Of a stretch of DNA of 64,000 nucleotides, positions 1 to 64,000 are shown one piece after another. The notes under the pieces were generated by a model. It had not been told where the DNA came from. It did no database searches and worked only from the letters and a program-made list of their open reading frames with translations. How positions within the stretch are numbered: the first letter of the stretch is position 1; each line of letters opens with the position of its first letter. The DNA is taken from positions 1-64,000 of the IMG/VR virus record IMGVR_UViG_3300031998_000009. The stretch is one strand, 5' to 3'. A program made the translations under genes and the position numbers. This DNA is from a virus (lineage: Duplodnaviria > Caudoviricetes).

Positions 1-1080
1 AGGTTCGTTTACGATTGCGGTTTGTGGTGTTGCGAGGACATACCACACCGTCACCGGAGTGCCGGCGGCGTATTGGTCGGTTAACCATTGCCTGAATGCC
101 GCCAAAGATGCGAAACCCTTTGCACTCACCCGTAATGCCCCGGTTTCCCCGATGTCATACTGTCCCTCGGTGTATCGGCTGCCATATACAAGATGCGAGC
201 AAAGCGATCCTGCTGTAGTGTTCGGGCTTCCATACGGATTAAGATTTATATAATAAAATAGTGTGTCTCCTCCGCCGTCGGCTGACCATGATTCGTCACC
301 CGTCAGCCCCAATTTCTTTACTCTCCGCAACGTCTGCACTTGCCCCAGATATACATGCACGGTCTGTCCGGCGCTGGTGAGAGAAATTTTGTAGCCGTAT
401 GGAATGTACGAATCCGGGGCTGTAGATCCCTCTACGACCATCAGAGTGTTTAGACAGGATTGGATTTCTTCTGTCGTACTTGAATCTGGTCCAGCATGCT
501 TTGCGTAGTAGATAAGCAGATATTTACTGTCCGCGCCTGACTGCGCTGACAGCTCATATGCCTGCGCTGGATCATATCCGGCCGCGCCAGTTAGGTTGTA
601 GATCGGTGTACCGGCCTCTAAATCTGCTGTTTCTGTGAAGCAAATCATAAATCTTTTTGTGATTTCGTAACGAGATACTGTGTACTGTGTAGATGGTTTG
701 CACGGAATCAGCAAAATATCGGTATTTGCTGATGCAACAAGTGACGACGAACTCCCAACCGGATAGAAGCCACCACCATCTATGAAATTATCCTTATCAA
801 ACAAATTCTCCGTCCTCACGCCACAGAAATTCGGCATGATGATGTTATCTGGTGAGGGCACCCCTGACTGCTGGGAATTTCCGTCAATCTCCCAGCTTTT
901 CACAGGAAGACCATAGCATCTCGCGGATATGGAGTTTGTGCCGGTGAATGTGTCGACTCTGCCCCAGAGAAGATGGTCGTTTTTATCACGAGCTTCCCAT
1001 GCTTCTTTCACTACGCTGCCTGTGTTGACATAAACATGGTCAAGAGGCTTATCTACCCCATTTATGTTCAAATGAGACAT
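1..1080 (-). CDS. Tail fibre/receptor-binding protein, partial (runs off the window end)
   Basis: Not in the ORF track. ATG at 1080 with AGGAGG RBS. Reads MSHLNINGVDKP...YKISLTSAGQTVHVYLGQVQTLRRVKKL...QYAAGTPVTVWYVLATPQTAIVNEP, paralogous to the C-terminal half of 2528..4198. GC-richer than the flanks. Confidence 0.75.
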   Translation of the reverse strand, partial: MSHLNINGVDKPLDHVYVNTGSVVKEAWEARDKNDHLLWGRVDTFTGTNSISARCYGLPVKSWEIDGNSQQSGVPSPDNIIMPNFCGVRTENLFDKDNFIDGGGFYPVGSSSSLVASANTDILLIPCKPSTQYTVSRYEITKRFMICFTETADLEAGTPIYNLTGAAGYDPAQAYELSAQSGADSKYLLIYYAKHAGPDSSTTEEIQSCLNTLMVVEGSTAPDSYIPYGYKISLTSAGQTVHVYLGQVQTLRRVKKLGLTGDESWSADGGGDTLFYYINLNPYGSPNTTAGSLCSHLVYGSRYTEGQYDIGETGALRVSAKGFASLAAFRQWLTDQYAAGTPVTVWYVLATPQTAIVNEP

Positions 1081-1095
1081 ATAGTTTCGCCTCCT

Positions 1096-2466
1096 TTAGT
1101 CGTATGTGAAGTAGATGTCTTTGTCTTTTGTTGCAAGTTGTGAATATGCAGTTTCAGACATAATTTCACCAACAATCGTTGTTTTCAAATTTCCGCTGTT
1201 ATCTGTTGTCAAACCATCACCAACTTTCACACCCACAACATTACTTGCGAGACTGATTGCAGTTCCAGCATTTAATGCATCAAGTGAAGTTATTTGACAT
1301 TTCGTGATAATGATATAACCACTACCATTCAAACCAACGGCATTATATACATCTATCGTATTATTGGCATATGCATTGATGCCGTATCCAGTAAATTCTT
1401 GAACACCTGATTCTGCGGTTTTTCTTAAAATAATATGATATTTATATCCGCTAATAACAGGAGTGAATAGGATTTCTGGATAATCATTATCTCTTAATCC
1501 TTGTAATTTAGTAAGGTCATCAGCTGACGGTGTAAATCTCCATGTAATAGAACCTGTAGATGTAGCTGTTCCAGTTATTTCCGGAACATTTGCAAGATTA
1601 GTTAGTTTAGTTTTATCATCAGATGTCATACCACTATTTATAGTAGCCCATTGATTAGCAGTAAAACTAGAATTATTTAGAGCGTATTCAAATGCCCATT
1701 GTTGAGATTCAGCATTATATTTATATCTGTTATAAACAGTATTACCTGCAGAATCTGTAGAAATAACAAAACCATAATCATTATTAGTAAGATCATAAGG
1801 ATAATCTGCGTGAGCTTCTAGTTCTGCTACACTATTATATGTTCCTACAAAATAAGCTGTATTAGTTGATACTGAACTATTTACAAAACTATATATTGCT
1901 TTATTTTGAACAGGATTTGTTGATGTTCCATTTACTTCTGTATCAATTTGAGAAGGATCTATTCCTCCACTTCCACCACCAGCAACAATATTAGAATCAT
2001 CAAAACTAATGGTTACATCAAAAGTAGATGTAGGTATTGTCCATAATAGAGATGTATAATCTTCAGGATTAGTATCTACAATTCCTTCTTCTGATGTTGT
2101 AAATGAAGTAAAATCTCCTGTTTCTATTTGTGCGTTATGAGAATCTAAAGCACTCTCGTCAAATAGAGGAGTAATACTAAAATCAAATGTTTCCGGAAGA
2201 TTATAAAGCGGAATACAATAAGGATTTGTAGGTAAATGAGTACTTCTGTTTACTGTTCTCATGTCTACTGAAATAGTAACTAATCTAGATCCATCTGGCA
2301 TGAATATATTTACATTTATTGTTGGTAATTCATGAATCATTTGTTCAGTCCAGGTTGTATTAAGGGCTAGACAAAGTAATCCACAATTATCCGGAGCAGA
2401 GCCAGATTGAGTTACTGGATAAGTAGTCTGTCTATCTATACTAGATATAAGAGTAGATATAGACAT
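1096..2466 (-). CDS. Virion tail-associated/fibre protein
   Basis: 456 aa, Ser/Thr/Gly/Asn-rich. Contains STNPVQNKAI and KVGDGLT fibre-type motifs and a C-terminal YSQLATKD..YF motif. Shares an N-terminal module (WTEQMxxELPTI) with 2528..4198. Confidence 0.7.
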   Translation of the reverse strand: MSISTLISSIDRQTTYPVTQSGSAPDNCGLLCLALNTTWTEQMIHELPTINVNIFMPDGSRLVTISVDMRTVNRSTHLPTNPYCIPLYNLPETFDFSITPLFDESALDSHNAQIETGDFTSFTTSEEGIVDTNPEDYTSLLWTIPTSTFDVTISFDDSNIVAGGGSGGIDPSQIDTEVNGTSTNPVQNKAIYSFVNSSVSTNTAYFVGTYNSVAELEAHADYPYDLTNNDYGFVISTDSAGNTVYNRYKYNAESQQWAFEYALNNSSFTANQWATINSGMTSDDKTKLTNLANVPEITGTATSTGSITWRFTPSADDLTKLQGLRDNDYPEILFTPVISGYKYHIILRKTAESGVQEFTGYGINAYANNTIDVYNAVGLNGSGYIIITKCQITSLDALNAGTAISLASNVVGVKVGDGLTTDNSGNLKTTIVGEIMSETAYSQLATKDKDIYFTYD

Positions 2467-2527
2467 AGTAACAAAACTCCTTTCGTTAATTTATAGATTT
2501 CAGGTTATTGCTATTTTTTTAATTCTT

Positions 2528-4198
2528 TTACTGATATATTATTTCCATATTGCTAGGTTTCACTTCTGTTTCTACTTCTATTGTATTTAGTCCTTTTTCT
2601 ACTGGTATTGTTATTCCTGATTGATCTTTTGTTATGTTATCACTATATATTCCTATTTTTTGCAGAGGCTCGTTTACAGTGTTAGTGGTTTCTGTTGCTA
2701 AAACATACCAGACGGTGACGGGCGTGCCGGCGGCGTATTGACTTGCAAGATATGTTTTCCACGCGTCCGTTGTCTGAACAGTTCCAGTAGAAAATGCAAG
2801 CCATTTCTGCGTCGATGCAACGCCAACACCTACAAATGAACCGGAATAAATAACATTAAACGGTTTCGATTCATAGTGGGTAGATATCGCTTCCCCATTA
2901 ACAAGAATATCACTTGCTACGATATAGAATGATTTACCCGAGGTTCCAAGTTCAGACCAGCTCTCCGTCCCATCCAGCACCAGTTTCTTAATCCGCCGTG
3001 TCGTCTGCACCTGTCCGAGATAGACAGGCACGGTCTGTCCGGCAGATGTTATGTTGATTTTATATCCATCGGTTAAAACCACATCGCCGATGGTGCAGAC
3101 GAAAACAATATTGGCATCGCAGAAAATCACTGACGCATAGACTTCTTCGGAGCCATTGTACGATGTACGCCAGACGCCATCTGATGTAATCGTTACAGAT
3201 GTGCCGGGTACAATCTGATTTCCAGAAACTCTTCGGAAGCAGATTCTGAATTTTCCGTTTGAGTAAAGCCCCGCAGAGCCATTACTAACTTTTATCTGGA
3301 AATACGTCGTTTTGTATGTTGGAATCTCATCTGTCAAATTAAATGCAAGGTAGTTTGTTCCGGTTGATAATGTAGATTCTACGGAAAAAGTTCCGTCAGA
3401 ATTTTCTGTAACAGTGAAAACAGGGCTGTTTTGTCTCCATCCGCCAGACCATCCGTTTATTTCATCCCCACACCCGTCCACTGAAACCGGCGCATCCGGT
3501 GCAGGTGTGCCGTCCTGAACAGCGTTGCCGTCAATGCTCCATGATACAAGAGGTCTGCCGTCGGCACTAATAGTAAATGGAGGAACTCCTGTAAGATTTT
3601 TCAATTCAGGTTCTGTTTCATAATAATCTCCACAACCTAACACAGGTTTAGGAGATGTAGGAGAAGGAGTTCCTTCTTGAATACTATTTCCATATAATGT
3701 CCAATCTATTAGAGATGTAGTAGTAGAAATAAAACTTATTGGAGGTTGTCCTTCAATAGTTTGTTCTGTTCCACCTGCTTCTTCTCCTATAGACAGTATA
3801 ATAGGAAATTGTGTTGTAGGTGCTTCCCATAGTTCTCCTTCTTCAATTCCAATTTCAATAAGACTATTTCTAGCAGAAACAGCATTATTATCAAAGTTAG
3901 GAATTATTTTAAGATAACAACTTTCAGGAACATCTATAACATTTCTAGTATGTTCCCAGGATTCTTTAGTTTTAGTATTAGGATTATATGTTTTTATAAC
4001 TCTACTAAATAACGGTGTTTTAATATCAGTTGTTCCGTTTTTAATATATAATTCAACTGTTATTGTAGGAAGTTCATAAAACATCTGTTCTGTCCAATTT
4101 ACAGTTACAAGAGAAAAGAAACCTTTATTCTTATCAAAAGTAGCCGGTACCATTTGTTCTACTGTTTGTCTTGTTAGTGTTATAGAAGTTGTTGACAT
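2528..4198 (-). CDS. Tail fibre/receptor-binding protein
   Basis: 556 aa. Repeated GNxxQxGTPxPxxP modules, N-terminal module shared with 1096..2466, C-terminal domain shared with 1..1080. Confidence 0.7.
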   Translation of the reverse strand: MSTTSITLTRQTVEQMVPATFDKNKGFFSLVTVNWTEQMFYELPTITVELYIKNGTTDIKTPLFSRVIKTYNPNTKTKESWEHTRNVIDVPESCYLKIIPNFDNNAVSARNSLIEIGIEEGELWEAPTTQFPIILSIGEEAGGTEQTIEGQPPISFISTTTSLIDWTLYGNSIQEGTPSPTSPKPVLGCGDYYETEPELKNLTGVPPFTISADGRPLVSWSIDGNAVQDGTPAPDAPVSVDGCGDEINGWSGGWRQNSPVFTVTENSDGTFSVESTLSTGTNYLAFNLTDEIPTYKTTYFQIKVSNGSAGLYSNGKFRICFRRVSGNQIVPGTSVTITSDGVWRTSYNGSEEVYASVIFCDANIVFVCTIGDVVLTDGYKINITSAGQTVPVYLGQVQTTRRIKKLVLDGTESWSELGTSGKSFYIVASDILVNGEAISTHYESKPFNVIYSGSFVGVGVASTQKWLAFSTGTVQTTDAWKTYLASQYAAGTPVTVWYVLATETTNTVNEPLQKIGIYSDNITKDQSGITIPVEKGLNTIEVETEVKPSNMEIIYQ

Positions 4199-4296
4199 AT
4201 AATAATCACTTCCTTAAAATAATATACAGTAATATAGTATTCGTGTACAATTAAAATTCTGATTATTTTCACTTATAAATAGTAACTCATAGGAAT

Positions 4297-4329
4297 AAAA
4301 AAGGAAGGACTTTATTTAGTCCTTCCTTT
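4297..4329 (-). terminator. Rho-independent terminator
   Basis: Stem AAAGGAAGGACT/AGTCCTTCCTTT followed by a U-tract on the minus strand, just after the 4335..4637 stop. Confidence 0.8.
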
Positions 4330-4334
4330 ACTAA

Positions 4335-4637
4335 TTATTCTAATCCTATTTCTGTAACTATTTTATTTATTAAGTTTAACATATAATTTTTATATTTTGT
4401 AAAATCTTTGAACTTTTCATTTGGTATTCTAAGTAAATAAAAAGAATCTGTTACATCTACAGTTATTATTCCCTTACTTAATTCAGCGATTTTTAGTGTT
4501 ATAACTCTTTTATTTTGTATAAGATTATAACTTACTGTAGATGAAGTTTCTTGGTTTAATTGTGGATTTAGAATAGATATATTTTGTAAAAGATATTGTT
4601 TACAATCTGCGAAGGTTATTTTACTTCTTCCAAACAC
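4335..4637 (-). CDS. Hypothetical protein
   Basis: 100 aa ORF directly after 4639..5646. Confidence 0.55.
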   Translation of the reverse strand: MFGRSKITFADCKQYLLQNISILNPQLNQETSSTVSYNLIQNKRVITLKIAELSKGIITVDVTDSFYLLRIPNEKFKDFTKYKNYMLNLINKIVTEIGLE

Positions 4638-4638
4638 T

Positions 4639-5646
4639 TTAATCTATCCCCTGCTCCTCAATACGGTTGTACATATCCTCAATATCGGATGGTTTATTTA
4701 GTGGATATGTAGCTTCATCTGAAATTCTACCATTTCGTTTATAGAACAAAGTTACTTCTATAATAAAATTATCTAAATCAACGTTCAGATCAATACAAGG
4801 TTCTGTAATACTGTCAGAATACCAGATTTTATTCCAAGAATTAGGTGTGTTATCAGGATTAGGTTCAAATCCTAGATCTTCTAACACATCTATATAATCC
4901 TGAAATTCAAATTCTTCTTTAATGAGCATAATATTACCTCCTTTATTTAATCTTCCTAAAACCATATTTTTATTCTCTTTTATGATGCTAAGAATTCCAT
5001 AATTATTTAGAAAGTCTTGTACTTCTTCTTCGTCGTAATCCCATTCCTCGGCTTCTTCGTAAAAATAGTCTAACCATTTGTCACCGTATTTTTTCCGGCA
5101 CTGTTTTAATAATTCAGGAAGTGTGTTTTTTATCGCTCCAGCAGATTCTAGTTTTTTATACAAATCTTTAAATATTCCAGTAGGGGTAAATTCATCAGAA
5201 AGTTGAGTAAATATGGTTCCTGTTGTTATAGGAGTTTCAATACTATAAAAACTAGAATTTTCATAATCCTCATAGTTTTTACCTGTCGGGATAAAGAATA
5301 ACCCTTTTATAAGATATTTTCTGAATCCATAATCGGAATAAACTTCTCCATCTGTATATCCGCAAGTAAATTTACCATCATTTCTGGCAAATTTGATATA
5401 CCCATCTAAATTTTTAACTACACCATAAAGATAATCACTGTCAAATAAATCTAATGCCATGCCTCTATGAGTATTTTCTAAAGCATCACAAATAACCCAA
5501 ATATCAAAATGACTATCATAAAGTATTCTGTAGGGCTTTGGCTTATTTAGAATCCAATTTACAATATCGCCAACATAATCAGTGGCATAACAACCTTCAG
5601 AAATATTTTCAAGTTTTTCATCTAGTATATTTAGTTTTATTGACAT
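4639..5646 (-). CDS. LxE-leader protein, putative internal head protein; contains an in-frame internal start at 4929
   Basis: N-terminus MSIKLNILDEKLENISE. Paralog of 58645..59196 (TDYxGDIxNxxxNKPKxYRILYD). Internal AGGAGG plus ATG (MLIKEE). Confidence 0.6.
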   Translation of the reverse strand: MSIKLNILDEKLENISEGCYATDYVGDIVNWILNKPKPYRILYDSHFDIWVICDALENTHRGMALDLFDSDYLYGVVKNLDGYIKFARNDGKFTCGYTDGEVYSDYGFRKYLIKGLFFIPTGKNYEDYENSSFYSIETPITTGTIFTQLSDEFTPTGIFKDLYKKLESAGAIKNTLPELLKQCRKKYGDKWLDYFYEEAEEWDYDEEEVQDFLNNYGILSIIKENKNMVLGRLNKGGNIMLIKEEFEFQDYIDVLEDLGFEPNPDNTPNSWNKIWYSDSITEPCIDLNVDLDNFIIEVTLFYKRNGRISDEATYPLNKPSDIEDMYNRIEEQGID

Positions 5647-5652
5647 AAAACA

Positions 5653-6366
5653 TCACCACTTTACTCTCGTAAAGTTTACCTTTGCCTCATTGTCTAGGTT
5701 TACAGCATCGTTAAAATCGGCAATACATTCTAAATCTTCTGGAACGTCAACAGAACCATTTTCATCTACGGCTTCAACAGTTCCAAACTTTTTATCAACA
5801 ATAACTACCATTCCAGATGGATAAACTTTAGTTATAATGTTTTCTTCGTCGTCATCCTCGTAACCAAGTTCTTTTAACTTTCTGTATCCGGATAATTTGT
5901 AGAACGGTTTAATATCTACTCCTGGTTTTCTATCTTCTTCTAGTGTAGAATCAAAATCATCGAATTCTTCTTCATCCACATCATAGTAATCATCCTCATC
6001 AAACTCTTCATCATCTTCTTCATTCCAGGAAGTAGCTCTAATAGAAGAAGCCCAATCATCTACCTTATACACATCTTCAGGAGTTCGGATTCTTTTAACA
6101 CCAGAAATATTAAAGGCATCAGAAGTAGGAACATCATGTACATATTCAGTAACTTCTATTTCTCCGGTATATGGATAAATATTTACTTCCCAATTTACAT
6201 CTTTTTTAGATGTTCTATCAAAATAATCTTTGCTATAACTAATATGCTCTTTGGGCAACCCATTTTTAAAATGGGAAGTTACTAAATCTCTAAAACCTCT
6301 TTCTTCCAATGCTTTGATAATTGAATCTGTACTTGCTATTGCCATTTCATTTATTCTGAGTTTCAT
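5653..6366 (-). CDS. LxE-leader acidic protein, putative internal head protein
   Basis: N-terminus MKLRINE-MA; acidic linker ending TLEE. Confidence 0.55.
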   Translation of the reverse strand: MKLRINEMAIASTDSIIKALEERGFRDLVTSHFKNGLPKEHISYSKDYFDRTSKKDVNWEVNIYPYTGEIEVTEYVHDVPTSDAFNISGVKRIRTPEDVYKVDDWASSIRATSWNEEDDEEFDEDDYYDVDEEEFDDFDSTLEEDRKPGVDIKPFYKLSGYRKLKELGYEDDDEENIITKVYPSGMVVIVDKKFGTVEAVDENGSVDVPEDLECIADFNDAVNLDNEAKVNFTRVKW

Positions 6367-6375
6367 AATAAAAAC

Positions 6376-6500
6376 ATCTCCTTCAAAAATATGTCAATTT
6401 GGTTATTCTTACCCTCAAAAAATATGTATAAATCATGTTTTCAACTATCGAAAACTGTGTCTAAAGGGTTCAAATAACCCATAAATATAATGTAGGAGAT
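6376..6500 (-). promoter_or_regulatory. Long imperfect hairpin covering the RBS of 5653..6366
   Basis: Nested inverted repeats ATCTCCT/AGGAGAT, GGTTATT/AATAACC, ACCCT/AGGGT, GTTTTC/GAAAAC. The outer stem includes the SD. Confidence 0.5.
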
Positions 6501-6535
6501 AATAGTTTATGTATTTATTTAGAATTGATAAATTA

Positions 6536-6796
6536 TTAAATTTCTAAATTCTGATATCTTTCTATTTCTTTTTGTAGTTTTTGTATTCTTTCATATTTAT
6601 GATACATTCTACAAAAACTTCTAGATCGTTCTCCTTTTATTTTTGTATATTCAGGAGTTCCTTTTTTAAGACCTAGAAGTCTAGGAAGTTTTTCTATATA
6701 TTCCTGGTCTTGTTTTATTCCGTTATTTAGTTCTTCTATTTCTTGGTTTATTTTATCTATATAGAATTGTTTGTTGAACATTTTGAATTGATCCAA
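6536..6796 (-). CDS. Hypothetical coiled-coil protein
   Basis: 86 aa ORF in a tightly packed operon. Confidence 0.5.
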   Translation of the reverse strand: MDQFKMFNKQFYIDKINQEIEELNNGIKQDQEYIEKLPRLLGLKKGTPEYTKIKGERSRSFCRMYHKYERIQKLQKEIERYQNLEI

Positions 6797-6797
6797 A

Positions 6798-7094
6798 TTA
6801 TTCTTCCCCTTCCAAACAAACTATCTTATATTCTATCTCATACACGGAACCATGTGGAAAATTTTCTTTTAAAATATTTATAACTCTTTGAGCATATCCT
6901 GTAGATTTATAAGCATATTTACTTACATAGAATGATGTTTTTGTTCTATCCAGATATGTCTTAAAAGAACCATTTTCTTGCATAAGTTCTTTTCGCATAA
7001 GATATGAATTCTTACCTAGGAGTTTTCTCTCTACTTCTCCAGTAACTTTATTTTTGAATGTTTGTTCAATATAGAATCTATCCACATTTGTCAC
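6798..7094 (-). CDS. Hypothetical protein
   Basis: 98 aa ORF overlapping the upstream stop; RBS present. Confidence 0.55.
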   Translation of the reverse strand: MTNVDRFYIEQTFKNKVTGEVERKLLGKNSYLMRKELMQENGSFKTYLDRTKTSFYVSKYAYKSTGYAQRVINILKENFPHGSVYEIEYKIVCLEGEE

Positions 7095-7279
7095 TCCTCT
7101 ACTAGGTTAAAATCTTGTTCAATTTCCTTCTTGAACTTATCTCGTTCTTCTTTTGTTTTGAAATATTTTTTAGGTGCTGTAGGTAGATCGTCTTTATCGC
7201 GAAGCTCCACTGTAAATGAACCTGTAAATCTATCGTATCCTGTTATAACTCTGTGAGTGATTCTGTTATTGTAAAACAT
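7091..7279 (-). CDS. Hypothetical protein
   Basis: 62 aa ORF, translationally coupled to its neighbours. Confidence 0.55.
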   Translation of the reverse strand: MFYNNRITHRVITGYDRFTGSFTVELRDKDDLPTAPKKYFKTKEERDKFKKEIEQDFNLVEE

Positions 7280-7758
7280 TACTGAACTCCTTCCTTTGCC
7301 TCGATGAGAGGTTTGAAGTATTCCTGTTCGGCGTCTTCTCTTACTTTAATAGCTTCTTCTATATCATCAAAATAACCAAGTTTGATTGTTTTACCATGAA
7401 TTCCAATATATGCTTGCCACTTTTGATGACTTTTATTCCAGGAAACTCCTTTATGTCCACTGGTATTATTTTTAGGAAGTTCACATTCAATAGAACCAAA
7501 GTTTGTTCTAAATCTTCTATTAATGTCTATCTGCTGTTTAGAATTTTTGGATATTGTGGTCTCCCCGATAGTGACAGCTTTCTGTTTCTGTAGACAACCA
7601 CAAGAACGTGTCGGATCTTTTTGTTTTGTAAGAGAAGTAGCTCTTATATCCTTAAAAGCTCCACATTGACACCAACAGACAACATAACCAGGTCTACATG
7701 ATCTACCTACAACTTTGAGGAGTCCAAAAGTCTTTCCAATAAGATCCATAATAACCAC
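7279..7758 (-). CDS. AP2-domain DNA-binding protein (HNH-AP2 family lacking the HNH domain)
   Basis: DLIGKTFGLLKV..CQCG..RSCGC N-terminus plus AP2 motif NNTSGHKGVSW..KWQAYI..LGYF. Confidence 0.8.
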   Translation of the reverse strand: MVIMDLIGKTFGLLKVVGRSCRPGYVVCWCQCGAFKDIRATSLTKQKDPTRSCGCLQKQKAVTIGETTISKNSKQQIDINRRFRTNFGSIECELPKNNTSGHKGVSWNKSHQKWQAYIGIHGKTIKLGYFDDIEEAIKVREDAEQEYFKPLIEAKEGVQ

Positions 7759-7763
7759 CTTTC

Positions 7764-7958
7764 TTATTTAGCAGTAAGTAAAAGTTCCTCGTAGCACTTA
7801 ATCTGATAAATAATATCTTCTCTTTCTGTTTCTGTTTTGTATGTGTTAGTAAGACCTTCGTTCATCATTTCAAGTATAATCTCAATAGTAACTCTCGGGA
7901 TTCGTCTTACGTCTTTCATCTTCATATTGGTTATAAGTAAAAATCTAGTGAAATCCAT
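7764..7958 (-). CDS. Hypothetical protein, first gene after promoter P1
   Basis: 64 aa with AGGAGG RBS. Confidence 0.55.
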   Translation of the reverse strand: MDFTRFLLITNMKMKDVRRIPRVTIEIILEMMNEGLTNTYKTETEREDIIYQIKCYEELLLTAK

Positions 7959-7999
7959 AAGCCATCCTCCTTCTATTATTGACTACTTTTACTATATAT

Positions 8000-8028
8000 A
8001 GTATAACACATTTTAACGAAAAAGTCAA
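8000..8028 (-). promoter_or_regulatory. Strong sigma-A/70 early promoter P1
   Basis: TTGACT-17 bp-TATACT with extended TG; one of 16 copies. Confidence 0.9.
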
Positions 8029-8048
8029 GTAGTTATAAAGAAAATTAA

Positions 8049-8082
8049 TAAAAAATCCTCACAAACTTTATGTGAGGATTTT
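8049..8082 (-). terminator. Terminator hairpin upstream of P1
   Basis: AAAATCCTCACA/TGTGAGGATTTT inverted repeat with A/T tracts. Confidence 0.8.
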
Positions 8083-8090
8083 GTACATAT

Positions 8091-8249
8091 TTACTTTTTA
8101 TCATCTTTTATAGGTTTCTCGGATATAGTTAATTTAATATTTTCTTTTACCGTGGGTTTGTTAAACCTTTTTGTTTTGGTTGTACCTTCTCCACGTTCGA
8201 AGATAATAACCTCCTCTAATCCCCTAATAATGCTATTATACACCTTCAT
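8091..8249 (-). CDS. 52-aa protein resembling the N-terminal helix of HigA/Xre-type antitoxins
   Basis: Below the track cut-off. AGGAGGT RBS; MKVYNSIIRGLEEVIIFERGEG... Confidence 0.5.
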   Translation of the reverse strand: MKVYNSIIRGLEEVIIFERGEGTTKTKRFNKPTVKENIKLTISEKPIKDDKK

Positions 8250-8335
8250 GATATTACCTCCTTAATGTTTCTGTAGTTCATCTTCAAGAAAACCTATTAA
8301 TTTTTTAATCTGACTACACAGTTAATATTTTATTT

Positions 8336-9343
8336 TCACATATTCATTTCTATAAGACATCCATTTCTGTAACAATACCGAACATTTGGTTTTATTTTAG
8401 AATTTTCTCCAGCAACAATGATATGACTGTCAGCAAAAGTGTCCACATTATGAATAAATGCGGTTACTAGACTTACAACTGTCCCTTCTGAAACTTTGAA
8501 TTCATTGGTTCCGGTGATAAATAATCTATTATCCTTACCCTCTACACTGATAACATTATTGGTTCCAGTTATAAATAATTTATTATTATTACCCTTTACA
8601 CTAATAAAATTATTTGTTCCTAGACTGTGAATACAATTACCGTCACCGTTAATGTGAGTGTCTATTCCACTTGTTATTTTAATATTACCAGAATTAGCAT
8701 TACTGATTATAGAACAATAGGTTGTCATACAATTTATGGCGACGAAAGGAGCCGTATTTACAATTATACTATAGGAACCATTATTTGTTATGTTATTTAA
8801 CTCATGGTTATTATATATAATAGCGTAACGAGACACGTTTACTAAATTAATACAGCTGTCACACATTACAATATCACTGCCATCTCCAACATTTATAGTT
8901 TCCTTACTTTTAGTGAATATTGTAGATGTAACATTGTTTATGAACTTATTTGAATTCTCTTGGGTAGAACAGCATGCAAACCTATCATTCACAAATACCG
9001 AATCACATATGGTTTGACAATTTTCTCTTTCCTTCATAATTTGTGAAAAAGAGATATCTACCATGTCATCTATTGTTAGTTCCTTACCAATAGTTATTTT
9101 TTTACCACAAATTTTAGTGTCCGGTTCCGTTTTTCGAATGGTATCTGCTACCACATCTTCCAATTCTACCTCGTGATAAACGGATTTATGTGATGTGTAG
9201 TACCTTAAACAATCTAAAGGATTAGTACAAGCATGAAATCCTTTTTCACACAGTATTGCTTCTGATTCCTCATATGTTTTGCCTTCTTCAAACTGAAACC
9301 TTCTACAGGTCATGTCTAAATTAAAACCTTTGTACGCTTTCAT
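8336..9343 (-). CDS. Conserved phage protein (DUF7666-like N-domain plus beta-helix-like repeats)
   Basis: MKAYKGF..MTCRRFQFEEGKTY..CEKGFHAC..PLD N-domain; Asn/Gly/Ile repeats such as ITGTNNVISV. Confidence 0.65.
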   Translation of the reverse strand: MKAYKGFNLDMTCRRFQFEEGKTYEESEAILCEKGFHACTNPLDCLRYYTSHKSVYHEVELEDVVADTIRKTEPDTKICGKKITIGKELTIDDMVDISFSQIMKERENCQTICDSVFVNDRFACCSTQENSNKFINNVTSTIFTKSKETINVGDGSDIVMCDSCINLVNVSRYAIIYNNHELNNITNNGSYSIIVNTAPFVAINCMTTYCSIISNANSGNIKITSGIDTHINGDGNCIHSLGTNNFISVKGNNNKLFITGTNNVISVEGKDNRLFITGTNEFKVSEGTVVSLVTAFIHNVDTFADSHIIVAGENSKIKPNVRYCYRNGCLIEMNM

Positions 9344-9442
9344 AAATCATACCTCACTGATGTTGGTTTCTACCCCTTCATTGGTATTGGTTTCTTGCTT
9401 CTCGTTCTTTAATTAGATTTCTTCCAATCATTATAAAACCTC

Positions 9443-9670
9443 CTAAATAAATAAATCCCATTCTTCTTCTGGAATTTCTTCTGTTTGTTCCGTCCGTTTC
9501 CAAGAAACAGAAACAGATCCACAATTCTTACATCTGGAAACAATAACTACACAGTTAGAAAAAATTTGTTTAGTCTCTAGTAAACAAGGGTCGAGTTCGT
9601 TTACTCCATCCGGTTGTATAATTATTCCATCTGGTAATTTACATTTATGGTTATTTATATTTAATTCCAA
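9443..9670 (-). CDS. Small Cys-containing hypothetical protein
   Basis: 75 aa; LDPC and RCKNCG motifs. Confidence 0.55.
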   Translation of the reverse strand: MELNINNHKCKLPDGIIIQPDGVNELDPCLLETKQIFSNCVVIVSRCKNCGSVSVSWKRTEQTEEIPEEEWDLFI

Positions 9671-10053
9671 TCTTCAGCACTCTCCTTTGAAAGTTTTGTG
9701 TTATTAGCTTCTACTAATGTATGGAACAGTTGGTAAATATCATCCAAAGTAAGAGGAATAGGTGTAATAACACCGTTCAAAAGAATTGAATTATCCGTTA
9801 TTGTGATGGAAGCTAGTGGTTCTTCTAAAAGTGCAACACAACTATCTGGCATTATCGTTACAAAAAGATAATAGGGTGATGTTTCGGATTCGTGTTTAAT
9901 GGCGATTTGAAAATCACTAATTCTCATTACAAATTTAGTACCTTCCACTTTTGTAGAGTATACTGCGTTATTGTAGAAATTAGATTGTTTACCCCGAACA
10001 AAGTTCTCTACGATCTTATGAATCTCATCTTCATTAAGTAAAACAAATCCCAT
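9661..10053 (-). CDS. Hypothetical protein
   Basis: 130 aa ORF in the operon. Confidence 0.55.
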   Translation of the reverse strand: MGFVLLNEDEIHKIVENFVRGKQSNFYNNAVYSTKVEGTKFVMRISDFQIAIKHESETSPYYLFVTIMPDSCVALLEEPLASITITDNSILLNGVITPIPLTLDDIYQLFHTLVEANNTKLSKESAEDWN

Positions 10054-10056
10054 AAT

Positions 10057-10272
10057 TTAATCCTCCACTTTTATTGATCGTTTTATCATTTCAGAGGCTT
10101 TATTATAACAAGTCCAGGAACACATATACCTGATAAAATTGTTCTTGTTATGTATCTTATATGTATATACTTTTCTATTTTGAATATAGAACTGTGTTCC
10201 GCAAATAGGACATAGACAGGATCTTTGATCTATATCTTGTTTCTCAGGTTTTAGTAAGTCAACCTTGTTCAT
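10057..10272 (-). CDS. Zinc-finger (TRASH/MYM-like) protein
   Basis: CPICG...MCSWTC. Confidence 0.6.
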   Translation of the reverse strand: MNKVDLLKPEKQDIDQRSCLCPICGTQFYIQNRKVYTYKIHNKNNFIRYMCSWTCYNKASEMIKRSIKVED

Positions 10273-10291
10273 AATAAAGTCCTCCCTGATT

Positions 10292-10630
10292 TTATTTTTG
10301 TGTTGCTATGAACTTGTCAAGATATGTAGGTACAAGAGCTTTCAGTCCTGTAGCATTAGCATCGTCATCACGAATAAGTCGTCTGAACTGTTCCTCGTAT
10401 TTCCGATAAAGTTTGGAAGCCTTCTTACTATCCTTCGCAATGACTTCAAATTTTTTACAAATACTTTCGTCTAGTCTTAACTTCGCGATAGGACAAGTAA
10501 CAGTAAACGAACCATTCTCAAAGTCTACCCTTCCAATGTATAACTCTGAGATGTCCTTATCGTTTACAGCAAATAAAACAATATCATCGATTTCAAAAAG
10601 ATTTCCATTAATGTCATACAGAGGTTTCAT
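10292..10630 (-). CDS. YopX-like hypothetical protein
   Basis: LYDINGNLFEIDDIV resembles the YopX DKNGxEIYEGDIV motif. Confidence 0.4.
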   Translation of the reverse strand: MKPLYDINGNLFEIDDIVLFAVNDKDISELYIGRVDFENGSFTVTCPIAKLRLDESICKKFEVIAKDSKKASKLYRKYEEQFRRLIRDDDANATGLKALVPTYLDKFIATQK

Positions 10631-10649
10631 AAATAAAAATTCCTTTCAA

Positions 10650-11495
10650 TTAGTTTATATCACTTATGTAAACACCTTTACAAACAGTTATCTTTTTCAA
10701 AGAGTCCATGTCATCTAGCTTTTTATCGTATGTTAAAATAAATAGGTTATCTTTTTCCGGATACTGTGTAGTCAACCACTTATATAAGAATCGTTTTCTT
10801 ACTTCGTTCCTATATCTGTAATATCCTTTGGGTCCAAGATGTTTACGAGTTCTATTTGTTATCCGTATAATCATTTTCATTCTTCTTCACCACAAAGTCA
10901 ATATCCAAATATTCTATATAATCAGATCTATTTACTTTTACAATATGTTTATCGTTTTTCCAATCGTGTTCAAAACTGATTGTATCTGTTTCTGGACGAT
11001 ACCAATGATTAAGAATAAGATATCTCGTAATGATGCTATTTATGGGTGCTTCATAATTCTCTTGTTCCTGATTATTACGAGGTTCCCAGGCTAATGTCAT
11101 GCTAATATGATTGATTCGATCCGTAATTTCTTTGATAACATTTATATCACTCATTTTTTATCCTCCATTACAGAATTTATCAACCATTTGTTCATCATAT
11201 CCTGTAGTTTACGATAAAGTTCTATGCAGAATCTTATATAATTTAGACATTGATCACATTGTGGATCGTTTGTTATTTTCATTTTATCCAGTCTGAGCGT
11301 TACAACCGGATAACCGGATTCGTTATTAGTACCTTCATATTCAGCATGAAGAATATTTATTCTAAATTCAGGAACTGGTTTAGCTGTTAGTAAAACATAT
11401 CTGAATTTTACATCTGTATCCGGACCAAAAACGGATTTCACAGTCTCTTCTATTTCAGTTATCTTATATGAATCATTATTCATATATACCTCCAT
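10650..11495 (-). CDS. Three small hypothetical genes (10650..10880, 10852..11154, 11151..11495)
   Basis: Overlapping or coupled ORFs of 76, 100 and 114 aa. Confidence 0.5.
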
Positions 11496-11498
11496 AAT

Positions 11499-11960
11499 TT
11501 ATATACGAAATTCTTCACCTGTGTTATAGAAATAACCTTCACATAGTCTTTGCCAATCCGCACAGCATATTTTATTCTTACCAATTCCGAATTTATATTT
11601 TTCATACAGATTTGCCATACAAACTCTTAAATACTCTTTACCGTGCCAACCAGAATAAATTTCTTTACTTTGTGTTCTGTATAATTCCATCATAGTATCA
11701 GTTACTTCACAAAATTCCATGAATTCTTTCAGATACTTCTTATTTACTTGTTTCTTGAATCTTTCGAAATAGGCATCATTATAGTACATAAAATATTTAA
11801 AGAAATGTTCCTTTGGAAAATATAAAACATTGTTTACAAGAAGATGATTAGGTGTTCCTCTATCTCTCCACATATGCATGATCGCTATAAGTTCTCGAAG
11901 TTGACCTTTTAGCTGCATATCAGGTAGATAAGGAAGTATTCCATAATGCCACATTCTCAT
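11499..11960 (-). CDS. Pyrimidine dimer DNA glycosylase/endonuclease V-like protein
   Basis: MRMWH..LPYLP..QLKGQLREL..HLLVN N-terminus typical of the Pyr_excise family in Firmicute phages. Confidence 0.75.
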   Translation of the reverse strand: MRMWHYGILPYLPDMQLKGQLRELIAIMHMWRDRGTPNHLLVNNVLYFPKEHFFKYFMYYNDAYFERFKKQVNKKYLKEFMEFCEVTDTMMELYRTQSKEIYSGWHGKEYLRVCMANLYEKYKFGIGKNKICCADWQRLCEGYFYNTGEEFRI

Positions 11961-11987
11961 GTCCTTACCTCCAAACAGAAAGTATAG

Positions 11988-12419
11988 TTACAAGGTGGAA
12001 TAATCAGGTGGAATAGGTATACCATTAAAATCAGTCTTAAACTTTTTAAAACTACCGTCTTCATATGTTTCCGACCAGATATGAACAGCATTTTGGTACC
12101 AATTAACTTTTACCGGATTACCATTAATATCCGGTAAAAAGTTATCACAAGGTGATCCCATAAGTTGAATAAACTCTTTCTTTTGTTGTTTATTCATCTT
12201 TTTACCATCCTTATGATGTGTACAATATTCAGGTTTATCTAACCTTACAAAGGCACAGTTTTTAGGATTTCGGGTTTTATCCAAATAAACATGAACATGA
12301 GGAACGGGTCCTTCATCTCGTTGTTCTATTTCAACTTGAATGGAGAGTTGTTTACACAATCTGGGATTAATTATTGCCATCTCGTTTAATGGGTTAGCTT
12401 CATATAACAGTTTAATCAT
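11988..12419 (-). CDS. DUF4160-like protein with LxE leader
   Basis: MIKLLYE..LNE-MA leader; EGPVPHVHV motif; C-terminal PDYSTL shared with paralogs. Confidence 0.6.
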   Translation of the reverse strand: MIKLLYEANPLNEMAIINPRLCKQLSIQVEIEQRDEGPVPHVHVYLDKTRNPKNCAFVRLDKPEYCTHHKDGKKMNKQQKKEFIQLMGSPCDNFLPDINGNPVKVNWYQNAVHIWSETYEDGSFKKFKTDFNGIPIPPDYSTL

Positions 12420-12421
12420 AA

Positions 12422-12769
12422 TTAATCCTCCCAATATCTCTTGTATAAAGCTTCCATGTTTTCTCTCCCTACAGGATTAGCTGTATGAAACAGAAGTTTA
12501 TAGTGGGAGTTATTTCTTCCTGTTTCTATTAGCCAGAGAACAAGTTTAATGGCATCTCCGCCGTATTTAGCATACTCACCTAAATCGTGATCCAGATCCA
12601 GTATAAAATCTGTTTTACCCTGTTTCTCAAAGATCTGTAAACAGTTCTTTACTTCGTTCACAGAGTGTTTGGTATAGTGTTCCTTATATGTAACCGTTAT
12701 TTCCTTCGGTATGTTTCTTATGTCATCTAACCAGATATAAACTGTCGTTTCGTCTAGCATAATTATCAC
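12422..12769 (-). CDS. Cyclic-phosphate-processing receiver (REC-like) domain protein
   Basis: IWLDD.R, LDHDLG and HTANPVGRENM motifs. Confidence 0.8.
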   Translation of the reverse strand: MIIMLDETTVYIWLDDIRNIPKEITVTYKEHYTKHSVNEVKNCLQIFEKQGKTDFILDLDHDLGEYAKYGGDAIKLVLWLIETGRNNSHYKLLFHTANPVGRENMEALYKRYWED

Positions 12770-12790
12770 ATCCTAATTACTTACATATAT

Positions 12791-12819
12791 AGTATAACAC
12801 ATTTTATGAAAAATGTCAA
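12791..12819 (-). promoter_or_regulatory. Early promoter P2
   Basis: TTGACA-17 bp-TATACT with extended TG. Confidence 0.9.
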
Positions 12820-12830
12820 GTAAATTCGAC

Positions 12831-12867
12831 AAAAAGAACCCATAAACTTTTTAGAATATGGGTTCTT
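12831..12867 (-). terminator. Terminator hairpin upstream of P2
   Basis: AAGAACCCATA/TATGGGTTCTT. Confidence 0.8.
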
Positions 12868-12891
12868 ATTTTTGTATGAAATTACTAAACT

Positions 12892-13644
12892 TTATTCGTT
12901 AAAAACCATTCTAGACTCCACATACGCTCTGTCCTGTGTGAAGATAGGAATTTCCGTGTCAATATGCCACTTGTTATCATCTAATTTTATACAGCAACTA
13001 CCTCGTTTCTGTTCCGTAGGTAGATCATTCCAATTAATTCCTTTTTCAGTAAATAGTTTATCTTGTAGTTTTTTAGTATTCAAACCCTGCAATTCTTTAT
13101 GAGGGAATAGGGATTGTGCTAGGGCTTGAATAGAATTTCTAGTAGCATCTTGCTGTCTCCAAATAAGACAATTTACTACTTCGTGAGTAGGTATTGAAAA
13201 TGCTCTGGAGTCAAATAGTGCTAATTGTAAAGATTTCTTCTGAAGAAGTGACCATCTAACAGGATCTTTTTCTATAGAAGCTAAAAGTTTAATCTCGTTG
13301 TTAAAAACAACAGAAGCTAGTGATGCCGAAATGGAAACCATCTTTTGTAGATTATAAGAAAACCAAGCATCTGTATCCAGTTTCTGCCAATCACAAAGAA
13401 CAAGAGTAATTTCGTCTGATTGTGTATATCCAAGAACACAACCTTGTACCTGTTTACATAACTCCATCATAGTTGCTTTCATACATCTAGACAATGTTTC
13501 GTCAAACGGTCTATCAAAACCTCTTGTATATGTATGAAATGCTTTACCATCTAGTCTAATAATAACGGGCATCCGTCTCATTAAAAACAGTTTAGGAACG
13601 GCTTCATATTGCTTCATTCTATCTCCGATAGTTGTTTTATCCAT
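12892..13644 (-). CDS. thg1: tRNA(His) guanylyltransferase Thg1-like protein
   Basis: GDRMKQYE, IRLDGKAFH, YTQSDEI, FDSR and WRQQDATRNSI motifs. Confidence 0.92.
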   Translation of the reverse strand: MDKTTIGDRMKQYEAVPKLFLMRRMPVIIRLDGKAFHTYTRGFDRPFDETLSRCMKATMMELCKQVQGCVLGYTQSDEITLVLCDWQKLDTDAWFSYNLQKMVSISASLASVVFNNEIKLLASIEKDPVRWSLLQKKSLQLALFDSRAFSIPTHEVVNCLIWRQQDATRNSIQALAQSLFPHKELQGLNTKKLQDKLFTEKGINWNDLPTEQKRGSCCIKLDDNKWHIDTEIPIFTQDRAYVESRMVFNE

Positions 13645-14078
13645 TACGTTTTCCTCCTAATTACTTTTGTTAAAATAAAATTATCGTATTCAACATCAAC
13701 GGAAATGTTCTCGTTTACTGTAAAAACGCCAAATCCAATTAAATTTGTAGGATTACCCTTATATCTATTCAATTCAAAAATGGGAACTGAATAGATATAA
13801 CAATTCATATCTAGCATTGATTTAATAAATTTACCACTTTTCGTATCATAGACATTAAATTCTATACAGTCTTCGATAGATCTGTTATTAAATTGTATTT
13901 TTGTAATCGGACCTACTATGTCAACTGGCATGCAGTTTGGATTATCATAGACCCGTACAAAACCATTCTCTATTGCCTCTACGAAAGACATATCGGACAC
14001 GAAATCATTAAATATATCTTTATAAGCATTTCTTACAAATAAAGGAACTTTAATATTGCAAATTAAAGGTTTCTTCAT
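13644..14078 (-). CDS. Hypothetical protein, possible degenerate T4 gp21-type protease domain
   Basis: IEFNVYDTKSGKFIKSML resembles IEFLDTECGRIISELL of 27592..29004 and the gp21-family DTPxGxI motif. Confidence 0.4.
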   Translation of the reverse strand: MKKPLICNIKVPLFVRNAYKDIFNDFVSDMSFVEAIENGFVRVYDNPNCMPVDIVGPITKIQFNNRSIEDCIEFNVYDTKSGKFIKSMLDMNCYIYSVPIFELNRYKGNPTNLIGFGVFTVNENISVDVEYDNFILTKVIRRKT

Positions 14079-14081
14079 CAG

Positions 14082-14858
14082 TTACCCTTTCTTCAAAGAA
14101 TCCATAAGCTGGCAATATTTAATCTTTGTTTTATTCAATTCAAGGTTATCCGTAAGACCACCTATATGTCTTAAACTAGATAAACATTTTCTTGGAAACA
14201 AGATTAGGTTACTTATGTCATAGTTCATCACATTTCCATCTAGGTGTAAGATAATACAGTCATCCGGGACTTTACCATAATAACTTTCCCACACCTTGAC
14301 ACTAGCTGCATCTAGGTTTATATCAATTCCTTTACCATTAGCTCTTTTTGTATATACACAAGGTAACCCATGTCGGATAACGATATCACCATTCTTATAC
14401 TTTTGTGCTTTATCTATTAAATGTTGAATTACTTTTTCTTTAGATTCTTTTGTGAAATGTTTCCAATATTCGGAACCGTGTAAACCTTTTTGCCAAGATC
14501 TATTACCTGTTTCAAATTTACCAGTCTGAAAACTGTGTAACCCTCTTTTATTACACCATGTTTTCATACCATTCACGGTATAGTTAGTACCGAACTTTTC
14601 ATTAAATAGTTTAGTGAGTTCTTTTCTTGGCATACAGTTATAATGTTCCATTATGAACTGAACTTGTTCTTCTGTCATATTTCTACTTGATAATGCTGTA
14701 ATATTATGATAGTAACACCATTTCCTAATTTGTTTTTGTGTTTTATTCTCGTTGAACTTTTCATTAAATAGTCTAGTTAAAACAGAATATTGTAGTGTAG
14801 GTGCCTTTGTAATAAGAAACTCTGTCTGTTCTTTTGTATAAGTATCTGCTGTTGACAT
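14082..14858 (-). CDS. HNH-family protein with tandem helical repeats (HNH possibly degenerate)
   Basis: Two YTxEQxxF..LTxLFNEKF repeats; VWESYYGKVP..ILHLDGN..NYDISNL. Confidence 0.7.
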   Translation of the reverse strand: MSTADTYTKEQTEFLITKAPTLQYSVLTRLFNEKFNENKTQKQIRKWCYYHNITALSSRNMTEEQVQFIMEHYNCMPRKELTKLFNEKFGTNYTVNGMKTWCNKRGLHSFQTGKFETGNRSWQKGLHGSEYWKHFTKESKEKVIQHLIDKAQKYKNGDIVIRHGLPCVYTKRANGKGIDINLDAASVKVWESYYGKVPDDCIILHLDGNVMNYDISNLILFPRKCLSSLRHIGGLTDNLELNKTKIKYCQLMDSLKKG

Positions 14859-14859
14859 T

Positions 14860-15075
14860 TTAGACTTCTCCTACAATTTTATCAATTCTATCATGTTTTT
14901 GGGACAGTTTATCTGTTCTTAAAATAACATCTGCATTATTGATCATCTGTTTAGAGATTTTAGCTGTATATTCAGCGGTTTGAAGATCTTTCTGATGTTG
15001 AATAGGACTTCTTGTGTTATCTACAAGATTCGTTAATACTTCGGACAACACATTCTGAAGCTCTAACATAGTCAT
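14860..15075 (-). CDS. Small phage protein commonly upstream of this HNH family
   Basis: LQNVL..AKISKQMINNADVIL motif. Confidence 0.55.
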   Translation of the reverse strand: MTMLELQNVLSEVLTNLVDNTRSPIQHQKDLQTAEYTAKISKQMINNADVILRTDKLSQKHDRIDKIVGEV

Positions 15076-15090
15076 ACCAGTACCCTCCTA

Positions 15091-16272
15091 TTATTCGGTT
15101 GTAATTTCTACTATCCAGTTTGTATCGTTAATCTGTTTTAATCTGTCCAAATCTAATTTAGTTAAACTAGTAATATCTTTCCAGGTATGCACCTTTAACT
15201 CACCTTGTGAATCAACAAACAGTTTTCTATTAGGATCTTGATTATAGTACATAACAGCTTGACTTGAATACTCCTGTAGAAGACTAATTGCCTGATCAAA
15301 ACGTAGATTTTTAATAAGTTCGTTGTTGAACGTATCTATTCCACAATAATTTATCAAGGAAATTTTGGCATCCATCAGGAAACTATAGCGTAATCTTTCA
15401 GGTATCCGTATAATAGTATAATTACCGTTGTCTAACTTATCTATATTAGACTCTTCAAGGATATAGGCCTCTCTATTGTTATAAATAACCGGAAATGTTC
15501 CTTTTGTTAGGTCAAAATCTGGTTGTGTTTCCCATATAAATAATTTTTTATAAAAAGATAAGCAGTTATCGGTATAGTTAGTGACGGCTTTATTGAAATC
15601 CTTATATTCTTTCTGGGCGGATGTGTTCACTTGTAATGTAAAGAAATTAGGTCCTAATTTAGCGTAAGATCTTGTCAACTGTGTATTTGGAAACATTGAG
15701 AATTTCTTGTTTACCATGTACTCATCGAAAAAACAATGTACCCAATAGTAGTCCTTATATGTATTTGGATAGTTACTACTATCTGGAATTTTGGAACCTA
15801 CATAAAGCACAACCGTGTTATCCTTATTCCTACATATAACACCTTCTGATGTATCTTTATATTCTAAATCTAAATGTTGAAAGAACTCACTATTCTTTAG
15901 CATAGTTAGTAATCTTTCTTTTAGATTAACTGTCACTCCAGGAAGTCCGAAAGCTCCAATAGCGAGTTTTTTAACGTCTTTTGTATTACAACTGCAAAGG
16001 TCTAGAAGTAAAGTTTCACAAAACCTATATAATGTTATAACTAATCCAATAAATGTTTTTCCGGTACAAATACCGCCAGAGAAATAAAATTCTCTATAAT
16101 TAGTATAAGTGTCTAGAAACTTTTTCCAATATGGCCAAAGTTTACATCCTTTGTCTAATGTCTTACCTAGAAAATATTCGGATTCCACAAAAGTACTAAT
16201 ATCCACAGGTCTGCATGAATATTTAGGTACAAAGTGTTCTCGTGATACATCACTATCATACAGCAAATTCAT
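15091..16272 (-). CDS. Diverged terminase-large-subunit-like ATPase domain protein (no evident nuclease domain)
   Basis: PVDISTFV..YFLG, LWPYW, Walker A GGICTGKT, Walker B-like CFFDE. RBS-supported start at 16272. Confidence 0.6.
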   Translation of the reverse strand: MNLLYDSDVSREHFVPKYSCRPVDISTFVESEYFLGKTLDKGCKLWPYWKKFLDTYTNYREFYFSGGICTGKTFIGLVITLYRFCETLLLDLCSCNTKDVKKLAIGAFGLPGVTVNLKERLLTMLKNSEFFQHLDLEYKDTSEGVICRNKDNTVVLYVGSKIPDSSNYPNTYKDYYWVHCFFDEYMVNKKFSMFPNTQLTRSYAKLGPNFFTLQVNTSAQKEYKDFNKAVTNYTDNCLSFYKKLFIWETQPDFDLTKGTFPVIYNNREAYILEESNIDKLDNGNYTIIRIPERLRYSFLMDAKISLINYCGIDTFNNELIKNLRFDQAISLLQEYSSQAVMYYNQDPNRKLFVDSQGELKVHTWKDITSLTKLDLDRLKQINDTNWIVEITTE

Positions 16273-16288
16273 AAGATAGTTCCTCCAA

Positions 16289-16462
16289 TTATTTTTGTTT
16301 ATTGGGATACGAAATTCTCCCAAACTCTACATGATCGTATTTAATTAAACATTTTACAATATAATATATCCATTTGAACCTGTTATCTGTATATTCACAG
16401 AAGTTCCAAGGTGACCTATTATAATTTACTTTCTTTGCCATGCAATAGTACCTACCTCCCAT
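16289..16462 (-). CDS. Small hypothetical protein
   Basis: AGGAGG RBS; about 57 codons (MGGRYYCMAKKVNY...) filling the intergenic gap. Confidence 0.45.
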   Translation of the reverse strand: MGGRYYCMAKKVNYNRSPWNFCEYTDNRFKWIYYIVKCLIKYDHVEFGRISYPNKQK

Positions 16463-16477
16463 AAGTGTTTCCTCCTT

Positions 16478-16930
16478 TTAGCTGTTTTTGTTTTTCTTAC
16501 AGTGTTCGCAATCCGGAAAATCATTAGGACAATCCATAAAACTAGAACAGTCTAGTTCTCTGTAAAATATCTTAATAGCTTTTTCTCTTAATCTGTGTAG
16601 TTTGTAAGCATCCGAAACTACCCAACCACCATCCATACCTATGATAACATACATAAATTGTTCTGTTTTATCTGATAATACAAATTTAATTTCAGATGGC
16701 TTTAATGGTGCCGGTCTTTCTTCAACTGTTTTTCCAAGAGGTTTCCATTTTTTATTATACTGTCTTACAGGAGTATCCCGCTTTGTTTCAGGTTTTACAT
16801 CTTTTTTGGTTACAATAGTTGTTTCTGTTACTACTTTTTTAGGTCTTCCTCGTTTCTTTGGTGTTACTTCGGGCTCAGATGTTCCAAATAACGGTTTTTG
16901 TTTAGTCTTGTTTTTCATAACACACCTCAA
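16478..16930 (-). CDS. Basic protein with AT-hook-like motif and Cys-rich C-terminus
   Basis: PKKRGRPKK; CSSFMDCPNDFPDCEHC. Confidence 0.55.
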   Translation of the reverse strand: MRCVMKNKTKQKPLFGTSEPEVTPKKRGRPKKVVTETTIVTKKDVKPETKRDTPVRQYNKKWKPLGKTVEERPAPLKPSEIKFVLSDKTEQFMYVIIGMDGGWVVSDAYKLHRLREKAIKIFYRELDCSSFMDCPNDFPDCEHCKKNKNS

Positions 16931-18969
16931 AACAGACTTTTCTTTTTAGGTTTAACTTCTTGAACAGGTACATCACCCTCTAACATAGTAAGAAACTGTT
17001 CTTCTGTAATAATAGGAATATTAAGGTCTTTAGCTTTCTTGTTTTTACTTGAGGTACTATTGATATCATTATTGATCAAATAAGTTGTTTCTTTATTTAC
17101 ACCAGATTGAACAGTACCTCCATTAGATGTAATACTTTGAACTAGTGAATCTCTGTTTGGAAAATGTGTCAAGGAACCAGTAATAACGAATTTCTTATTT
17201 TGTAAAAGTGTACCTGTATTTTGTGTAACGGTGTTGAAGTTTAAGATGTTATAGAGTCGATCAAACTCATTTAAATTATCTTTATTAACAAACCAACTCA
17301 CAATAGAATCTACCAATACACCACCAAAACCTCTAATTCTGGATAGTGTATTTTCGGCATAAACATTGTTTATATTAAATACATCTCTGAACTTTTGAAT
17401 ATCGTTGTCGAACTGTTTTGCTAGTTCTTTAGCATTTTGAGATCCGATTCCATCAATATTAAGAGACATAATAAATTTATCAAATGTGGTAGATTTAGAC
17501 TTTTCAATACTATTTTGGAGTATCGTTACAGACTTTTCACCGAAACCTTCTAACTTACTAATTTCTGTCCAGTGTTTAGGTAGTTCTTCATAAATATCTG
17601 AATACTTTCTTAGGTAACCTAATACGATGAATTTTTCTAGTGTTTTATCGGATAGTCCTTCAATATCCATAGCATTTCTAGAAACAAAACTGGAGAACCT
17701 TTTAAGAAGTACACCTGTGCATTCCGGATTCGTACATACTAAAGTCTTTACCCCAGAATCTTCCGATTTAGAAATGCCTGTTAGTGTACCACAGTATGGA
17801 CATTTATCAGGAACAGTATTGTAATAAGCTAATTCGTTTTTGTGTTTTGTATTATTTTTTCTTATTTGTGGAATAACATCATTTGCTCTATACACTTCTA
17901 CTTCATCACCAATATCAATGTTTAACTGTTCTAGAATTGACAAGTTGTGCACACTTGCTCTTGTAACAGTTACTCCATCCATATCTACCGGGTCAAATAC
18001 TGCTGTAGGTGTAAGAACACCTGTCTTTCCAATAGTGTATTCTATATTACGAATTGTAGTATTATACCCTTCATCATAGAACTTAAACGCAAGTCCGTTT
18101 CTAAAGTGATGAGATGTTCTACCTAATGATTTTCCATAACTAATACTGTTAAACATAATAACAATACCGTCAATAGGAATGTTATCATTTATAGCATTAG
18201 TTCTCATATTAGTAAAAAGATTCTCTAGTTGAGTTGTTTCTGGAGCTATGTCTCTTTCTACAGTATGAACAATAGTGAATCCTTCGTTTACAGCATTAAG
18301 AAGACCGGAAAGCATTGTATTGTCTTCTGTTAAATCGTTTGCATTCCATACAATGAATTCCAGACATCTTTTAGCACAAATAGAACTATCTAACTGTCTT
18401 AACGATCCGCTAGCAAAGTTTCTAGGACTTTTGTATTTTTCGTCATCCGTTAATTTAGAATTTATCCTATCAAAATTATCCTTACGAACGATGACCTCAC
18501 CTGTCACTCTAATAGTTCCGTTATGTTTAATTGTGGTAGGAACATTACCTACTGTTTTAATATTATGTGTAATATCCTCACCCTTAAATCCATCTCCACG
18601 AGTTTCAGCCCTTACAAGTTTACCATCTTCATAAGTTATTTGAACAGTTAGACCGTCGAGTTTGTGCATAAACAGAACAGGATTACTCTTACAGAATGTA
18701 ATAACACCTTCATAGGTTTTTGTTTTATCCAATGATAACAGAGGTTCTTTATGTTCTACTTCTGATAAAGAACTCATAACTGTATAACCTACTTGCTGAG
18801 TAGGGGAGTTAGATAGAATAATACCTGTTTGTTCTTCGAGCTGTTTCAATTCATCAAAGTATTTATCGTATTCTTCATCGGAAATGGGTGAATTATTATT
18901 GTTATAATATTCCTGTCTACATACATTAAGAAAATTTACAAGGTTAGATATCTTCTTCGACGATGTCAT
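16927..18969 (-). CDS. ligA: NAD-dependent DNA ligase
   Basis: ISDEEYD, KLDGL adenylation motif, TRGDG, PRNFASGSLRQ, Zn finger, HhH repeats, C-terminal BRCT (FVITG..SSKNKKAKDLNIPII). Confidence 0.97.
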   Translation of the reverse strand: MTSSKKISNLVNFLNVCRQEYYNNNNSPISDEEYDKYFDELKQLEEQTGIILSNSPTQQVGYTVMSSLSEVEHKEPLLSLDKTKTYEGVITFCKSNPVLFMHKLDGLTVQITYEDGKLVRAETRGDGFKGEDITHNIKTVGNVPTTIKHNGTIRVTGEVIVRKDNFDRINSKLTDDEKYKSPRNFASGSLRQLDSSICAKRCLEFIVWNANDLTEDNTMLSGLLNAVNEGFTIVHTVERDIAPETTQLENLFTNMRTNAINDNIPIDGIVIMFNSISYGKSLGRTSHHFRNGLAFKFYDEGYNTTIRNIEYTIGKTGVLTPTAVFDPVDMDGVTVTRASVHNLSILEQLNIDIGDEVEVYRANDVIPQIRKNNTKHKNELAYYNTVPDKCPYCGTLTGISKSEDSGVKTLVCTNPECTGVLLKRFSSFVSRNAMDIEGLSDKTLEKFIVLGYLRKYSDIYEELPKHWTEISKLEGFGEKSVTILQNSIEKSKSTTFDKFIMSLNIDGIGSQNAKELAKQFDNDIQKFRDVFNINNVYAENTLSRIRGFGGVLVDSIVSWFVNKDNLNEFDRLYNILNFNTVTQNTGTLLQNKKFVITGSLTHFPNRDSLVQSITSNGGTVQSGVNKETTYLINNDINSTSSKNKKAKDLNIPIITEEQFLTMLEGDVPVQEVKPKKKSLF

Positions 18970-19402
18970 TATTAGTGTCCTCCTTTTTAGTAAATCCTTT
19001 TACCTTCTGCCAACATTTAGGTCCAAAACCTAGTTTCATAGATTGTGGGTCAATTAACATTCTTCCACAATGAGCACATCGTCCTACATGAAAAATAGAA
19101 ACAGTCTCGGGAAGATTATTACGATTATGTATCACATCTAGAATAAGCTGAATTCTAGGATCCGATTCAGTAATACCGTATTTAGTATTATGTTTATAGG
19201 TCAACTTGTTATTCGCAATTTTAAAGTACCCACAGTAGATATTCTTATTAGACTGTTTGAGATAAAGTTGCCAGACCTTACTTCCATCGTTAGTATGTTT
19301 TCTAAATAATTTGTAGTATCCACAAGACTTCTGATTTTGAATAGTGAAGGTACAGTTACCTCCAAACATAAATAGAATGATATTATCTGTTATTCGTACC
19401 AT
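18944..19402 (-). CDS. DUF6011-like zinc-binding protein
   Basis: GRCAHCGRMLIDPQS..GFGPKC; RBS-supported start at 19402. Confidence 0.75.
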   Translation of the reverse strand: MVRITDNIILFMFGGNCTFTIQNQKSCGYYKLFRKHTNDGSKVWQLYLKQSNKNIYCGYFKIANNKLTYKHNTKYGITESDPRIQLILDVIHNRNNLPETVSIFHVGRCAHCGRMLIDPQSMKLGFGPKCWQKVKGFTKKEDTNNDIVEEDI

Positions 19403-19440
19403 AGTATCCTCCTTTGTAGATTTTGATATTCTACAAATAT

Positions 19441-19469
19441 AGTATAACACAAAGTAACGAAAAAGTCAA
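19441..19469 (-). promoter_or_regulatory. Early promoter P3
   Basis: TTGACT-17 bp-TATACT. Confidence 0.9.
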
Positions 19470-19490
19470 GTACTTTTCGAAAAATAAAAT

Positions 19491-19522
19491 AAAAAACCAA
19501 TGTCTTTTGGACATTGGTTTTT
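19491..19522 (-). terminator. Terminator hairpin upstream of P3
   Basis: AAAAACCAATGTC/GACATTGGTTTTT. Confidence 0.85.
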
Positions 19523-19527
19523 GTAAA

Positions 19528-19788
19528 TTAGGTGTTTTCCAACTGGTATTTAACAATGTCTACTATCTCTTCCATAGTTCCTTCATTAAAGGATTGTAAA
19601 TCAATAGTAGCATAAGATTCACCGTCTTGTAAGTATACAGTCTTATCCTGGTCAGAATCACACCAGAAGTTTATAGTATCTACTGTTTCGTCAAATTTGT
19701 ATTCTTTATTATCGAAATGTTCTTTTATTTTTTGACAAATCTTATCCAACGAATCTTCGGAAACAGTTATATTTTCTAATATAATCAT
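19528..19788 (-). CDS. Acidic LxE-leader protein
   Basis: N-terminus MIILE; 86 aa. Confidence 0.5.
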   Translation of the reverse strand: MIILENITVSEDSLDKICQKIKEHFDNKEYKFDETVDTINFWCDSDQDKTVYLQDGESYATIDLQSFNEGTMEEIVDIVKYQLENT

Positions 19789-19794
19789 AAACTA

Positions 19795-20364
19795 TCACCG
19801 TCTTTTCTTATTAGCTTTATCTAGTTTCTTTAAATACTGTTTTTCTTTGGAACGAAGATCTGTTACATAATTCTGAATCTTATACTTCATTTCTTCAGCT
19901 GCTTGATTAAATGTTTTTCCGGTAAGATTCACCCAATCTGCGATATCGGAATCATCATTTTTAGACTCATGTTCGGAGAATCGAAATGTAACATCGTTAT
20001 AAAGATCTTCATTATCATCATAAAAGTTATATAGTCTTCTATCTGCTGGGCGTTTGAAATTTAAGTCGATATAAGTAGAAAAACCGTAAGATCTAGAAGG
20101 TCTTACCTTGGGATTTCCAAAAACACCACATTCATCCTTCACTTCTTGGATCCATTCATTAACAAATCCGAACAGATCGTCTTTAATATCCTTTATCGGA
20201 TAAATACCGGCATAATCCGATTTCTTATTTGGATTAAAGTTTGGAATATAGTCATCAGAATACTTGATTTCTGTATTCTTCTCTAAAAATTCACAAAGTG
20301 ACATAACAAAATCTTTACCGGATAATTTTTCAAATAACATATCTTCATTAATTATATGTATCAT
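19795..20364 (-). CDS. Module gene B, copy 1 (LxE leader; GxSxYI...RxSxH family)
   Basis: MIHIINE..LFE leader; YGFSTYIDL and FRFSEH; paralog of 21528..22130 and 57553..58098. Confidence 0.6.
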   Translation of the reverse strand: MIHIINEDMLFEKLSGKDFVMSLCEFLEKNTEIKYSDDYIPNFNPNKKSDYAGIYPIKDIKDDLFGFVNEWIQEVKDECGVFGNPKVRPSRSYGFSTYIDLNFKRPADRRLYNFYDDNEDLYNDVTFRFSEHESKNDDSDIADWVNLTGKTFNQAAEEMKYKIQNYVTDLRSKEKQYLKKLDKANKKRR

Positions 20365-20385
20365 AATAAATCAACCTTTCTATAT

Positions 20386-20799
20386 TCAATCCCAATAACC
20401 TGTATCGATTTCTTTAGTATGTTCAATACGATATTTTTCTTCTTTTGTTACGATGTAATCAGTATCACACCAAATAGTACCTTTATAAGAAAAGAAACCC
20501 TTATCAGAATCTACAAAATAGGAAATATGTTCGGAACCTTTTTCAAACTGTCTACAAATTCTTTTATAAATATACGCTATCTTCTTTTTTGGAATATTAG
20601 GAATGTATTTAGACCCAATAGCGATATAAAAATAGGACCCATCTTTCAGATATACGATATACTCATCTGCGTTTCCTTCATTTTTGTCACAAAAATATCT
20701 AATTTTTCCAGTATCAATCTTTTTCTTATACCACATAATTTCTTTATAAAGTTGAGTCATGTACTTTTTAATCATAATTTCCTCCTGTGACAAACTCAA
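20386..20799 (-). CDS. Module gene A, copy 1
   Basis: EYIVYLKDGSYFYI..IP..IAYIYK; paralog of 22127..22495. Confidence 0.6.
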   Translation of the reverse strand: MSLSQEEIMIKKYMTQLYKEIMWYKKKIDTGKIRYFCDKNEGNADEYIVYLKDGSYFYIAIGSKYIPNIPKKKIAYIYKRICRQFEKGSEHISYFVDSDKGFFSYKGTIWCDTDYIVTKEEKYRIEHTKEIDTGYWD

Positions 20800-21200
20800 A
20801 TTTCACCTGTAATGACCTTACTTATAGCATCCAGTATATCTGTATCATTCTTGTAAACGGTTCTCATAATAGTTGCTAGGTCACCTGTATCAATTTCGTG
20901 ATTCCAGTGCATCCGTAAAGGTTTTTTGAAATTACTAACAAATTTAATAGCTTCCTTACTATATTTAAATTTACGAATATCACGATCATTATTATTTATA
21001 GTGATAGAATCATCGGAATGTAATATTATATCTAATTCTACATTATTTGCAGTCACTTTGAAACGTGGTTCATTATGGGATACTTTTCTGTCTTTTCCTA
21101 TCTCATCCACCCAAAAATCAAAGGGTTGACCTGTTGTATTTTTTCGTAGATTGGCATGTTCGTATAAACTTTCAAAATTATCTTGTATTAGTTTAATCAT
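20796..21200 (-). CDS. DUF4160-like protein with LxE leader
   Basis: MIKLIQDNFESLYE-HANL; TG..FDFWVD; HNEPRFKV. Confidence 0.55.
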   Translation of the reverse strand: MIKLIQDNFESLYEHANLRKNTTGQPFDFWVDEIGKDRKVSHNEPRFKVTANNVELDIILHSDDSITINNNDRDIRKFKYSKEAIKFVSNFKKPLRMHWNHEIDTGDLATIMRTVYKNDTDILDAISKVITGEI

Positions 21201-21214
21201 TGTTAGTTACTCCT

Positions 21215-21460
21215 TTATAAATTCCATTCCTTTTTATCGAAATTAGGATCTAAAAATTTATAAAGTGCTTTCCATGTGACATCGATACCATTTTCTCTTA
21301 ATGCTTCCTGAATATCTTCGAAGTCCGAATCGTGCCAAACTGTTCTTCCAAGTCTGTCATCTTCGGCTAATTTGTTATCGAAAACTTTCTTAAATATCTT
21401 TTTAAGTTTTCTATTATCTGTATCTATCACCTGTTTTTGAATATCTGTAATTTTAATCAT
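21215..21460 (-). CDS. Hypothetical protein, paralog of 62973..63209
   Basis: Shared MIKITDIQKQVID..DSDFE..VTW.A. Confidence 0.65.
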   Translation of the reverse strand: MIKITDIQKQVIDTDNRKLKKIFKKVFDNKLAEDDRLGRTVWHDSDFEDIQEALRENGIDVTWKALYKFLDPNFDKKEWNL

Positions 21461-21502
21461 TTAAGTTACCCCCTTAAAAATCCACATTCATCTTACATAT
21501 AT

Positions 21503-21531
21503 AGTATAACATATTTATATTGATTTGTCAA
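21503..21531 (-). promoter_or_regulatory. Early promoter P4
   Basis: TTGACA-17 bp-TATACT; -35 overlaps the stop of the upstream gene. Confidence 0.9.
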
Positions 21532-22130
21532 GAGTTTTTAGAAGAATTATTATTTAAAGATAATAAATAATTTTGTTCTTTTTCATGTAATTTTTGTATA
21601 TATTCACAGATTTTATTCTTCATTTCGTAAGATGCTTCTTCAAAAGATTTGTTACTGTAATCTACCTGATCTCGTATTACTTGTCCTATCTCATCCCTAT
21701 ATGGTGTTTTTCTTTGAACGTGATCTGTAAACTTAAAATGACAATTCTGATACTGTCCTTTATGTTCATTATAGTAGATTAATAAATCAGAGTTATTAGG
21801 TTTATTTAACTTGATATGAATATAATTGGAAAACCCAAAATAAGGAGATACTGTAAAACGTACAGATCTAACATCGGGTAAAGATTGTATTTCACTTATC
21901 CATTGCGAGATAAATTCCATAATGTCATTCTTTATTTCTTGTATTGGTTCTGATGTGACATATTCTTGTTCTTTTGATTTTATAAATTTACCGTCTCTAT
22001 TGATGATATATTGTTTTGAATGTCCAATAATATCCGTTTTCTCTAAATATTCAAGTAAAAACTTCACAAACTGTTTTCCGGTTAAACTGGAAAATAAAGA
22101 ATCCTCGTATAGTTGTATCAATTTAATCAC
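21528..22130 (-). CDS. Module gene B, copy 2 (LxE leader)
   Basis: GTG start overlapping the upstream TGA; MIKLIQLYE, FGFSNYIHI, FKFTDH. Confidence 0.6.
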   Translation of the reverse strand: MIKLIQLYEDSLFSSLTGKQFVKFLLEYLEKTDIIGHSKQYIINRDGKFIKSKEQEYVTSEPIQEIKNDIMEFISQWISEIQSLPDVRSVRFTVSPYFGFSNYIHIKLNKPNNSDLLIYYNEHKGQYQNCHFKFTDHVQRKTPYRDEIGQVIRDQVDYSNKSFEEASYEMKNKICEYIQKLHEKEQNYLLSLNNNSSKNS

Positions 22131-22495
22131 TCCCAATTATCATCGAAGGTTGTTTTAATAATTGCTGTGGTTTTATATTTTTTCATCATTTTAGAGATGA
22201 TATTTCTAGCTTCAGTTATTGTTATATTATATCCACCACGAAGATTATCAACGAACTCATAGTTATAGTTATTGTAGTTAGTCTTTCTAACATATAGTAC
22301 ATCGCTGAATCTAAAATCTGGAATTTTATAAGAACCGGGCTGGACATAAAACATACTTCTGTTCTTTAGAATGACAACATATTCAAGTGCATTTAAAAAT
22401 TCATTGTCAACACCGAATCCCCAAGAAGAATGGTGTTTGTAGTAATTTTTGATCTTTCTAATCTCTTTTAAGAGTTTTCTTCCTGTTTTATTCAT
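22127..22495 (-). CDS. Module gene A, copy 2
   Basis: EYVVILKNRSMFYV..IP..VLYVRK. Confidence 0.6.
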   Translation of the reverse strand: MNKTGRKLLKEIRKIKNYYKHHSSWGFGVDNEFLNALEYVVILKNRSMFYVQPGSYKIPDFRFSDVLYVRKTNYNNYNYEFVDNLRGGYNITITEARNIISKMMKKYKTTAIIKTTFDDNWE

Positions 22496-22531
22496 ACTTA
22501 CAAACCTCCAAATATGATATTTTACATATAT

Positions 22532-22560
22532 AGTATAACATATTTATATAGATTTGTCAA
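22532..22560 (-). promoter_or_regulatory. Early promoter P5
   Basis: TTGACA-17 bp-TATACT. Confidence 0.9.
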
Positions 22561-22590
22561 GTAGTTTTAGAAAAGTTTTTTATTTAACAA

Positions 22591-23367
22591 TTACTTTTCA
22601 ATCACATCGTAAGGAATCTTCTTACGTTTACCCCAGACTTTATATTCATCGTTCTCGGTTTTAATGAATTCTTTAGCTTTATTAACTAAACCGGGTAATT
22701 TACTTATTTCTTTTTTAAGTTTATCTGGGTTAAACTCAAAGTCACGTTCAGCAGCAATCATTTCGTCTTCTATTTTACCAATTTGTCTTGATATATCAGT
22801 AATAATCCGATCATATTCCGTTCTTTTTCCAGTTAGTCTTTCTTTTCTTTGATCTATAAGTTCTTTTACTACATCATAGGCATCGTTTAGTTGTGTTGCA
22901 TATTTAACTAAATGATTTCTTTGTAGTAGTTTAGTATAGTATCTTTTGTTTACCTCTGGGTTCCAATCTTTATCCCATACATATATAGTAGATGTAGGAA
23001 CATTAGAATATCCAGTCTCAGAGGGTTTAACTAACCCGGATAAAGCATCTCTTCTTTCCTGTCTACGTTTTTGAACATTAGCGCCACCTTCAGTTACCTC
23101 AAAAATATCAAATTCAGGTGCTTGACTAATCTTTAACTTATTTGGATTATACATAAATCTTCCCTGACCGTATACAGCAATGATCTCTCCATCACGAGTG
23201 AGCAGAATACTTTTATCCTTTATCTGTTGCCATCTATCTATATTAATAGGTTCAGCATATGAATTCTGTATGTTGATATATTCGTTCATTGCATCAAACA
23301 TATCCTTATTTATTCTAATGTTGTTTCTTCTTAAATCTGTAATAATATTTTCATTTACTAATATCAT
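22591..23367 (-). CDS. LxE-leader protein, distant paralog of 55044..55886
   Basis: MILVNE leader; RRQERR and KRYYTKLL..L..Y...L.DAYD segments align with 55044..55886. Confidence 0.55.
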   Translation of the reverse strand: MILVNENIITDLRRNNIRINKDMFDAMNEYINIQNSYAEPINIDRWQQIKDKSILLTRDGEIIAVYGQGRFMYNPNKLKISQAPEFDIFEVTEGGANVQKRRQERRDALSGLVKPSETGYSNVPTSTIYVWDKDWNPEVNKRYYTKLLQRNHLVKYATQLNDAYDVVKELIDQRKERLTGKRTEYDRIITDISRQIGKIEDEMIAAERDFEFNPDKLKKEISKLPGLVNKAKEFIKTENDEYKVWGKRKKIPYDVIEK

Positions 23368-23386
23368 GTATATCAACTCCTTTATA

Positions 23387-23425
23387 ATAAAAAAGAACTA
23401 CATATGATAATGTAGTTCTTTTATT
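23387..23425 (-). terminator. Terminator after the DUF5758-like array
   Basis: AAAAGAACTACAT/ATGTAGTTCTTTT. Confidence 0.8.
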
Positions 23426-23463
23426 GTTTATTTTATTGTATATAACAGATAATTGTTTATTTC

Positions 23464-23991
23464 TCATTCTTTAAGTTCATGTTCATTAAGGTGCGTTAAG
23501 ATTTTCAATATATCCATGCTTTGAGTATAAAACATAGCTTGTTGAAGCGATGTGAAATAATGTAACCCCATTCCACAAGCAATAGATTCATCTAATGTTA
23601 TAGAACCTAATGGTGTTTCTGCGATTTGGTCTGTTTTATATAAGGGTTTAAGAATTTTCTTTATATGTTTACCATGAGGTAAACCAACAAGATGCCGGTA
23701 ACATTCAAACATAGAATATGCTTCAGTTACTGCCAATGTTTCATGATTATATTTGTCTATATAGTTTTTATCAGTCAGTAAACCCCATGGAAACTTAAAT
23801 ACATAATATTTTGATACAGCGATAATGTTTACCTTTAATTTATTAGTTCTTTGTTGTGTAGGATATAGAGGATTATTTGGAACTATAATCACGGCATCTT
23901 CTGTAGGTTCTACTTCCATTATGCAAGGATACCACATATGTTTTGAATCAGTTCGTTCTCTATACGATATTCCAACTTTATATCCTATCAT
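23464..23991 (-). CDS. DUF5758-like protein (array copy 5)
   Basis: MIGYK..EDAVI..QRTNK..ACGMGLHYF. Confidence 0.65.
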   Translation of the reverse strand: MIGYKVGISYRERTDSKHMWYPCIMEVEPTEDAVIIVPNNPLYPTQQRTNKLKVNIIAVSKYYVFKFPWGLLTDKNYIDKYNHETLAVTEAYSMFECYRHLVGLPHGKHIKKILKPLYKTDQIAETPLGSITLDESIACGMGLHYFTSLQQAMFYTQSMDILKILTHLNEHELKE

Positions 23992-24018
23992 AACAAATGA
24001 CCTCCGAAATAATTATTT

Positions 24019-24552
24019 TCAATTCATATCATCAATATGTATATTATATATATTCGCCTTATATATTACCTGGGAAGCCCAGCTTCCATTTCCAGAAGGA
24101 CTTTCTTCATTATAAAAGTTTTTGGCATCTTCTTCTGTGACGAAAAAATGAATGCCTTGGGCACATTCCTTTGTAATATCTTCATCTAATGAATCTGGAC
24201 GGATATTATATTCATCAGATACTGTGTAAGTAAATGGGCGTTTTGATGATAACCGCATCTGTACAGATGTTAGATATTTTATTATATGATGGTAAATCAT
24301 ATCAGGAATAATTAAACTTATTGCATGAATTGAATATCCATGATCAACAGTCTTACCTGTTTCTAAATCTACAATAGAACAAACTCGACATTTATCACAA
24401 CGAAGTTTATTACCATATTTAGGTATAGACAATGGATCGCTATCGGATATAATAGGAGTTACTATTTTAGCATCTTCCGGGATTTCTAATGTTAGTAAAC
24501 AAGGTTTCCAAACATTATCATCTTTATATGCGGCTACTTTATATCCTATCAT
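24019..24552 (-). CDS. DUF5758-like protein (array copy 4)
   Basis: MIGYK..LEIPEDA..KLRCDK..ECAQGIHFF. Confidence 0.75.
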   Translation of the reverse strand: MIGYKVAAYKDDNVWKPCLLTLEIPEDAKIVTPIISDSDPLSIPKYGNKLRCDKCRVCSIVDLETGKTVDHGYSIHAISLIIPDMIYHHIIKYLTSVQMRLSSKRPFTYTVSDEYNIRPDSLDEDITKECAQGIHFFVTEEDAKNFYNEESPSGNGSWASQVIYKANIYNIHIDDMN

Positions 24553-24573
24553 AACAAAGAATCTCCTAAATAA

Positions 24574-25173
24574 TTATTTCCAATTCATTTTCTGTTTTAA
24601 TTCAGCTTTATGTAGTTCTGTAAGAAGTTCGTTCCTTAAATATACCAAGAAATTGGCGTATGCCAACACTTGCATAGGAAGCGAATTTTTCCAAGGTTCG
24701 ACACTACTTAGATTTTGATTTAACCAATTTAGACAATCTTCTTTAAGACGAAAGAAATGAATTCCATTAGAACAGGTTGCTTTTGGATTTGTATCGAACA
24801 TATCTGAAGCGATCTCTTTATTTCTTGTATATATTGTATAGTTATAGTTAGTTACAACATCAATATATTCCTCGTGGTCAAATCCGGCTTGTAATGATTT
24901 ACATATCTCATATACAGAATAAGTAGAATGAAGATGTTTTCTAGTTGTTAGTAAAACGGTTTCTATTACAATTTTGTTATTTTCTATAAATCTATGAAAG
25001 TCTAAACAATATGTTTCCTTCACAATAGCTTTTTGACATCTACATTTTTGATAATCACGTTCATTTTTCTGATAAGGGATGACTATTTCTGTACCTTTTG
25101 GAATCTCCAACTCTACCAGGTATAATTTCCATCTATCCTGGTCATAACCTATCGTTATTTTGTAACCTATCAT
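24574..25173 (-). CDS. DUF5758-like protein (array copy 3)
   Basis: MIGYK..LEIP..KCRCQKA..TCSNGIHFF. Confidence 0.75.
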   Translation of the reverse strand: MIGYKITIGYDQDRWKLYLVELEIPKGTEIVIPYQKNERDYQKCRCQKAIVKETYCLDFHRFIENNKIVIETVLLTTRKHLHSTYSVYEICKSLQAGFDHEEYIDVVTNYNYTIYTRNKEIASDMFDTNPKATCSNGIHFFRLKEDCLNWLNQNLSSVEPWKNSLPMQVLAYANFLVYLRNELLTELHKAELKQKMNWK

Positions 25174-25696
25174 AATTAAACCCCTTTCGTAGTAACTCGT
25201 TTGATCTCCGGATTATAGATCGTGCCCAACTATCCTCATAATATATATCAGGATCGTTATAAAAGTGTCTTGCTTCGACTTCCTGATAAAAGAAATGTAT
25301 ACCATTGGCACATTCTTCTTTTATGTTCTCATCTAAAGAATCTGGATAAATATAATCGAATGATGATGCTGTATAATGAAATGCATATTTATCTAACCAC
25401 ATTTGTATAGGAGTTATGGATTTTCTTATTTGATAATGTGCGGGATCATTAATAATTAAACCTAGTATGTATAAAGAAAATCCAAAATTAACAGACTTAC
25501 CGATTTCTAAATCGGTAATAGAGCAAACTCTACATTTATTACAGCGTAGTTTATTGCTATACGTAGGTATTGATAATGGATTATTGTTATATGTAACAGG
25601 AGTCACTATTTTGGCATCTTCAGGAATTTCTAATTTTATTAGACATGGTTTCCAGATATTATTGTCCATATAGGCTGCTATTTTATAACCTATCAT
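25142..25696 (-). CDS. DUF5758-like protein (array copy 2)
   Basis: MIGYK..LEIPEDA..KLRCNK..ECANGIHFF. Confidence 0.75.
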   Translation of the reverse strand: MIGYKIAAYMDNNIWKPCLIKLEIPEDAKIVTPVTYNNNPLSIPTYSNKLRCNKCRVCSITDLEIGKSVNFGFSLYILGLIINDPAHYQIRKSITPIQMWLDKYAFHYTASSFDYIYPDSLDENIKEECANGIHFFYQEVEARHFYNDPDIYYEDSWARSIIRRSNELLRKGFNYDRLQNNDRL

Positions 25697-26213
25697 ATGT
25701 TTCCTCCTGGCAAATATAAAAATTAAGTTGTTTCATAATCGAAACTGCCCAATCTGTAGACTTACAATAATCTTTAGCATCCTGTTTAGTTAGAAAGAAA
25801 TGTATACCTTCTCCGCATTCACAGAATTCGGATTTGTTTATTTCTTCTAAACAAATAGATTTTTCCGAGGGTTTATAAACACCTCCTGGATAGTTTTCTA
25901 CATAGTGTTCGATAGTTAGATGTGGACGAAATTTAATCTGTTTACTATATTTACTTATGATAGTTTGAATAACAAAAAGTGAATAGGCTTCCGGAACAAA
26001 GTCTCCAGATTGTAAATCTTCGATGGTCATTACCCTAGCTTTATTACAACGATGTTTCTTACTCTTAACTCTAGATTGTTCTTTCATCATCCAGGAATTA
26101 GGTGTATATGGATGAATCACAGTGGCATCATCTGGAATATATAAAGTAACAATGCAAGGTTGAAAATAAGTACCATCATAATAAGCTGCAAGTTTATATC
26201 CAATCATGTACAA
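25683..26213 (-). CDS. DUF5758-like protein (array copy 1)
   Basis: MIGYK..LYIPDDA..KHRCNKA..ECGEGIHFF. Confidence 0.75.
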   Translation of the reverse strand: MYMIGYKLAAYYDGTYFQPCIVTLYIPDDATVIHPYTPNSWMMKEQSRVKSKKHRCNKARVMTIEDLQSGDFVPEAYSLFVIQTIISKYSKQIKFRPHLTIEHYVENYPGGVYKPSEKSICLEEINKSEFCECGEGIHFFLTKQDAKDYCKSTDWAVSIMKQLNFYICQEETYDRL

Positions 26214-26219
26214 ATCACC

Positions 26220-27440
26220 TCATTTTTTATTTGTATATAACTCTAATATATCCTCGAAAGATTTACCTTCCATAACAGATAACTGAACATCTGTGAATGT
26301 TATATTTGATGAGACGTGTTTGCTATTGGGTAGATGCTTATTGAAATGATGTACAAGAAAATTATCAAAAGCTTCATCACAAACATATCCGATTTCAACT
26401 TTCTTATCGATTCTACCTGTCCTAATAATAGCTGGATCGATTCTATCGATATGATTAGTTGTGAATATCCATATTACATTATCTAGAGCCGTTACACCGT
26501 CTAGAAAATTTAAAAAATCTGATGTTGTATGTTTTGTATATTGTTCGGGTATATCACAAACTTTGTTTCTGTTCACAAGAGGACAAGTATCTATGTCTTC
26601 GATAACAATTAATTTCAATTCTTTGTGAAAATCAGAATCATTAAATTTATAGTCGATGAAGTTAGATACAGCACTAGCAGGAACAAAATACGGAACTATA
26701 TTAAAATGATTCGAAATAGCATAAATCAAGGAGGTTTTTCCAGAACCTGGAGGTCCATAAAATATAAAACCATAATGATACGGTATATTATGTTTGATAT
26801 ACCAATTCTTATTCGATAGAAAAGATTTTGTCGATCTTATTATATTTTCCTTTGTTGTATTTGAAAGAAATACATCCTGAAAGGTTCTGGAAGGTTTTGT
26901 AAAAAATTTCTTGAAATACTCACACCCAGACAAAACGTAAAACGACGTGCTTTTCTGACTATTCCGTTTCTTTTTATCCTGTTTAGCTAGATAAGATATA
27001 AAGTTTTTCAGCAACTGGACACACCTTTGATTGTTTATTGTACTTAATGTGATAACTTGGGTGTTCTTAATAGCATTCCCAATATCTATGTTTATTATAA
27101 TAGGTACATTTTGAAAAATGTATATATCTGTTATGGGGTGATTGACATAATCCTCTATTGTTCTATAAACTGATTTTCTAACACCTCCAACAATATTAGC
27201 ATTAATAGGTAGATGTTTAAAGTAAGTAACTAATGTATCCCATTCAAGAAAGCTAACTATGGATGTGACATTGACCGTATATAATATTCTAGATTTTATA
27301 ATTTCAATAAATTGATTCTTTATACTGTTCGTTAAAATGGAGCTGGTAAATCTATGTATAACAGGATTAACAATATCTTGTGTAATATCAGTTGTTTCCG
27401 AACACTTCGTAGGATTAGACATTGTATCGACCTCCAACAC
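26220..27440 (-). CDS. BCS1-like AAA+ ATPase
   Basis: GFIFYGPPGSGKTS Walker A, IVIEDID Walker B, LNFLDG, TTNH..IDPA..R.GRID second region of homology. Confidence 0.85.
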   Translation of the reverse strand: MLEVDTMSNPTKCSETTDITQDIVNPVIHRFTSSILTNSIKNQFIEIIKSRILYTVNVTSIVSFLEWDTLVTYFKHLPINANIVGGVRKSVYRTIEDYVNHPITDIYIFQNVPIIINIDIGNAIKNTQVITLSTINNQRCVQLLKNFISYLAKQDKKKRNSQKSTSFYVLSGCEYFKKFFTKPSRTFQDVFLSNTTKENIIRSTKSFLSNKNWYIKHNIPYHYGFIFYGPPGSGKTSLIYAISNHFNIVPYFVPASAVSNFIDYKFNDSDFHKELKLIVIEDIDTCPLVNRNKVCDIPEQYTKHTTSDFLNFLDGVTALDNVIWIFTTNHIDRIDPAIIRTGRIDKKVEIGYVCDEAFDNFLVHHFNKHLPNSKHVSSNITFTDVQLSVMEGKSFEDILELYTNKK

Positions 27441-27591
27441 TAAACATATTCCATTTTAGATTCTTAACCTGTGTAATATAGGTTTTGAAATTTAAGGTTT
27501 TTTGATATCTGTGTGCTTCCTCAAATGTATTAAAACTATCACAAATGATGATCTCATCCATCACCATATAAAAGACAATGTAGGTTTTCAT

Positions 27592-29004
27592 TTATAGAAT
27601 CCTTTTCATAATTTGTTTTGTGTTTACATCCATCATAAACTGTTCAATTCGTTTCATATCAGGTTTATCCGGAAGTACTGAGTGTTCTTTAGCGTAGTCA
27701 AGTCTAGATTCATAATCATGTACTAGGTCAAAGAACTCCTTATTAGGTCTCCCATCACTTCCAAGATATTTACCGTTACGAATATTCATGAGTAAATCGT
27801 GTTCTTTTTCTCTATATGTATTAATCTCACCACGAAGTAACATATCTTCACACATCATATAGAGTCTTAACAAGTGCATGGAATGTTTAGCAATTTTACC
27901 GTGAGCCATTGCTTTTTCATTTCGTTGACTATTCTTCCTATAATCACGAAGTGTTGTATTAATGGAACCTAGAACTCCTGCAAGACTTTCTGCTGGATAA
28001 CTCTTAATGTTAAAATCAAAAACAATTTCTCCATTTTCAAGTCTTACATCAATACCGTTCATATTGTGTTGCTGTTCAAGCATATGTCTCATACCTTGAA
28101 TTGTTTTTACAATATGGGCATTTAATTGTTCTTCTGTAAGAGCTACCAGAGCTTTCTGCTGTAATCTATACATCTGTGAATTAGCATATCCCATAAACGA
28201 ACTAATACATCTATTGGAAAGGAACATATCCTTGTTTGATAGTAATTCTTTTCCTATATCGGACAAGTACAAATAATGTTCCGATTTAAGACCTAACATT
28301 TCAATAGTGTTAGGGTTACAATTCGTCAACAAACTAACAATCTTTTTAAGAGAATAAATTGTGGTATCTGTAGGTTCGTTAATAACTTGTTCAAACCCTT
28401 TACCTAACAGAATATCTTCTGGACTATGTAGTGCAATTCCTCTAATATCTACATCAGAAGTTTCTACATTTGTACCGTAAGCATATGATCCACCTAATCC
28501 AAGAAGAATTAAATTATTCAATTCAGGTGTTGTGTTCAAGAAATTATAATCTCTATAGTCTACATGAATTCCTAATTCGTCTAATTTAGCTTGAACAAGT
28601 TGTGCCCTTGACTTTGTTTCAGGGTAAGGTTCAACACCGAAACCAGTTAGTCTGAAGTCACTACCCACAGTTCCATTGCTTTCCAAATAACCTGTGCCCA
28701 TTGTATAAAAATGTAGGTTTGTTCCTAGTTTGAGCAGCTCACTAATAATTCGACCACATTCTGTATCCAGAAATTCTATATCGGCATATACATTTTTATT
28801 TTCGATATACATATCTTTAATAACAGCTGAAGCATGGGTCATATCCTGTAAAGTAACATCGTCTAGATTAGGTTCATAGAATACAAACATACTCGTTTCT
28901 AGTTCTTTGAATTGTTTAACCATTAGTTCAGCTGTTTCTTTTGTATAAACATGGTGTTGTCTTGTAGGTGTTTCTAATTCTAATACAGGAACTTTTAAAA
29001 GCAT
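27592..29004 (-). CDS. Fusion of a degenerate T4 gp21-type prohead protease domain and an RlaP-type (Pol-beta superfamily) nucleotidyltransferase
   Basis: C-terminal GGSYAYG..SDVDIRG, NPNTIE, KHSMHLLRL. N-terminal ~125 aa follows the gp21 layout (VY.KE, HASAVI, IEFLDTECGRI, MGTG.L, DFRL) without the catalytic His/Ser motifs. Confidence 0.75.
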   Translation of the reverse strand: MLLKVPVLELETPTRQHHVYTKETAELMVKQFKELETSMFVFYEPNLDDVTLQDMTHASAVIKDMYIENKNVYADIEFLDTECGRIISELLKLGTNLHFYTMGTGYLESNGTVGSDFRLTGFGVEPYPETKSRAQLVQAKLDELGIHVDYRDYNFLNTTPELNNLILLGLGGSYAYGTNVETSDVDIRGIALHSPEDILLGKGFEQVINEPTDTTIYSLKKIVSLLTNCNPNTIEMLGLKSEHYLYLSDIGKELLSNKDMFLSNRCISSFMGYANSQMYRLQQKALVALTEEQLNAHIVKTIQGMRHMLEQQHNMNGIDVRLENGEIVFDFNIKSYPAESLAGVLGSINTTLRDYRKNSQRNEKAMAHGKIAKHSMHLLRLYMMCEDMLLRGEINTYREKEHDLLMNIRNGKYLGSDGRPNKEFFDLVHDYESRLDYAKEHSVLPDKPDMKRIEQFMMDVNTKQIMKRIL

Positions 29005-29024
29005 AATACTTATCCTCCTAATAA

Positions 29025-29408
29025 TTATTTAGCTATACGGATAGTCATATAAAATCCGTTGTCATAGTCCCGACGTGTGAATCGCTCATTTAATGAATTT
29101 TTAGCGATATATCCATATGACTCTAATGTACCTATCAATACATCATATGGAATCACTTTATATCTGGAAGAACTTAATTCGATTTGTCCAATGATATTAT
29201 TTTCAGACATATGTTTGTTTACATATTCCCAGAATTCTTTTCGTGCTAATTCTTGACAGCTGTTATCTAAAGAACTAGCTGGTGCCAATACATCTATAGC
29301 TGTAAGATCTAGTTCTTTATGTGGTTTTTTATTTAAATGATCTATTATTAGTTGACCTATAAAAGTTAAAATGCTCCCTAAAAATATCCCTAAACAAAAC
29401 ATGATCAT
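29025..29408 (-). CDS. Membrane-anchored hypothetical protein
   Basis: N-terminal hydrophobic helix. Confidence 0.5.
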   Translation of the reverse strand: MIMFCLGIFLGSILTFIGQLIIDHLNKKPHKELDLTAIDVLAPASSLDNSCQELARKEFWEYVNKHMSENNIIGQIELSSSRYKVIPYDVLIGTLESYGYIAKNSLNERFTRRDYDNGFYMTIRIAK

Positions 29409-29410
29409 TA

Positions 29411-29839
29411 TCAGTATCCTCCTGTTCTAAACGGTTTGTGGCATCTATCACAAACCAATGCGTTTTTGAATTGTTTAGATTTCTTTAAGGACCACAAAAC
29501 ATACCCATTAGTTTCTTTACCACAATATGGACATTCGTACTCGTGACCGTCATGTGGACCACAATCTCGAACCCTTGCTTTCAGACATTCTGTAACAGAT
29601 TCTTCGGAAGGGTCGTACTTATTTGTGTCAGTTTCTTTTGTCTTTACTGTACCCCATACATTAGTACCACAACCTTTTGTGGGACATACACATTGCCATG
29701 TTTCTGGCATAGCAGGTACTATTGTAACACAAGGTTCGTAAGAATCACATATGAATTCACAACCACAGTTTATACAGGTAAAATAAATCTTCACGGGTAA
29801 TTTACCTTCTTTAACAATTTTCATAGTCGTGCACCTCAC
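29411..29839 (-). CDS. Multi-CxxC zinc-ribbon protein
   Basis: CINCG, CPTKGC, CPYCG, CDRC. Confidence 0.6.
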   Translation of the reverse strand: MRCTTMKIVKEGKLPVKIYFTCINCGCEFICDSYEPCVTIVPAMPETWQCVCPTKGCGTNVWGTVKTKETDTNKYDPSEESVTECLKARVRDCGPHDGHEYECPYCGKETNGYVLWSLKKSKQFKNALVCDRCHKPFRTGGY

Positions 29840-29859
29840 AATTAATTAAAGAATATTTG

Positions 29860-30594
29860 TTAATTTACGGGTGTTAAATATGTTCCATGATTAAATAATA
29901 ATTTTGTCCAACCTATAACATTTTCTAAAACCTCTACCTCAATAGTCTCACCTTTATGTGAACAAAACCAGTCTACTCCATTAGAAGGATAACTGTTAGT
30001 TATTTTATATTTATTACCATCCAGATAAATAATGCTTTTATTAAACCATTCAGTACGATCGGTATAAGCATCCGTGATAGTTAAAGTTTTCTGACCTACA
30101 GTATTATATTTGATTGTACGATTCAGTAATTCAGGAAGTAGTATACCAATAAATAAAACAGTTAAGATATATGGAATTATGTGTTTATTTTCTTTCCAGG
30201 TTTTCCATCGCTTTTCTTTCCTCGACCACATATGGTGTCGAAAACAATAACAAACATCTGGTTCTGTTAGTTTATACTCGTATCCTTCTTTACGATTATA
30301 TAGAAGAATATAACAATTATCATTCTTTACAGTCTTGTTACCTACAGTTATAGGAAAATTTGAGGTGTTATAAATAATATCTCCTGTAAGAATAGGAATA
30401 CCGTCTGCATCAATAAACTCAGATTGAAAACATTTTGGTTGAGCTACCAAAGCCAGTCCTAGTTCTTTATCAATAATGATATTATATTTTGCTACCTCTG
30501 TAGAAAGTTCTTCTGCTAAATCTTCTGCTTCTGTTACTGTATCAAAACAACTTATACATTTATCTCTATACTTTTTAGGAATTTTCTTCAACAT
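29860..30594 (-). CDS. Hypothetical membrane protein
   Basis: 244 aa; one central TM segment; YopX-like DADGIPILTGDII. Confidence 0.5.
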   Translation of the reverse strand: MLKKIPKKYRDKCISCFDTVTEAEDLAEELSTEVAKYNIIIDKELGLALVAQPKCFQSEFIDADGIPILTGDIIYNTSNFPITVGNKTVKNDNCYILLYNRKEGYEYKLTEPDVCYCFRHHMWSRKEKRWKTWKENKHIIPYILTVLFIGILLPELLNRTIKYNTVGQKTLTITDAYTDRTEWFNKSIIYLDGNKYKITNSYPSNGVDWFCSHKGETIEVEVLENVIGWTKLLFNHGTYLTPVN

Positions 30595-31302
30595 ATAATT
30601 TTTCCTTCTGTCGTATTTCTCTTTTTTTCTTTTTTACGAGCGATTTGTTTCTCCCTATGTTCACGACATCTTGTAACATATTCATCAGCACTGCGACGAC
30701 GTCCTTCTTCTGTTCCAAAAGAAACACGCCAATCTTCGTTTATCATTTGCCAACAACTGAAACCTAGCTTTTTGAAATAGTGCTTAAATGTTTCAAAAGC
30801 CATTTCTGCATCTTCGGAGCTACTAAATTCAAACCGTTTACTAGACTTATCCCGAGGAACATATTTCAGATGAACTCTTTCATACTTCTCACAGAAACTA
30901 TTGATAACTAACATATAGGGTTTATCGTTGTGAAGCTCGTTAAAAGATTTCACATACTCTCTTATCATTTTCTTGTCAAACATAATAGTTCCTCCTTTTA
31001 GAAATCTTCGACATCTTGTCCAAGATAATCCTTCTCGATATATCCGTAAAAATGAACTGGGTCTTCTTCACTGATAAATCTAATAAATGCGTCTAACATA
31101 CCTTCTGAGTCTTTGACACCGTTTACATCACGACTACAAAATGCTGTATCAAATGTCTTAACAACACGTTCAGCCATAACCTTTGCTTTACGAAAAACAT
31201 TCATATTTCTGAAATGGATATTCTTGAAATAACCTGCCATTCCAGGAGCAACCGTATCTGTAATAAGGTTTCCATTTACATGAACTTTAATAGTGTTCTC
31301 CA
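30588..31302 (-). CDS. Two hypothetical genes (30588..30983, 30998..~31302)
   Basis: RBS-preceded ORFs directly downstream of P6. Confidence 0.5.
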
Positions 31303-31343
31303 TAACGCAAACCTCCTTCAAATAGTTCTTTACTACTATACAT

Positions 31344-31372
31344 AGTATAACACATTTCAAAGAAAAAGTCAA
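31344..31372 (-). promoter_or_regulatory. Early promoter P6
   Basis: TTGACT-17 bp-TATACT. Confidence 0.9.
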
Positions 31373-31395
31373 GTGTTTACAGAAATAATTAAAAC

Positions 31396-31426
31396 AAAAA
31401 CTTCACAAATAAATTGTGAAGTTTTT
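31396..31426 (-). terminator. Terminator hairpin upstream of P6
   Basis: AAAAACTTCACAA/TTGTGAAGTTTTT. Confidence 0.85.
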
Positions 31427-31442
31427 GTATAGTATTACATAT

Positions 31443-31640
31443 TTAATTTGTTTTAACATACAGTCCACAATGACATTTTCCTTCAAAGTTTTCATCTTTA
31501 ACTTTATCACGGAAATCTTTGCACATACATTTAGTATCCGGAGTTTTTTCAATACGACATGGACAGTAACCGTTGTTCATTTCCAAAGCTACCTTTATCT
31601 CTTCTACAAGATTAGTATCCGGATTAATGCTTATTGGCAT
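31443..31640 (-). CDS. Ferredoxin-thioredoxin reductase catalytic-subunit-like protein
   Basis: GYCPCR..CMC..CHCGLYVK. Confidence 0.85.
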   Translation of the reverse strand: MPISINPDTNLVEEIKVALEMNNGYCPCRIEKTPDTKCMCKDFRDKVKDENFEGKCHCGLYVKTN

Positions 31641-31890
31641 CGTTTATTCTTCCTTTCACAAATTTTTCTGTTAGAACTAATGTATCTAGTACAGACAGAA
31701 GTCTATATGTTTCCTCACCATACCAGTTATTATCAACTAGTTCCTGAATTGTTTTCTTGGACTCTTTAATAAGATCAAGAATAGAAATATTAGTTGTTTC
31801 TTTTGTCTCGTTAGAACAGCTCTTACATATCATAGTTCCTTCCGGAATAACTTTACCACAACATACACAGGTGTTATCCATGTTAGTCAC
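31624..31890 (-). CDS. Zinc-ribbon protein
   Basis: CVCCG.VIPEG..CKSC. Confidence 0.6.
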   Translation of the reverse strand: MTNMDNTCVCCGKVIPEGTMICKSCSNETKETTNISILDLIKESKKTIQELVDNNWYGEETYRLLSVLDTLVLTEKFVKGRINDANKH

Positions 31891-31893
31891 CTC

Positions 31894-32385
31894 TTAATGG
31901 TTATCGTTATCAATAATAACATGAATCCCAGGGTTAAACAAGAATTCTGCTACAGAAGTAACATGCCAGTCATTCAAGAAATTTTGATAACTAAATGCAT
32001 CATTTGTATTCGTATACAGCGACTGATGATCAATACAGTAATCACCAAAATCTGTAATTACAATTCCAGAATAACCATATTCTTTAAGTTCAGATTCGAG
32101 TTGTTTAATTTCAGGAAGTTCCTTATAACTTTTCTCAAGATCAAAGTCTTCCTCGTCATAATTATGATCTTCCGCGATCATTGTTACAAGATAACTTAAT
32201 TTTTCAGAAGGTGTAGTTAGTTCATCTGGACCCCAACTATACCAACCAAGTTCCACCTCTACCTCATTGTTTTCATTTTTAGGTAGGTTTTTCATTCCTC
32301 TCCATTCTTCCTTACCTTTAATAGTAACAGAATGACATGAAGAACTGTTTGTTTCAAAAACTCCTCTTCTGATTGAAATTTTCAT
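31894..32385 (-). CDS. FETNSSS-motif protein
   Basis: MKISIRRGVFETNSSSCHS..EKLSYL..IDHQS..IIDNDNH. Confidence 0.7.
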   Translation of the reverse strand: MKISIRRGVFETNSSSCHSVTIKGKEEWRGMKNLPKNENNEVEVELGWYSWGPDELTTPSEKLSYLVTMIAEDHNYDEEDFDLEKSYKELPEIKQLESELKEYGYSGIVITDFGDYCIDHQSLYTNTNDAFSYQNFLNDWHVTSVAEFLFNPGIHVIIDNDNH

Positions 32386-32387
32386 AG

Positions 32388-32918
32388 TTAATCTTCCTCC
32401 TCGAATTCTTCATTTTCATCATTATTATAGGGTGTGTCAACTGTATTCTTATTTACAATTCCAAGATGAACCATATCCATGAAGATATTGTATTCATCAC
32501 CGTCACAAATAATAATATATTTCTCATTAACCAAGAAATCTTCCAGTGAGATATTGTGATCAGCTAAAAAACAAGTAAGGTTTACATCACCTTCACTATA
32601 TCCACTATCATAAACATCTGTGAAACCCTTAAACTCCGGGATGTACTTTTCTACAATATTTTCCAGTTCTTCCATCAGAGTATCTTTATACCTCGCCATC
32701 TCGTAAACGTAACAAACCTTCTCGTAAAACTTTGACAGGTATCGAAAAGGAGCTCTTCCGAATGAAGGATTATCCATCTTCCACATACCTTTACCATTGA
32801 TAAAATTTTCAAGAATATAGTCTCTGTCTACAGCAATCTTATCACTATTACTATTTATTGCAATAGAGTGACTAGAAGAACTATTGGTTTCAAATACACC
32901 ACGTCTGATAGAAATCAT
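32388..32918 (-). CDS. FETNSSS-motif protein
   Basis: MISIRRGVFETNSSSSHS..EKVCY..IICDGDE. Confidence 0.7.
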   Translation of the reverse strand: MISIRRGVFETNSSSSHSIAINSNSDKIAVDRDYILENFINGKGMWKMDNPSFGRAPFRYLSKFYEKVCYVYEMARYKDTLMEELENIVEKYIPEFKGFTDVYDSGYSEGDVNLTCFLADHNISLEDFLVNEKYIIICDGDEYNIFMDMVHLGIVNKNTVDTPYNNDENEEFEEED

Positions 32919-32929
32919 AATATCCTCCT

Positions 32930-33592
32930 TTATTCATTGATAACAGTCGCAGATTCTTTATAATCATTAAACAAAATAATTTTATACTCGTCCTTATTAA
33001 ACATATTATCGGCTAACATTCTATCAATATAACCTTCTTCCATATCATCCAAAATAAGAATATAATCTTTTTTGAAGATAATGTCTAAAATAGAAGGCAC
33101 ATACTTTTCAATATGTTTAATAAATGAATAAGAACAGATCTTCCCATAATTAATAAGAGGTGGTTCATCTGGATCTTCAATATTATAATAATACTGTCTA
33201 TAATTAAGTTCTGTTACCTTTGGAAAATCAAATCTATTAAATTCTGGAAATAGTTCTCTTATTTCTTGTACAAGATTGTCTAATTCAACATTAGCGTCTT
33301 CTTGTGTATAGGCACCTTTACTGTGAAGTAAAGAAGCTATATAAAAACGAAGTTTATTCCAGGGTTCATCGAGGATAGTAATATTATTTTCATTCATCCA
33401 GATAAGTTCGTTATATCTTTTGCTATCAAGTCTTAAAATACCATTTTTGTACTCTTTCCATGATCCATCTTCATCTTTAGCCCAAGAAGTATCATACCCG
33501 GATAACTCGGACTTCATAGCACTGAATAATGCCTTACAATAATCGGAAGTACCGTTTTTCTTGATAAACAAATAAACTTTCAAATCTCTCAT
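32930..33592 (-). CDS. Possible diverged third paralog lacking the NSSS motif
   Basis: PWNKLRFY and ILDIIFKKDYILILDD match segments of the two FETNSSS proteins. Confidence 0.45.
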   Translation of the reverse strand: MRDLKVYLFIKKNGTSDYCKALFSAMKSELSGYDTSWAKDEDGSWKEYKNGILRLDSKRYNELIWMNENNITILDEPWNKLRFYIASLLHSKGAYTQEDANVELDNLVQEIRELFPEFNRFDFPKVTELNYRQYYYNIEDPDEPPLINYGKICSYSFIKHIEKYVPSILDIIFKKDYILILDDMEEGYIDRMLADNMFNKDEYKIILFNDYKESATVINE

Positions 33593-34500
33593 TACTTACC
33601 TACCTCCGTTCTTACTTTACTGAACATAGTTTCAATACACTCGCTTGTGAATGGATATCTTTTATCGGATGTAGAACTCACTGCATATTCACGTTTTACG
33701 GCATCCACATACATTGTGAAGTTACCATCGTCACCCATATAGAAATGATCCCAATCTTCTTCAGGTACAATAGATTTAACGTCTAACTGTTTGATGGCAA
33801 GATTATCAAAACTTACTACTTTGAATTTCTCAATAATTTCTGGAAGCATCGAAGCGATCTTATTAATTCTTGTATCAATAAGAGCCCCTCTATCTACAGA
33901 ACTTTTGTAAAATGTATTTCCTTTTCTGAAATGTTTATAACCCAAGATCAACAGTTTAATATTCTGATTGTACATTCTTCGAAGCTGTGGTCTAGATACA
34001 ATACCGGCAATAACATGAATAACAGCATTAGGAATTTCCTTTACAAGTTCAATAAACTCCGGTGTAGGTTCCATAAGTGAAATACCCAGACCATAAATAA
34101 GTTTGTTATCAACAAGTTCTTTAATACTATCGAAGTATCTTTCAAAATGATACTGATTTACCGTCATATTACAGATCAAATTATGTTCTTTGCACATAAT
34201 AAGAAACTGTTCCAAATCAGGATGTTCCAGTGGATTACCGCCACCGATTGCAATCTCTGTATATGGATTTAGTGTTTTAATAAACGGAAGATTCATAATG
34301 TCACCATGTTCACCTGAGCTACTAGATGCTTCGTGACACCACATACAGTTTCTATCACATTTATTAGTGATTTTCAAATCCATTGACTCCGGTTTTGTGG
34401 GTACATAAGTATCTTCTTTACAAAAACGAATTTTTGTTCCATCTGAAAACATTGTAATAGTATAGTTTCCATTTTGAGTTGTTCCAATAAGTTGAGACAT
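33592..34500 (-). CDS. Radical SAM protein
   Basis: CDRNCMWC CxxxCxxC motif; PESMDLKITN, GGGNPLEHP, VSFDNLA. Confidence 0.9.
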   Translation of the reverse strand: MSQLIGTTQNGNYTITMFSDGTKIRFCKEDTYVPTKPESMDLKITNKCDRNCMWCHEASSSSGEHGDIMNLPFIKTLNPYTEIAIGGGNPLEHPDLEQFLIMCKEHNLICNMTVNQYHFERYFDSIKELVDNKLIYGLGISLMEPTPEFIELVKEIPNAVIHVIAGIVSRPQLRRMYNQNIKLLILGYKHFRKGNTFYKSSVDRGALIDTRINKIASMLPEIIEKFKVVSFDNLAIKQLDVKSIVPEEDWDHFYMGDDGNFTMYVDAVKREYAVSSTSDKRYPFTSECIETMFSKVRTEVGK

Positions 34501-34511
34501 ATAAACCTCCT

Positions 34512-34973
34512 TTAAAACGTCAATAGAGTATAATCTGGAGAATCCAATGTGGAAGGTACATAGGAAGGATTATCCGAATAAAGTTTATCATAAGAACCTT
34601 TTAGATATTCGTCTATCTCGATATCTATCCCTAAATACTCATAATTCCAATCGAATTTAGTTGAATCCCACACAGTACAATCGTTTATTTTATACTTTTT
34701 AGATGGACTTGCTAAACATTCCATAAGAAGTTTCTTCTCATGAGAATTAAGTTTCCAGAGTTCTTTCCCGTCTGTTTGATGATATGTCCATCTAGGAGCA
34801 AAAAACATAAGACGTATAACAGAGTCTGCATTTCTGTAATCTGTGTTATTATAAAATTTAAAGTATGGATCACCTATTCGGTTAGAGTCTGGATTAACAG
34901 CAACAGACACATTATTCTTAAAATCTCTGTGAACGGTTGCCATTTCAAATAATTCATTTTTAAGTGGTATCAT
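34512..34973 (-). CDS. DUF4160-like paralog with LxE leader
   Basis: MIPLKNELFE-MA; IGDPYFKFY; C-terminal PDYTLL. Confidence 0.5.
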   Translation of the reverse strand: MIPLKNELFEMATVHRDFKNNVSVAVNPDSNRIGDPYFKFYNNTDYRNADSVIRLMFFAPRWTYHQTDGKELWKLNSHEKKLLMECLASPSKKYKINDCTVWDSTKFDWNYEYLGIDIEIDEYLKGSYDKLYSDNPSYVPSTLDSPDYTLLTF

Positions 34974-34985
34974 AATAATTTCCTT

Positions 34986-35375
34986 TCAAACATAAGGTAA
35001 ATAGTCAACAAACTTTTTATCTATAAGGTCATACCTATATCTAACAGTGTCACAAGTCTCCTCTATATAATAATAACAGTTCAACACATTGTTACCGTTG
35101 AAGTTCAAATAATAACTTCCAAGGTGCTCCAAAAACTGAATACACATCTGACCAGAAGTTACTGTACTAAAATCTTTACCGTAAAAGAAACTCAATAACA
35201 ATGTTAGATCTACATCCTTAAAAGATATGGTAAATTTATCTCCATTCTGGAAGTAAAACTCGACATCGGATGTGTTTACAGTTTCCTCCAAGGTATAGTT
35301 CCCGAATGTGTCTGTATCCCAGTCTGTTTCAATCTTAACTAGATTAGTATTCTGTAATTTTACAAGAATATCCAT
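34986..35375 (-). CDS. Hypothetical protein
   Basis: 129 aa with AGGAGG RBS. Confidence 0.55.
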   Translation of the reverse strand: MDILVKLQNTNLVKIETDWDTDTFGNYTLEETVNTSDVEFYFQNGDKFTISFKDVDLTLLLSFFYGKDFSTVTSGQMCIQFLEHLGSYYLNFNGNNVLNCYYYIEETCDTVRYRYDLIDKKFVDYLPYV

Positions 35376-35389
35376 TTAGAAGTCCTCCT

Positions 35390-35797
35390 TTATTTGATCT
35401 TCCACACTTTTCCCACACATTTATCTGTGCAGTCCCAAATGTCGTGAACCTTACCGTCAATAACAACCGTCAGATGATGTGAACCCATATGACAAATGTA
35501 AACACCGGTATTAAACTCTTCACAGAACTGTTTTCCTGTATATTTAGTTTTATCCGGATGTCTTGGAGATTTAAGTTCTGTAAACATCTTGAGTTTATGT
35601 TTTAGGAGTTTCGGATCGTTGATAGAGTACCCTGTCTGAAGTGAAAGTACTACCATAGATTCCAAGGTATTTTTATAGGTATCACCCAGTGCATTAGCAA
35701 GTGCTCTAATAGTGCAATCACCTGTGTGTTTACCTTTTGGATTAAGATTTTCGTAAACGAACCATTTAGTATTAGGATCAACAATTCGCTTTGCCAT
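35390..35797 (-). CDS. Conserved phage protein, papain-like/C39-like fold suspected
   Basis: NPKG..GDCTIRAL..HLTVVIDG..DIWD (Cys-His-Asp pattern). Confidence 0.6.
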   Translation of the reverse strand: MAKRIVDPNTKWFVYENLNPKGKHTGDCTIRALANALGDTYKNTLESMVVLSLQTGYSINDPKLLKHKLKMFTELKSPRHPDKTKYTGKQFCEEFNTGVYICHMGSHHLTVVIDGKVHDIWDCTDKCVGKVWKIK

Positions 35798-35836
35798 AAT
35801 CTTAACCTCCTCAATAACATTTACTTTACTATATAT

Positions 35837-35865
35837 AGTATAACATATTATAAAGAAAAAGTCAA
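35837..35865 (-). promoter_or_regulatory. Early promoter P7
   Basis: TTGACT-17 bp-TATACT. Confidence 0.9.
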
Positions 35866-35922
35866 GAGGTTATAGAAATAATTTTATTTTAACTAATAAA
35901 ATTATTTCAATTATAACCTCTT
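35863..35922 (-). terminator. Long inverted repeat abutting the -35 box of P7
   Basis: CAAGAGGTTATA..GAAATAATTTTATT/AATAAAATTATTTC..TATAACCTCTTG. Confidence 0.65.
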
Positions 35923-35976
35923 GTTTTTGTATAATATAATAATATTAAATTTAATATGAATAAGTAAAGTTAAAAG

Positions 35977-36234
35977 TTAATCTATTCTGGTTACACTATT
36001 CGGAATGGTTATTGATTTTAATCTTTCATTAGAATTGAATGTTGTGGCTTCTATCTCTGTAATAATATTGCCATCAATAGAATCGTCCATATCCAATTTA
36101 GCTTTTCTACCATAATATAGATAGACTGTACAGGTGTTTGGAGAAGAACCTGTTACAAAGTAATAAAATTGAGGTGGTAGTTTAGTAGGTATAGACAAAT
36201 AATACTTTTTTAATATTTCGATTCTAGGTGTCAT
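35977..36234 (-). CDS. Small protein ending in a single BspA-type leucine-rich repeat
   Basis: ITEIEATTF..LKSITIPNSVTRID. Confidence 0.6.
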   Translation of the reverse strand: MTPRIEILKKYYLSIPTKLPPQFYYFVTGSSPNTCTVYLYYGRKAKLDMDDSIDGNIITEIEATTFNSNERLKSITIPNSVTRID

Positions 36235-36249
36235 AATAAATTCCTCCTA

Positions 36250-37695
36250 TCACGAACTTGGTTCCTCGTATCCAGCTACTACTGCACAGATATGAAAACC
36301 GTCATTAAATAACAATATATGAATAACTGACATTGTTGTAATATCTATTTCTGGATTCATTAAATATATTCGAGTACTATCATTTGCTGTAAAGTTTGTC
36401 ATTAGATCTTCTGCAGCAGTTGTATTTGAAGATTTTCTAAATATAATAACAGCGTTATAATCTCTGGGCGTAATGGATTGTATAATTGTAGTAGGATCGC
36501 CGTAAGTTACTGGATCACTCCATGTAGTCGAGCCAATATCCAATACATTAATTGCTGCCACTGTATGATTTTCCAATGTTGTTTCTGTACTGTTTTGAGG
36601 TAATCTAGATAAAGATAATGTAGAGTTATCGGAAGGAATACTAATTGAATCTAATAGAGATACAAGAGATGTTCCATGTTGACATATGACATTACCTTGA
36701 AATCTTCCGTTTCCACTAGTATCAAGAGAAAAAGCATTAGTTCTATGTGTTTCATCAGAACCGTTACCTACAGCAAAAATAGTTCTGTTATAATCGTAAT
36801 TATATTTACCAAATATCGTGACTGTATTAGGATTTGAATATTGTGCACGAAGATTATTACCCCAAACAAAAGACGCATATTTGTAGATACTTACATCACT
36901 ATAAACACCACCTACGGTGTTGAATTTTCCGGCAACATTATTGCCGACTCCGTAACTGTTACATCCTAAAGAATAATCGGCAATACCTGTATAGGTAAAT
37001 CCAGTAGGTACAGGGGGTAAGCTGTCCTTTATTGTGTCCGGAACGTCATTTGGATCACCTATATTAAATGCTGTACTGGCAATACCAAAATTCTTATTAC
37101 CTACACCAAAAGCAGAAGCGTACAGATTAACAGCTACGTTATTATGTTTATATTCGGAAGAGTTATTATCTTCATCGAAAACATAATTGTATATTTCGGC
37201 ACCAGGAGCTCCTGTATAAGTGCTTCCATCTACAGTGACAGATTTACCTGTCATACTCGCACCCACACCAAATATCTTACTATCGTGTCTACGAATGGTA
37301 ATATTATCCGGTTCTATATTACTACCTATACAATCTAGGAACTTCTGACCGTTCCACATAATGGCACGAAAATATTTATTACCTTCACTATCAAGCTGTG
37401 TACACACGAGCATTTTATCTTTAACTCTATAATCAACTGGAATATTGTAATTATGTGCTGGGTCTGTAAAATCTACATTTTGTATATCACTAATATCTAA
37501 TACGTCACATTGTTTTGATTTACCTACACACAAAGATGCAATTTTTGCTGTCTGGGAAGAAGTTTCTCTGATAAAGTAAACACCGTTTGTTTTGATACCA
37601 CCTTCACTTTCAGGTATCTGTGAAAGTGTATCATATGTTATTCTATCTAATATATAAATTTTAGTGGTCTGTGCATCTATTGCCATTCTAATCAT
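36250..37695 (-). CDS. Tail fibre/spike-like structural protein
   Basis: 481 aa; Gly/Asn beta-helix repeats; IFAVGNG..RTNAF..GNG motif typical of phage fibres. Confidence 0.65.
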   Translation of the reverse strand: MIRMAIDAQTTKIYILDRITYDTLSQIPESEGGIKTNGVYFIRETSSQTAKIASLCVGKSKQCDVLDISDIQNVDFTDPAHNYNIPVDYRVKDKMLVCTQLDSEGNKYFRAIMWNGQKFLDCIGSNIEPDNITIRRHDSKIFGVGASMTGKSVTVDGSTYTGAPGAEIYNYVFDEDNNSSEYKHNNVAVNLYASAFGVGNKNFGIASTAFNIGDPNDVPDTIKDSLPPVPTGFTYTGIADYSLGCNSYGVGNNVAGKFNTVGGVYSDVSIYKYASFVWGNNLRAQYSNPNTVTIFGKYNYDYNRTIFAVGNGSDETHRTNAFSLDTSGNGRFQGNVICQHGTSLVSLLDSISIPSDNSTLSLSRLPQNSTETTLENHTVAAINVLDIGSTTWSDPVTYGDPTTIIQSITPRDYNAVIIFRKSSNTTAAEDLMTNFTANDSTRIYLMNPEIDITTMSVIHILLFNDGFHICAVVAGYEEPSS

Positions 37696-37709
37696 CCTCT
37701 CATAAAAAG

Positions 37710-37765
37710 AAAACCACTTTGTATTGGATCACTACTAATTAGTGTTCCGTCAAAGCGGTTTTATT
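37710..37765 (-). terminator. Hairpin between 37798..38979 and the fibre gene
   Basis: AAAACCACTTTG/CAAAGCGGTTTT with inner GGATCACTA/TAGTGTTCC; U-tract on the minus strand. Confidence 0.55.
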
Positions 37766-37797
37766 TTATAATATATAATTTATTTCCTACAATTTGA

Positions 37798-38979
37798 TTA
37801 TGCTACTTTGTAGGCTATAACTTTGCATCTAGTAAGTACTGTTTGTTTTTCTTCCTTATATTCTGTGTGGTCTTTGATAGTTCCAGTAATTGTGACGTTC
37901 GTTACTGTATCAATTTCTACAAGGTGTCCTTTTTCATCGTAGAACTCAAGGTATCCAGAGGTTTTCCAAATGTAAATGTTTCCTTCGTTATCTACGAACT
38001 TGTAGATTCTGGTATAACCAAACTGTGTTTCGTATCCACCTACCAGCTTAATAGTTCCAGTAACAGTGATTTTAGTTCCTTTGGTACCTACGAAGTTGCT
38101 GAGTTTTGCAGATTCAAGTCTATTCTTTTCCTGTTCGATTCTAGTAATGATTTTCTTATACAGTTCGTAAGCATATGCTACAAAACCATTTGCACCTGTA
38201 ATAGGCTTCTTACCAGTAACAAATATCATTGTATCATGTTCGAAAGGATCACGAGTATCTGTAAAGTTATTAAAGAACTCAATAACTTTCTTTGCCTTTT
38301 CTACATAAGTCCCTTCAATGTTATTCTTTTTGTAATTACGGAATGCTTCGAATTTGAGTTCCTTGTTATAACCGTATGTTTCAATAAGTTTAATGCAATT
38401 TGCCAGGTAGTTGGTTATATCCAGGCACTCTTTATAGTATCCGGTATAGTCCATAGGAATTTCAAGATCCTGATTGATCCACTCCTGGATCTCGTAAAAG
38501 TATTTGTAGAACATTTCAACATTGTATCCAATGAAGTCCTTGAGGCAAGTAGTACCTACCATAATCTCTTTACCAGTTTCTTCGTGAATAAGAACAACTG
38601 CTTTGTTTCTTTTGTGATTAGTCTTGCAGTGGTCACATCTAATGGTAGAATGTGTGTACTGTCTGAAATCCATTTCTTCATCGACTGTGTAAACAAGATT
38701 TCCTTCAACAGCCTGCTCTACAACACAACCCACTTTATATCCGGAGATTCTGTAAGGAGTGAAGTTAAGAACATATTCCACGCATTCCACATTCATGGAA
38801 CCGACCTTATATTTGGTCTGCGTAAGCTGATCAATGTTGTAAACAGGAACTTCCTTTACAAACTCTCGAACCGGGTAAAACTCTTTTGTAGCTCCGATGG
38901 AGTCCAGTTTCTTGAAAATTCTATTTACTTTTTTAGTAAGTTCTTCAAACAAAACTTTAGTTGTTACATAAGTCTTCAT
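37798..38979 (-). CDS. Conserved phage protein with Zn motif and C-terminal OB fold
   Basis: CDHC..R..VGTTCLKDF; FVGTKG..GTIKDH.EY..KQTVLTRCK. RBS-supported start at 38979. Confidence 0.7.
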   Translation of the reverse strand: MKTYVTTKVLFEELTKKVNRIFKKLDSIGATKEFYPVREFVKEVPVYNIDQLTQTKYKVGSMNVECVEYVLNFTPYRISGYKVGCVVEQAVEGNLVYTVDEEMDFRQYTHSTIRCDHCKTNHKRNKAVVLIHEETGKEIMVGTTCLKDFIGYNVEMFYKYFYEIQEWINQDLEIPMDYTGYYKECLDITNYLANCIKLIETYGYNKELKFEAFRNYKKNNIEGTYVEKAKKVIEFFNNFTDTRDPFEHDTMIFVTGKKPITGANGFVAYAYELYKKIITRIEQEKNRLESAKLSNFVGTKGTKITVTGTIKLVGGYETQFGYTRIYKFVDNEGNIYIWKTSGYLEFYDEKGHLVEIDTVTNVTITGTIKDHTEYKEEKQTVLTRCKVIAYKVA

Positions 38980-39027
38980 ATCCAGTACCTCCAAGCAGTT
39001 ATTCTATATACATTTCTTACTATATAT

Positions 39028-39056
39028 AGTATAACATATTTTAGAGGAAATGTCAA
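39028..39056 (-). promoter_or_regulatory. Early promoter P8
   Basis: TTGACA-17 bp-TATACT. Confidence 0.9.
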
Positions 39057-39077
39057 GTAGTTACAGAAAAATTCAAT

Positions 39078-39110
39078 AAAAAATGCCCACAAAGATTGTG
39101 AGCATTTTTT
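39078..39110 (-). terminator. Terminator hairpin upstream of P8
   Basis: AAAAATGCCCACAA/TTGTGAGCATTTTT. Confidence 0.8.
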
Positions 39111-39136
39111 GTATAGATTATACAGTTTATTACATA

Positions 39137-39517
39137 TTACTCTTTCAACATAGCTTCCAGTTCCTCAATGGACTTGTTCTGAAGTTCGGCATCCTTCTTG
39201 GAAGCCAGGATATCACAAATTCTCTGTTTCTTTTTGGAGATCTCGATAGCATTACGAATAGCTTCTTCCTCTTCTTTACGAGTCTTGTAAATATCCTTTA
39301 CGATCTCGATTTTAATCTCCAGTACAGGATTTGCAGTATTACGAGTATCCATAAGGGATTCTACATCCTGGTTCTTTTCCTCTGTTTTCAGAGATCTGTA
39401 AATTTCGTCCAAATCTTTAAGACTCATAACAAACAGATCTTCAACACACAGATTACCCTTCTTCGTAGCAAATCTAATCTTGTACTGTGCGGCGAGTTTA
39501 TAAATGTTTCCTTCCAT
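39137..39517 (-). CDS. Conserved phage coiled-coil protein
   Basis: IRF.T.KG.L.VEDL..L..LD..KSIEELEAML. Confidence 0.65.
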   Translation of the reverse strand: MEGNIYKLAAQYKIRFATKKGNLCVEDLFVMSLKDLDEIYRSLKTEEKNQDVESLMDTRNTANPVLEIKIEIVKDIYKTRKEEEEAIRNAIEISKKKQRICDILASKKDAELQNKSIEELEAMLKE

Positions 39518-39593
39518 GATAGTATTCCTCCATTTTAATTTTATTTTAGAGTAGTTAGAGGATATGGAATCCTCTAACTACATCTTGACTTAA

Positions 39594-41654
39594 TTAGAAC
39601 TGAATTTTAAGAATTCGTTCACTTGTTCCAGTTACCTTCACAACCAATTCTGCTTTCTTGTCCAATGCAAAACCAAGACCGGAAAGCTGGTCATCGGTAT
39701 CATCCACTCTCATTTTATTGCCAAGCGCTGCCATAACACGTTTATTTTCATCAAGTTCGCTAACAAGGAACTCATTGAAAATACCGGAAGGATTTTCATT
39801 GTTCACACATCCATCTAACATGAAGAAGATGTGTTGATGTCCAATGTTCTTATTAGCAGTTGACCAGTAATTAGGAGAGTACATAATACTAGTAACAGGA
39901 ACGAAGTTGTTAGTATCAATATTCCAAATATTCTTGGAAGTGCTAGTACTGTCAAGTTTCGTATTGATAGTAAATGTTCCATCATTATGTAATGTAACAG
40001 TTGCTACTTCTACAGCTTCATGAGTTCTCATTGAATTTGGATAATCGAAAGAGTAGATGTTCCCATCAAACTCAATTTCAGCTCTGAAACCGTTTCTAAC
40101 AGAACCACTATACTGATGTACGAAGAACTTATACTGTCCAAGTGTCATAGACTTCTTGGAAACCCATGTAATATTCTCTACAGCAGTTTTATCAGATCCT
40201 GTGACTTGACGATATGGATCAATAATATCTACGTCCAGTTCACCTCTAGTAGTCGTATCAAACTTGTTACCGTAATAGATCTCTCTTCCATTAGGTGTAA
40301 TACAATGTGCATCCAGATCCACACTGTCCTTACCGTCTTCATTCCACTTGATTGAAAATCTTAACACACCTTCAATGTTACCACCGAATTCTTTTACCTT
40401 CTGCTTAAAAGAGTCTGTAACATTTCCAGTATATGCCCAGGTATAGTTGTTACCCCATTTGAACATAGATTTAGCATCCGGATCTTGAGGAGCAATAAGT
40501 GAAACAAAGTTTGATTTATGGGAATTTTCTACATACGCTTCGATACTTTGAATTGTAGGAAGTACATCAGTGATAAACTTCTGAATAGGAATTGTTTCTA
40601 CTCTGTCGAACTTTTTAGGTTTTGTTTTAACATCTTTTGCAAGTTCGTCAAAGATACTAGTCGAACCTTTAAGTCTTTTGGATACTGACCTATCTACAAA
40701 CAAAATATCATTAACTGTGATATCATCAATCCTAGCAAATCTTCTGGCAAGTGCTGACATAAAACCAAGTTCTGTGATTTTCTTTTCAGCTTCCTGTCTC
40801 ATTTTTTCTGTAAAAATAGGTTTCGGACGTTTATAAACATTAGGATCGGTAATAGCTTCATAAGCTCTTACGGCTTGTTCCAGATCTTTACCTTCTGAAA
40901 TGTCAACAAGAAGTGTTCCAATAGAGGTATTACGAATTCCTGTAATAGAACATCTACCAAGTTTTACAGAATGTTCCCAAGCATACAGATCTTTCTCTTT
41001 TTCAGAAGTAAGTCCCATATACTTGAGCTTATGTTCTTTGAAAATCTTAAGAGGATTTGTCCATTCCTGTCCTCTGTAAATAGAGTTATCTGCAATAAGT
41101 TCCAACAATGTGTCTACAGCGGACATATCAATTTCATCTAAAGCCCTTTTGAATGTGGATTTAGCAGTTCGAAGTTCATTAAGTCTTGGACCTTTGGAAT
41201 CACCAGAAGTAACAAACTTTTCGTCAAGTTCTGTGTAGAAATGATCCCATTTAATAGGATCTCCGCTTTCTACTAATTCAAAATTATGATGACACCCGAT
41301 CTTCCTAAAAGTTGAAAGGTATACATCACTAATATCATGCTTATGAACAAACTCTGACATAGCTTTAATAACAGGACCGAATACAGGATCGTCACATTCG
41401 AAATCCCAAATGGAAACAACTTTACCTTCAATAATAGCAACTACATTTCCAATCTGTTTAATGAATCCTCTACAACACGAGCAATCATGCTCTGTTCTTG
41501 TACGAAAGATCTTATTCGTTCCTTCTGGGTAGGAATTTAAGTACACATTCCACATTTTTTCCTTGTCCATCTGAACTTCGAACAAATACTGCTGAGGTCT
41601 CATAACCTCATCAAAATGTTTGTTCAAAAGATCTCTCATCTGTGCAAAAATCAT
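39594..41654 (-). CDS. Large conserved phage protein with YfaP/DUF2135-like domain
   Basis: 686 aa; HDCSCCR; DLDAHC..LDVD..AVENITW; SPNYW. Confidence 0.7.
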   Translation of the reverse strand: MIFAQMRDLLNKHFDEVMRPQQYLFEVQMDKEKMWNVYLNSYPEGTNKIFRTRTEHDCSCCRGFIKQIGNVVAIIEGKVVSIWDFECDDPVFGPVIKAMSEFVHKHDISDVYLSTFRKIGCHHNFELVESGDPIKWDHFYTELDEKFVTSGDSKGPRLNELRTAKSTFKRALDEIDMSAVDTLLELIADNSIYRGQEWTNPLKIFKEHKLKYMGLTSEKEKDLYAWEHSVKLGRCSITGIRNTSIGTLLVDISEGKDLEQAVRAYEAITDPNVYKRPKPIFTEKMRQEAEKKITELGFMSALARRFARIDDITVNDILFVDRSVSKRLKGSTSIFDELAKDVKTKPKKFDRVETIPIQKFITDVLPTIQSIEAYVENSHKSNFVSLIAPQDPDAKSMFKWGNNYTWAYTGNVTDSFKQKVKEFGGNIEGVLRFSIKWNEDGKDSVDLDAHCITPNGREIYYGNKFDTTTRGELDVDIIDPYRQVTGSDKTAVENITWVSKKSMTLGQYKFFVHQYSGSVRNGFRAEIEFDGNIYSFDYPNSMRTHEAVEVATVTLHNDGTFTINTKLDSTSTSKNIWNIDTNNFVPVTSIMYSPNYWSTANKNIGHQHIFFMLDGCVNNENPSGIFNEFLVSELDENKRVMAALGNKMRVDDTDDQLSGLGFALDKKAELVVKVTGTSERILKIQF

Positions 41655-41683
41655 AAAGAACCTCCTTTTAGTATGTTTTTAAT

Positions 41684-42052
41684 TTATAAATTAAGATAAT
41701 TTGGCATATTTTCTCCAATATCATCAGGTAATAGATAATTGGAATTATTATCATCCCAGCAAGCACATAAATATTCCCAATTCGTATACATTTTAAGTTT
41801 ACGGTGTGGTCTCCTTAAAAAACTCACTAATGATTTTTTAAGTTTAGTGTTTAGAACATCTTCTTTACCCGAATGTTTGAAATAGGCACACTCTAAAATC
41901 TTAACACAACAAGAGAAACCGTCTTCATCATTTGTAATGTGAAAGTGAGGGATTCCATCACCTTCTCTATTATAAATCCAGATCTCGTAATTTCCTTCTT
42001 TTCCTATTTGGGTATCAATAGTTCCTATTTTTGCCATTTCTTTTAAGAACAT
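41684..42052 (-). CDS. DUF4160-like protein with LxE leader
   Basis: MFLKE-MA; EGDGIPHFHI; YFKH; C-terminal MPNYLNL. Confidence 0.65.
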   Translation of the reverse strand: MFLKEMAKIGTIDTQIGKEGNYEIWIYNREGDGIPHFHITNDEDGFSCCVKILECAYFKHSGKEDVLNTKLKKSLVSFLRRPHRKLKMYTNWEYLCACWDDNNSNYLLPDDIGENMPNYLNL

Positions 42053-42083
42053 AATCTTTCCTCCTCACCCGTTTACTAAACAT

Positions 42084-42112
42084 ATTATAACATATTATAG
42101 AAAAAAAGTCAA
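42084..42112 (-). promoter_or_regulatory. Early promoter P9
   Basis: TTGACT-17 bp-TATAAT. Confidence 0.9.
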
Positions 42113-42118
42113 GTACTT

Positions 42119-42691
42119 TTAAAAATGTTTTTCTTTTACTAAAGGAACATATACAATATTGTTAGAATTATTTGGTTTTGTATTATCTTTTTTATGAATA
42201 TATAACGGTTTCTTTACTATATCTTCTACAAGTAGTTCAAAAAATACTACATCATGATATTTTCCATTAAAGTAATCAGACCGTTTCATATATCCTGTTT
42301 GATGTCCACCGTAGGATTCTATCATATTCTTATAAGTAGGGTATATAGGATTATCTACAAATGCCCAAAATTCTAGTTTCTGAGCACCCATTTTAAACAT
42401 ATACTTTACTCGTTTAATAGCATCGTATATGAGTGGAATTCCATCATCCGTAAAAGAAATAAGACCAAAGTTTCTCATATTCTTACTAGTATCATTATAG
42501 TTGTAACTGAAAAAACCGTCTATAGATCCACTATTGTCTAGATGAACAAAATCTTGGCGCCAATCTGTATTGTCCGGGACAGTGAACTCATGACGGTCAC
42601 CGCTAAAATAATATTGATATTTTGGATCATACCATACAGAAACAAGTTTTCTTTTTAGTTCTTCTTTATATAACTGTGCGGGATAAAGCAT
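42119..42691 (-). CDS. GNAT (RimJ/RimL-like) acetyltransferase-fold protein
   Basis: KLEFWAFVDNP..GG..GYMKR..FNGKYHDVVFFEL. Confidence 0.65.
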   Translation of the reverse strand: MLYPAQLYKEELKRKLVSVWYDPKYQYYFSGDRHEFTVPDNTDWRQDFVHLDNSGSIDGFFSYNYNDTSKNMRNFGLISFTDDGIPLIYDAIKRVKYMFKMGAQKLEFWAFVDNPIYPTYKNMIESYGGHQTGYMKRSDYFNGKYHDVVFFELLVEDIVKKPLYIHKKDNTKPNNSNNIVYVPLVKEKHF

Positions 42692-42705
42692 TTGGAATTC
42701 CTCCT

Positions 42706-42880
42706 TTAAGTGAACATTGCTCGTTTATTCCACATTTCAGATGCTTGCAAGATAAGTGAGTTTAGTTCCTCTGCATAATTAGGTCCGAAAACATGAATTT
42801 TGACCTAGATATTTTATTTCTCTGTGTGAAATCCTGGCACGTCCACCACAAAACGGACATCTTCTTAACTCAATGCACAT
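42706..42880 (-). pseudogene. Frameshifted Lar-like restriction alleviation gene remnant
   Basis: ELRRCPFCGGRA stops early; the Lar-type ending ASEMWNKR lies in another frame. Confidence 0.55.
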
Positions 42881-44297
42881 CTGGACATACCTCTCTATTA
42901 AAACAACCGATAGAAGGATTGGACACGAGTGAACCTGTTAAAAGACAAGTACATCCATCTTGATCCCATTCGGACCTAACACAACCAAAACATCCAGGTT
43001 TTTCTTTTTTCCTTGTTTCTTTTTTATCTCTTTTTATCTCTTCACACAATTTGTTATGTGACATATTTAAATTATCAAGTTGACGTTCCATATCTGAAAG
43101 TATTTTAAACACTCCATCTAAAGAATTATCTGGAATAGATTCCTCACATAATTTTATAAAATCTGGTTTAGCTTTTTCTTTTATTTCTTCCGATAATTCG
43201 TATATTTGATGAGTATAAATATTTCTTCCCATTAATTCTTTTATGTACTCATAGAAATAAATAAGATCTTCACCTTTTAGCATACAGGTACCTGTGTACG
43301 CCATTATAATAGCGCATTCTCTTTTTGTCATAGTTGTTCCTCCTTATTCAATAACCGTTTTCAAATTCAAGAAGCCATTCTTTTACAGCAATTTGGGCTT
43401 TAGCAAAACACATTTCCATGTCACCATCTTGTACATCGCAAATAATCACATTTCCATCTATATTTTTAGCTTTTGGATAATCGTCAGAACATCCTTTTTT
43501 GAAAACATATATTTGCCAATCACAAATCTTATTGTATGTGATCTCTAAATGGAACGGGAATGTTTCTTTGAGTTTATTCATAAATAGAAGAAATTCATTC
43601 ATTGTTTACCACCTCATTCATTATGGATCCACAGTTTGGACAATATTTATAGTCATAGGTAGAATCTTTGCAGCATACAGAGCACATCCATCCATTAGAA
43701 CAATCTTCCCAATGACCTTTTCTTGTTTCCGTATATGGTGATATTCCAGTAGATACCGGATCCTCATGTAATATTTTATCGTATGCTTCAGATCCTTCAT
43801 CCTCCAGATTTCTAAATTGTTTATCCATTATATTTCTCCAATTCCTGATTAACATAGTAATTCCATCTGGAAACGGCTTCCTTGTAAGCACGTTCCCATG
43901 TAGATTTACCACTTTCAGCTTTTAGATGTTGTTTATGAAACAGCGGTTTGCACTGTATAGTGCACCAAGCTCCATAAGACATAGACTCGTATGCATAGTC
44001 TCTTTTTATTTTAGGAGGTCTCCCACAAATAGGACAATTCAACAATTCCATAAATAATTACCTCCCATTTCTAGACTCCTTATTATTTAAATGTTCTTCG
44101 ATACATTTTTTACAATCACAAGGACAGCCCCTATCTTCCCAACCCATCATATACTGTAAACAAGGTTTTTCAGATATTCCGTCTTCGTAGTATTGTAGCA
44201 TTTTCACAAGCGTTTCCTTGATTCCGTCTTGTTTACCTTGATTATAGGCTTCTTCCGTTATCTTACGGATATACTCATCTGGATTTGGCAATGCCAT
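42870..44297 (-). CDS. Cluster of small genes (42870..43331, 43348..43602, 43595..~43829, 43821..44051 Lar-like, 44058..44297)
   Basis: Coupled ORFs; 43821..44051 has CPICG..AVSRWN; 43595.. has GHW..CSVC..YCPNCG. Confidence 0.55.
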
Positions 44298-44343
44298 TTC
44301 TATTCCTCCTACTAATTATTTTTCTCCTAATATCAATATGAAA

Positions 44344-44946
44344 TTAGGAGAATGTTCCATTTTCGGTTTGCACTTCTTCTAGTTTTATTACCATTTTTTC
44401 GTAAATATCTTTTCCTATGTTTTCTTTTGTTAGACCCTCTAAAATTTCACTTACCCAGGAAGGGGAACGCTTTATACGTTGACGTTCAAACATCATACTG
44501 TCATTTATATAGTGAAGAGCTGGTTGAATAGTAGGAAAGAAATGAATGCCTCTAGAGCATATTGTAGTCGGGTCTGTATCTATGTTTCTTACATATAGTG
44601 ATGTTCCAACTTTATATAAAAGAATATCATCATATGATATCATATCGTCCCGAACATAGGATCTTACTCCGAATAAAGACAGTGCCTTAATATCATTATC
44701 TTCCATAGCTAGTTTATAATGTACGATATCCCCTATCACAATCTTTTCTTCTAGTTTAAAAATAGCTGTTACTTTTACACGGTCTGTTCGAAGTTTACAC
44801 GTTTCAACTCCGAAGGGGTAAACAACTATTGCAGATACAGGAATCTCTAACTCCACAAGACAAGGTTTCCATTTATTGCTAACATCGTCAAAATAACAGG
44901 CTATCTTATAACCCTTCCGATCCGATTTATAATAGTTATGTTCCAT
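44344..44946 (-). CDS. DUF5758-like protein (dispersed sixth copy)
   Basis: KGYKI..LEIP..KLRTDR..ICSRGIHFF. Confidence 0.7.
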   Translation of the reverse strand: MEHNYYKSDRKGYKIACYFDDVSNKWKPCLVELEIPVSAIVVYPFGVETCKLRTDRVKVTAIFKLEEKIVIGDIVHYKLAMEDNDIKALSLFGVRSYVRDDMISYDDILLYKVGTSLYVRNIDTDPTTICSRGIHFFPTIQPALHYINDSMMFERQRIKRSPSWVSEILEGLTKENIGKDIYEKMVIKLEEVQTENGTFS

Positions 44947-44955
44947 TATAACACC

Positions 44956-46458
44956 TCACCAAAAATAAAGATTAGTTACCTCATAGGTTTTAATTCCGTA
45001 TCTTCTTTCTATATAAGATGCAAATTCATCTGAACTAATTGCATTAAATAAATATTCGTCCTCGATCATATCTGGGTTATTAACTGTTTGTTCACAATAG
45101 GCAGCACTATGTATGTCCTCAATATTATCCATTATGTCTCTAACAGTTTCCTCCTTGTTAAGAAAAGGTGCTAGGTCCAATGTGTCTAGATAATCGTATT
45201 CTTGCTTTTGAAGAACTTTCCATTCAGCTTCCGTCATTTATTATACTCCTCACATTCGTCAAATGGTCTAGGAACCAATAGTCCGGTTCGTTTACAAGTA
45301 CACCCATCAACATCCCAAGAAGCATTCTGACAATTACGGCAATTTTGTGTTTCGTCCCTTTCATTTTAGCACCACATTTCGGACAGAAGTTAAACCATGA
45401 AGTTTGATTTTCATCAATAATACATTCGCTTCCGGGTTCAATCTTTTCACAATTTGTACAACGGTAATACTTCATTCCACCAATAGTTTCATCGTATTCC
45501 CAGTGTCCATGTTCCTGTTCTTGTTTAACTTCAGGTTGCATTCTAATATGTATTAGAGCAAGAGTAAGCCCTCTCTGTATGAATAGATCACCCAAAGAGT
45601 TTGGGTTTAGATTTTTAACTTCTTCAAATAGTATTTTACATAATTCGTTTCTTTCAATTAGTGCCATTGTAATCGTCCCTTTCATATACTCTATCAGTCT
45701 CCATCTTCGCACCACAATCTGGACAATATTCAGTAGCAACCCCAATATATATAACAGCAAAATCAGGATCGCATTCGGAGCAATGCAAACAGTACGGCGT
45801 TCCGTCAGGCTTTCTTTCTAAAATCCACCGCCCGTGTTTCACAGGTTCGGCTTCGATTGTAGGCTGTTTGGCAATCAGATCACCAACTGTTCCGATAAAT
45901 CCTTCTTCTGGTCCTTCCTCTGTGTAGTAACTTCCGTACTGTTCTGAAAAAACATCTGCATCAATCGGTCTCATCCTATTTACCTCCTATTCATCTTCAC
46001 ACCACAATTAGGACAAAAATTCTTATTTGATCCTGGAGGATAATTTAAATAATGGATAATGTAATTGGATCCATGCCTTCATTATCAAAAATTTCAATGA
46101 TATATTCGTATGTATTCTCAAAAGGTGCCAATTTAATTTTATCTAAAATATAACCGGGTACAGTCTCGTAAAGTAAAAATTTACAAATTTTACCACAATC
46201 TAAATTTACAGAATATTTAATTGGATCCTTTTCTAGTACATTTTCCATCACAGCACCACAATGAGGACAGTAAGACCAGTATCCTTCTATAGCATAATGT
46301 CTCATGTCTACATCATTTCTGCAATTAGTGCAAATCCAATGTTTAGTTGGTACTTTATGTCCAGGTGCCGGTTCCCATTTAGCATAAATAGGAACAACTA
46401 CCTTCACATTAGGTTTTCCTTCAAAACTCGTGGAATCAACAGTATGTAAGAACTTCAT
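44956..46458 (-). CDS. Zinc-finger gene cluster (44956..45237, ~45234..45667, 45654..45974, 46045..46458)
   Basis: Repeated HGxW..CxxC..YCPxCGAxM family. Confidence 0.6.
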
Positions 46459-46489
46459 GTCTTATACCACCTTACATTTTTATATTTAT

Positions 46490-46518
46490 AGTATAACACA
46501 TTATAAAGAAAAAGTCAA
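46490..46518 (-). promoter_or_regulatory. Early promoter P10
   Basis: TTGACT-17 bp-TATACT; hairpin AAGGGTTTTG/CAAAACCCTT at 46517..46555. Confidence 0.9.
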
Positions 46519-46563
46519 GGGTTTTGAAAAATAAAAATATTTTTACAAAACCCTTTATTCTAT

Positions 46564-49501
46564 TTATTCTTTACTTGAATTATCACTATTAAACGCCTTA
46601 AATTTTTTATATAGCTCAATCAAAAAGTAACTTTTCTCACCCATTTTGCTAATAGAGTCTTGCATCAGACTGTATATGCTGTATAGCTCTTCATAATGTG
46701 GATGTTTCTTATCCAGATTATCTATAACTTCTTTACTTCTTTCCATTAGATAGGATGCAAATTTGATCATTTCTAATGCCTCGGATGTAGTAGAAACAAG
46801 TTTATTTCTTTCGTGACTTTCCAAAATAAATTCTTCGTAATCCATTGTTTTACTCCTTACATATTTTAAGAAATCGTGTTCTTTCTGTTTTTGAATTTTC
46901 GTTGCTGTTATATCGTCTTTAACAGAAGTTGGTATATGTAAACAATGATAGATTTTATCTTGTAGTTCTTTTATATACTCATCGATATTAGTTTCTTCTG
47001 TTTCGGAAGCTATTTCCGGTTCACACTTTTTTACTCTTCGCTTCGGGTCAAAAGGACATTCGTCACTAAAATCACATAAGGGTCCATAACTTGTTAGACA
47101 TTCCTGTGGACACACTCCATAGGGTGACCAAGGACAGGATAGTTCGTAATTATTCAAAATATCACCACCTTAAAATATTTAATTCGAGGTCTAATTTCTT
47201 TATAGATTCCTTGATCTTATTATCTAGTATAGCTCCTTCTTATCCTCTTCGTTTCTAAACATCTGTGCCCCACAATGAGGACAATATCTAGATAAAATAG
47301 ATTCTCCAAACTCATTTACAGGTGCTTCCCATTGACAATTAGTACAAATATACACACATATTTCGTCGTTACCAGAAAGCTCTGGATCGTATCCTTCCAT
47401 TTCTGAACGATTTTTAGGACACCAGGCACCATATTTTACAGGAACAGCATCTACCTTAGGTGCTGATTTAAGAACATCATAAGCAACCATAGCATCTACG
47501 GCATACATTGGTGCTACTTCCATTTCTCTTAATGTAGCTTCTCTATCAATAAGTTCCATCACGAGTCCTCCTCCTTCATAATAGATTGACAGTGAGGACA
47601 ATACTTATATTCGCATTGTTTACCCCACGTTTCCGACATAACAGTTCGAAGACAATTAGAACATTGCCATCTATCAGTATAGTCACTTCCATTATTTCCA
47701 AAAGGAATCCAACGACCTTGTCTATAACTTCTATTCCACTTATCCAAACAATAAGTCAGGGCATCGTTCTTGTTTGAATGTAATTGATGAATGCTAGCTC
47801 CACATTTGCGACATTGAATAGTACACAGATAACCTACTGTGTTTGTTGTTTCTTCACTAACGTCTTTATATGTTATATTAAATGCTGTTTGATCTTTATT
47901 TTGACAAAATGGACAAACTTCTATATTCATAATATCATCACTCTTTTCCTAAAAATGTGTTCACAGAATTATAAAAATCAATTAGACTATTATCTGGAAA
48001 ACATGAAACTAGATCATATATATGATTTTCTGTATCCGAAACATAAAGTCTAGGTTTTATGTCATAGCAAAGTTGTGTAAATACTTTGATATCTGTTTGC
48101 ATAGGAATTTCAGGTTTCCATCTTTCTTTGTTTACATCCGGAAGTTCCACCACAAAATTGACTTTGGAACCTTTTGGAGTAAACATTATATTGACACAAT
48201 AACCTTCGATACCTACATATTTGATATGTTTAATCTCAACATCCTGTAAACGGAACATATCACAGATAAAAACTTTAAGTGCTTCGAAGTCTTCCTTTTC
48301 CGGACATTTTCTTTTTCTACTATATTTGCTTAATGTATCCAGCCACATTCTAGCACCTACGGTTCTTTTTAAAATAGACTGGATAATAGATTCTTGTTCA
48401 ATAAGTCTACGGAGCTCTGCAAGTAACCCGCTATACATTGTAACAAGTTGTACCTTTAATCCTCGATACTGATTTTCAACAAGTTCAATCTGTTCTTTAA
48501 GTTGTGTATAATAAAGGTCTTCCAGTTTTATATAAATATTTTTAGGTGTGATTGTTTCCATATTCTTCTCCTTAATCTGTGACAATGAATCGACTACGGT
48601 ATGCTTCCATTCTTTCATTTACAGATTTGAGTTTTGCTTCTAGCTCTTCCTGTTCTTTCTTAAGTGAGGTATAATGAATGGCACTATTCACATAATCTTG
48701 AATAGGAGTTCCGTAAATATAATCAAGATAAGTATCTTTACATTCTATATCATAAGCCTTTTTATTTGTGCATCCGGTACAGGTGGTTTTGTTTACAGAA
48801 CAACTTTTGCATGGATCTTTAGCACGAAGATCTATGTATTTTTGAAGACGTTCGAATTCTTCGTGTGTAATTCTTATCTCCATAATTATTTCTTCCTCTC
48901 AAATCCAGTAAACGGTATATGAAATGTTTCATAGAAGGATATAGGTCTTACAATAGATGTTTCCTTGTAACATCGTTGAACTGCTTTTTCTAAAGCATCC
49001 AAGAATGCTTTATTTAGTTCTTCTTTATTCAAAGGTTCAGTAGAAACTCCGTTCACTAATATATCATCTACATGGGTCTCTATATTACTCTTCATCAACA
49101 TCTTCCTTTTTACGTTCGTCAAGGATGAATGGTTTTTCTTTGGAGGCATTTTCGTAAAATGTACGGAGGTCGAACCATTTGTCTTTTAGAATGTGTCCAA
49201 TTTTTGTTATGGACAGTCCAGGTCCTGGAATCTCTACTCTGACATATTGACCTACAAGACTCTCCCATTTTGACACACCTACTGTATCCATAATTTTCAT
49301 CATTGCAACAATAGCACTTCCATTGCCTTCCCAATAATCAGAATCAAGGTAACCATGACCGTTAGCATATCCACCCAATCTCGTAAACCATCCAGAACCT
49401 TGTAAATATACGTTTACAACAAGACATCCATGATCTGCCATAGAAATAGAAACATCTGTTATTTTAGCATTTTTGATTTCCATTTTTATATCCTCCATCA
49501 T
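46564..49501 (-). CDS. Operon of hypothetical and zinc-finger genes (46564..47157, 47224..47601, 47559..47930 Lar/Zn fusion, 47938..48618, 48572..48883, 48886..49149, 49085..49501)
   Basis: Coupled minus-strand ORFs with RBSs and CxxC motifs. Confidence 0.55.
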
Positions 49502-49514
49502 TAAACAGAATTGT

Positions 49515-49705
49515 ACTAGAATTTATTAAACTCCAAATCAAAATGTATAAGATTTTAATAAAATTCTAATATACATACACAACTTTCTTCATAACCTCGA
49601 AAAGTTATAAAACTGAGATTGTTTCTGTATATTCATCTGTGGATAGATTTTAAGTTAAAAACTTTACTTTCTAAGCATCCACCTCAGCTCGTACAAAGCT
49701 GGTTT
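49515..49705 (-). ncRNA. Putative TnpB omega-RNA scaffold
   Basis: Non-coding region 3' of tnpB with stems CAGCT/AGCTG, CTGAG/CTCAG, GTGGAT/ATCCAC, ATAAC/GTTAT and TAGAATTT..ATTAAA/TTTAAT..AAATTCTA. Confidence 0.55.
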
Positions 49706-49717
49706 TATTATTTTATA

Positions 49718-51211
49718 TTAAATGCCCATACAGGATAAGAATTTATAATTGTTTGATTCTTTGTATTTTGTTAATTCGTTTATCTTATCATCATGCAAAT
49801 ATAAGAAATTATTAAAATTTTGTTCACATAATTGTTGGTCAAAAGACTCTAGGTCTTTTGTTACATTACTTATTAAGAACGCAGAATATAAATCTCTTTG
49901 TAACTTATGTCCCCCAACAAATGTCCATCTTTCCGACAATGTTTTTGGTGTATATATCTTTGTAATATGATTATACTGACTTGCTTTACATTTTTGTGTA
50001 TTTATCTTATTTAATTGTAGTCCAAAATAATTAAGTTTTCTATTCAGAATTTCCAGTAACATAGCTGGTGCCCTGTTACATATTGATTTTCCAAATCGTT
50101 TCTTTTTCTTACATTTTCCGTCTTTTCTTCTTTCTGTAGGTCTTTTACTTCTTTTTGCTAAACCTGCAAAATTCATTTCCTCGACAAAGAATTGATCACC
50201 TAAAGATAATATAAAATTAGTTAATATATTATGTGATAAATTTCTGGCAACTCTTTGTTTTCTGTTTAATTCTTTTAATTGTTTTTCTAGTTTAAGGTAA
50301 TTTTTTGATTTTATCCATTTATCTCTATTTCCTTTTTTGATTGTTCCGTCTATGTTGAATTTATTTGGATTTGTTGATCTACGACTAATATCTAACTTTC
50401 TCTGAACTATTTTCTTTTCCTGCTCATATTTTTGTGCATTGGATGCAAGTTCTAATAATTCAACACGACTATCAGATACTATTGCTATTGTTGATGTTCC
50501 AATATCAATTCCAACTCTTCCAAACCCAACTGAATATCTGGATTTAACATCTTCCCCTTGAAAAACCATCTGAACATAATACCTTCTTTTACATCTGATG
50601 TATTTTCTGACTATTTTACAATATTTCAAATTGTTTAAGCAAGGAAATAAATGATTATTTAAATAATTTAATGGTTTTCCATTTGTTGGATACTTTATTT
50701 TTAGATTCAATCCTGTCCAATCAATATATTCATTTTTAAAACATATTCCAGTACGGGCTTGTTTTCCACTTAAACTATTAAACTGATTAAATTTCTTAAA
50801 ATGAACTTTTCTATTTTGTTTATGAAAGATAGAACTTATAGATTTCCAAACTCTATCTGCTATTTCCTGACATATCTGTGAATGAAGATGCTTTTTAAAA
50901 TGATGTTGCATCGGTTTTACGTCTTTAACAATATCAAAATGGGTTAATTTATATTCCTTTAATAACTCATTTATTTCTTCCCAAATTAAATCTTTATCAC
51001 AAATTGGATCATGCAATGTTTGAATTAAATTTCTATATCTTTTTGTTTTTAGCATTTCCTTATATCTAATAAGCGTTTTTCCTAGAAGTTTATTAAATAT
51101 ATTTCGTCCACATTCTAATCGTTTATCTATAATATCTTCTTGCCATATTTCAGTAATTAAAGGCAACTCTATCATGAAATAATTATTCTTGACCCTTTTC
51201 ATATGAATCAC
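49718..51211 (-). CDS. tnpB: IS607-type TnpB RNA-guided endonuclease
   Basis: 497 aa; RuvC motifs VGIDIG, FVEEM, QRDLYSA. Confidence 0.88.
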   Translation of the reverse strand: MIHMKRVKNNYFMIELPLITEIWQEDIIDKRLECGRNIFNKLLGKTLIRYKEMLKTKRYRNLIQTLHDPICDKDLIWEEINELLKEYKLTHFDIVKDVKPMQHHFKKHLHSQICQEIADRVWKSISSIFHKQNRKVHFKKFNQFNSLSGKQARTGICFKNEYIDWTGLNLKIKYPTNGKPLNYLNNHLFPCLNNLKYCKIVRKYIRCKRRYYVQMVFQGEDVKSRYSVGFGRVGIDIGTSTIAIVSDSRVELLELASNAQKYEQEKKIVQRKLDISRRSTNPNKFNIDGTIKKGNRDKWIKSKNYLKLEKQLKELNRKQRVARNLSHNILTNFILSLGDQFFVEEMNFAGLAKRSKRPTERRKDGKCKKKKRFGKSICNRAPAMLLEILNRKLNYFGLQLNKINTQKCKASQYNHITKIYTPKTLSERWTFVGGHKLQRDLYSAFLISNVTKDLESFDQQLCEQNFNNFLYLHDDKINELTKYKESNNYKFLSCMGI

Positions 51212-51506
51212 TCTTTTCAGTTATTAACTCTTTAACTTTGTTCATATGTCTTTTTGAATATAGCTTCATAGAATAGCAATGTAACAAACTTACGATTTCT
51301 TCAAAAATTTCCTCACTGTCCAATTTTTGTGATCCAATTTCACTAACGACAATTATTTCAGTATTAAATCGAAGAAATAAATGTTTAAATAATTCAAATC
51401 CAACTCTTGAAAGTCGATCTTTATATGTAATAATTACCTTTTCTATTTTACCTGCAATAATGTCATCCAGCATTTTGAAGAAATCATTTCTGTTTTCAAA
51501 TGATAT
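51183..51506 (-). pseudogene. tnpA: N-terminally truncated IS607 TnpA serine recombinase
   Basis: ISFENRNDFFKMLDD..VIITYKDRLSRVGF..YSMKLYSKR present; MerR-like HTH and catalytic YARVS absent. Confidence 0.8.
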
Positions 51507-51912
51507 AACTTCTTTTTGTGTTTCCTTCTTTATAGTAACGCCAGGTTCCTTTACTAGGATTAAACAGGTAGATATAGTCTACATCCTGATATGATGAGTT
51601 TTCCATAAATTCTTTCTTGTTTTTGTATTTTCTATAGCCTTCCTCTACCGGATCATCTCCTCTATCTCGGATATAGAAAACAGAAACACCTTTTTGTCTG
51701 TGATCAAAATCATGTCTACCTGATGTAGGTTCCAGTTTTTCATAAATACAACTTGCATTTCCCATATAAATTAACGAGTATATTCTGTCTACGCTTTTAT
51801 AGTGCTCGGATAGCAGTTTTCCCATACGTTCTGGATAACCGTCACAATGTACTCGAATGCTACTTACTTCTTTTGTCTTACTATCAATAATGGCAATAAG
51901 AGCGGCTGTCAT
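51496..51912 (-). CDS. Conserved phage protein (HxDGYP family)
   Basis: SIRVHCDGYP..G..L..HY; FYIRDRGD; DYIYLF. Confidence 0.65.
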   Translation of the reverse strand: MTAALIAIIDSKTKEVSSIRVHCDGYPERMGKLLSEHYKSVDRIYSLIYMGNASCIYEKLEPTSGRHDFDHRQKGVSVFYIRDRGDDPVEEGYRKYKNKKEFMENSSYQDVDYIYLFNPSKGTWRYYKEGNTKRSYII

Positions 51913-51943
51913 GGACGTTACCTCCTATTTAATCACTAAATAT

Positions 51944-51972
51944 AGTATAACACAAACAAGTTAAAAAGTCAA
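51944..51972 (-). promoter_or_regulatory. Early promoter P11
   Basis: TTGACT-17 bp-TATACT. Confidence 0.9.
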
Positions 51973-51989
51973 GTAACTTTAAAAAATAT

Positions 51990-52583
51990 TTAATTTCTAA
52001 CAATTCCATTATTGTGAGCTCCACAATTAGCACAATATTTATGTTTCTTTATAAGCTCGGGTATTGTTATTACCTCGTATCCACATCTTCTACACCTATA
52101 TAGAGTACCTTCTTTTTGTTCACCTTGTCTCCACCAATAATCAATTTCAGGTTTAAATTTAGGGGTACCTTTTGAGCACATACTGTTCAATTCACTTATG
52201 ATTTTCTTTAAACAGTCTACAAGACAATTCTCACACTCTGAAAGATATGCTGGAAGATAACGATCTATGTATTCGGTAGGTACAACATCCAAAGCAGTGC
52301 TTGCTTTGAATCCATAATTGACTTTATCATCTATTGTGGAGACATATATTTGAATATCTAGACAAGGATCAAATGAGATCGTATGGAAAGGAATAATCCT
52401 TATCTCATATTTAATAGGTATATTATTTATGGACTGTGGTACAATTTTAGTACATAGTTCTCGAGCTCCATTTACTAATGATTCGAGATTCTCCTTTGCA
52501 ATATGAACAGCAGATACAATAGTATCTAAATCACCCTGTACCGTATCTACTTCAAATCTGTCTGGATTGTGTGAAATAATCAT
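51990..52583 (-). CDS. Hypothetical protein with C-terminal zinc finger
   Basis: YRCRRCG..YCANCGA. Confidence 0.55.
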   Translation of the reverse strand: MIISHNPDRFEVDTVQGDLDTIVSAVHIAKENLESLVNGARELCTKIVPQSINNIPIKYEIRIIPFHTISFDPCLDIQIYVSTIDDKVNYGFKASTALDVVPTEYIDRYLPAYLSECENCLVDCLKKIISELNSMCSKGTPKFKPEIDYWWRQGEQKEGTLYRCRRCGYEVITIPELIKKHKYCANCGAHNNGIVRN

Positions 52584-53335
52584 TTCTTTACTCCTTTTAT
52601 GGTTTTCTTCAATAAAGCAGGTTTAACGAAACTCCACTCGTATACATCAACGATTTTATCTAAAATTAGATAATTTCCTTTACAGGAGCAACTACATTCC
52701 AATCTGTTACATCCACAAATAGAACATATCTTTCTTTTTACCCAGCAAGATATAGAGGCTTTATTAAGAATACCGTATTTGATATCATTTACCAATGATT
52801 CGTTTTCTTTATTACGAACTAAATATGCCCATGCAGTGATGTGATAGTATTGGTCATTGTATTTTGTTTTTCTTGTTTTGTCTAAATGAAGTTCTGTTTT
52901 AAATATTCTTGCTGGAACTGTGTTGTTTTTATAATCGGAGAGTAAACCTGTAGAACCTACAAACTTTTTTGTCATGTCTACCATGGCATAATAAGAAAAG
53001 CACTCATTATCATCATCCAGATCATTGTTTATGAGTTCAAAGTTAAACAGGAACACAGTATCTGGATTATATTTTTGTTTTGTAAACTCTTCAAATTCTT
53101 TTATTGGTAACCCGTCATCGGCTATTTCTTTAGCTACATTAGAAAACTTTCGACCACATTCTAAACAATATTTACTATATCTAGGTACAACAGATCCACA
53201 ATTAGAACAGTTTACAGAATTGTTAGTTTCACTTTCAAATTCTAATAGTGAGGCTTCCTGTGTAGAGGAAAGGTCTAGTTTTCTTATCTCGTCCGAAAAG
53301 TTATCCAATATTTTTTGAATACTATAATATAACAT
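52580..53335 (-). CDS. Zinc ribbon plus degenerate prophage-type prohead-protease-like domain
   Basis: CSNCG..YCLECG, then NDLDDDNECFS..FVGSTG..ARIF.TEL..AWAYLVR..IKYGI..ASISC..CSICG..YEWSFV.PA. Confidence 0.5.
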   Translation of the reverse strand: MLYYSIQKILDNFSDEIRKLDLSSTQEASLLEFESETNNSVNCSNCGSVVPRYSKYCLECGRKFSNVAKEIADDGLPIKEFEEFTKQKYNPDTVFLFNFELINNDLDDDNECFSYYAMVDMTKKFVGSTGLLSDYKNNTVPARIFKTELHLDKTRKTKYNDQYYHITAWAYLVRNKENESLVNDIKYGILNKASISCWVKRKICSICGCNRLECSCSCKGNYLILDKIVDVYEWSFVKPALLKKTIKGVKK

Positions 53336-53346
53336 AGTGTAACTCC

Positions 53347-53820
53347 TTATTCAGATACGACTTTTCTTTTTGGAGGTTTCACGAAAACTGGATAGTCGTT
53401 ACATCCTTGGTAGATACAAAACACCTTACCACTACTTGTCAAAGCAAGTTGCTTGGTTAAATCGTACAGGCCAACATATCTATATTCTTGTTTCGTTGCG
53501 AAGTCGTAGAAGCGTTGTCCAAATTTAAGTTTGTTGATTCCTATCTTTTCTCCCATTTTAGGAATATTATAGTTTCTGAATTTTGCCCATGTGATAGCAA
53601 GACCCCATCGAGTAGATTTATTACCATACTGTGTTCTGTACATCTTGTTCTCCTTCCAATCAATAAGAACACATTGTTTCTTATTCTGGAAGGTATTAAA
53701 CATTATCTGAACATCCGGAAACCTATTTTGATTTTCTGTGAAGTCTTTGTTCATTTCGTCTACCCATTTACAAAATCCTTCATAAGAAACAATATCCATG
53801 TCTGTAATAGTTCTGTTCAT
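53347..53820 (-). CDS. Hypothetical protein
   Basis: 157 aa with RBS. Confidence 0.55.
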   Translation of the reverse strand: MNRTITDMDIVSYEGFCKWVDEMNKDFTENQNRFPDVQIMFNTFQNKKQCVLIDWKENKMYRTQYGNKSTRWGLAITWAKFRNYNIPKMGEKIGINKLKFGQRFYDFATKQEYRYVGLYDLTKQLALTSSGKVFCIYQGCNDYPVFVKPPKRKVVSE

Positions 53821-54065
53821 TTTTTATTACCTCCTGCAATATTTATTGTTCGTAACAGACCTAATATCCATATGTAAAACCAACACAAACTAAATGAAGC
53901 GAATACAAGTGATCTACTAAAGATTTCTTCTTTCTGAAATAAATATAGTGCTGCAAGAAACATGATAAAGGTTATGATGTTTAGGATAATGGAACCTACC
54001 AATTTTAATACAAATTTCATATCAGTTCTCCTTATCAAGATAGCATTTATAATGTTCGGAACCAT
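53817..54065 (-). CDS. Small two-TM membrane protein
   Basis: Two hydrophobic helices. Confidence 0.55.
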   Translation of the reverse strand: MVPNIINAILIRRTDMKFVLKLVGSIILNIITFIMFLAALYLFQKEEIFSRSLVFASFSLCWFYIWILGLLRTINIAGGNKK

Positions 54066-54450
54066 CTGCGATAAGTTTTACTTTTTTAATTCCATTATAA
54101 TTATTTAGATTAAACTTATCTATCACCCATACCTTTAAATCATCTTGTGGAATATGTGGAGAATGGAATATTTTAGCCACTCCATTACTAATCTCTACTC
54201 TTCCTCTTGGATAATAATCAAACGGTTTTCCTTCTGTAAGTTTTCTATCTAGAGTAGACCAAACTTTCTTATGGTTATAGTTATCAGATCCAGTAGATGA
54301 CATAGAAACAGGAATATGAAAATTTTCGTCATTGATATAACCTAAACTATCACAAGGAATTTGAAAATAAAGTTTAGAACTTTCTATATTATCTATGTCT
54401 GTTATCCAAAATATTCCACGGTACAACTGTTTATCTTCTGTAAGTAGCAT
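54022..54450 (-). CDS. YYPRGRV-family protein with LxE leader
   Basis: MLLTE; GIFW, HKKVW, YYPRGRV, HYKC. Confidence 0.65.
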   Translation of the reverse strand: MLLTEDKQLYRGIFWITDIDNIESSKLYFQIPCDSLGYINDENFHIPVSMSSTGSDNYNHKKVWSTLDRKLTEGKPFDYYPRGRVEISNGVAKIFHSPHIPQDDLKVWVIDKFNLNNYNGIKKVKLIADGSEHYKCYLDKEN

Positions 54451-54480
54451 TTATATCACCTCACAGTTATTATTAAATAT

Positions 54481-54509
54481 AGTATAACACAAACACACCG
54501 AAATGTCAA
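54481..54509 (-). promoter_or_regulatory. Early promoter P12
   Basis: TTGACA-17 bp-TATACT; hairpin AAAACTCCTACA/TGTAGGAGTTTT at 54533..54564. Confidence 0.9.
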
Positions 54510-54582
54510 GTGGTTTTTAGAAATAAGAAAATAAAAACTCCTACAATTAAAATGTAGGAGTTTTGTGTAAAATATACAATAA

Positions 54583-55017
54583 CTATTTAATGCAACATTT
54601 ATGACATTTATAATGATCACCAGTTACTCCACCTTCAGAACCGATATATTGTATTTCACAATTTTTATTAAGACGGAATTCCCATTTTATCTCATCCAAA
54701 ATATCTGGTTCGTTTATACAATTATCAATATAAATGTATACATCATAGTGGTGAAACTGTTCACTATTATATATAGGATTAACCATAACTCGACCACGAG
54801 GATAATAATTATATGGAACAACAATACCACCTATAACATGCGAAAACTTTATTTCATTCCAGAGCTTTCTGTGATCTAAGGTTGTGGAAAATCTTCCGGT
54901 TATATCCACAGGATCAGTGAACATATATAGTTTATTATCAATAAACCAAAATATTCCTTCTCGAGGAGAGTTAAGATTTTCTTTTAGAAAATTATTGTGT
55001 TCCACAATAAGTCTCAT
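54583..55017 (-). CDS. YYPRGRV-family protein with LxE leader
   Basis: MRLIVE..FLKE; GIFW, HRKLW, YYPRGRV, HYKC. Confidence 0.65.
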   Translation of the reverse strand: MRLIVEHNNFLKENLNSPREGIFWFIDNKLYMFTDPVDITGRFSTTLDHRKLWNEIKFSHVIGGIVVPYNYYPRGRVMVNPIYNSEQFHHYDVYIYIDNCINEPDILDEIKWEFRLNKNCEIQYIGSEGGVTGDHYKCHKCCIK

Positions 55018-55043
55018 TTAAATATCCTCCATATAAATTAAGG

Positions 55044-55886
55044 TTATCTCATAATCTCATTATCCAAATACTGTTTCATTTCACGAACAATTCGTTTGAG
55101 CTGTAAGATATAGGATTTAGCATGACCTCTAGCATAATTTTTATAATTTGGATTGGTTTCGTAATTAGAATCTTTATATGCAAGTTGCAGATTACGAAGT
55201 GTATCAAGGAAATTATTCGTCATATTTTTAATATCTAGAATCTTATCAGGTTCATTTCTAAATTGTCTTAACATACTATTAAGAGTATCGTATGTTTCAA
55301 AACCATCTTCGAGAATAGAATCATACTGCTGTAGACCCATCTCACCAAGCATATCTTTATACTTTTTAAGATCTGTTTTTTCGTAACCGGACTTATCGTA
55401 TCCATAGGTGTCCATTCTATCACGGTTACGATCAACTGGTTTGTTACTGCTTCTAGACTGACGGAGATCAACAACATCAGGACTTACTTCAAGATATCCA
55501 AAATCTGTGATCATATTAAGAAGATACTTTACAGGAACATCAGAGGCATATTTCTTATTTCTTCCACCGAAATCAATTTTAGGATTATTAACACGAGCGG
55601 CATAAACAAACTCGTTGCCACGTTCATCTGTTCCGCGCATAACAGCAACCTTATCCTCGGAGTCCATAATTTGATTAAACTCTCTCGATGTTCTCGGTAT
55701 AGGAAGTTCATGATATATAGTAGTATTTAAATCTAAATTAGATACATTTCCAAATGTGGACCTAGGTGCTGAATTAAAGTTACCAGAAGGACCCATTTTA
55801 CCAAACCATCCTTTACTTGTTTCAATAGTATCTTTCAACCAACTAGGAATACTAGAATCTAAAGCTTCTCTAATTTGTAATTTCAT
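55044..55886 (-). CDS. LxE-leader protein
   Basis: MKLQIRE-A; DKSGY motif; RBS-supported start at 55886. Confidence 0.6.
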   Translation of the reverse strand: MKLQIREALDSSIPSWLKDTIETSKGWFGKMGPSGNFNSAPRSTFGNVSNLDLNTTIYHELPIPRTSREFNQIMDSEDKVAVMRGTDERGNEFVYAARVNNPKIDFGGRNKKYASDVPVKYLLNMITDFGYLEVSPDVVDLRQSRSSNKPVDRNRDRMDTYGYDKSGYEKTDLKKYKDMLGEMGLQQYDSILEDGFETYDTLNSMLRQFRNEPDKILDIKNMTNNFLDTLRNLQLAYKDSNYETNPNYKNYARGHAKSYILQLKRIVREMKQYLDNEIMR

Positions 55887-55887
55887 A

Positions 55888-55992
55888 AATAACAACTCCT
55901 TAAAAATAATTCAGTATTTATCCTCATGTTAGGATTATTACACTATTTATTGTTATGTGTAGTTATTATTTTTTATAACTAGAGTTGTTATT
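55888..55992 (-). promoter_or_regulatory. Long hairpin covering the RBS of 55044..55886
   Basis: AATAACAACTC/GAGTTGTTATT and AAAAATAAT/ATTATTTTT nested inverted repeats. Confidence 0.5.
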
Positions 55993-55994
55993 TT

Positions 55995-57390
55995 TTAAAC
56001 ATCTTCAGTTTCCGATTCTGTATTAATTTCTTCTCTCTTATACTGAATACCGTTTTCATAAAAGATATCCCAGTCATCTTTATCAAAGTAACTATCAAAG
56101 TATTCGTAAGTTCTTTTCAAGATTATAATTGTCTTCCAATGTGTAGGAGGAACAAGAACTACCCAACCTTCACCATACTGAACGGACAACTCTTTACAAA
56201 CATCGTGAAGTTGCTTATCGTTAAGATCCCATTCGATAAATTCAATATCATTGAGGGTATCGTTTTTGGTAACATGACCACTACCGTTATCGGCGTTCTT
56301 AAAAAGAATGTAGGTATAATCTTTCAGGTCTTCTGTAAGTTCGAGTCCTTTACGCCAATGCTTCTTGGCAAGGTCTTTTGGACCATAGCAACAAGAGCAC
56401 TGACCGGGTTTGTAAGTATAATGTGCGAAATCGATATCACACTTTTCACGGAGTTCTTTGAGTTTGAGATCATTGTAAGTAGTCATTTTAATATCCTCCT
56501 TTTAATTAAGAAATAACACCACGTTTTTTCATGTCGTAATAGCACCATCTATTAACAGCGTTATCTTCCATTTCCTTGAACTTGTCCATCTGTTCGTCGA
56601 ATTCCTTTTTGTACTCGTCGATCATGTTTCTCTGATTTGTGATGGACTTTCCAAACCAGTCATAACCGTTATTGAGGTCACTAAACATATTGGACATCAT
56701 AGTGTCTAACATACTGGTTTTATCCTGAAACCACATTTCAAACCAATTAGTTCCTTCTGTGATTTTCACAATCAACCCTCCTCAAGCACCAACGGCTTCC
56801 TCTCACCCTTCCACACAAAAGTATGCCGTGCCGAATAACAATCACTACCGTCCTGTTCCAGAGTAGTTGTAAAGCACTTCCAGCATTTAAGTACGGTTTT
56901 AACAAGATAATCAAGTCTTACATGATCGTGTTTCCAGTCTCCCCAGCTGATGTCCACATAAACAATATTCGGATTGTCTCTATTGGAATAAACTTCACCA
57001 TAAAGATTATTTTCTCTCATAAAGTCGTGAACTGTTTTTTCCATATCCAGCATTGTTATATCCTCCTTAAAAAATATCCACACAACTGTCCTGTCCTACT
57101 GGGTGAAATCTGTTTACTACATTTCCTATTAATTTCACAGGTTTAAATGTTCCTGTATAATCAATATACTGTACTTTTCCTTTTTCTGTGATATAAACAG
57201 TTCCTTCCTGTGTGTTAGTTACAAGTTCTTTTCCAAATGGCATAACTCTTGTAATTTGGAAATCAACTTGTAAGGTGTTGTCCTTGTAAGGAGTTACTTT
57301 GAACATTGAAACTTTGTAGTTTGTTGTATAACACATATTATGAACTTTTCTACATACATCTTTTATAGCATTAAGTTGTTTGATTGTCAT
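55995..57390 (-). CDS. Four hypothetical early genes (55995..56486, 56506..56775, 56772..57083, 57067..57390)
   Basis: RBS-preceded ORFs downstream of P13. Confidence 0.55.
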
Positions 57391-57447
57391 TCTGAAAACT
57401 CCTCTCTGCTATTTTTCGTGTGTTTTAACTGTTTTACTTACATATAT

Positions 57448-57476
57448 AGTATAACATATTTTATAGAAAATGTCAA
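57448..57476 (-). promoter_or_regulatory. Early promoter P13
   Basis: TTGACA-17 bp-TATACT; hairpin AAAATCCTCACA/TGTGAAGATTTT at 57500..57530. Confidence 0.9.
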
Positions 57477-57552
57477 GTAGTTTTTGAAATATAGTAAAGA
57501 AAAATCCTCACAAATAAATGTGAAGATTTTGTATAGATTATATAAAATTAAG

Positions 57553-58098
57553 TTAATTAGTTTCTTTTAACTTTGTTTTAACTTTACCATATTTTTCCAA
57601 TTCATATTTTGTTATTCTGCTTTGTACTTCAGATAGTTTTGTTTTAAATAATTTCATAACAGCTTTTCGAAGATTTTTAGGTTTCATCCCTACAATAGGA
57701 ACAGGTAAAGTAGGTCCATTTTCTGGATGAACATCTTTATGATCCGATAATCGTATAGTATATGAATAAATTTCTTCTAACTTATCTTGTGGAACATCCT
57801 CCGGATGTCTAAATACAATATCAATGTAATTAGATAAACCCCTTGGATTTTTTCTTCGAGAATTACGGGCACTAGCACTTTCTACATAAGAAAATTGTTC
57901 CAATTCCTCTGCAATAGGATCTAAATATCTTGCCCTTATGTACAGACGTGTCTCTACTTGGTCTCTATAGGAGTCACCACATAATATTTCATCTTCGGGT
58001 TCTAATAACTCTTCTTCTAACGGACCTACCGTATCTAGATAAGGTATCATACTTACATAAAGTATATTACTAAAGGATTCACTAATGGTTAATTTCAT
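57553..58098 (-). CDS. Module gene B, copy 3 (LxE leader)
   Basis: MKLTISE; RGLSNYIDIVF; IRLSDH. Confidence 0.6.
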   Translation of the reverse strand: MKLTISESFSNILYVSMIPYLDTVGPLEEELLEPEDEILCGDSYRDQVETRLYIRARYLDPIAEELEQFSYVESASARNSRRKNPRGLSNYIDIVFRHPEDVPQDKLEEIYSYTIRLSDHKDVHPENGPTLPVPIVGMKPKNLRKAVMKLFKTKLSEVQSRITKYELEKYGKVKTKLKETN

Positions 58099-58535
58099 GG
58101 TCTATTTATCCTTTCTAAAAATCTAAACCTTTCTTCTTTGGAAGGAACATATGTTAAAGAACAGATAAAGTTAATATAATCATATTCAACATAACCATAT
58201 TGCTTCATTATATCATAAGTATCACCTAATACAGAATCATAATGTTTATCTTCGTCGTAAAAATAAGTGATATTATTTATATCATTTAATATGATTAGGG
58301 CTGTATCTTTATCCGTAGTACAATCAATCACGTAATATTTAGAATTTACAAAAACAATATAGCTATGGTTACCTTGTTTATGATAAATACTATCATAGTA
58401 GTCAACTGTGTCCGAATATTCTAAAGAGTTTATATCAAGTTCCTGAATTTCCATATTACCCCTATTTATAAGAAACTCGAGACTTTTCTTTATATTTATT
58501 ATATAACTATTTAGAATATTTAACATAACCATCAC
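58095..58535 (-). CDS. Module gene A, copy 3 (diverged)
   Basis: ATGA overlap with gene B; SYIVFVNSKYYVI..ITYFY weakly like copies 1 and 2. Confidence 0.45.
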   Translation of the reverse strand: MMVMLNILNSYIINIKKSLEFLINRGNMEIQELDINSLEYSDTVDYYDSIYHKQGNHSYIVFVNSKYYVIDCTTDKDTALIILNDINNITYFYDEDKHYDSVLGDTYDIMKQYGYVEYDYINFICSLTYVPSKEERFRFLERINRP

Positions 58536-58560
58536 CCCTTGGTAATAATGTATTTATTAT

Positions 58561-58589
58561 AGTATAACACATTATTATCAAAAAGTCAA
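58561..58589 (-). promoter_or_regulatory. Early promoter P14
   Basis: TTGACT-17 bp-TATACT; hairpin at 58603..58633. Confidence 0.9.
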
Positions 58590-58644
58590 TATGTAAATAT
58601 AACAAAAACCACACATAAAAATGTATGGTTTTTGTTGTAATAGT

Positions 58645-59196
58645 TTAATTAAGTCTATCAAATGCTTGTTTTAATTCTGGTGTTTCAGATAACTCAAAGT
58701 CTCTTGTAAATAAGGTTCCGAACGAAAATTTATATTTATGATTATAACCGTCTTTAGTTAAATCGTTAGCAGATTTACTATCAGGAGGAAGAAATCCAAA
58801 ACAGTAAATCCATGGATAGATATAGTTGTCATCTCTATTTACTTTATCACTAAATAAAGATAAGTCAAAATCATCTTCATCATATTCATCTAACCCTATG
58901 GATTCTGTTCCAAATGAAAAATAGTCTACTCCCATTCCCCTATTATAAAATCCTATATTCGTTTGTATAAATTGTTTCTGGTCTTCGTACCAACCTGATC
59001 GAAATGCTTCTTTTATCATATCTATGTGGATATGGTCCCATGCACCACATATCATATACAAGTCTGCTTGAGCATCATAAAGTATCCGATATTCTTTAGG
59101 TTTATTAGCACATAGATTTGCTATGTCACCTGCATAATCAGTTATAAGCATATCGGAACCTAATTTTTGCAGACGTTCTTGAATATGAAGTTTCAT
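58645..59196 (-). CDS. LxE-leader protein, paralog of 4639..5646
   Basis: MKLHIQE; TDYAGDI..NKPKEYRILYD..H. Confidence 0.6.
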   Translation of the reverse strand: MKLHIQERLQKLGSDMLITDYAGDIANLCANKPKEYRILYDAQADLYMICGAWDHIHIDMIKEAFRSGWYEDQKQFIQTNIGFYNRGMGVDYFSFGTESIGLDEYDEDDFDLSLFSDKVNRDDNYIYPWIYCFGFLPPDSKSANDLTKDGYNHKYKFSFGTLFTRDFELSETPELKQAFDRLN

Positions 59197-59200
59197 GATA

Positions 59201-59875
59201 TCAACGTCCTTTTAACTGTTCTCGTAAACACACAGAAACAAGATCCCAAACTTCACTTATCTTGTCTATGATTCTTACACCTAATTCTTCGGTAGCAAGA
59301 ACATAACTATCATCATATTTCTTACTTTCATAGACATAGAATGTTTCGTCAGCTCTATATTGTTCATCTTCTGAAATCATAGTAGCGAAGATGTCAATAG
59401 CATCTTTATCGGCACTATTCCATCTTACATCAAAAGTATCAATTCCGTAATTATCTTTCAAGAGTTCCATATCTCTATCATTAGGTGTCAAAGCTTTAAA
59501 TAATCTATCTAAAGTCATATTACTAGGTCCAATATTTCCTGGATATGCTTTTGTAGGTCCTTCGTGTAAACGACTAATAGATTCTTTCTTTGCATTTGTA
59601 TATTTTAATTTAGCTCCACTATAATTACCTAGGTCTGTGATATAACATTCACCATCCAGACCAAGTTCCTTAATAACTTCGTTACCTGCTTTTTCAATAT
59701 CTTTATTATAAAGACCTTTACTATATATTTCAAACATATTTAGAGCACTGATAGTAATAACTGTTCCTTTACCTGTATTAGATGTTTTTAGGAGTTTAGG
59801 ATCTACTCCCATTTTTTCTGCCCATAATTTTCTTGGATCTTTTGTACTTGTAGATTCTTTAATTCTTAATTTCAT
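59201..59875 (-). CDS. LxE-leader protein
   Basis: MKLRIKE-S; internal KKES..RLHE-G. Confidence 0.55.
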   Translation of the reverse strand: MKLRIKESTSTKDPRKLWAEKMGVDPKLLKTSNTGKGTVITISALNMFEIYSKGLYNKDIEKAGNEVIKELGLDGECYITDLGNYSGAKLKYTNAKKESISRLHEGPTKAYPGNIGPSNMTLDRLFKALTPNDRDMELLKDNYGIDTFDVRWNSADKDAIDIFATMISEDEQYRADETFYVYESKKYDDSYVLATEELGVRIIDKISEVWDLVSVCLREQLKGR

Positions 59876-59886
59876 ATAACATCACC

Positions 59887-60795
59887 TCAAAGATTAGTAG
59901 CTTTCATAGCACGAATAAGAGCGTTAAGAGCATCCCAAACATGATCACGAAGATCCTGGGCATTATTTTTAACATGAGCATTAAATTTTTCAGGCTCTAC
60001 AGACTTAAAAGCATTCCACTTTCTATTAAAGTCTTTAATCAGTTTATCTGTTTCATCAATATATGCCATACGGTAATACATATCACTACTGTCGTCTTCT
60101 CTTAATTTTAACTTTTCTACCATTATACAAACACCCCTTATTATTTAGTTCCACTAATTAACATTTCGATCAGGATCTCTTTGATATCGAAATCGTTTAT
60201 ATTTGTTTGGAAACCATCAATAAATCCTTCATCCTCGGCAAAACTTAGGAAATCTTCAATATCACCCATCTGTTCCTCGGATCTGTCAAACAAGGACTCG
60301 GCTTCTTCGTCATCCAGACCCAGGAACATAGCAATTTCTGCCATATCCTCATAATCTTCTACATCATATAGAATAAATGGAAGAAATGCTTGCATCGGTC
60401 CTGTGGATCTATTTGGAATAAATATCTCGGCAAGAATATGACCGTCTTCGTCAAACCATATAGCTTCTTCAACTTGATCATTCCAAATAACAACATCACC
60501 ATTTTTCATTGTGTGTTTATAATTCTTCATTTTTATTTCACTCCTCAATATCTGATAATTGTTTGAATTCATTATATAGTCTGTGAACAGCGGCATGAAT
60601 ATCAGACACTACCTCTATATAGTGCTGTGCTTCATTATAGTCCCCAAATCTACTTTCAAGTTGATAGTCTTCTTCTGTGTCAGCTATCATATATTTTATA
60701 TCAAGTAAAAAATCTTTTAAGTCGTATTCAAAACTTTCAAGTACCCCTGTTACATCTGGAAACTCTTGTTTAGCTTCGTTTACTTGTTTTACCAT
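59887..60795 (-). CDS. Three small genes (59887..60123 MVEKLKLRE, 60141..60530 acidic, 60538..60795 MVKQVNE)
   Basis: RBS-preceded ORFs, two with LxE/VxE leaders. Confidence 0.55.
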
Positions 60796-60800
60796 AATCC

Positions 60801-60878
60801 ATATTCACCCCTTAAATTAAACAAACTACTAATTTTATAGTATAGTGGATTATAATTTGTTTAATTATTTGGGAATAT
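60801..60878 (-). promoter_or_regulatory. Long hairpin covering the RBS of 60538..60795
   Basis: ATATTC..CCC/GGGAATAT and AATTAAACAAA/TTTGTTTAATT. Confidence 0.5.
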
Positions 60879-60933
60879 ATGTTTTATGTAAAATTAGGTT
60901 CACTTATCTAATGAATAAGTGAACCTAATTCTT

Positions 60934-64000: not shown

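Follow-up and report, generated by a model that had tools for sequence, protein, structure and literature searches.

A conserved two-gene unit in a rumen phage with T4-type head genes: a candidate tagged cargo protein and its untagged upstream partner

A conserved two-gene unit, in which the gene for an untagged protein (A) directly precedes the gene for a protein with an L/I-x-E leader (B), was found in four copies in an uncultured rumen phage of ~200 kb (198.5-kb record) that carries T4-type head genes. Three copies lie within the window, the 64-kb stretch of DNA analysed here, and the fourth lies outside it (genome 84812-85847; A4, 85347-85847; B4, 84812-85360). The explanation we favor, tentatively and with a probability of roughly 0.38, is that B is tagged cargo and A its untagged keeper; the gene pairs and their homology, the conserved linkage, the tag counts, the protease and capsid families, the fused forms and the lack of a fold match are observed, whereas cleavage, packaging, A-B binding and any enzymatic or toxic activity are what we infer.

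Organization and linkage of the A-B pairs

Each of the four B genes in the genome has an A gene immediately 5′, and there are no orphans. The first-pass annotation had described three pairs; all six of its ORFs were found on the minus strand, and the module proved real with one more copy than it had counted, the fourth being a paralog of the third (B3 vs. B4, E 1e-39; A3 vs. A4, E 5e-10). Two of its gene starts needed revision. A1, placed at 20799 (-), begins at the ATG at 20775, which follows an AGGAGG ribosome-binding site and agrees with orthologs beginning MIKKYM, and for A3, placed at 58535 (-), the ATG at 58526 is most likely. The positions of the window loci are collected in Table 1.

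The reading frames of A and B are close or overlapping. The GTGA overlap of A2/B2 and the ATGA overlap of A3/B3, both annotated earlier, are present in the sequence, the A1/B1 genes are separated by 21 nt, and the junction types comprise ATGA, GTGA, an 8-nt overlap and the one 21-nt gap. This spacing suggests that the two proteins would be made in roughly equal amounts, each copy acting as a two-gene operon from which one mRNA yields both. Promoter-like sites of the form TTGAC(A/T)-17-TGTTATACT lie directly 5′ of A2 and A3, as had been claimed for two pairs, and three of the four pairs sit immediately behind this early-type (sigma-A-like) promoter of the phage, among small early-region genes. 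The class has 38 near-identical sites genome-wide and none in the 140-176 kb structural block, and it is the sole promoter class seen upstream of the pairs. Motif derivation attempted in the structural block yielded no late-promoter consensus.

Table 1. Features of the three A-B loci in the window and of related C-family genes. A slash marks the end of a leader.
Feature	Position	Strand	Remarks
Early-type promoter-like site TTGACA-17-TGTTATACT	22532..22560	-	Directly 5′ of A2; near-identical sites in genome, n=38
A2, type A-I partner, 122 aa, pI 9.7, untagged	22127..22495	-	A-I HMM E 1e-33
B2, B-family, subfamily B-I	21528..22130	-	Start overlaps A2 stop (GTGA); start ambiguous (22136, 22130 or 22121)
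Early-type promoter-like site	21503..21531	-	Heads operon 21215-21460 / 20796-21200 / A1 / B1 / 19528-19788
A1, type A-I partner, 129 aa, pI 8.9	20386..20775	-	Model pLDDT 90.3; ATG 20775 after AGGAGG ribosome-binding site
B1, B-family, 189 aa, leader MIHIINE/D	19795..20364	-	Model pLDDT 89.8
Terminator-like hairpin ending A1-B1 operon	19492..19522	-	3′ of small conserved gene 19528-19788
Early-type promoter-like site TTGACT-17-TGTTATACT	58561..58589	-	Directly 5′ of A3
A3, type A-II partner, ~143 aa, pI 4.6, untagged	58095..58526	-	A-II HMM E 2.5e-55
B3, subfamily B-II, 181 aa, leader MKLTISE/S	57553..58098	-	Overlaps A3 stop (ATGA)
Terminator-like hairpin immediately 3′ of B3	57501..57530	-	
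C-family gene, leader MKLHIQE/R	58645..59196	-	Just 5′ of A3-B3 unit; E 1.5e-13 to C-terminal half of P0047
Second, closer C-family gene, leader MSIKLNILD/E	4639..5646	-	Stand-alone here; E 4e-95 to C-terminal half of P0047

The linkage extends to relatives. Counting the four copies here, 13 contexts have an A-type gene immediately 5′ of B, one has a marginal case and one has none. Outside this genome the arrangement recurs in L004-L007, L008 (two pairs), L011, L013, L015 (two pairs), L020, L021 and L022, on contigs that range from 1.3 to 313 kb and derive from rumen, sewage and other samples. It is kept in both subfamilies and in fused variants, with A upstream wherever it was found, and the check proposed in the first-pass annotation thus came out in favor of linkage in most relatives surveyed, at B identities down to ~20-25%. 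The partners also co-vary by subfamily, A-I accompanying B-I and A-II accompanying B-II; in one relative A-I and A-II are fused as a single 240-aa protein immediately 5′ of B. There are two exceptions. On a 345-kb contig, a B homolog whose tail is long and acidic has no A upstream, and another homolog has a marginally A-like neighbor (E 0.017).

Leader peptide, head protease and joints in fused proteins

B begins with a disordered stretch of 7-10 residues ending in L/I-x-E and lying outside the folded domain of the B1 model (B1 and B3 leaders in Table 1; B2, ...LYE/D; B4, MIKLLHE/D). The earlier claim that this flexible start is particular to B holds, since the conserved Glu12 of A falls inside a confidently predicted N-terminal helix. 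The tag begins about 20-45 otherwise unrelated proteins of the phage: at N-termini the strict motif [KR][LIVM]x[LIVM]x[ED] was observed 20 times against 2.8 expected, and a loose version 46 times against 14 expected. The phage encodes a T4 gp21-family head protease (Peptidase_S77, 47.1 bits; cutoff 27) and a gp23-family capsid protein (Gp23, E 1.4e-45), and PHROG matches identify head protease, major head and portal. In T4, gp21 cleaves after the Glu of L/I-X-E, taking off N-terminal propeptides 7-65 residues long, and the internal proteins are loaded by means of a capsid targeting sequence of 10 residues (PMC9026906; PMC3012670). The presence of the protease makes a cleaved capsid-targeting leader on B plausible. 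A protease-like domain at 27592-29004 was considered as a processor of early tagged proteins and set aside; the segment aligned to the protease VSSRG reads YTMGTG, and the domain appears to be without the serine motif.

The same peptide occurs inside natural fusions. In P0047 and P0048, B is linked to a C-family domain via ES(L/F)KLxIxE, and in P0050 via two tandem joints; in P0039 it is linked to a second B via KLTIRE/D. In this phage the C-family domain stands alone as a tagged gene; in relatives it is fused to the B C-terminus by a leader-like joint. Taken with the A-I-A-II fusion, these proteins (B-C, B-B and tandem joints) present the tag as an internal joint and lend protease processing in this uncultured clade independent support at the sequence level. 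In P0054, as in some other homologs, a tag-like peptide stands at the extreme C-terminus (...KLRIKE).

Families, models and searches

B1 and B2 share 34% identity (E 2e-31), and B3 matches B1 weakly in pairwise comparison (E 4e-5); in profile-profile alignment (hhalign) the B1/B2 and B3 groups match with 95.6% probability (E 1.2e-8). By these comparisons all B proteins, of ~180-200 aa, are homologous and form two subfamilies, B-I and B-II. The annotated motifs G(F/L)SxYI and (R/K)x(S/T)(D/E)H are found in every B copy, and G94, S96, Y98 and H132 are invariant in 34/34 family members (identity 17-75%). The B1 model (pLDDT 89.8) has a helical N-domain, a four-stranded alpha/beta core that carries GFSTYI and RFSEH, and a basic C-terminal helix; residues 1-15 are at low confidence, with a mean pLDDT of 48 for residues 1-10. 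Overall charge is mildly acidic.

The A proteins (~125-145 aa) fall into a basic type A-I (A1, A2) and an acidic type A-II (A3, A4). The common A family proposed earlier stands for A1 and A2 (E 7e-7 pairwise; 1e-9 via orthologs) and does not extend demonstrably to A3, as hhalign found no homology between A-I and A-II (E 0.33). Hints of kinship are a BLAST E of 7e-4, an in-register HMM domain (E 0.013) and a common D-x-x-x-G motif. As the two types are not demonstrably homologous, "A" may be two different partners. A diverges more than B, with mean pairwise identities of 34% vs. 40% and A lower in 38/45 comparisons, and it has no recognizable DNA-binding domain.

Searches with Pfam, PHROGs and PADLOC on A, B and their neighbors gave nothing above noise, and neither the B profile nor the A profile matched PDB sequences. 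The suggestion that B is a small BECR-like RNase received no sequence or fold backing: 0/34 B members match the PBECR, RelE, barnase or EndoU Pfam models at E <= 0.1, and structural comparisons of B1 (Foldseek against PDB and BFVD, and VIA-align in wide and second-look searches) gave no nuclease fold above noise and no RelE/barnase/EndoU-type chain among the matches listed, an absence that does not exclude a BECR fold. The best Z scores, 5.5 for B1 (generic: actin capping protein and small aminotransferase domains) and 4.0 for A1 in the same searches, fall below the usual chance level of the tool (7-8), and one BFVD match, a "large polyvalent protein associated domain" protein, was not significant (E 0.036). 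The confident predicted models of A1 and B1 thus match no solved fold, which makes both good structural targets. No match was found in 50,697 GenBank phages by megablast and tblastn with the pair region, B1, B3 and the C-family gene, and the ESM Atlas gave no usable match with B1 and P0047. Among 1.84 billion cluster representatives the B profile found 41 clusters only; a match to P0067, a 2984-aa eukaryotic RPGRIP1-like protein, was judged spurious. Patterns from B found no relative in 185,579 species genomes, a scan limited by the patterns; the broader B alignment holds no stretch conserved enough for pattern scanning. Judged by these searches, B is a rare, phage-restricted family.

Proposed role and comparison with known systems

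The disordered L/I-x-E start, the gp21-family protease, the gp23-family capsid protein and the peptide that joins B to other tagged domains together indicate that B is probably capsid-loaded, protease-trimmed cargo. In the manner of the T4 internal proteins, B would enter the prohead, be cut after Glu and be delivered with the DNA. A, untagged and with a structured N-terminal helix, would remain in the cell as the cognate partner that binds B, either holding or inhibiting it, so that new B stays quiet or soluble before it is loaded; given the early-type promoter before the pair, A might also shut off incoming B shortly after infection. Three observations speak against a cargo role. Capsid cargo would be expected late, and the promoter class before the pairs is early-type and absent from the structural block, although the pairs may have a late promoter in addition; the C-terminal tag-like peptide of P0054 is unexplained by simple N-terminal targeting; and B is mildly acidic. 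The two exceptions to the linkage, and the lack of demonstrable homology between A-I and A-II, likewise count against the explanation as a whole. An extension of the cargo proposal, which we think improbable on balance, is a virion-delivered effector with its own antidote, tagged B being injected and acting in the first minutes, after which A from the early promoter would shut it down and keep newly made B inert until packaging, a toxin-immunity logic within a cargo system. Such a system would employ two protein families that matched no solved fold, and would have diversified into cognate sets (A-I/B-I, A-II/B-II).

A and B could instead be two subunits of an early cytoplasmic host-takeover or anti-defence factor, the N-terminal peptide serving a purpose other than capsid loading, for instance as a signal that is recognized or processed outside the head, or as a start related to expression. 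We regard this as possible, if doubtful. The promoters and early-region location of the pairs agree with it, the coupled arrangement fits an obligate heterocomplex, and no toxin, antitoxin or defence model matched. However, the tag serves as an internal domain joint in natural fusions, tandem joints included, which argues for a protein-level processing site; its residues are disordered and lie beyond the folded part of B; and the head protease is the sole protease with that rule seen here, the second protease-like domain apparently being without its serine motif. That the adjacency of A and B is a duplication accident in one genome, without functional meaning, is extremely improbable. A2-B2 and its two downstream genes do resemble a recent local insertion or duplication, relatives holding a single pair at that locus, but linkage in most other contexts surveyed, in both subfamilies and in fused variants, refutes this reading.

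A strict toxin-antitoxin or toxin-immunity pair, with or without packaging, which was the central proposal of the first-pass annotation, would make B a toxic enzyme, possibly a nuclease with a Ser/Tyr/Arg/His patch, and A its specific neutralizer. The type II-like layout, in which a small first gene overlaps a larger second one, the invariant polar G-x-S-x-Y and H kept across ~20% identity, the faster evolution of the partner into two types while B stays one family, and the divergence of paralogous cassettes as cognate sets would all be expected of such a pair. It is nonetheless unlikely given the lack of any sequence match to toxin, antitoxin, BECR or PBECR families (Pfam, PHROGs, PADLOC, PDB sequences), of a fold match above noise and of a recognizable DNA-binding domain in A, and given the narrow distribution of B in the cluster and genome scans. 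Gene order also argues against the polymorphic toxin version, as there the toxin domain is directly followed by its immunity gene, whereas A precedes B.

Comparison with described systems follows the same lines. Adjacent, closely spaced and co-transcribed small genes, as judged from promoter/terminator sites and junctions, place the pairs within the type II toxin-antitoxin layout, and they share with such systems overlapping genes, the smaller first, a faster-diverging partner and several divergent copies per genome; they differ in matching no known TA family, in an A protein without a DNA-binding domain, in having no bacterial relative in the genome scan and in the phage cargo-type tag on B. 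Polymorphic toxin-immunity pairs differ in gene order, A always being upstream of B. The polyvalent-protein PBECR nucleases and BECR-fold RNases (RelE, barnase, EndoU, colicin E5/D) are no more than loosely similar, sharing helices that precede a small antiparallel sheet, and conserved Ser/Tyr/Arg/His residues.

The T4-type internal proteins are a phage's first molecules in a new host, and those few that have been studied act against host defence or modify the host. The T4 internal proteins are basic and B is not, and to our knowledge none of them comes with an untagged partner gene of its own. Neither the sequence nor the fold of B resembles IPI, IPII, IPIII or Alt, the pairs here lie behind an early-type promoter, and we infer the cargo fate of B from its sequence. 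The likeness lies in the gp21-family protease, the gp23-family capsid protein and an L/I-x-E N-terminal peptide shared across unrelated proteins. The propeptide of Alt, the shortest in T4, matches the 7-residue length of the leader (PMC9026906), and T4 cargo comprises diverse accessory proteins, some of them anti-defence (PMC3012670; PMC9391042). What is new here is the partner gene, untagged and coupled to a tagged one. A cargo family nearly always paired with an untagged partner would add a design rule, that of cargo needing a keeper, and searching genomes for tagged genes that have a coupled, untagged gene upstream would be a simple way to find cargo active or dangerous enough to need control.

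Four A-B pairs and the promoter-like sites around them

All six ORFs proposed in the first-pass annotation, as three pairs of a small untagged upstream gene (A1-A3) and a coupled leader-bearing gene (B1-B3), are present in the window, as are the proposed GTGA (A2/B2) and ATGA (A3/B3) overlaps. B1 is clearly paralogous to B2 (E 2e-31); the pairwise match of B3 is weak, but a B1/B2 profile aligned to the B3 group with 95.6% probability (E 1.2e-8, hhalign). A whole-genome search found a fourth pair, A4-B4, outside the window, its genes overlapping by 8 nt. According to HMMs built in this analysis, the whole genome holds exactly four B genes, two A genes of one type (A-I; A1, A2), two of another (A-II; A3, A4) and no orphans. 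A1 and B1 are separated by 21 nt. A1 starts at the ATG at 20775, preceded by an AGGAGG site, and all its orthologs begin MIKKYM; A3 probably starts at 58526.

Promoter-like sites of nearly identical sequence, TTGAC(A/T)-N14-16-TGnTATACT, number 38 in the genome. The minus strand carries all except three of them, and the 140-176 kb structural block has none. One lies directly upstream of each of A2, A3 and A4, and A1-B1 lies inside an operon headed by the site 21531-21503. The description of two pairs as the first genes after a strong promoter was correct. Terminator-like hairpins end the A1-B1 and A3-B3 units. These sites are probably the phage's early promoters, read by the host polymerase; a late-promoter motif could not be derived.

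Coordinates of promoter-like sites, the fourth pair and other genes (dots mark the end of a tag)
Feature	Coordinates	Remarks
Promoter-like sites in window (examples)	8000-8028, 12791-12819, 19441-19469, 57448-57476	
Promoter-like site at A-B unit	21503-21531	heads operon with A1-B1
Promoter-like sites at A-B units	22532-22560, 58561-58589	
B4	84812-85360 (genome)	E 1e-39 to B3
A4	85347-85847 (genome)	E 5e-10 to A3
Stand-alone tagged genes	4639-5646, 58645-59196, 178674-179849	E 4e-95 (4639-5646) to second domain of B fusions
NAD-dependent DNA ligase	16927-18969	
DUF6011 protein	18944-19450	
MIGYK... array	23464-26213	five genes, 175-199 aa
Sixth relative of array	44344-44946	18 kb off
Protease-like fusion	27592-29004	470 aa
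Paralog pair	21215-21460, 62973-63209	start MIKITDIQKQVID...
Paralog pair	31894-32385, 32388-32918	start (K)ISIRRGVFETNSSS...
Internal tag	180794-182050 (genome)	EESVKLKIKE·T at residue 70
Internal tag	L015:5932-6966	KMKLTIKE·S at about residue 150

The IMG/VR virus record comprises 198,524 bases at an estimated completeness of 86%, the window being its first 64 kb, with about 32% G+C and nearly every gene on the minus strand. The structural genes lie in a block outside the window: a capsid protein of the Gp23 family, a portal, a sheath and, at genome 168632-170350, a prohead protease of the T4 gp21 family (Peptidase_S77) with a fused coiled-coil region. Between this capsid protein and its counterparts in Bacillus, Listeria and Streptococcus myoviruses identity is 37-39%, and about 2000 T4-like phages have more distant relatives of it. 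Several relatives' sample names read as rumen metagenome studies and one related contig carries a dockerin-domain gene (L008:2285-2761) close to its A-B pairs, which both point to cellulolytic Firmicutes as hosts; the virus is an uncultured phage with T4-type head genes, and its hosts are probably rumen Firmicutes.

The ligase and DUF6011 genes lie immediately downstream of the A1-B1 operon, a neighbourhood kept in relatives L005-L007. The array consists of paralogs in tandem, each starting MIGYK..., and one of the two other paralog pairs consists of adjacent genes. In the protease-like fusion, the first ~122 residues resemble a head maturation protease (phrog_207, E 9e-8; E 0.001 to the phage's own protease, with YTMGTG aligned opposite the latter's VSSRG) and are joined to an RlaP-type nucleotidyltransferase.

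Linkage and co-variation in relatives

The B family is a rare one: among 1.84 billion cluster representatives its profile recovered 41 clusters, none annotated, with no match in GenBank phages and none found in 185,579 species genomes by a scan limited by its patterns. As one of the checks proposed with the first-pass annotation, we surveyed linkage in relatives, fetching contexts for B homologs as distant as about 20-25% identity. B is immediately preceded by an A-type gene in contigs L004-L007 (one orthologous locus), in L008 (two pairs, A-I/B-I and A-II/B-II) and in L011, L013, L015 (two pairs), L020, L021 and L022; L015 also carries a third A-II gene, and the protein after it is similar at its N-terminus to the tail of B-II. 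In L023 the A-like neighbour is marginal (E 0.017), and in L024 B has a long acidic tail and no A gene upstream. With every gene pair taken as a separate context, an A-type gene directly precedes B in 13 (four in this genome, one for the L004-L007 locus and eight others); in one more the A-like neighbour is marginal, and one context lacks it. Chance adjacency of A and B was excluded.

Subfamilies co-vary, A-I with B-I (B1, B2) and A-II with B-II (B3, B4), and in close orthologs A identity is 44-52% where B identity is 56-74%. A-I proteins are basic (pI 8.9-9.7) and A-II proteins acidic (pI 4.5-4.6), and hhalign detected no relation between them (E 0.33). Hints of distant homology are a match of ISYFVDSDK to ITYFYDEDK (BLAST E 7e-4), an in-register match of the A-I HMM to an A-II domain (E 0.013) and a common D-x-x-x-G motif. 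In a related 201.9-kb IMG/VR record, a single 240-aa protein (L020:755-1477) comprises A-I and A-II domains directly upstream of B; this fusion is more telling than the hints above and links the two types at least functionally.

The leader as gene start and joint

Throughout the family, B proteins begin M-x-x-(L/I)-x-x-E-(D/S). The B1 model has a pLDDT of 89.8, yet averages only 48 at residues 1-10 and 65 at 11-20, which places the leader outside the fold. Across the genome, 20 of 299 genes start with the strict pattern [KR][LIVM]x[LIVM]x[ED] (2.8 expected) and 46 with a looser one (14 expected). A lacks the leader, as had been claimed: the A1 model starts in a high-confidence helix (residues 3-22, pLDDT 94-96), within which lies the invariant Glu12.

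Further support comes from long B homologs in relatives, where similar peptides join domains. In P0047 and P0048 the link between B and a second domain is ...ES(L/F)(K/R)LxIS(E/R)..., P0050 has two joints in tandem (ESLKLKIRE·SYEPTIKLRIRE·R), and P0039 reads B-KLTIRE·D-B. Overlapping the A-I/A-II fusion on its downstream side, L020:1474-2691 encodes a 405-aa fusion of B-II to the C-family (joint ...ECKLRIRE·L), tagged genes whose homologs are fused to the B C-terminus in relatives; the second domain of B fusions has homologs in this phage, the stand-alone tagged genes in the table. Since such a peptide is found at gene starts and also between domains, it behaves as a processing site rather than as a quirk of translation starts.

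Composite B forms (P0039, P0047, P0048, P0050, P0054 and P0060) include two B units in tandem, B-C fusions whose leader-like joint is single or double, one form with a leader-like peptide at its extreme C-terminus and the L024 form, whose tail is ~220 residues long and Asp/Glu-rich. The sequences of the two proteins with internal tags suggest two-part polyproteins.

Folds and candidate roles

In the B1 model, helices span 16-75; strands follow at 86-89, 96-101, 125-130 and 141-146, with a further helix among them at 109-117, and the C-terminus forms a long basic helix (152-188). G94, S96, Y98 and H132 are invariant in the family, and E25, Y39, S90, P106 and Y122 nearly so; from alternation on the modelled strand 125-130, R128, S130 and H132 should share one sheet face. 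The A1 model (pLDDT 90.3) consists of five strands flanked by a helix on either side. Neither A nor B has a Pfam, PHROG, PADLOC or PDB-sequence match, and neither model matched solved or predicted viral structures above noise (Foldseek against PDB, E-values 0.27 or worse; VIA-align best Z 5.5 for B1 and 4.0 for A1, where chance usually reaches 7-8). The proposal of a BECR-like RNase thus gained no support from family or fold matches, a result with which a BECR fold in B is still compatible.

We tentatively favor, with a confidence of 0.38, a reading of B as internal-protein-like cargo with A as its untagged cognate partner. B would be tagged, trimmed and delivered along with the DNA, and A, made from the same message, would hold B or keep it silent in the cell that makes it; because the pair has an early-type promoter, A may also silence incoming B soon after infection. 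That the promoter class looks early is nevertheless awkward for capsid cargo. The main alternative, somewhat doubtful in our estimation, is an early cytoplasmic factor of two subunits that uses the shared peptide for something else; the promoters agree with it, and the behavior of the peptide as a processing site is what it has to accommodate. A strict toxin-antitoxin pair, which overlaps with the cargo-plus-partner reading, lacks family or fold support, and we regard it as unlikely.

For the tag and its trimming, the closest known counterpart is T4. There, gp21 cleaves after Glu in L/I-X-E, and the N-terminal propeptides it removes range from 7 residues in Alt to 65 in gp23 (PMC9026906); internal proteins are loaded by a 10-residue capsid targeting sequence, and Alt is trimmed at its C-terminus too (PMC9026906; PMC3012670). 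Some T4 internal proteins counter host defences (PMC3012670; PMC9391042). The novelty here lies in a cargo-type family that comes, in nearly every context, with an untagged partner gene upstream; the coupled genes have diverged into cognate sets and occur in fused forms, and neither A nor B has a recognised fold.

What the first reader, a model, noticed from the sequence alone, without database searches (positions are those of the whole stretch)
27592..29004. Apparently inactive T4 gp21-like prohead protease domain fused to an RlaP nucleotidyltransferase
Seen: residues ~1-125 follow the gp21/peptidase S77 layout (VYTKE, THASAVIKDM, IEFLDTECGRII, MGTGYL, DFRL), but GELxHP is replaced by FYEP and SSRG by YTMG, so the catalytic His and Ser are missing. 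The rest is an intact-looking Pol-beta-superfamily nucleotidyltransferase (GSxAYG, SDxD). Known: RlaP-type enzymes are linked to RNA end repair and ligation. Inference: the inactive protease domain either directs the enzyme to the prohead for packaging or acts as a decoy for host sensors of head-assembly proteins. I know of no description of this fusion.
Basis: partly seen in the sequence, partly recalled or inferred. Interest (0 to 1): 0.8.

Follow-up and report, generated by a model that had tools for sequence, protein, structure and literature searches.

The report
Dead head-protease domain fused to RNA-repair enzyme
A large uncultured phage makes one protein that joins a catalytically dead copy of the head-maturation protease to an intact RNA-end repair enzyme; the fusion is real and rare, and it may help show what a widespread, undescribed family of dead mini-proteases does.

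Summary
ORF 27592-29004 (-) encodes 470 aa.

- **N-terminal domain (residues 1-127):** it folds as the T4 gp21 / peptidase S77 core (AF2 pLDDT 92; 5JBL Z 14.0, rmsd 2.3 A over 125 aa). It lacks the catalytic His and Ser, and also the Arg and Asp that are invariant in active relatives.
- **C-terminal domain (residues ~129-470):** a complete RlaP (PF10127) nucleotidyltransferase with GGS, D184, D186 and D213 intact.
- **The fusion is not an artefact.** A second assembly from another sample carries the same 470-aa ORF in the same gene order (90% nt identity). dN/dS is 0.20 for the N-domain and 0.05 for the enzyme.

New here:

- The N-domain is not a decayed copy of the phage's own protease (a 572-aa protease-scaffold gene elsewhere in the genome). 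It nests inside a large family of free-standing 115-170-aa dead S77 mini-proteins from big phages.
- This scan had already met that family in at least four other genomes.
- The fused form turned up only twice. The closest enzyme relatives (71-76% identical) stand alone.
- A second, very diverged S77-like ORF sits directly upstream of the phage's Thg1 gene.

Function is untested. My best guess (0.35) is a non-catalytic adaptor that joins S77 protease assemblies and tethers the repair enzyme to the prohead. The complex predictor was not available.

The parts
27592..29004 (-). Whole fusion gene, 470 codons plus stop
   Evidence: same 470-aa ORF in L002 from another sample
29014..29019 (-). Shine-Dalgarno AGGAGG, 9 nt upstream of the ATG
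   Evidence: read directly from the sequence
28624..29004 (-). Dead S77 (gp21-like) protease core, aa 1-127
   Evidence: A1 family profile E 7.8e-43
28873..28875 (-). E44, at the place of the catalytic His (YEP where active proteases have DHP)
   Evidence: hhalign; no His in aa 36-50
28705..28707 (-). Y100, at the place of the catalytic Ser (FYTMG where active proteases have xSSRG)
27595..28620 (-). Complete RlaP-family nucleotidyltransferase, aa 129-470 (free-standing relatives of 340-355 aa begin here)
   Evidence: AF2 pLDDT above 90 for aa 130-470
28486..28494 (-). G171-G172-S173 nucleotide-binding motif
   Evidence: invariant in 49 relatives
28447..28455 (-). D184-x-D186 metal-binding carboxylates
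   Evidence: invariant; three conserved Asp are required in RlaP
28366..28368 (-). D213, third catalytic Asp
   Evidence: invariant
13644..14078 (-). Probable second, highly diverged S77-like protein (144 aa, DNP where DHP is expected); its TAA overlaps the ATG of Thg1
   Evidence: ESM Atlas structure TM 0.62-0.65 to S77 clusters; A1 profile E 0.0098 among 1295 ORFs, second best in the window; hhalign in the correct register but weak; junction read
12892..13644 (-). Thg1 tRNA-His guanylyltransferase, translationally coupled to the 144-aa ORF
   Evidence: PF04446 E 1.4e-30; phrog_4717 E 4e-90

Best explanation
This is a genuine two-domain protein. It arose when a gene of the 'dead mini-S77' family became joined, with no linker, to the start of a complete RlaP gene.

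The C-terminal enzyme does the chemistry. As shown for bacterial RlaP, it adds one or two nucleotides to damaged RNA or tRNA 3' ends so that they can be religated, here by the phage's own 733-aa Pnkp-Rnl1 protein.

The N-terminal domain cannot cut peptide bonds and acts as a protein-binding module. My preferred reading, which is inferred and not shown, is this: the domain keeps the ability of S77 proteases to assemble with one another (T4 gp21 is a pentamer in the scaffolding core). It therefore joins the phage's active protease-scaffold protein and tethers the repair enzyme to the prohead interior. The enzyme would then be packaged and delivered with the DNA into the next cell, ready to counter host nucleases that cut tRNA.
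For: Shown here:
- S77 fold without the catalytic residues.
- Intact RlaP motifs.
- The fusion is present in two assemblies from different samples at 90% nt identity.
- Purifying selection on both parts, with omega 0.20 for the N-domain and 0.05 for the enzyme.
- No internal start codon, so the enzyme is made only as the fusion.
- The phage has an active S77 protease-scaffold of 572 aa.
- The phage also has a Pnkp-Rnl1 ligase and Thg1.
- A 76%-identical RlaP in a related 213-kb contig directly follows a Pnkp-Rnl1 gene.
- The residues kept between the dead and active families are the Tyr of NGRIY and the LDTPxG and GxG motifs, while the catalytic ones are lost.

From the literature:
- RlaP adds 1-2 NMP to RNA 3'-OH.
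- gp21 is a pentamer, about 55 copies sit in the T4 core, and packaged core proteins such as IPI and Alt are injected.

Inferred: that the dead domain binds the active protease, and that the protein is encapsidated.
Against: - The domain matches only gp21 residues 38-172. It lacks the terminal regions and the long scaffold part that should anchor this phage's own protease in the core.
- The gene lies in an accessory block about 140 kb from the protease gene.
- The closest enzyme relatives (71-76% identical) work without the domain.
- Most family members are free-standing and carry no cargo.
- To my knowledge, no packaged RNA-repair enzyme has been reported.
- No binding test could be run.
Confidence: 0.35

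Rival explanations
1. The dead S77 domain is an accessory or regulatory subunit of RNA-end nucleotidyltransferases in this phage. It docks on the enzyme, or oligomerises it, and tunes its activity or partner choice. It has nothing to do with the capsid.
For: - Two S77-like modules in one genome each sit immediately 5' of an RNA-end nucleotidyltransferase. One is fused to RlaP; the other has its stop overlapping the Thg1 start.
- There is no linker: the last S77 strand ends at aa 126 and the enzyme begins at about aa 129.
- The first 30 enzyme residues are as constrained as the rest, omega 0.045.
Against: - Close RlaP relatives lack the domain and have no S77-like neighbour.
- Thg1 genes in three other phages have no such neighbour.
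- Free-standing family members sit next to unrelated genes.
- In a 595-kb phage, RlaP and the dead copy are 33 kb apart.
- The domain is acidic (pI 4.6), so direct RNA binding is unlikely.
- The S77 assignment of the 144-aa ORF is only moderately supported.
Confidence: 0.25
2. The fusion is a recent and nearly neutral accident. A stop codon was lost between two adjacent genes, each part keeps its own separate job, and being joined adds nothing.
For: - Only two sequences have the fusion among 5.8 billion clusters searched.
- Both parts have many free-standing relatives.
- The junction is a simple end-to-start join.
Against: - The fused state has persisted through dS of about 0.3-0.4 with purifying selection on both halves.
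- The parallel arrangement of the 144-aa ORF and Thg1 would be a coincidence.
Confidence: 0.2
3. The dead domain is an anti-defence module aimed at immunity that watches the prohead protease. It either shields host tripwire loops from cleavage or poisons free protease in the cytoplasm. The fused enzyme is a passenger.
For: - Preprints report that CBASS CD-NTases are switched on when gp21-type proteases cleave I/LxE loops, and that escape mutations map to prohead proteases.
- The family sits among accessory genes of large phages that each also have an active S77 protease.
- The half of the domain that held the active-site loop evolves faster, omega 0.36-0.46 against 0.10.
Against: - CBASS activation needed the protease active site, so a dead copy is not a classical decoy.
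- This gives no reason for fusing an RNA-repair enzyme.
- Nothing was tested here.
- The host and its defence systems are unknown.
Confidence: 0.15
4. The fusion is an assembly chimera or a sequencing frameshift.
For: The genome is a metagenomic contig.
Against: An independent assembly from another run (Logan DRR452109) has the same uninterrupted 470-codon ORF and the same neighbours. It differs by 67 synonymous and 29 non-synonymous codons and has no indel.
Confidence: 0.02

Closest known systems
T4 gp21 prohead protease (MEROPS/Pfam S77, PF03420; PDB 5JBL)
   Same: Same core fold: Z 14.0, rmsd 2.3 A over 125 residues. It shares the Tyr of NGRIY and the LDTxG and GxG motifs. The family-level profile match is 99.9% probability.
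   Different: It has no catalytic His or Ser and lacks the invariant Arg and Asp. It lacks gp21 residues 1-37 and 173-212 and has no scaffold extension. It falls below the Pfam cut-off. The gene lies in an accessory block, not the head module.
RlaP nucleotidyltransferases (PF10127; PfRlaP and PaRlaP, T4 NrdC.11)
   Same: The Pfam match is above the cut-off. The GGS motif and three catalytic Asp are present, followed by a helical C-terminal domain. The phage also encodes an RNA ligase, and a close ortholog is adjacent to Pnkp-Rnl1.
   Different: It carries a 127-aa N-terminal pseudo-protease domain that was seen in no other RlaP. In this genome the ligase gene is 54 kb away.
Unnamed family of free-standing dead mini-S77 proteins of large phages
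   Same: The N-domain is a member: profile E 7.8e-43, and it nests in the dead clade with support 0.87. It has the same size, the same lost residues and the same kind of accessory-gene location.
   Different: Here it is covalently joined to an enzyme. 126 of the 150 listed hits are free-standing proteins of 175 aa or less.
T4 capsid-targeted core proteins (IPI-III, Alt, with an N-terminal targeting peptide)
   Same: These would be the functional analogue if the packaging reading is right: an N-terminal tag that brings an enzyme into the scaffolding core for injection.
   Different: The T4 tag is a peptide of about 10 aa that gp21 removes, not a folded 127-aa domain. No cleavage site can be assigned here.

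Membership tests
Peptidase S77 (gp21-type prohead protease) | gp21/assemblin-like core fold | tested here: met
   5JBL Z 14.0, rmsd 2.3 A, 125 aa; Foldseek E 1e-5; Atlas TM 0.83
Peptidase S77 (gp21-type prohead protease) | Pfam PF03420 score above the gathering cut-off | tested here: not met
   11.1 bits against 27, E 0.28. The link is made through phrog_207 (E 6.6e-9) and through profile-profile comparison.
Peptidase S77 (gp21-type prohead protease) | Catalytic His (GELxHP) and Ser (SSRG) | tested here: not met
   E44 or L47 at the His site and Y100 at the Ser site. Among the active relatives aligned, 15 of 17 have the His and 15 of 17 have the Ser.
Peptidase S77 (gp21-type prohead protease) | Gene in the head-assembly module, next to scaffold and capsid genes | tested here: not met
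   The neighbours are hypothetical proteins and an AAA ATPase. The true protease-scaffold gene lies at genome position ~170 kb.
RlaP (PF10127) | Pfam score above the cut-off | tested here: met
   62.7 bits against 23
RlaP (PF10127) | GS motif and three catalytic Asp | tested here: met
   G171-G172-S173, D184, D186 and D213 are invariant in 49 relatives. The requirement is stated.
RlaP (PF10127) | Genomic association with RNA ligase genes | tested here: inconclusive
   Pnkp-Rnl1 is present in the genome but 54 kb away. A 76%-identical ortholog is directly adjacent to Pnkp-Rnl1 in a related contig.
RlaP (PF10127) | Adds NMP to RNA 3'-OH | not testable with these tools
   Needs a biochemical assay.
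Dead mini-S77 family (unnamed) | S77 core only, catalytic His and Ser lost, Tyr of NGRIY and LDTxG kept | tested here: met
   Profile E 7.8e-43. Only 1 of 126 short members keeps both His and Ser. The N-domain nests in the dead clade.
T4-type capsid-targeted core proteins | N-terminal targeting peptide removed at an I/LxE site; protein present in virions | not tested
   Four I/LxE motifs occur in 470 aa, about the number chance would give. The one near the junction (L141-D-E) lies in the enzyme's own N-terminal helix. No virion data exist.

The most novel reading that the evidence does not exclude
Dead S77 modules are adaptors that load nucleic-acid end-repair enzymes into the phage head by co-assembling with the active protease pentamers. 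Here the cargo would be RlaP by fusion, Thg1 through the coupled 144-aa protein, and perhaps a DNA ligase in another genome. The phage would then inject a ready-made tRNA-repair kit together with its DNA.
Probability: 0.15. Interest if true: 0.8.

Novelty: new variant of a known kind. Interest (0 to 1): 0.55.

Why it matters
- **A handle on an unexplained family.** Free-standing dead copies of the head protease are common in large phages. I found no paper describing them, and nobody knows what they do. A natural fusion to an enzyme of known chemistry gives a handle: wherever the dead domain goes, an assayable nucleotidyltransferase goes with it.
- **If the enzyme is found in virions,** this would be a new way of targeting proteins to capsids and the first packaged RNA-repair enzyme that I know of.
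- **If instead the domain interferes with the protease,** it would bear on the recent report that bacterial CBASS immunity senses phage protease activity.
- **Practical point.** The domain could be tried as a tag for loading cargo into T4-like heads.

Tried and rejected
No binding prediction exists for any pair.
- **The search for related loci** with family alignments A1 and A2 failed because no stretch was conserved enough. As a result, the contexts of family members come from only nine look-ups.
- **A mixed alignment for the full-length fold** misplaced the short family. The full-length model built on an enzyme-only alignment left the N-domain at low confidence, so it says nothing about whether the domains dock.
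- **Foldseek of the full-length model** found only weak Pol-beta-type matches such as kanamycin nucleotidyltransferase and HalB. No RlaP structure is in the PDB copy.
- **Recent duplication of the phage's own protease** is rejected. Identity is only 28% over 53 aa, and the tree places the N-domain inside the dead family.
- **General linkage of the dead family to RlaP or Thg1** is rejected.
- **An RNA-binding role** is disfavoured by pI 4.6.
- **A cleavable linker** is not supported. There is no linker, and the I/LxE count is what chance would give.
- **BLASTP and default HMMER** did not link the 144-aa ORF to the N-domain. Only unfiltered HMMER and structure comparison did.
- **Literature searches** for inactive prohead-protease paralogs, or for an S77-nucleotidyltransferase fusion, found nothing relevant.

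Full report
**What is there.**
- The window is the first 64 kb of a 198.5-kb IMG/VR phage contig, about 86% complete, with ~32% GC and almost all genes on the minus strand.
- ORF 27592-29004 (-) encodes 470 aa. AGGAGG lies 9 nt before the ATG.
- There is no in-frame ATG, GTG or TTG around codons 120-145, so the enzyme part can only be made as the fusion.
- The gene sits in a tightly packed run of small unknown genes. A 58-aa ORF and an AAA ATPase follow it.

**N-terminal domain.**
- PHROGs assigns aa 1-122 to phrog_207, head maturation protease (E 6.6e-9). Pfam S77 alone is not significant (E 0.28).
- An exhaustive HMMER search of 1.84 billion representatives with aa 1-140 gave 176 hits at E below 1e-3.
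- Of the 150 listed, 126 are free-standing proteins of 175 aa or less. Most of the 24 longer ones are evident active proteases or protease-scaffold fusions.
- I aligned 113 sequences as A1 (the N-domain, its counterpart in the relative P0002, and 111 short family members). 103 of them hit phrog_207 and 62 hit PF03420.
- Profile against profile, this family matches active S77 proteases with 99.9% probability, E 1.7e-35 over 131 columns.
- With A1 as its alignment, AlphaFold2 gives pLDDT 92.4 and pTM 0.84.
- The top structural match is T4 gp21 (5JBL): Foldseek E 1e-5, TM 0.76; VIA Z 14.0, rmsd 2.3 A over 125 residues. Herpesvirus assemblins come next at Z 6-8.
- The ESM Atlas's own model agrees, with TM 0.83.
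- The model covers gp21 residues 38-172 only.

**Catalytic residues.**
- The phage's own active protease (572 aa, protease plus scaffold, at ~170 kb) has GELDHP and VSSRG and matches 5JBL by sequence.
- Against it, the N-domain has E44 (hhalign) or L47 (MAFFT) for His77.
- It also has Y100 for Ser133, M102 for Arg135 and G123 for Asp160.
- The Arg and the Asp are invariant in the active set.
- Among 126 short family members, only one keeps both the His and the Ser.
- What the dead family keeps is the Tyr of NGRIY and the LDTxG and GxG motifs.

**Origin of the N-domain.**
- In a FastTree phylogeny of 151 sequences, the 22 catalytic-looking proteins group together: their common ancestor holds 23 tips.
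- The N-domain nests in a 10-member clade of dead proteins with support 0.87.
- It is only 28% identical to the phage's own protease over 53 aa.
- So it is a member of an old dead family, not a fresh duplicate.

**C-terminal domain.**
- PF10127 RlaP E 5.6e-17 and phrog_388 E 2.6e-52.
- More than 6000 relatives exist. The closest (71-76% identical) are free-standing proteins of 340-355 aa on phage contigs of 180-230 kb.
- They align from about residue 129 onward, so the S77 core (last strand 118-126) abuts a whole enzyme with no linker.
- G171-G172-S173, D184, D186 and D213 are invariant. These match the three essential Asp described for RlaP.
- AF2 models aa 130-470 at pLDDT above 90.
- A preprint shows that RlaP adds one or two NMP to RNA 3' ends and is needed to restore badly damaged tRNA.
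- This phage also encodes a 733-aa kinase-phosphoesterase-Rnl1 protein and Thg1.
- A 76%-identical ortholog lies directly after such a Pnkp-Rnl1 gene in a related contig.

**Is the fusion real, and how common is it?**
- A 3.3-kb contig from a different run (DRR452109) has the same 470-codon ORF, the same flanking genes and 90% nucleotide identity, with no indel.
- dN/dS is 0.20 for aa 1-135 and 0.05 for the rest.
- Within the N-domain it is 0.10 for aa 1-77 and 0.36 for aa 78-131.
- No other fused form appeared in either large protein search.
- No S77-like ORF lies beside the closest RlaP relatives.
- GenBank phage RlaP proteins also lack the domain.

**The wider family.**
- Members sit among accessory or nucleotide-metabolism genes, never in head modules. 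Neighbours include thioredoxin, dUTPase, RNase T, NADAR, Band_7 and VWA.
- Two huge uncultured phages (595 and 735 kb) each have two hits to the family profile. One is a dead copy; the other lies in a longer open frame (229 and 811 aa), which I take to be the active protease although I did not check its catalytic residues.
- In one of these phages, RlaP is 33 kb from the dead copy.
- Earlier reports of this scan describe the same kind of mini-protein in four other genomes.
- One unverified note describes a DNA ligase with such an N-terminal domain.
- I found no paper on any of this.

**A second copy.**
- BLASTP and filtered HMMER see nothing.
- The ESM Atlas model of the ORF matches several S77 clusters at TM 0.62-0.65 over about 120 residues.
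- Unfiltered HMMER with the A1 profile gives E 0.0098 among 1295 ORFs, the second-best hit in the window.
- hhalign places its YDNPN on GELDHPE in the correct register.
- Its TAA overlaps the ATG of Thg1.
- Thg1 genes in three other phages have no such neighbour.
- So within this one phage, two S77-like modules each precede an RNA-end nucleotidyltransferase.

**How it may work.**
- Shown: the enzyme half is intact and the protease half is dead but constrained.
- Inferred: the dead half is a binding module.
- T4 gp21 is a pentamer built into the scaffolding core, and core proteins are injected with the DNA. I therefore favour co-assembly with the active protease, which would carry RlaP into the head (0.35).
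- Against this: the scaffold and terminal regions are missing, the gene sits in an accessory block, the closest orthologs lack the domain, and no binding test was possible.
- Rivals are an enzyme-accessory role (0.25), a near-neutral fusion (0.20), and interference with protease-sensing immunity such as CBASS (0.15).
- On the last of these, the CBASS report says activation needs the protease active site, which argues against a simple decoy.

**Verdict.** This is a new domain architecture built from two known folds, one of them belonging to an undescribed but widespread dead family. The function of the dead domain remains open.

Noticed in passing
window 13644-14078 (-) with 12892-13644 (-): A 144-aa orphan ORF with a probable S77-like fold (DNP in place of DHP). 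Its stop overlaps the start of Thg1, and the Thg1 ribosome-binding site lies inside its 3' end.
   Followed up: partly
G000:C1 about 82.4-84.6 kb (L017:1291-3492, -), outside the window: A 733-aa single protein joining a polynucleotide kinase (AAA_33), a Metallophos phosphoesterase and a T4 Rnl1-type RNA ligase. With RlaP and Thg1 it makes a full tRNA-repair kit.
   Followed up: partly
L021:1786-5065: In a related 213-kb phage contig, the 76%-identical free-standing RlaP gene overlaps the end of a 741-aa Pnkp-Rnl1 gene. This is the classic repair cassette that is split apart in the present genome.
   Followed up: partly
window 26220-27440 (-): An AAA ATPase (PF00004, phrog_7485) lies two genes downstream of the fusion. 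In MT836204 the RlaP gene is also followed directly by an AAA ATPase, but the two ATPases share only generic similarity (26% identity).
   Followed up: partly
window 24574-26213 (-): Tandem paralogs that begin MIGYK. The two I scanned (24574-25173 and 25683-26213) match phrog_9562, which has no known function.
   Followed up: partly
L012:5872-6765 (LR756511.1): A 297-aa member of the dead family with a hydrophobic, signal-like N-terminus and an unknown C-terminal extension of about 140 aa. Other members (P0082, P0091, P0127) have N-terminal extensions. Fusions of the dead domain are therefore not limited to RlaP.
   Followed up: no
window 14082-14858 (-): An HNH endonuclease (phrog_1891, E 7e-37) lies directly upstream of the 144-aa ORF and Thg1 pair, so this block may be mobile.
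   Followed up: no
L001:295-2013 (-), genome about 168.6-170.4 kb: The phage's active protease is fused to a long coiled-coil scaffold (572 aa, phrog_207 over nearly its full length), so protease and scaffold are one polypeptide.
   Followed up: yes
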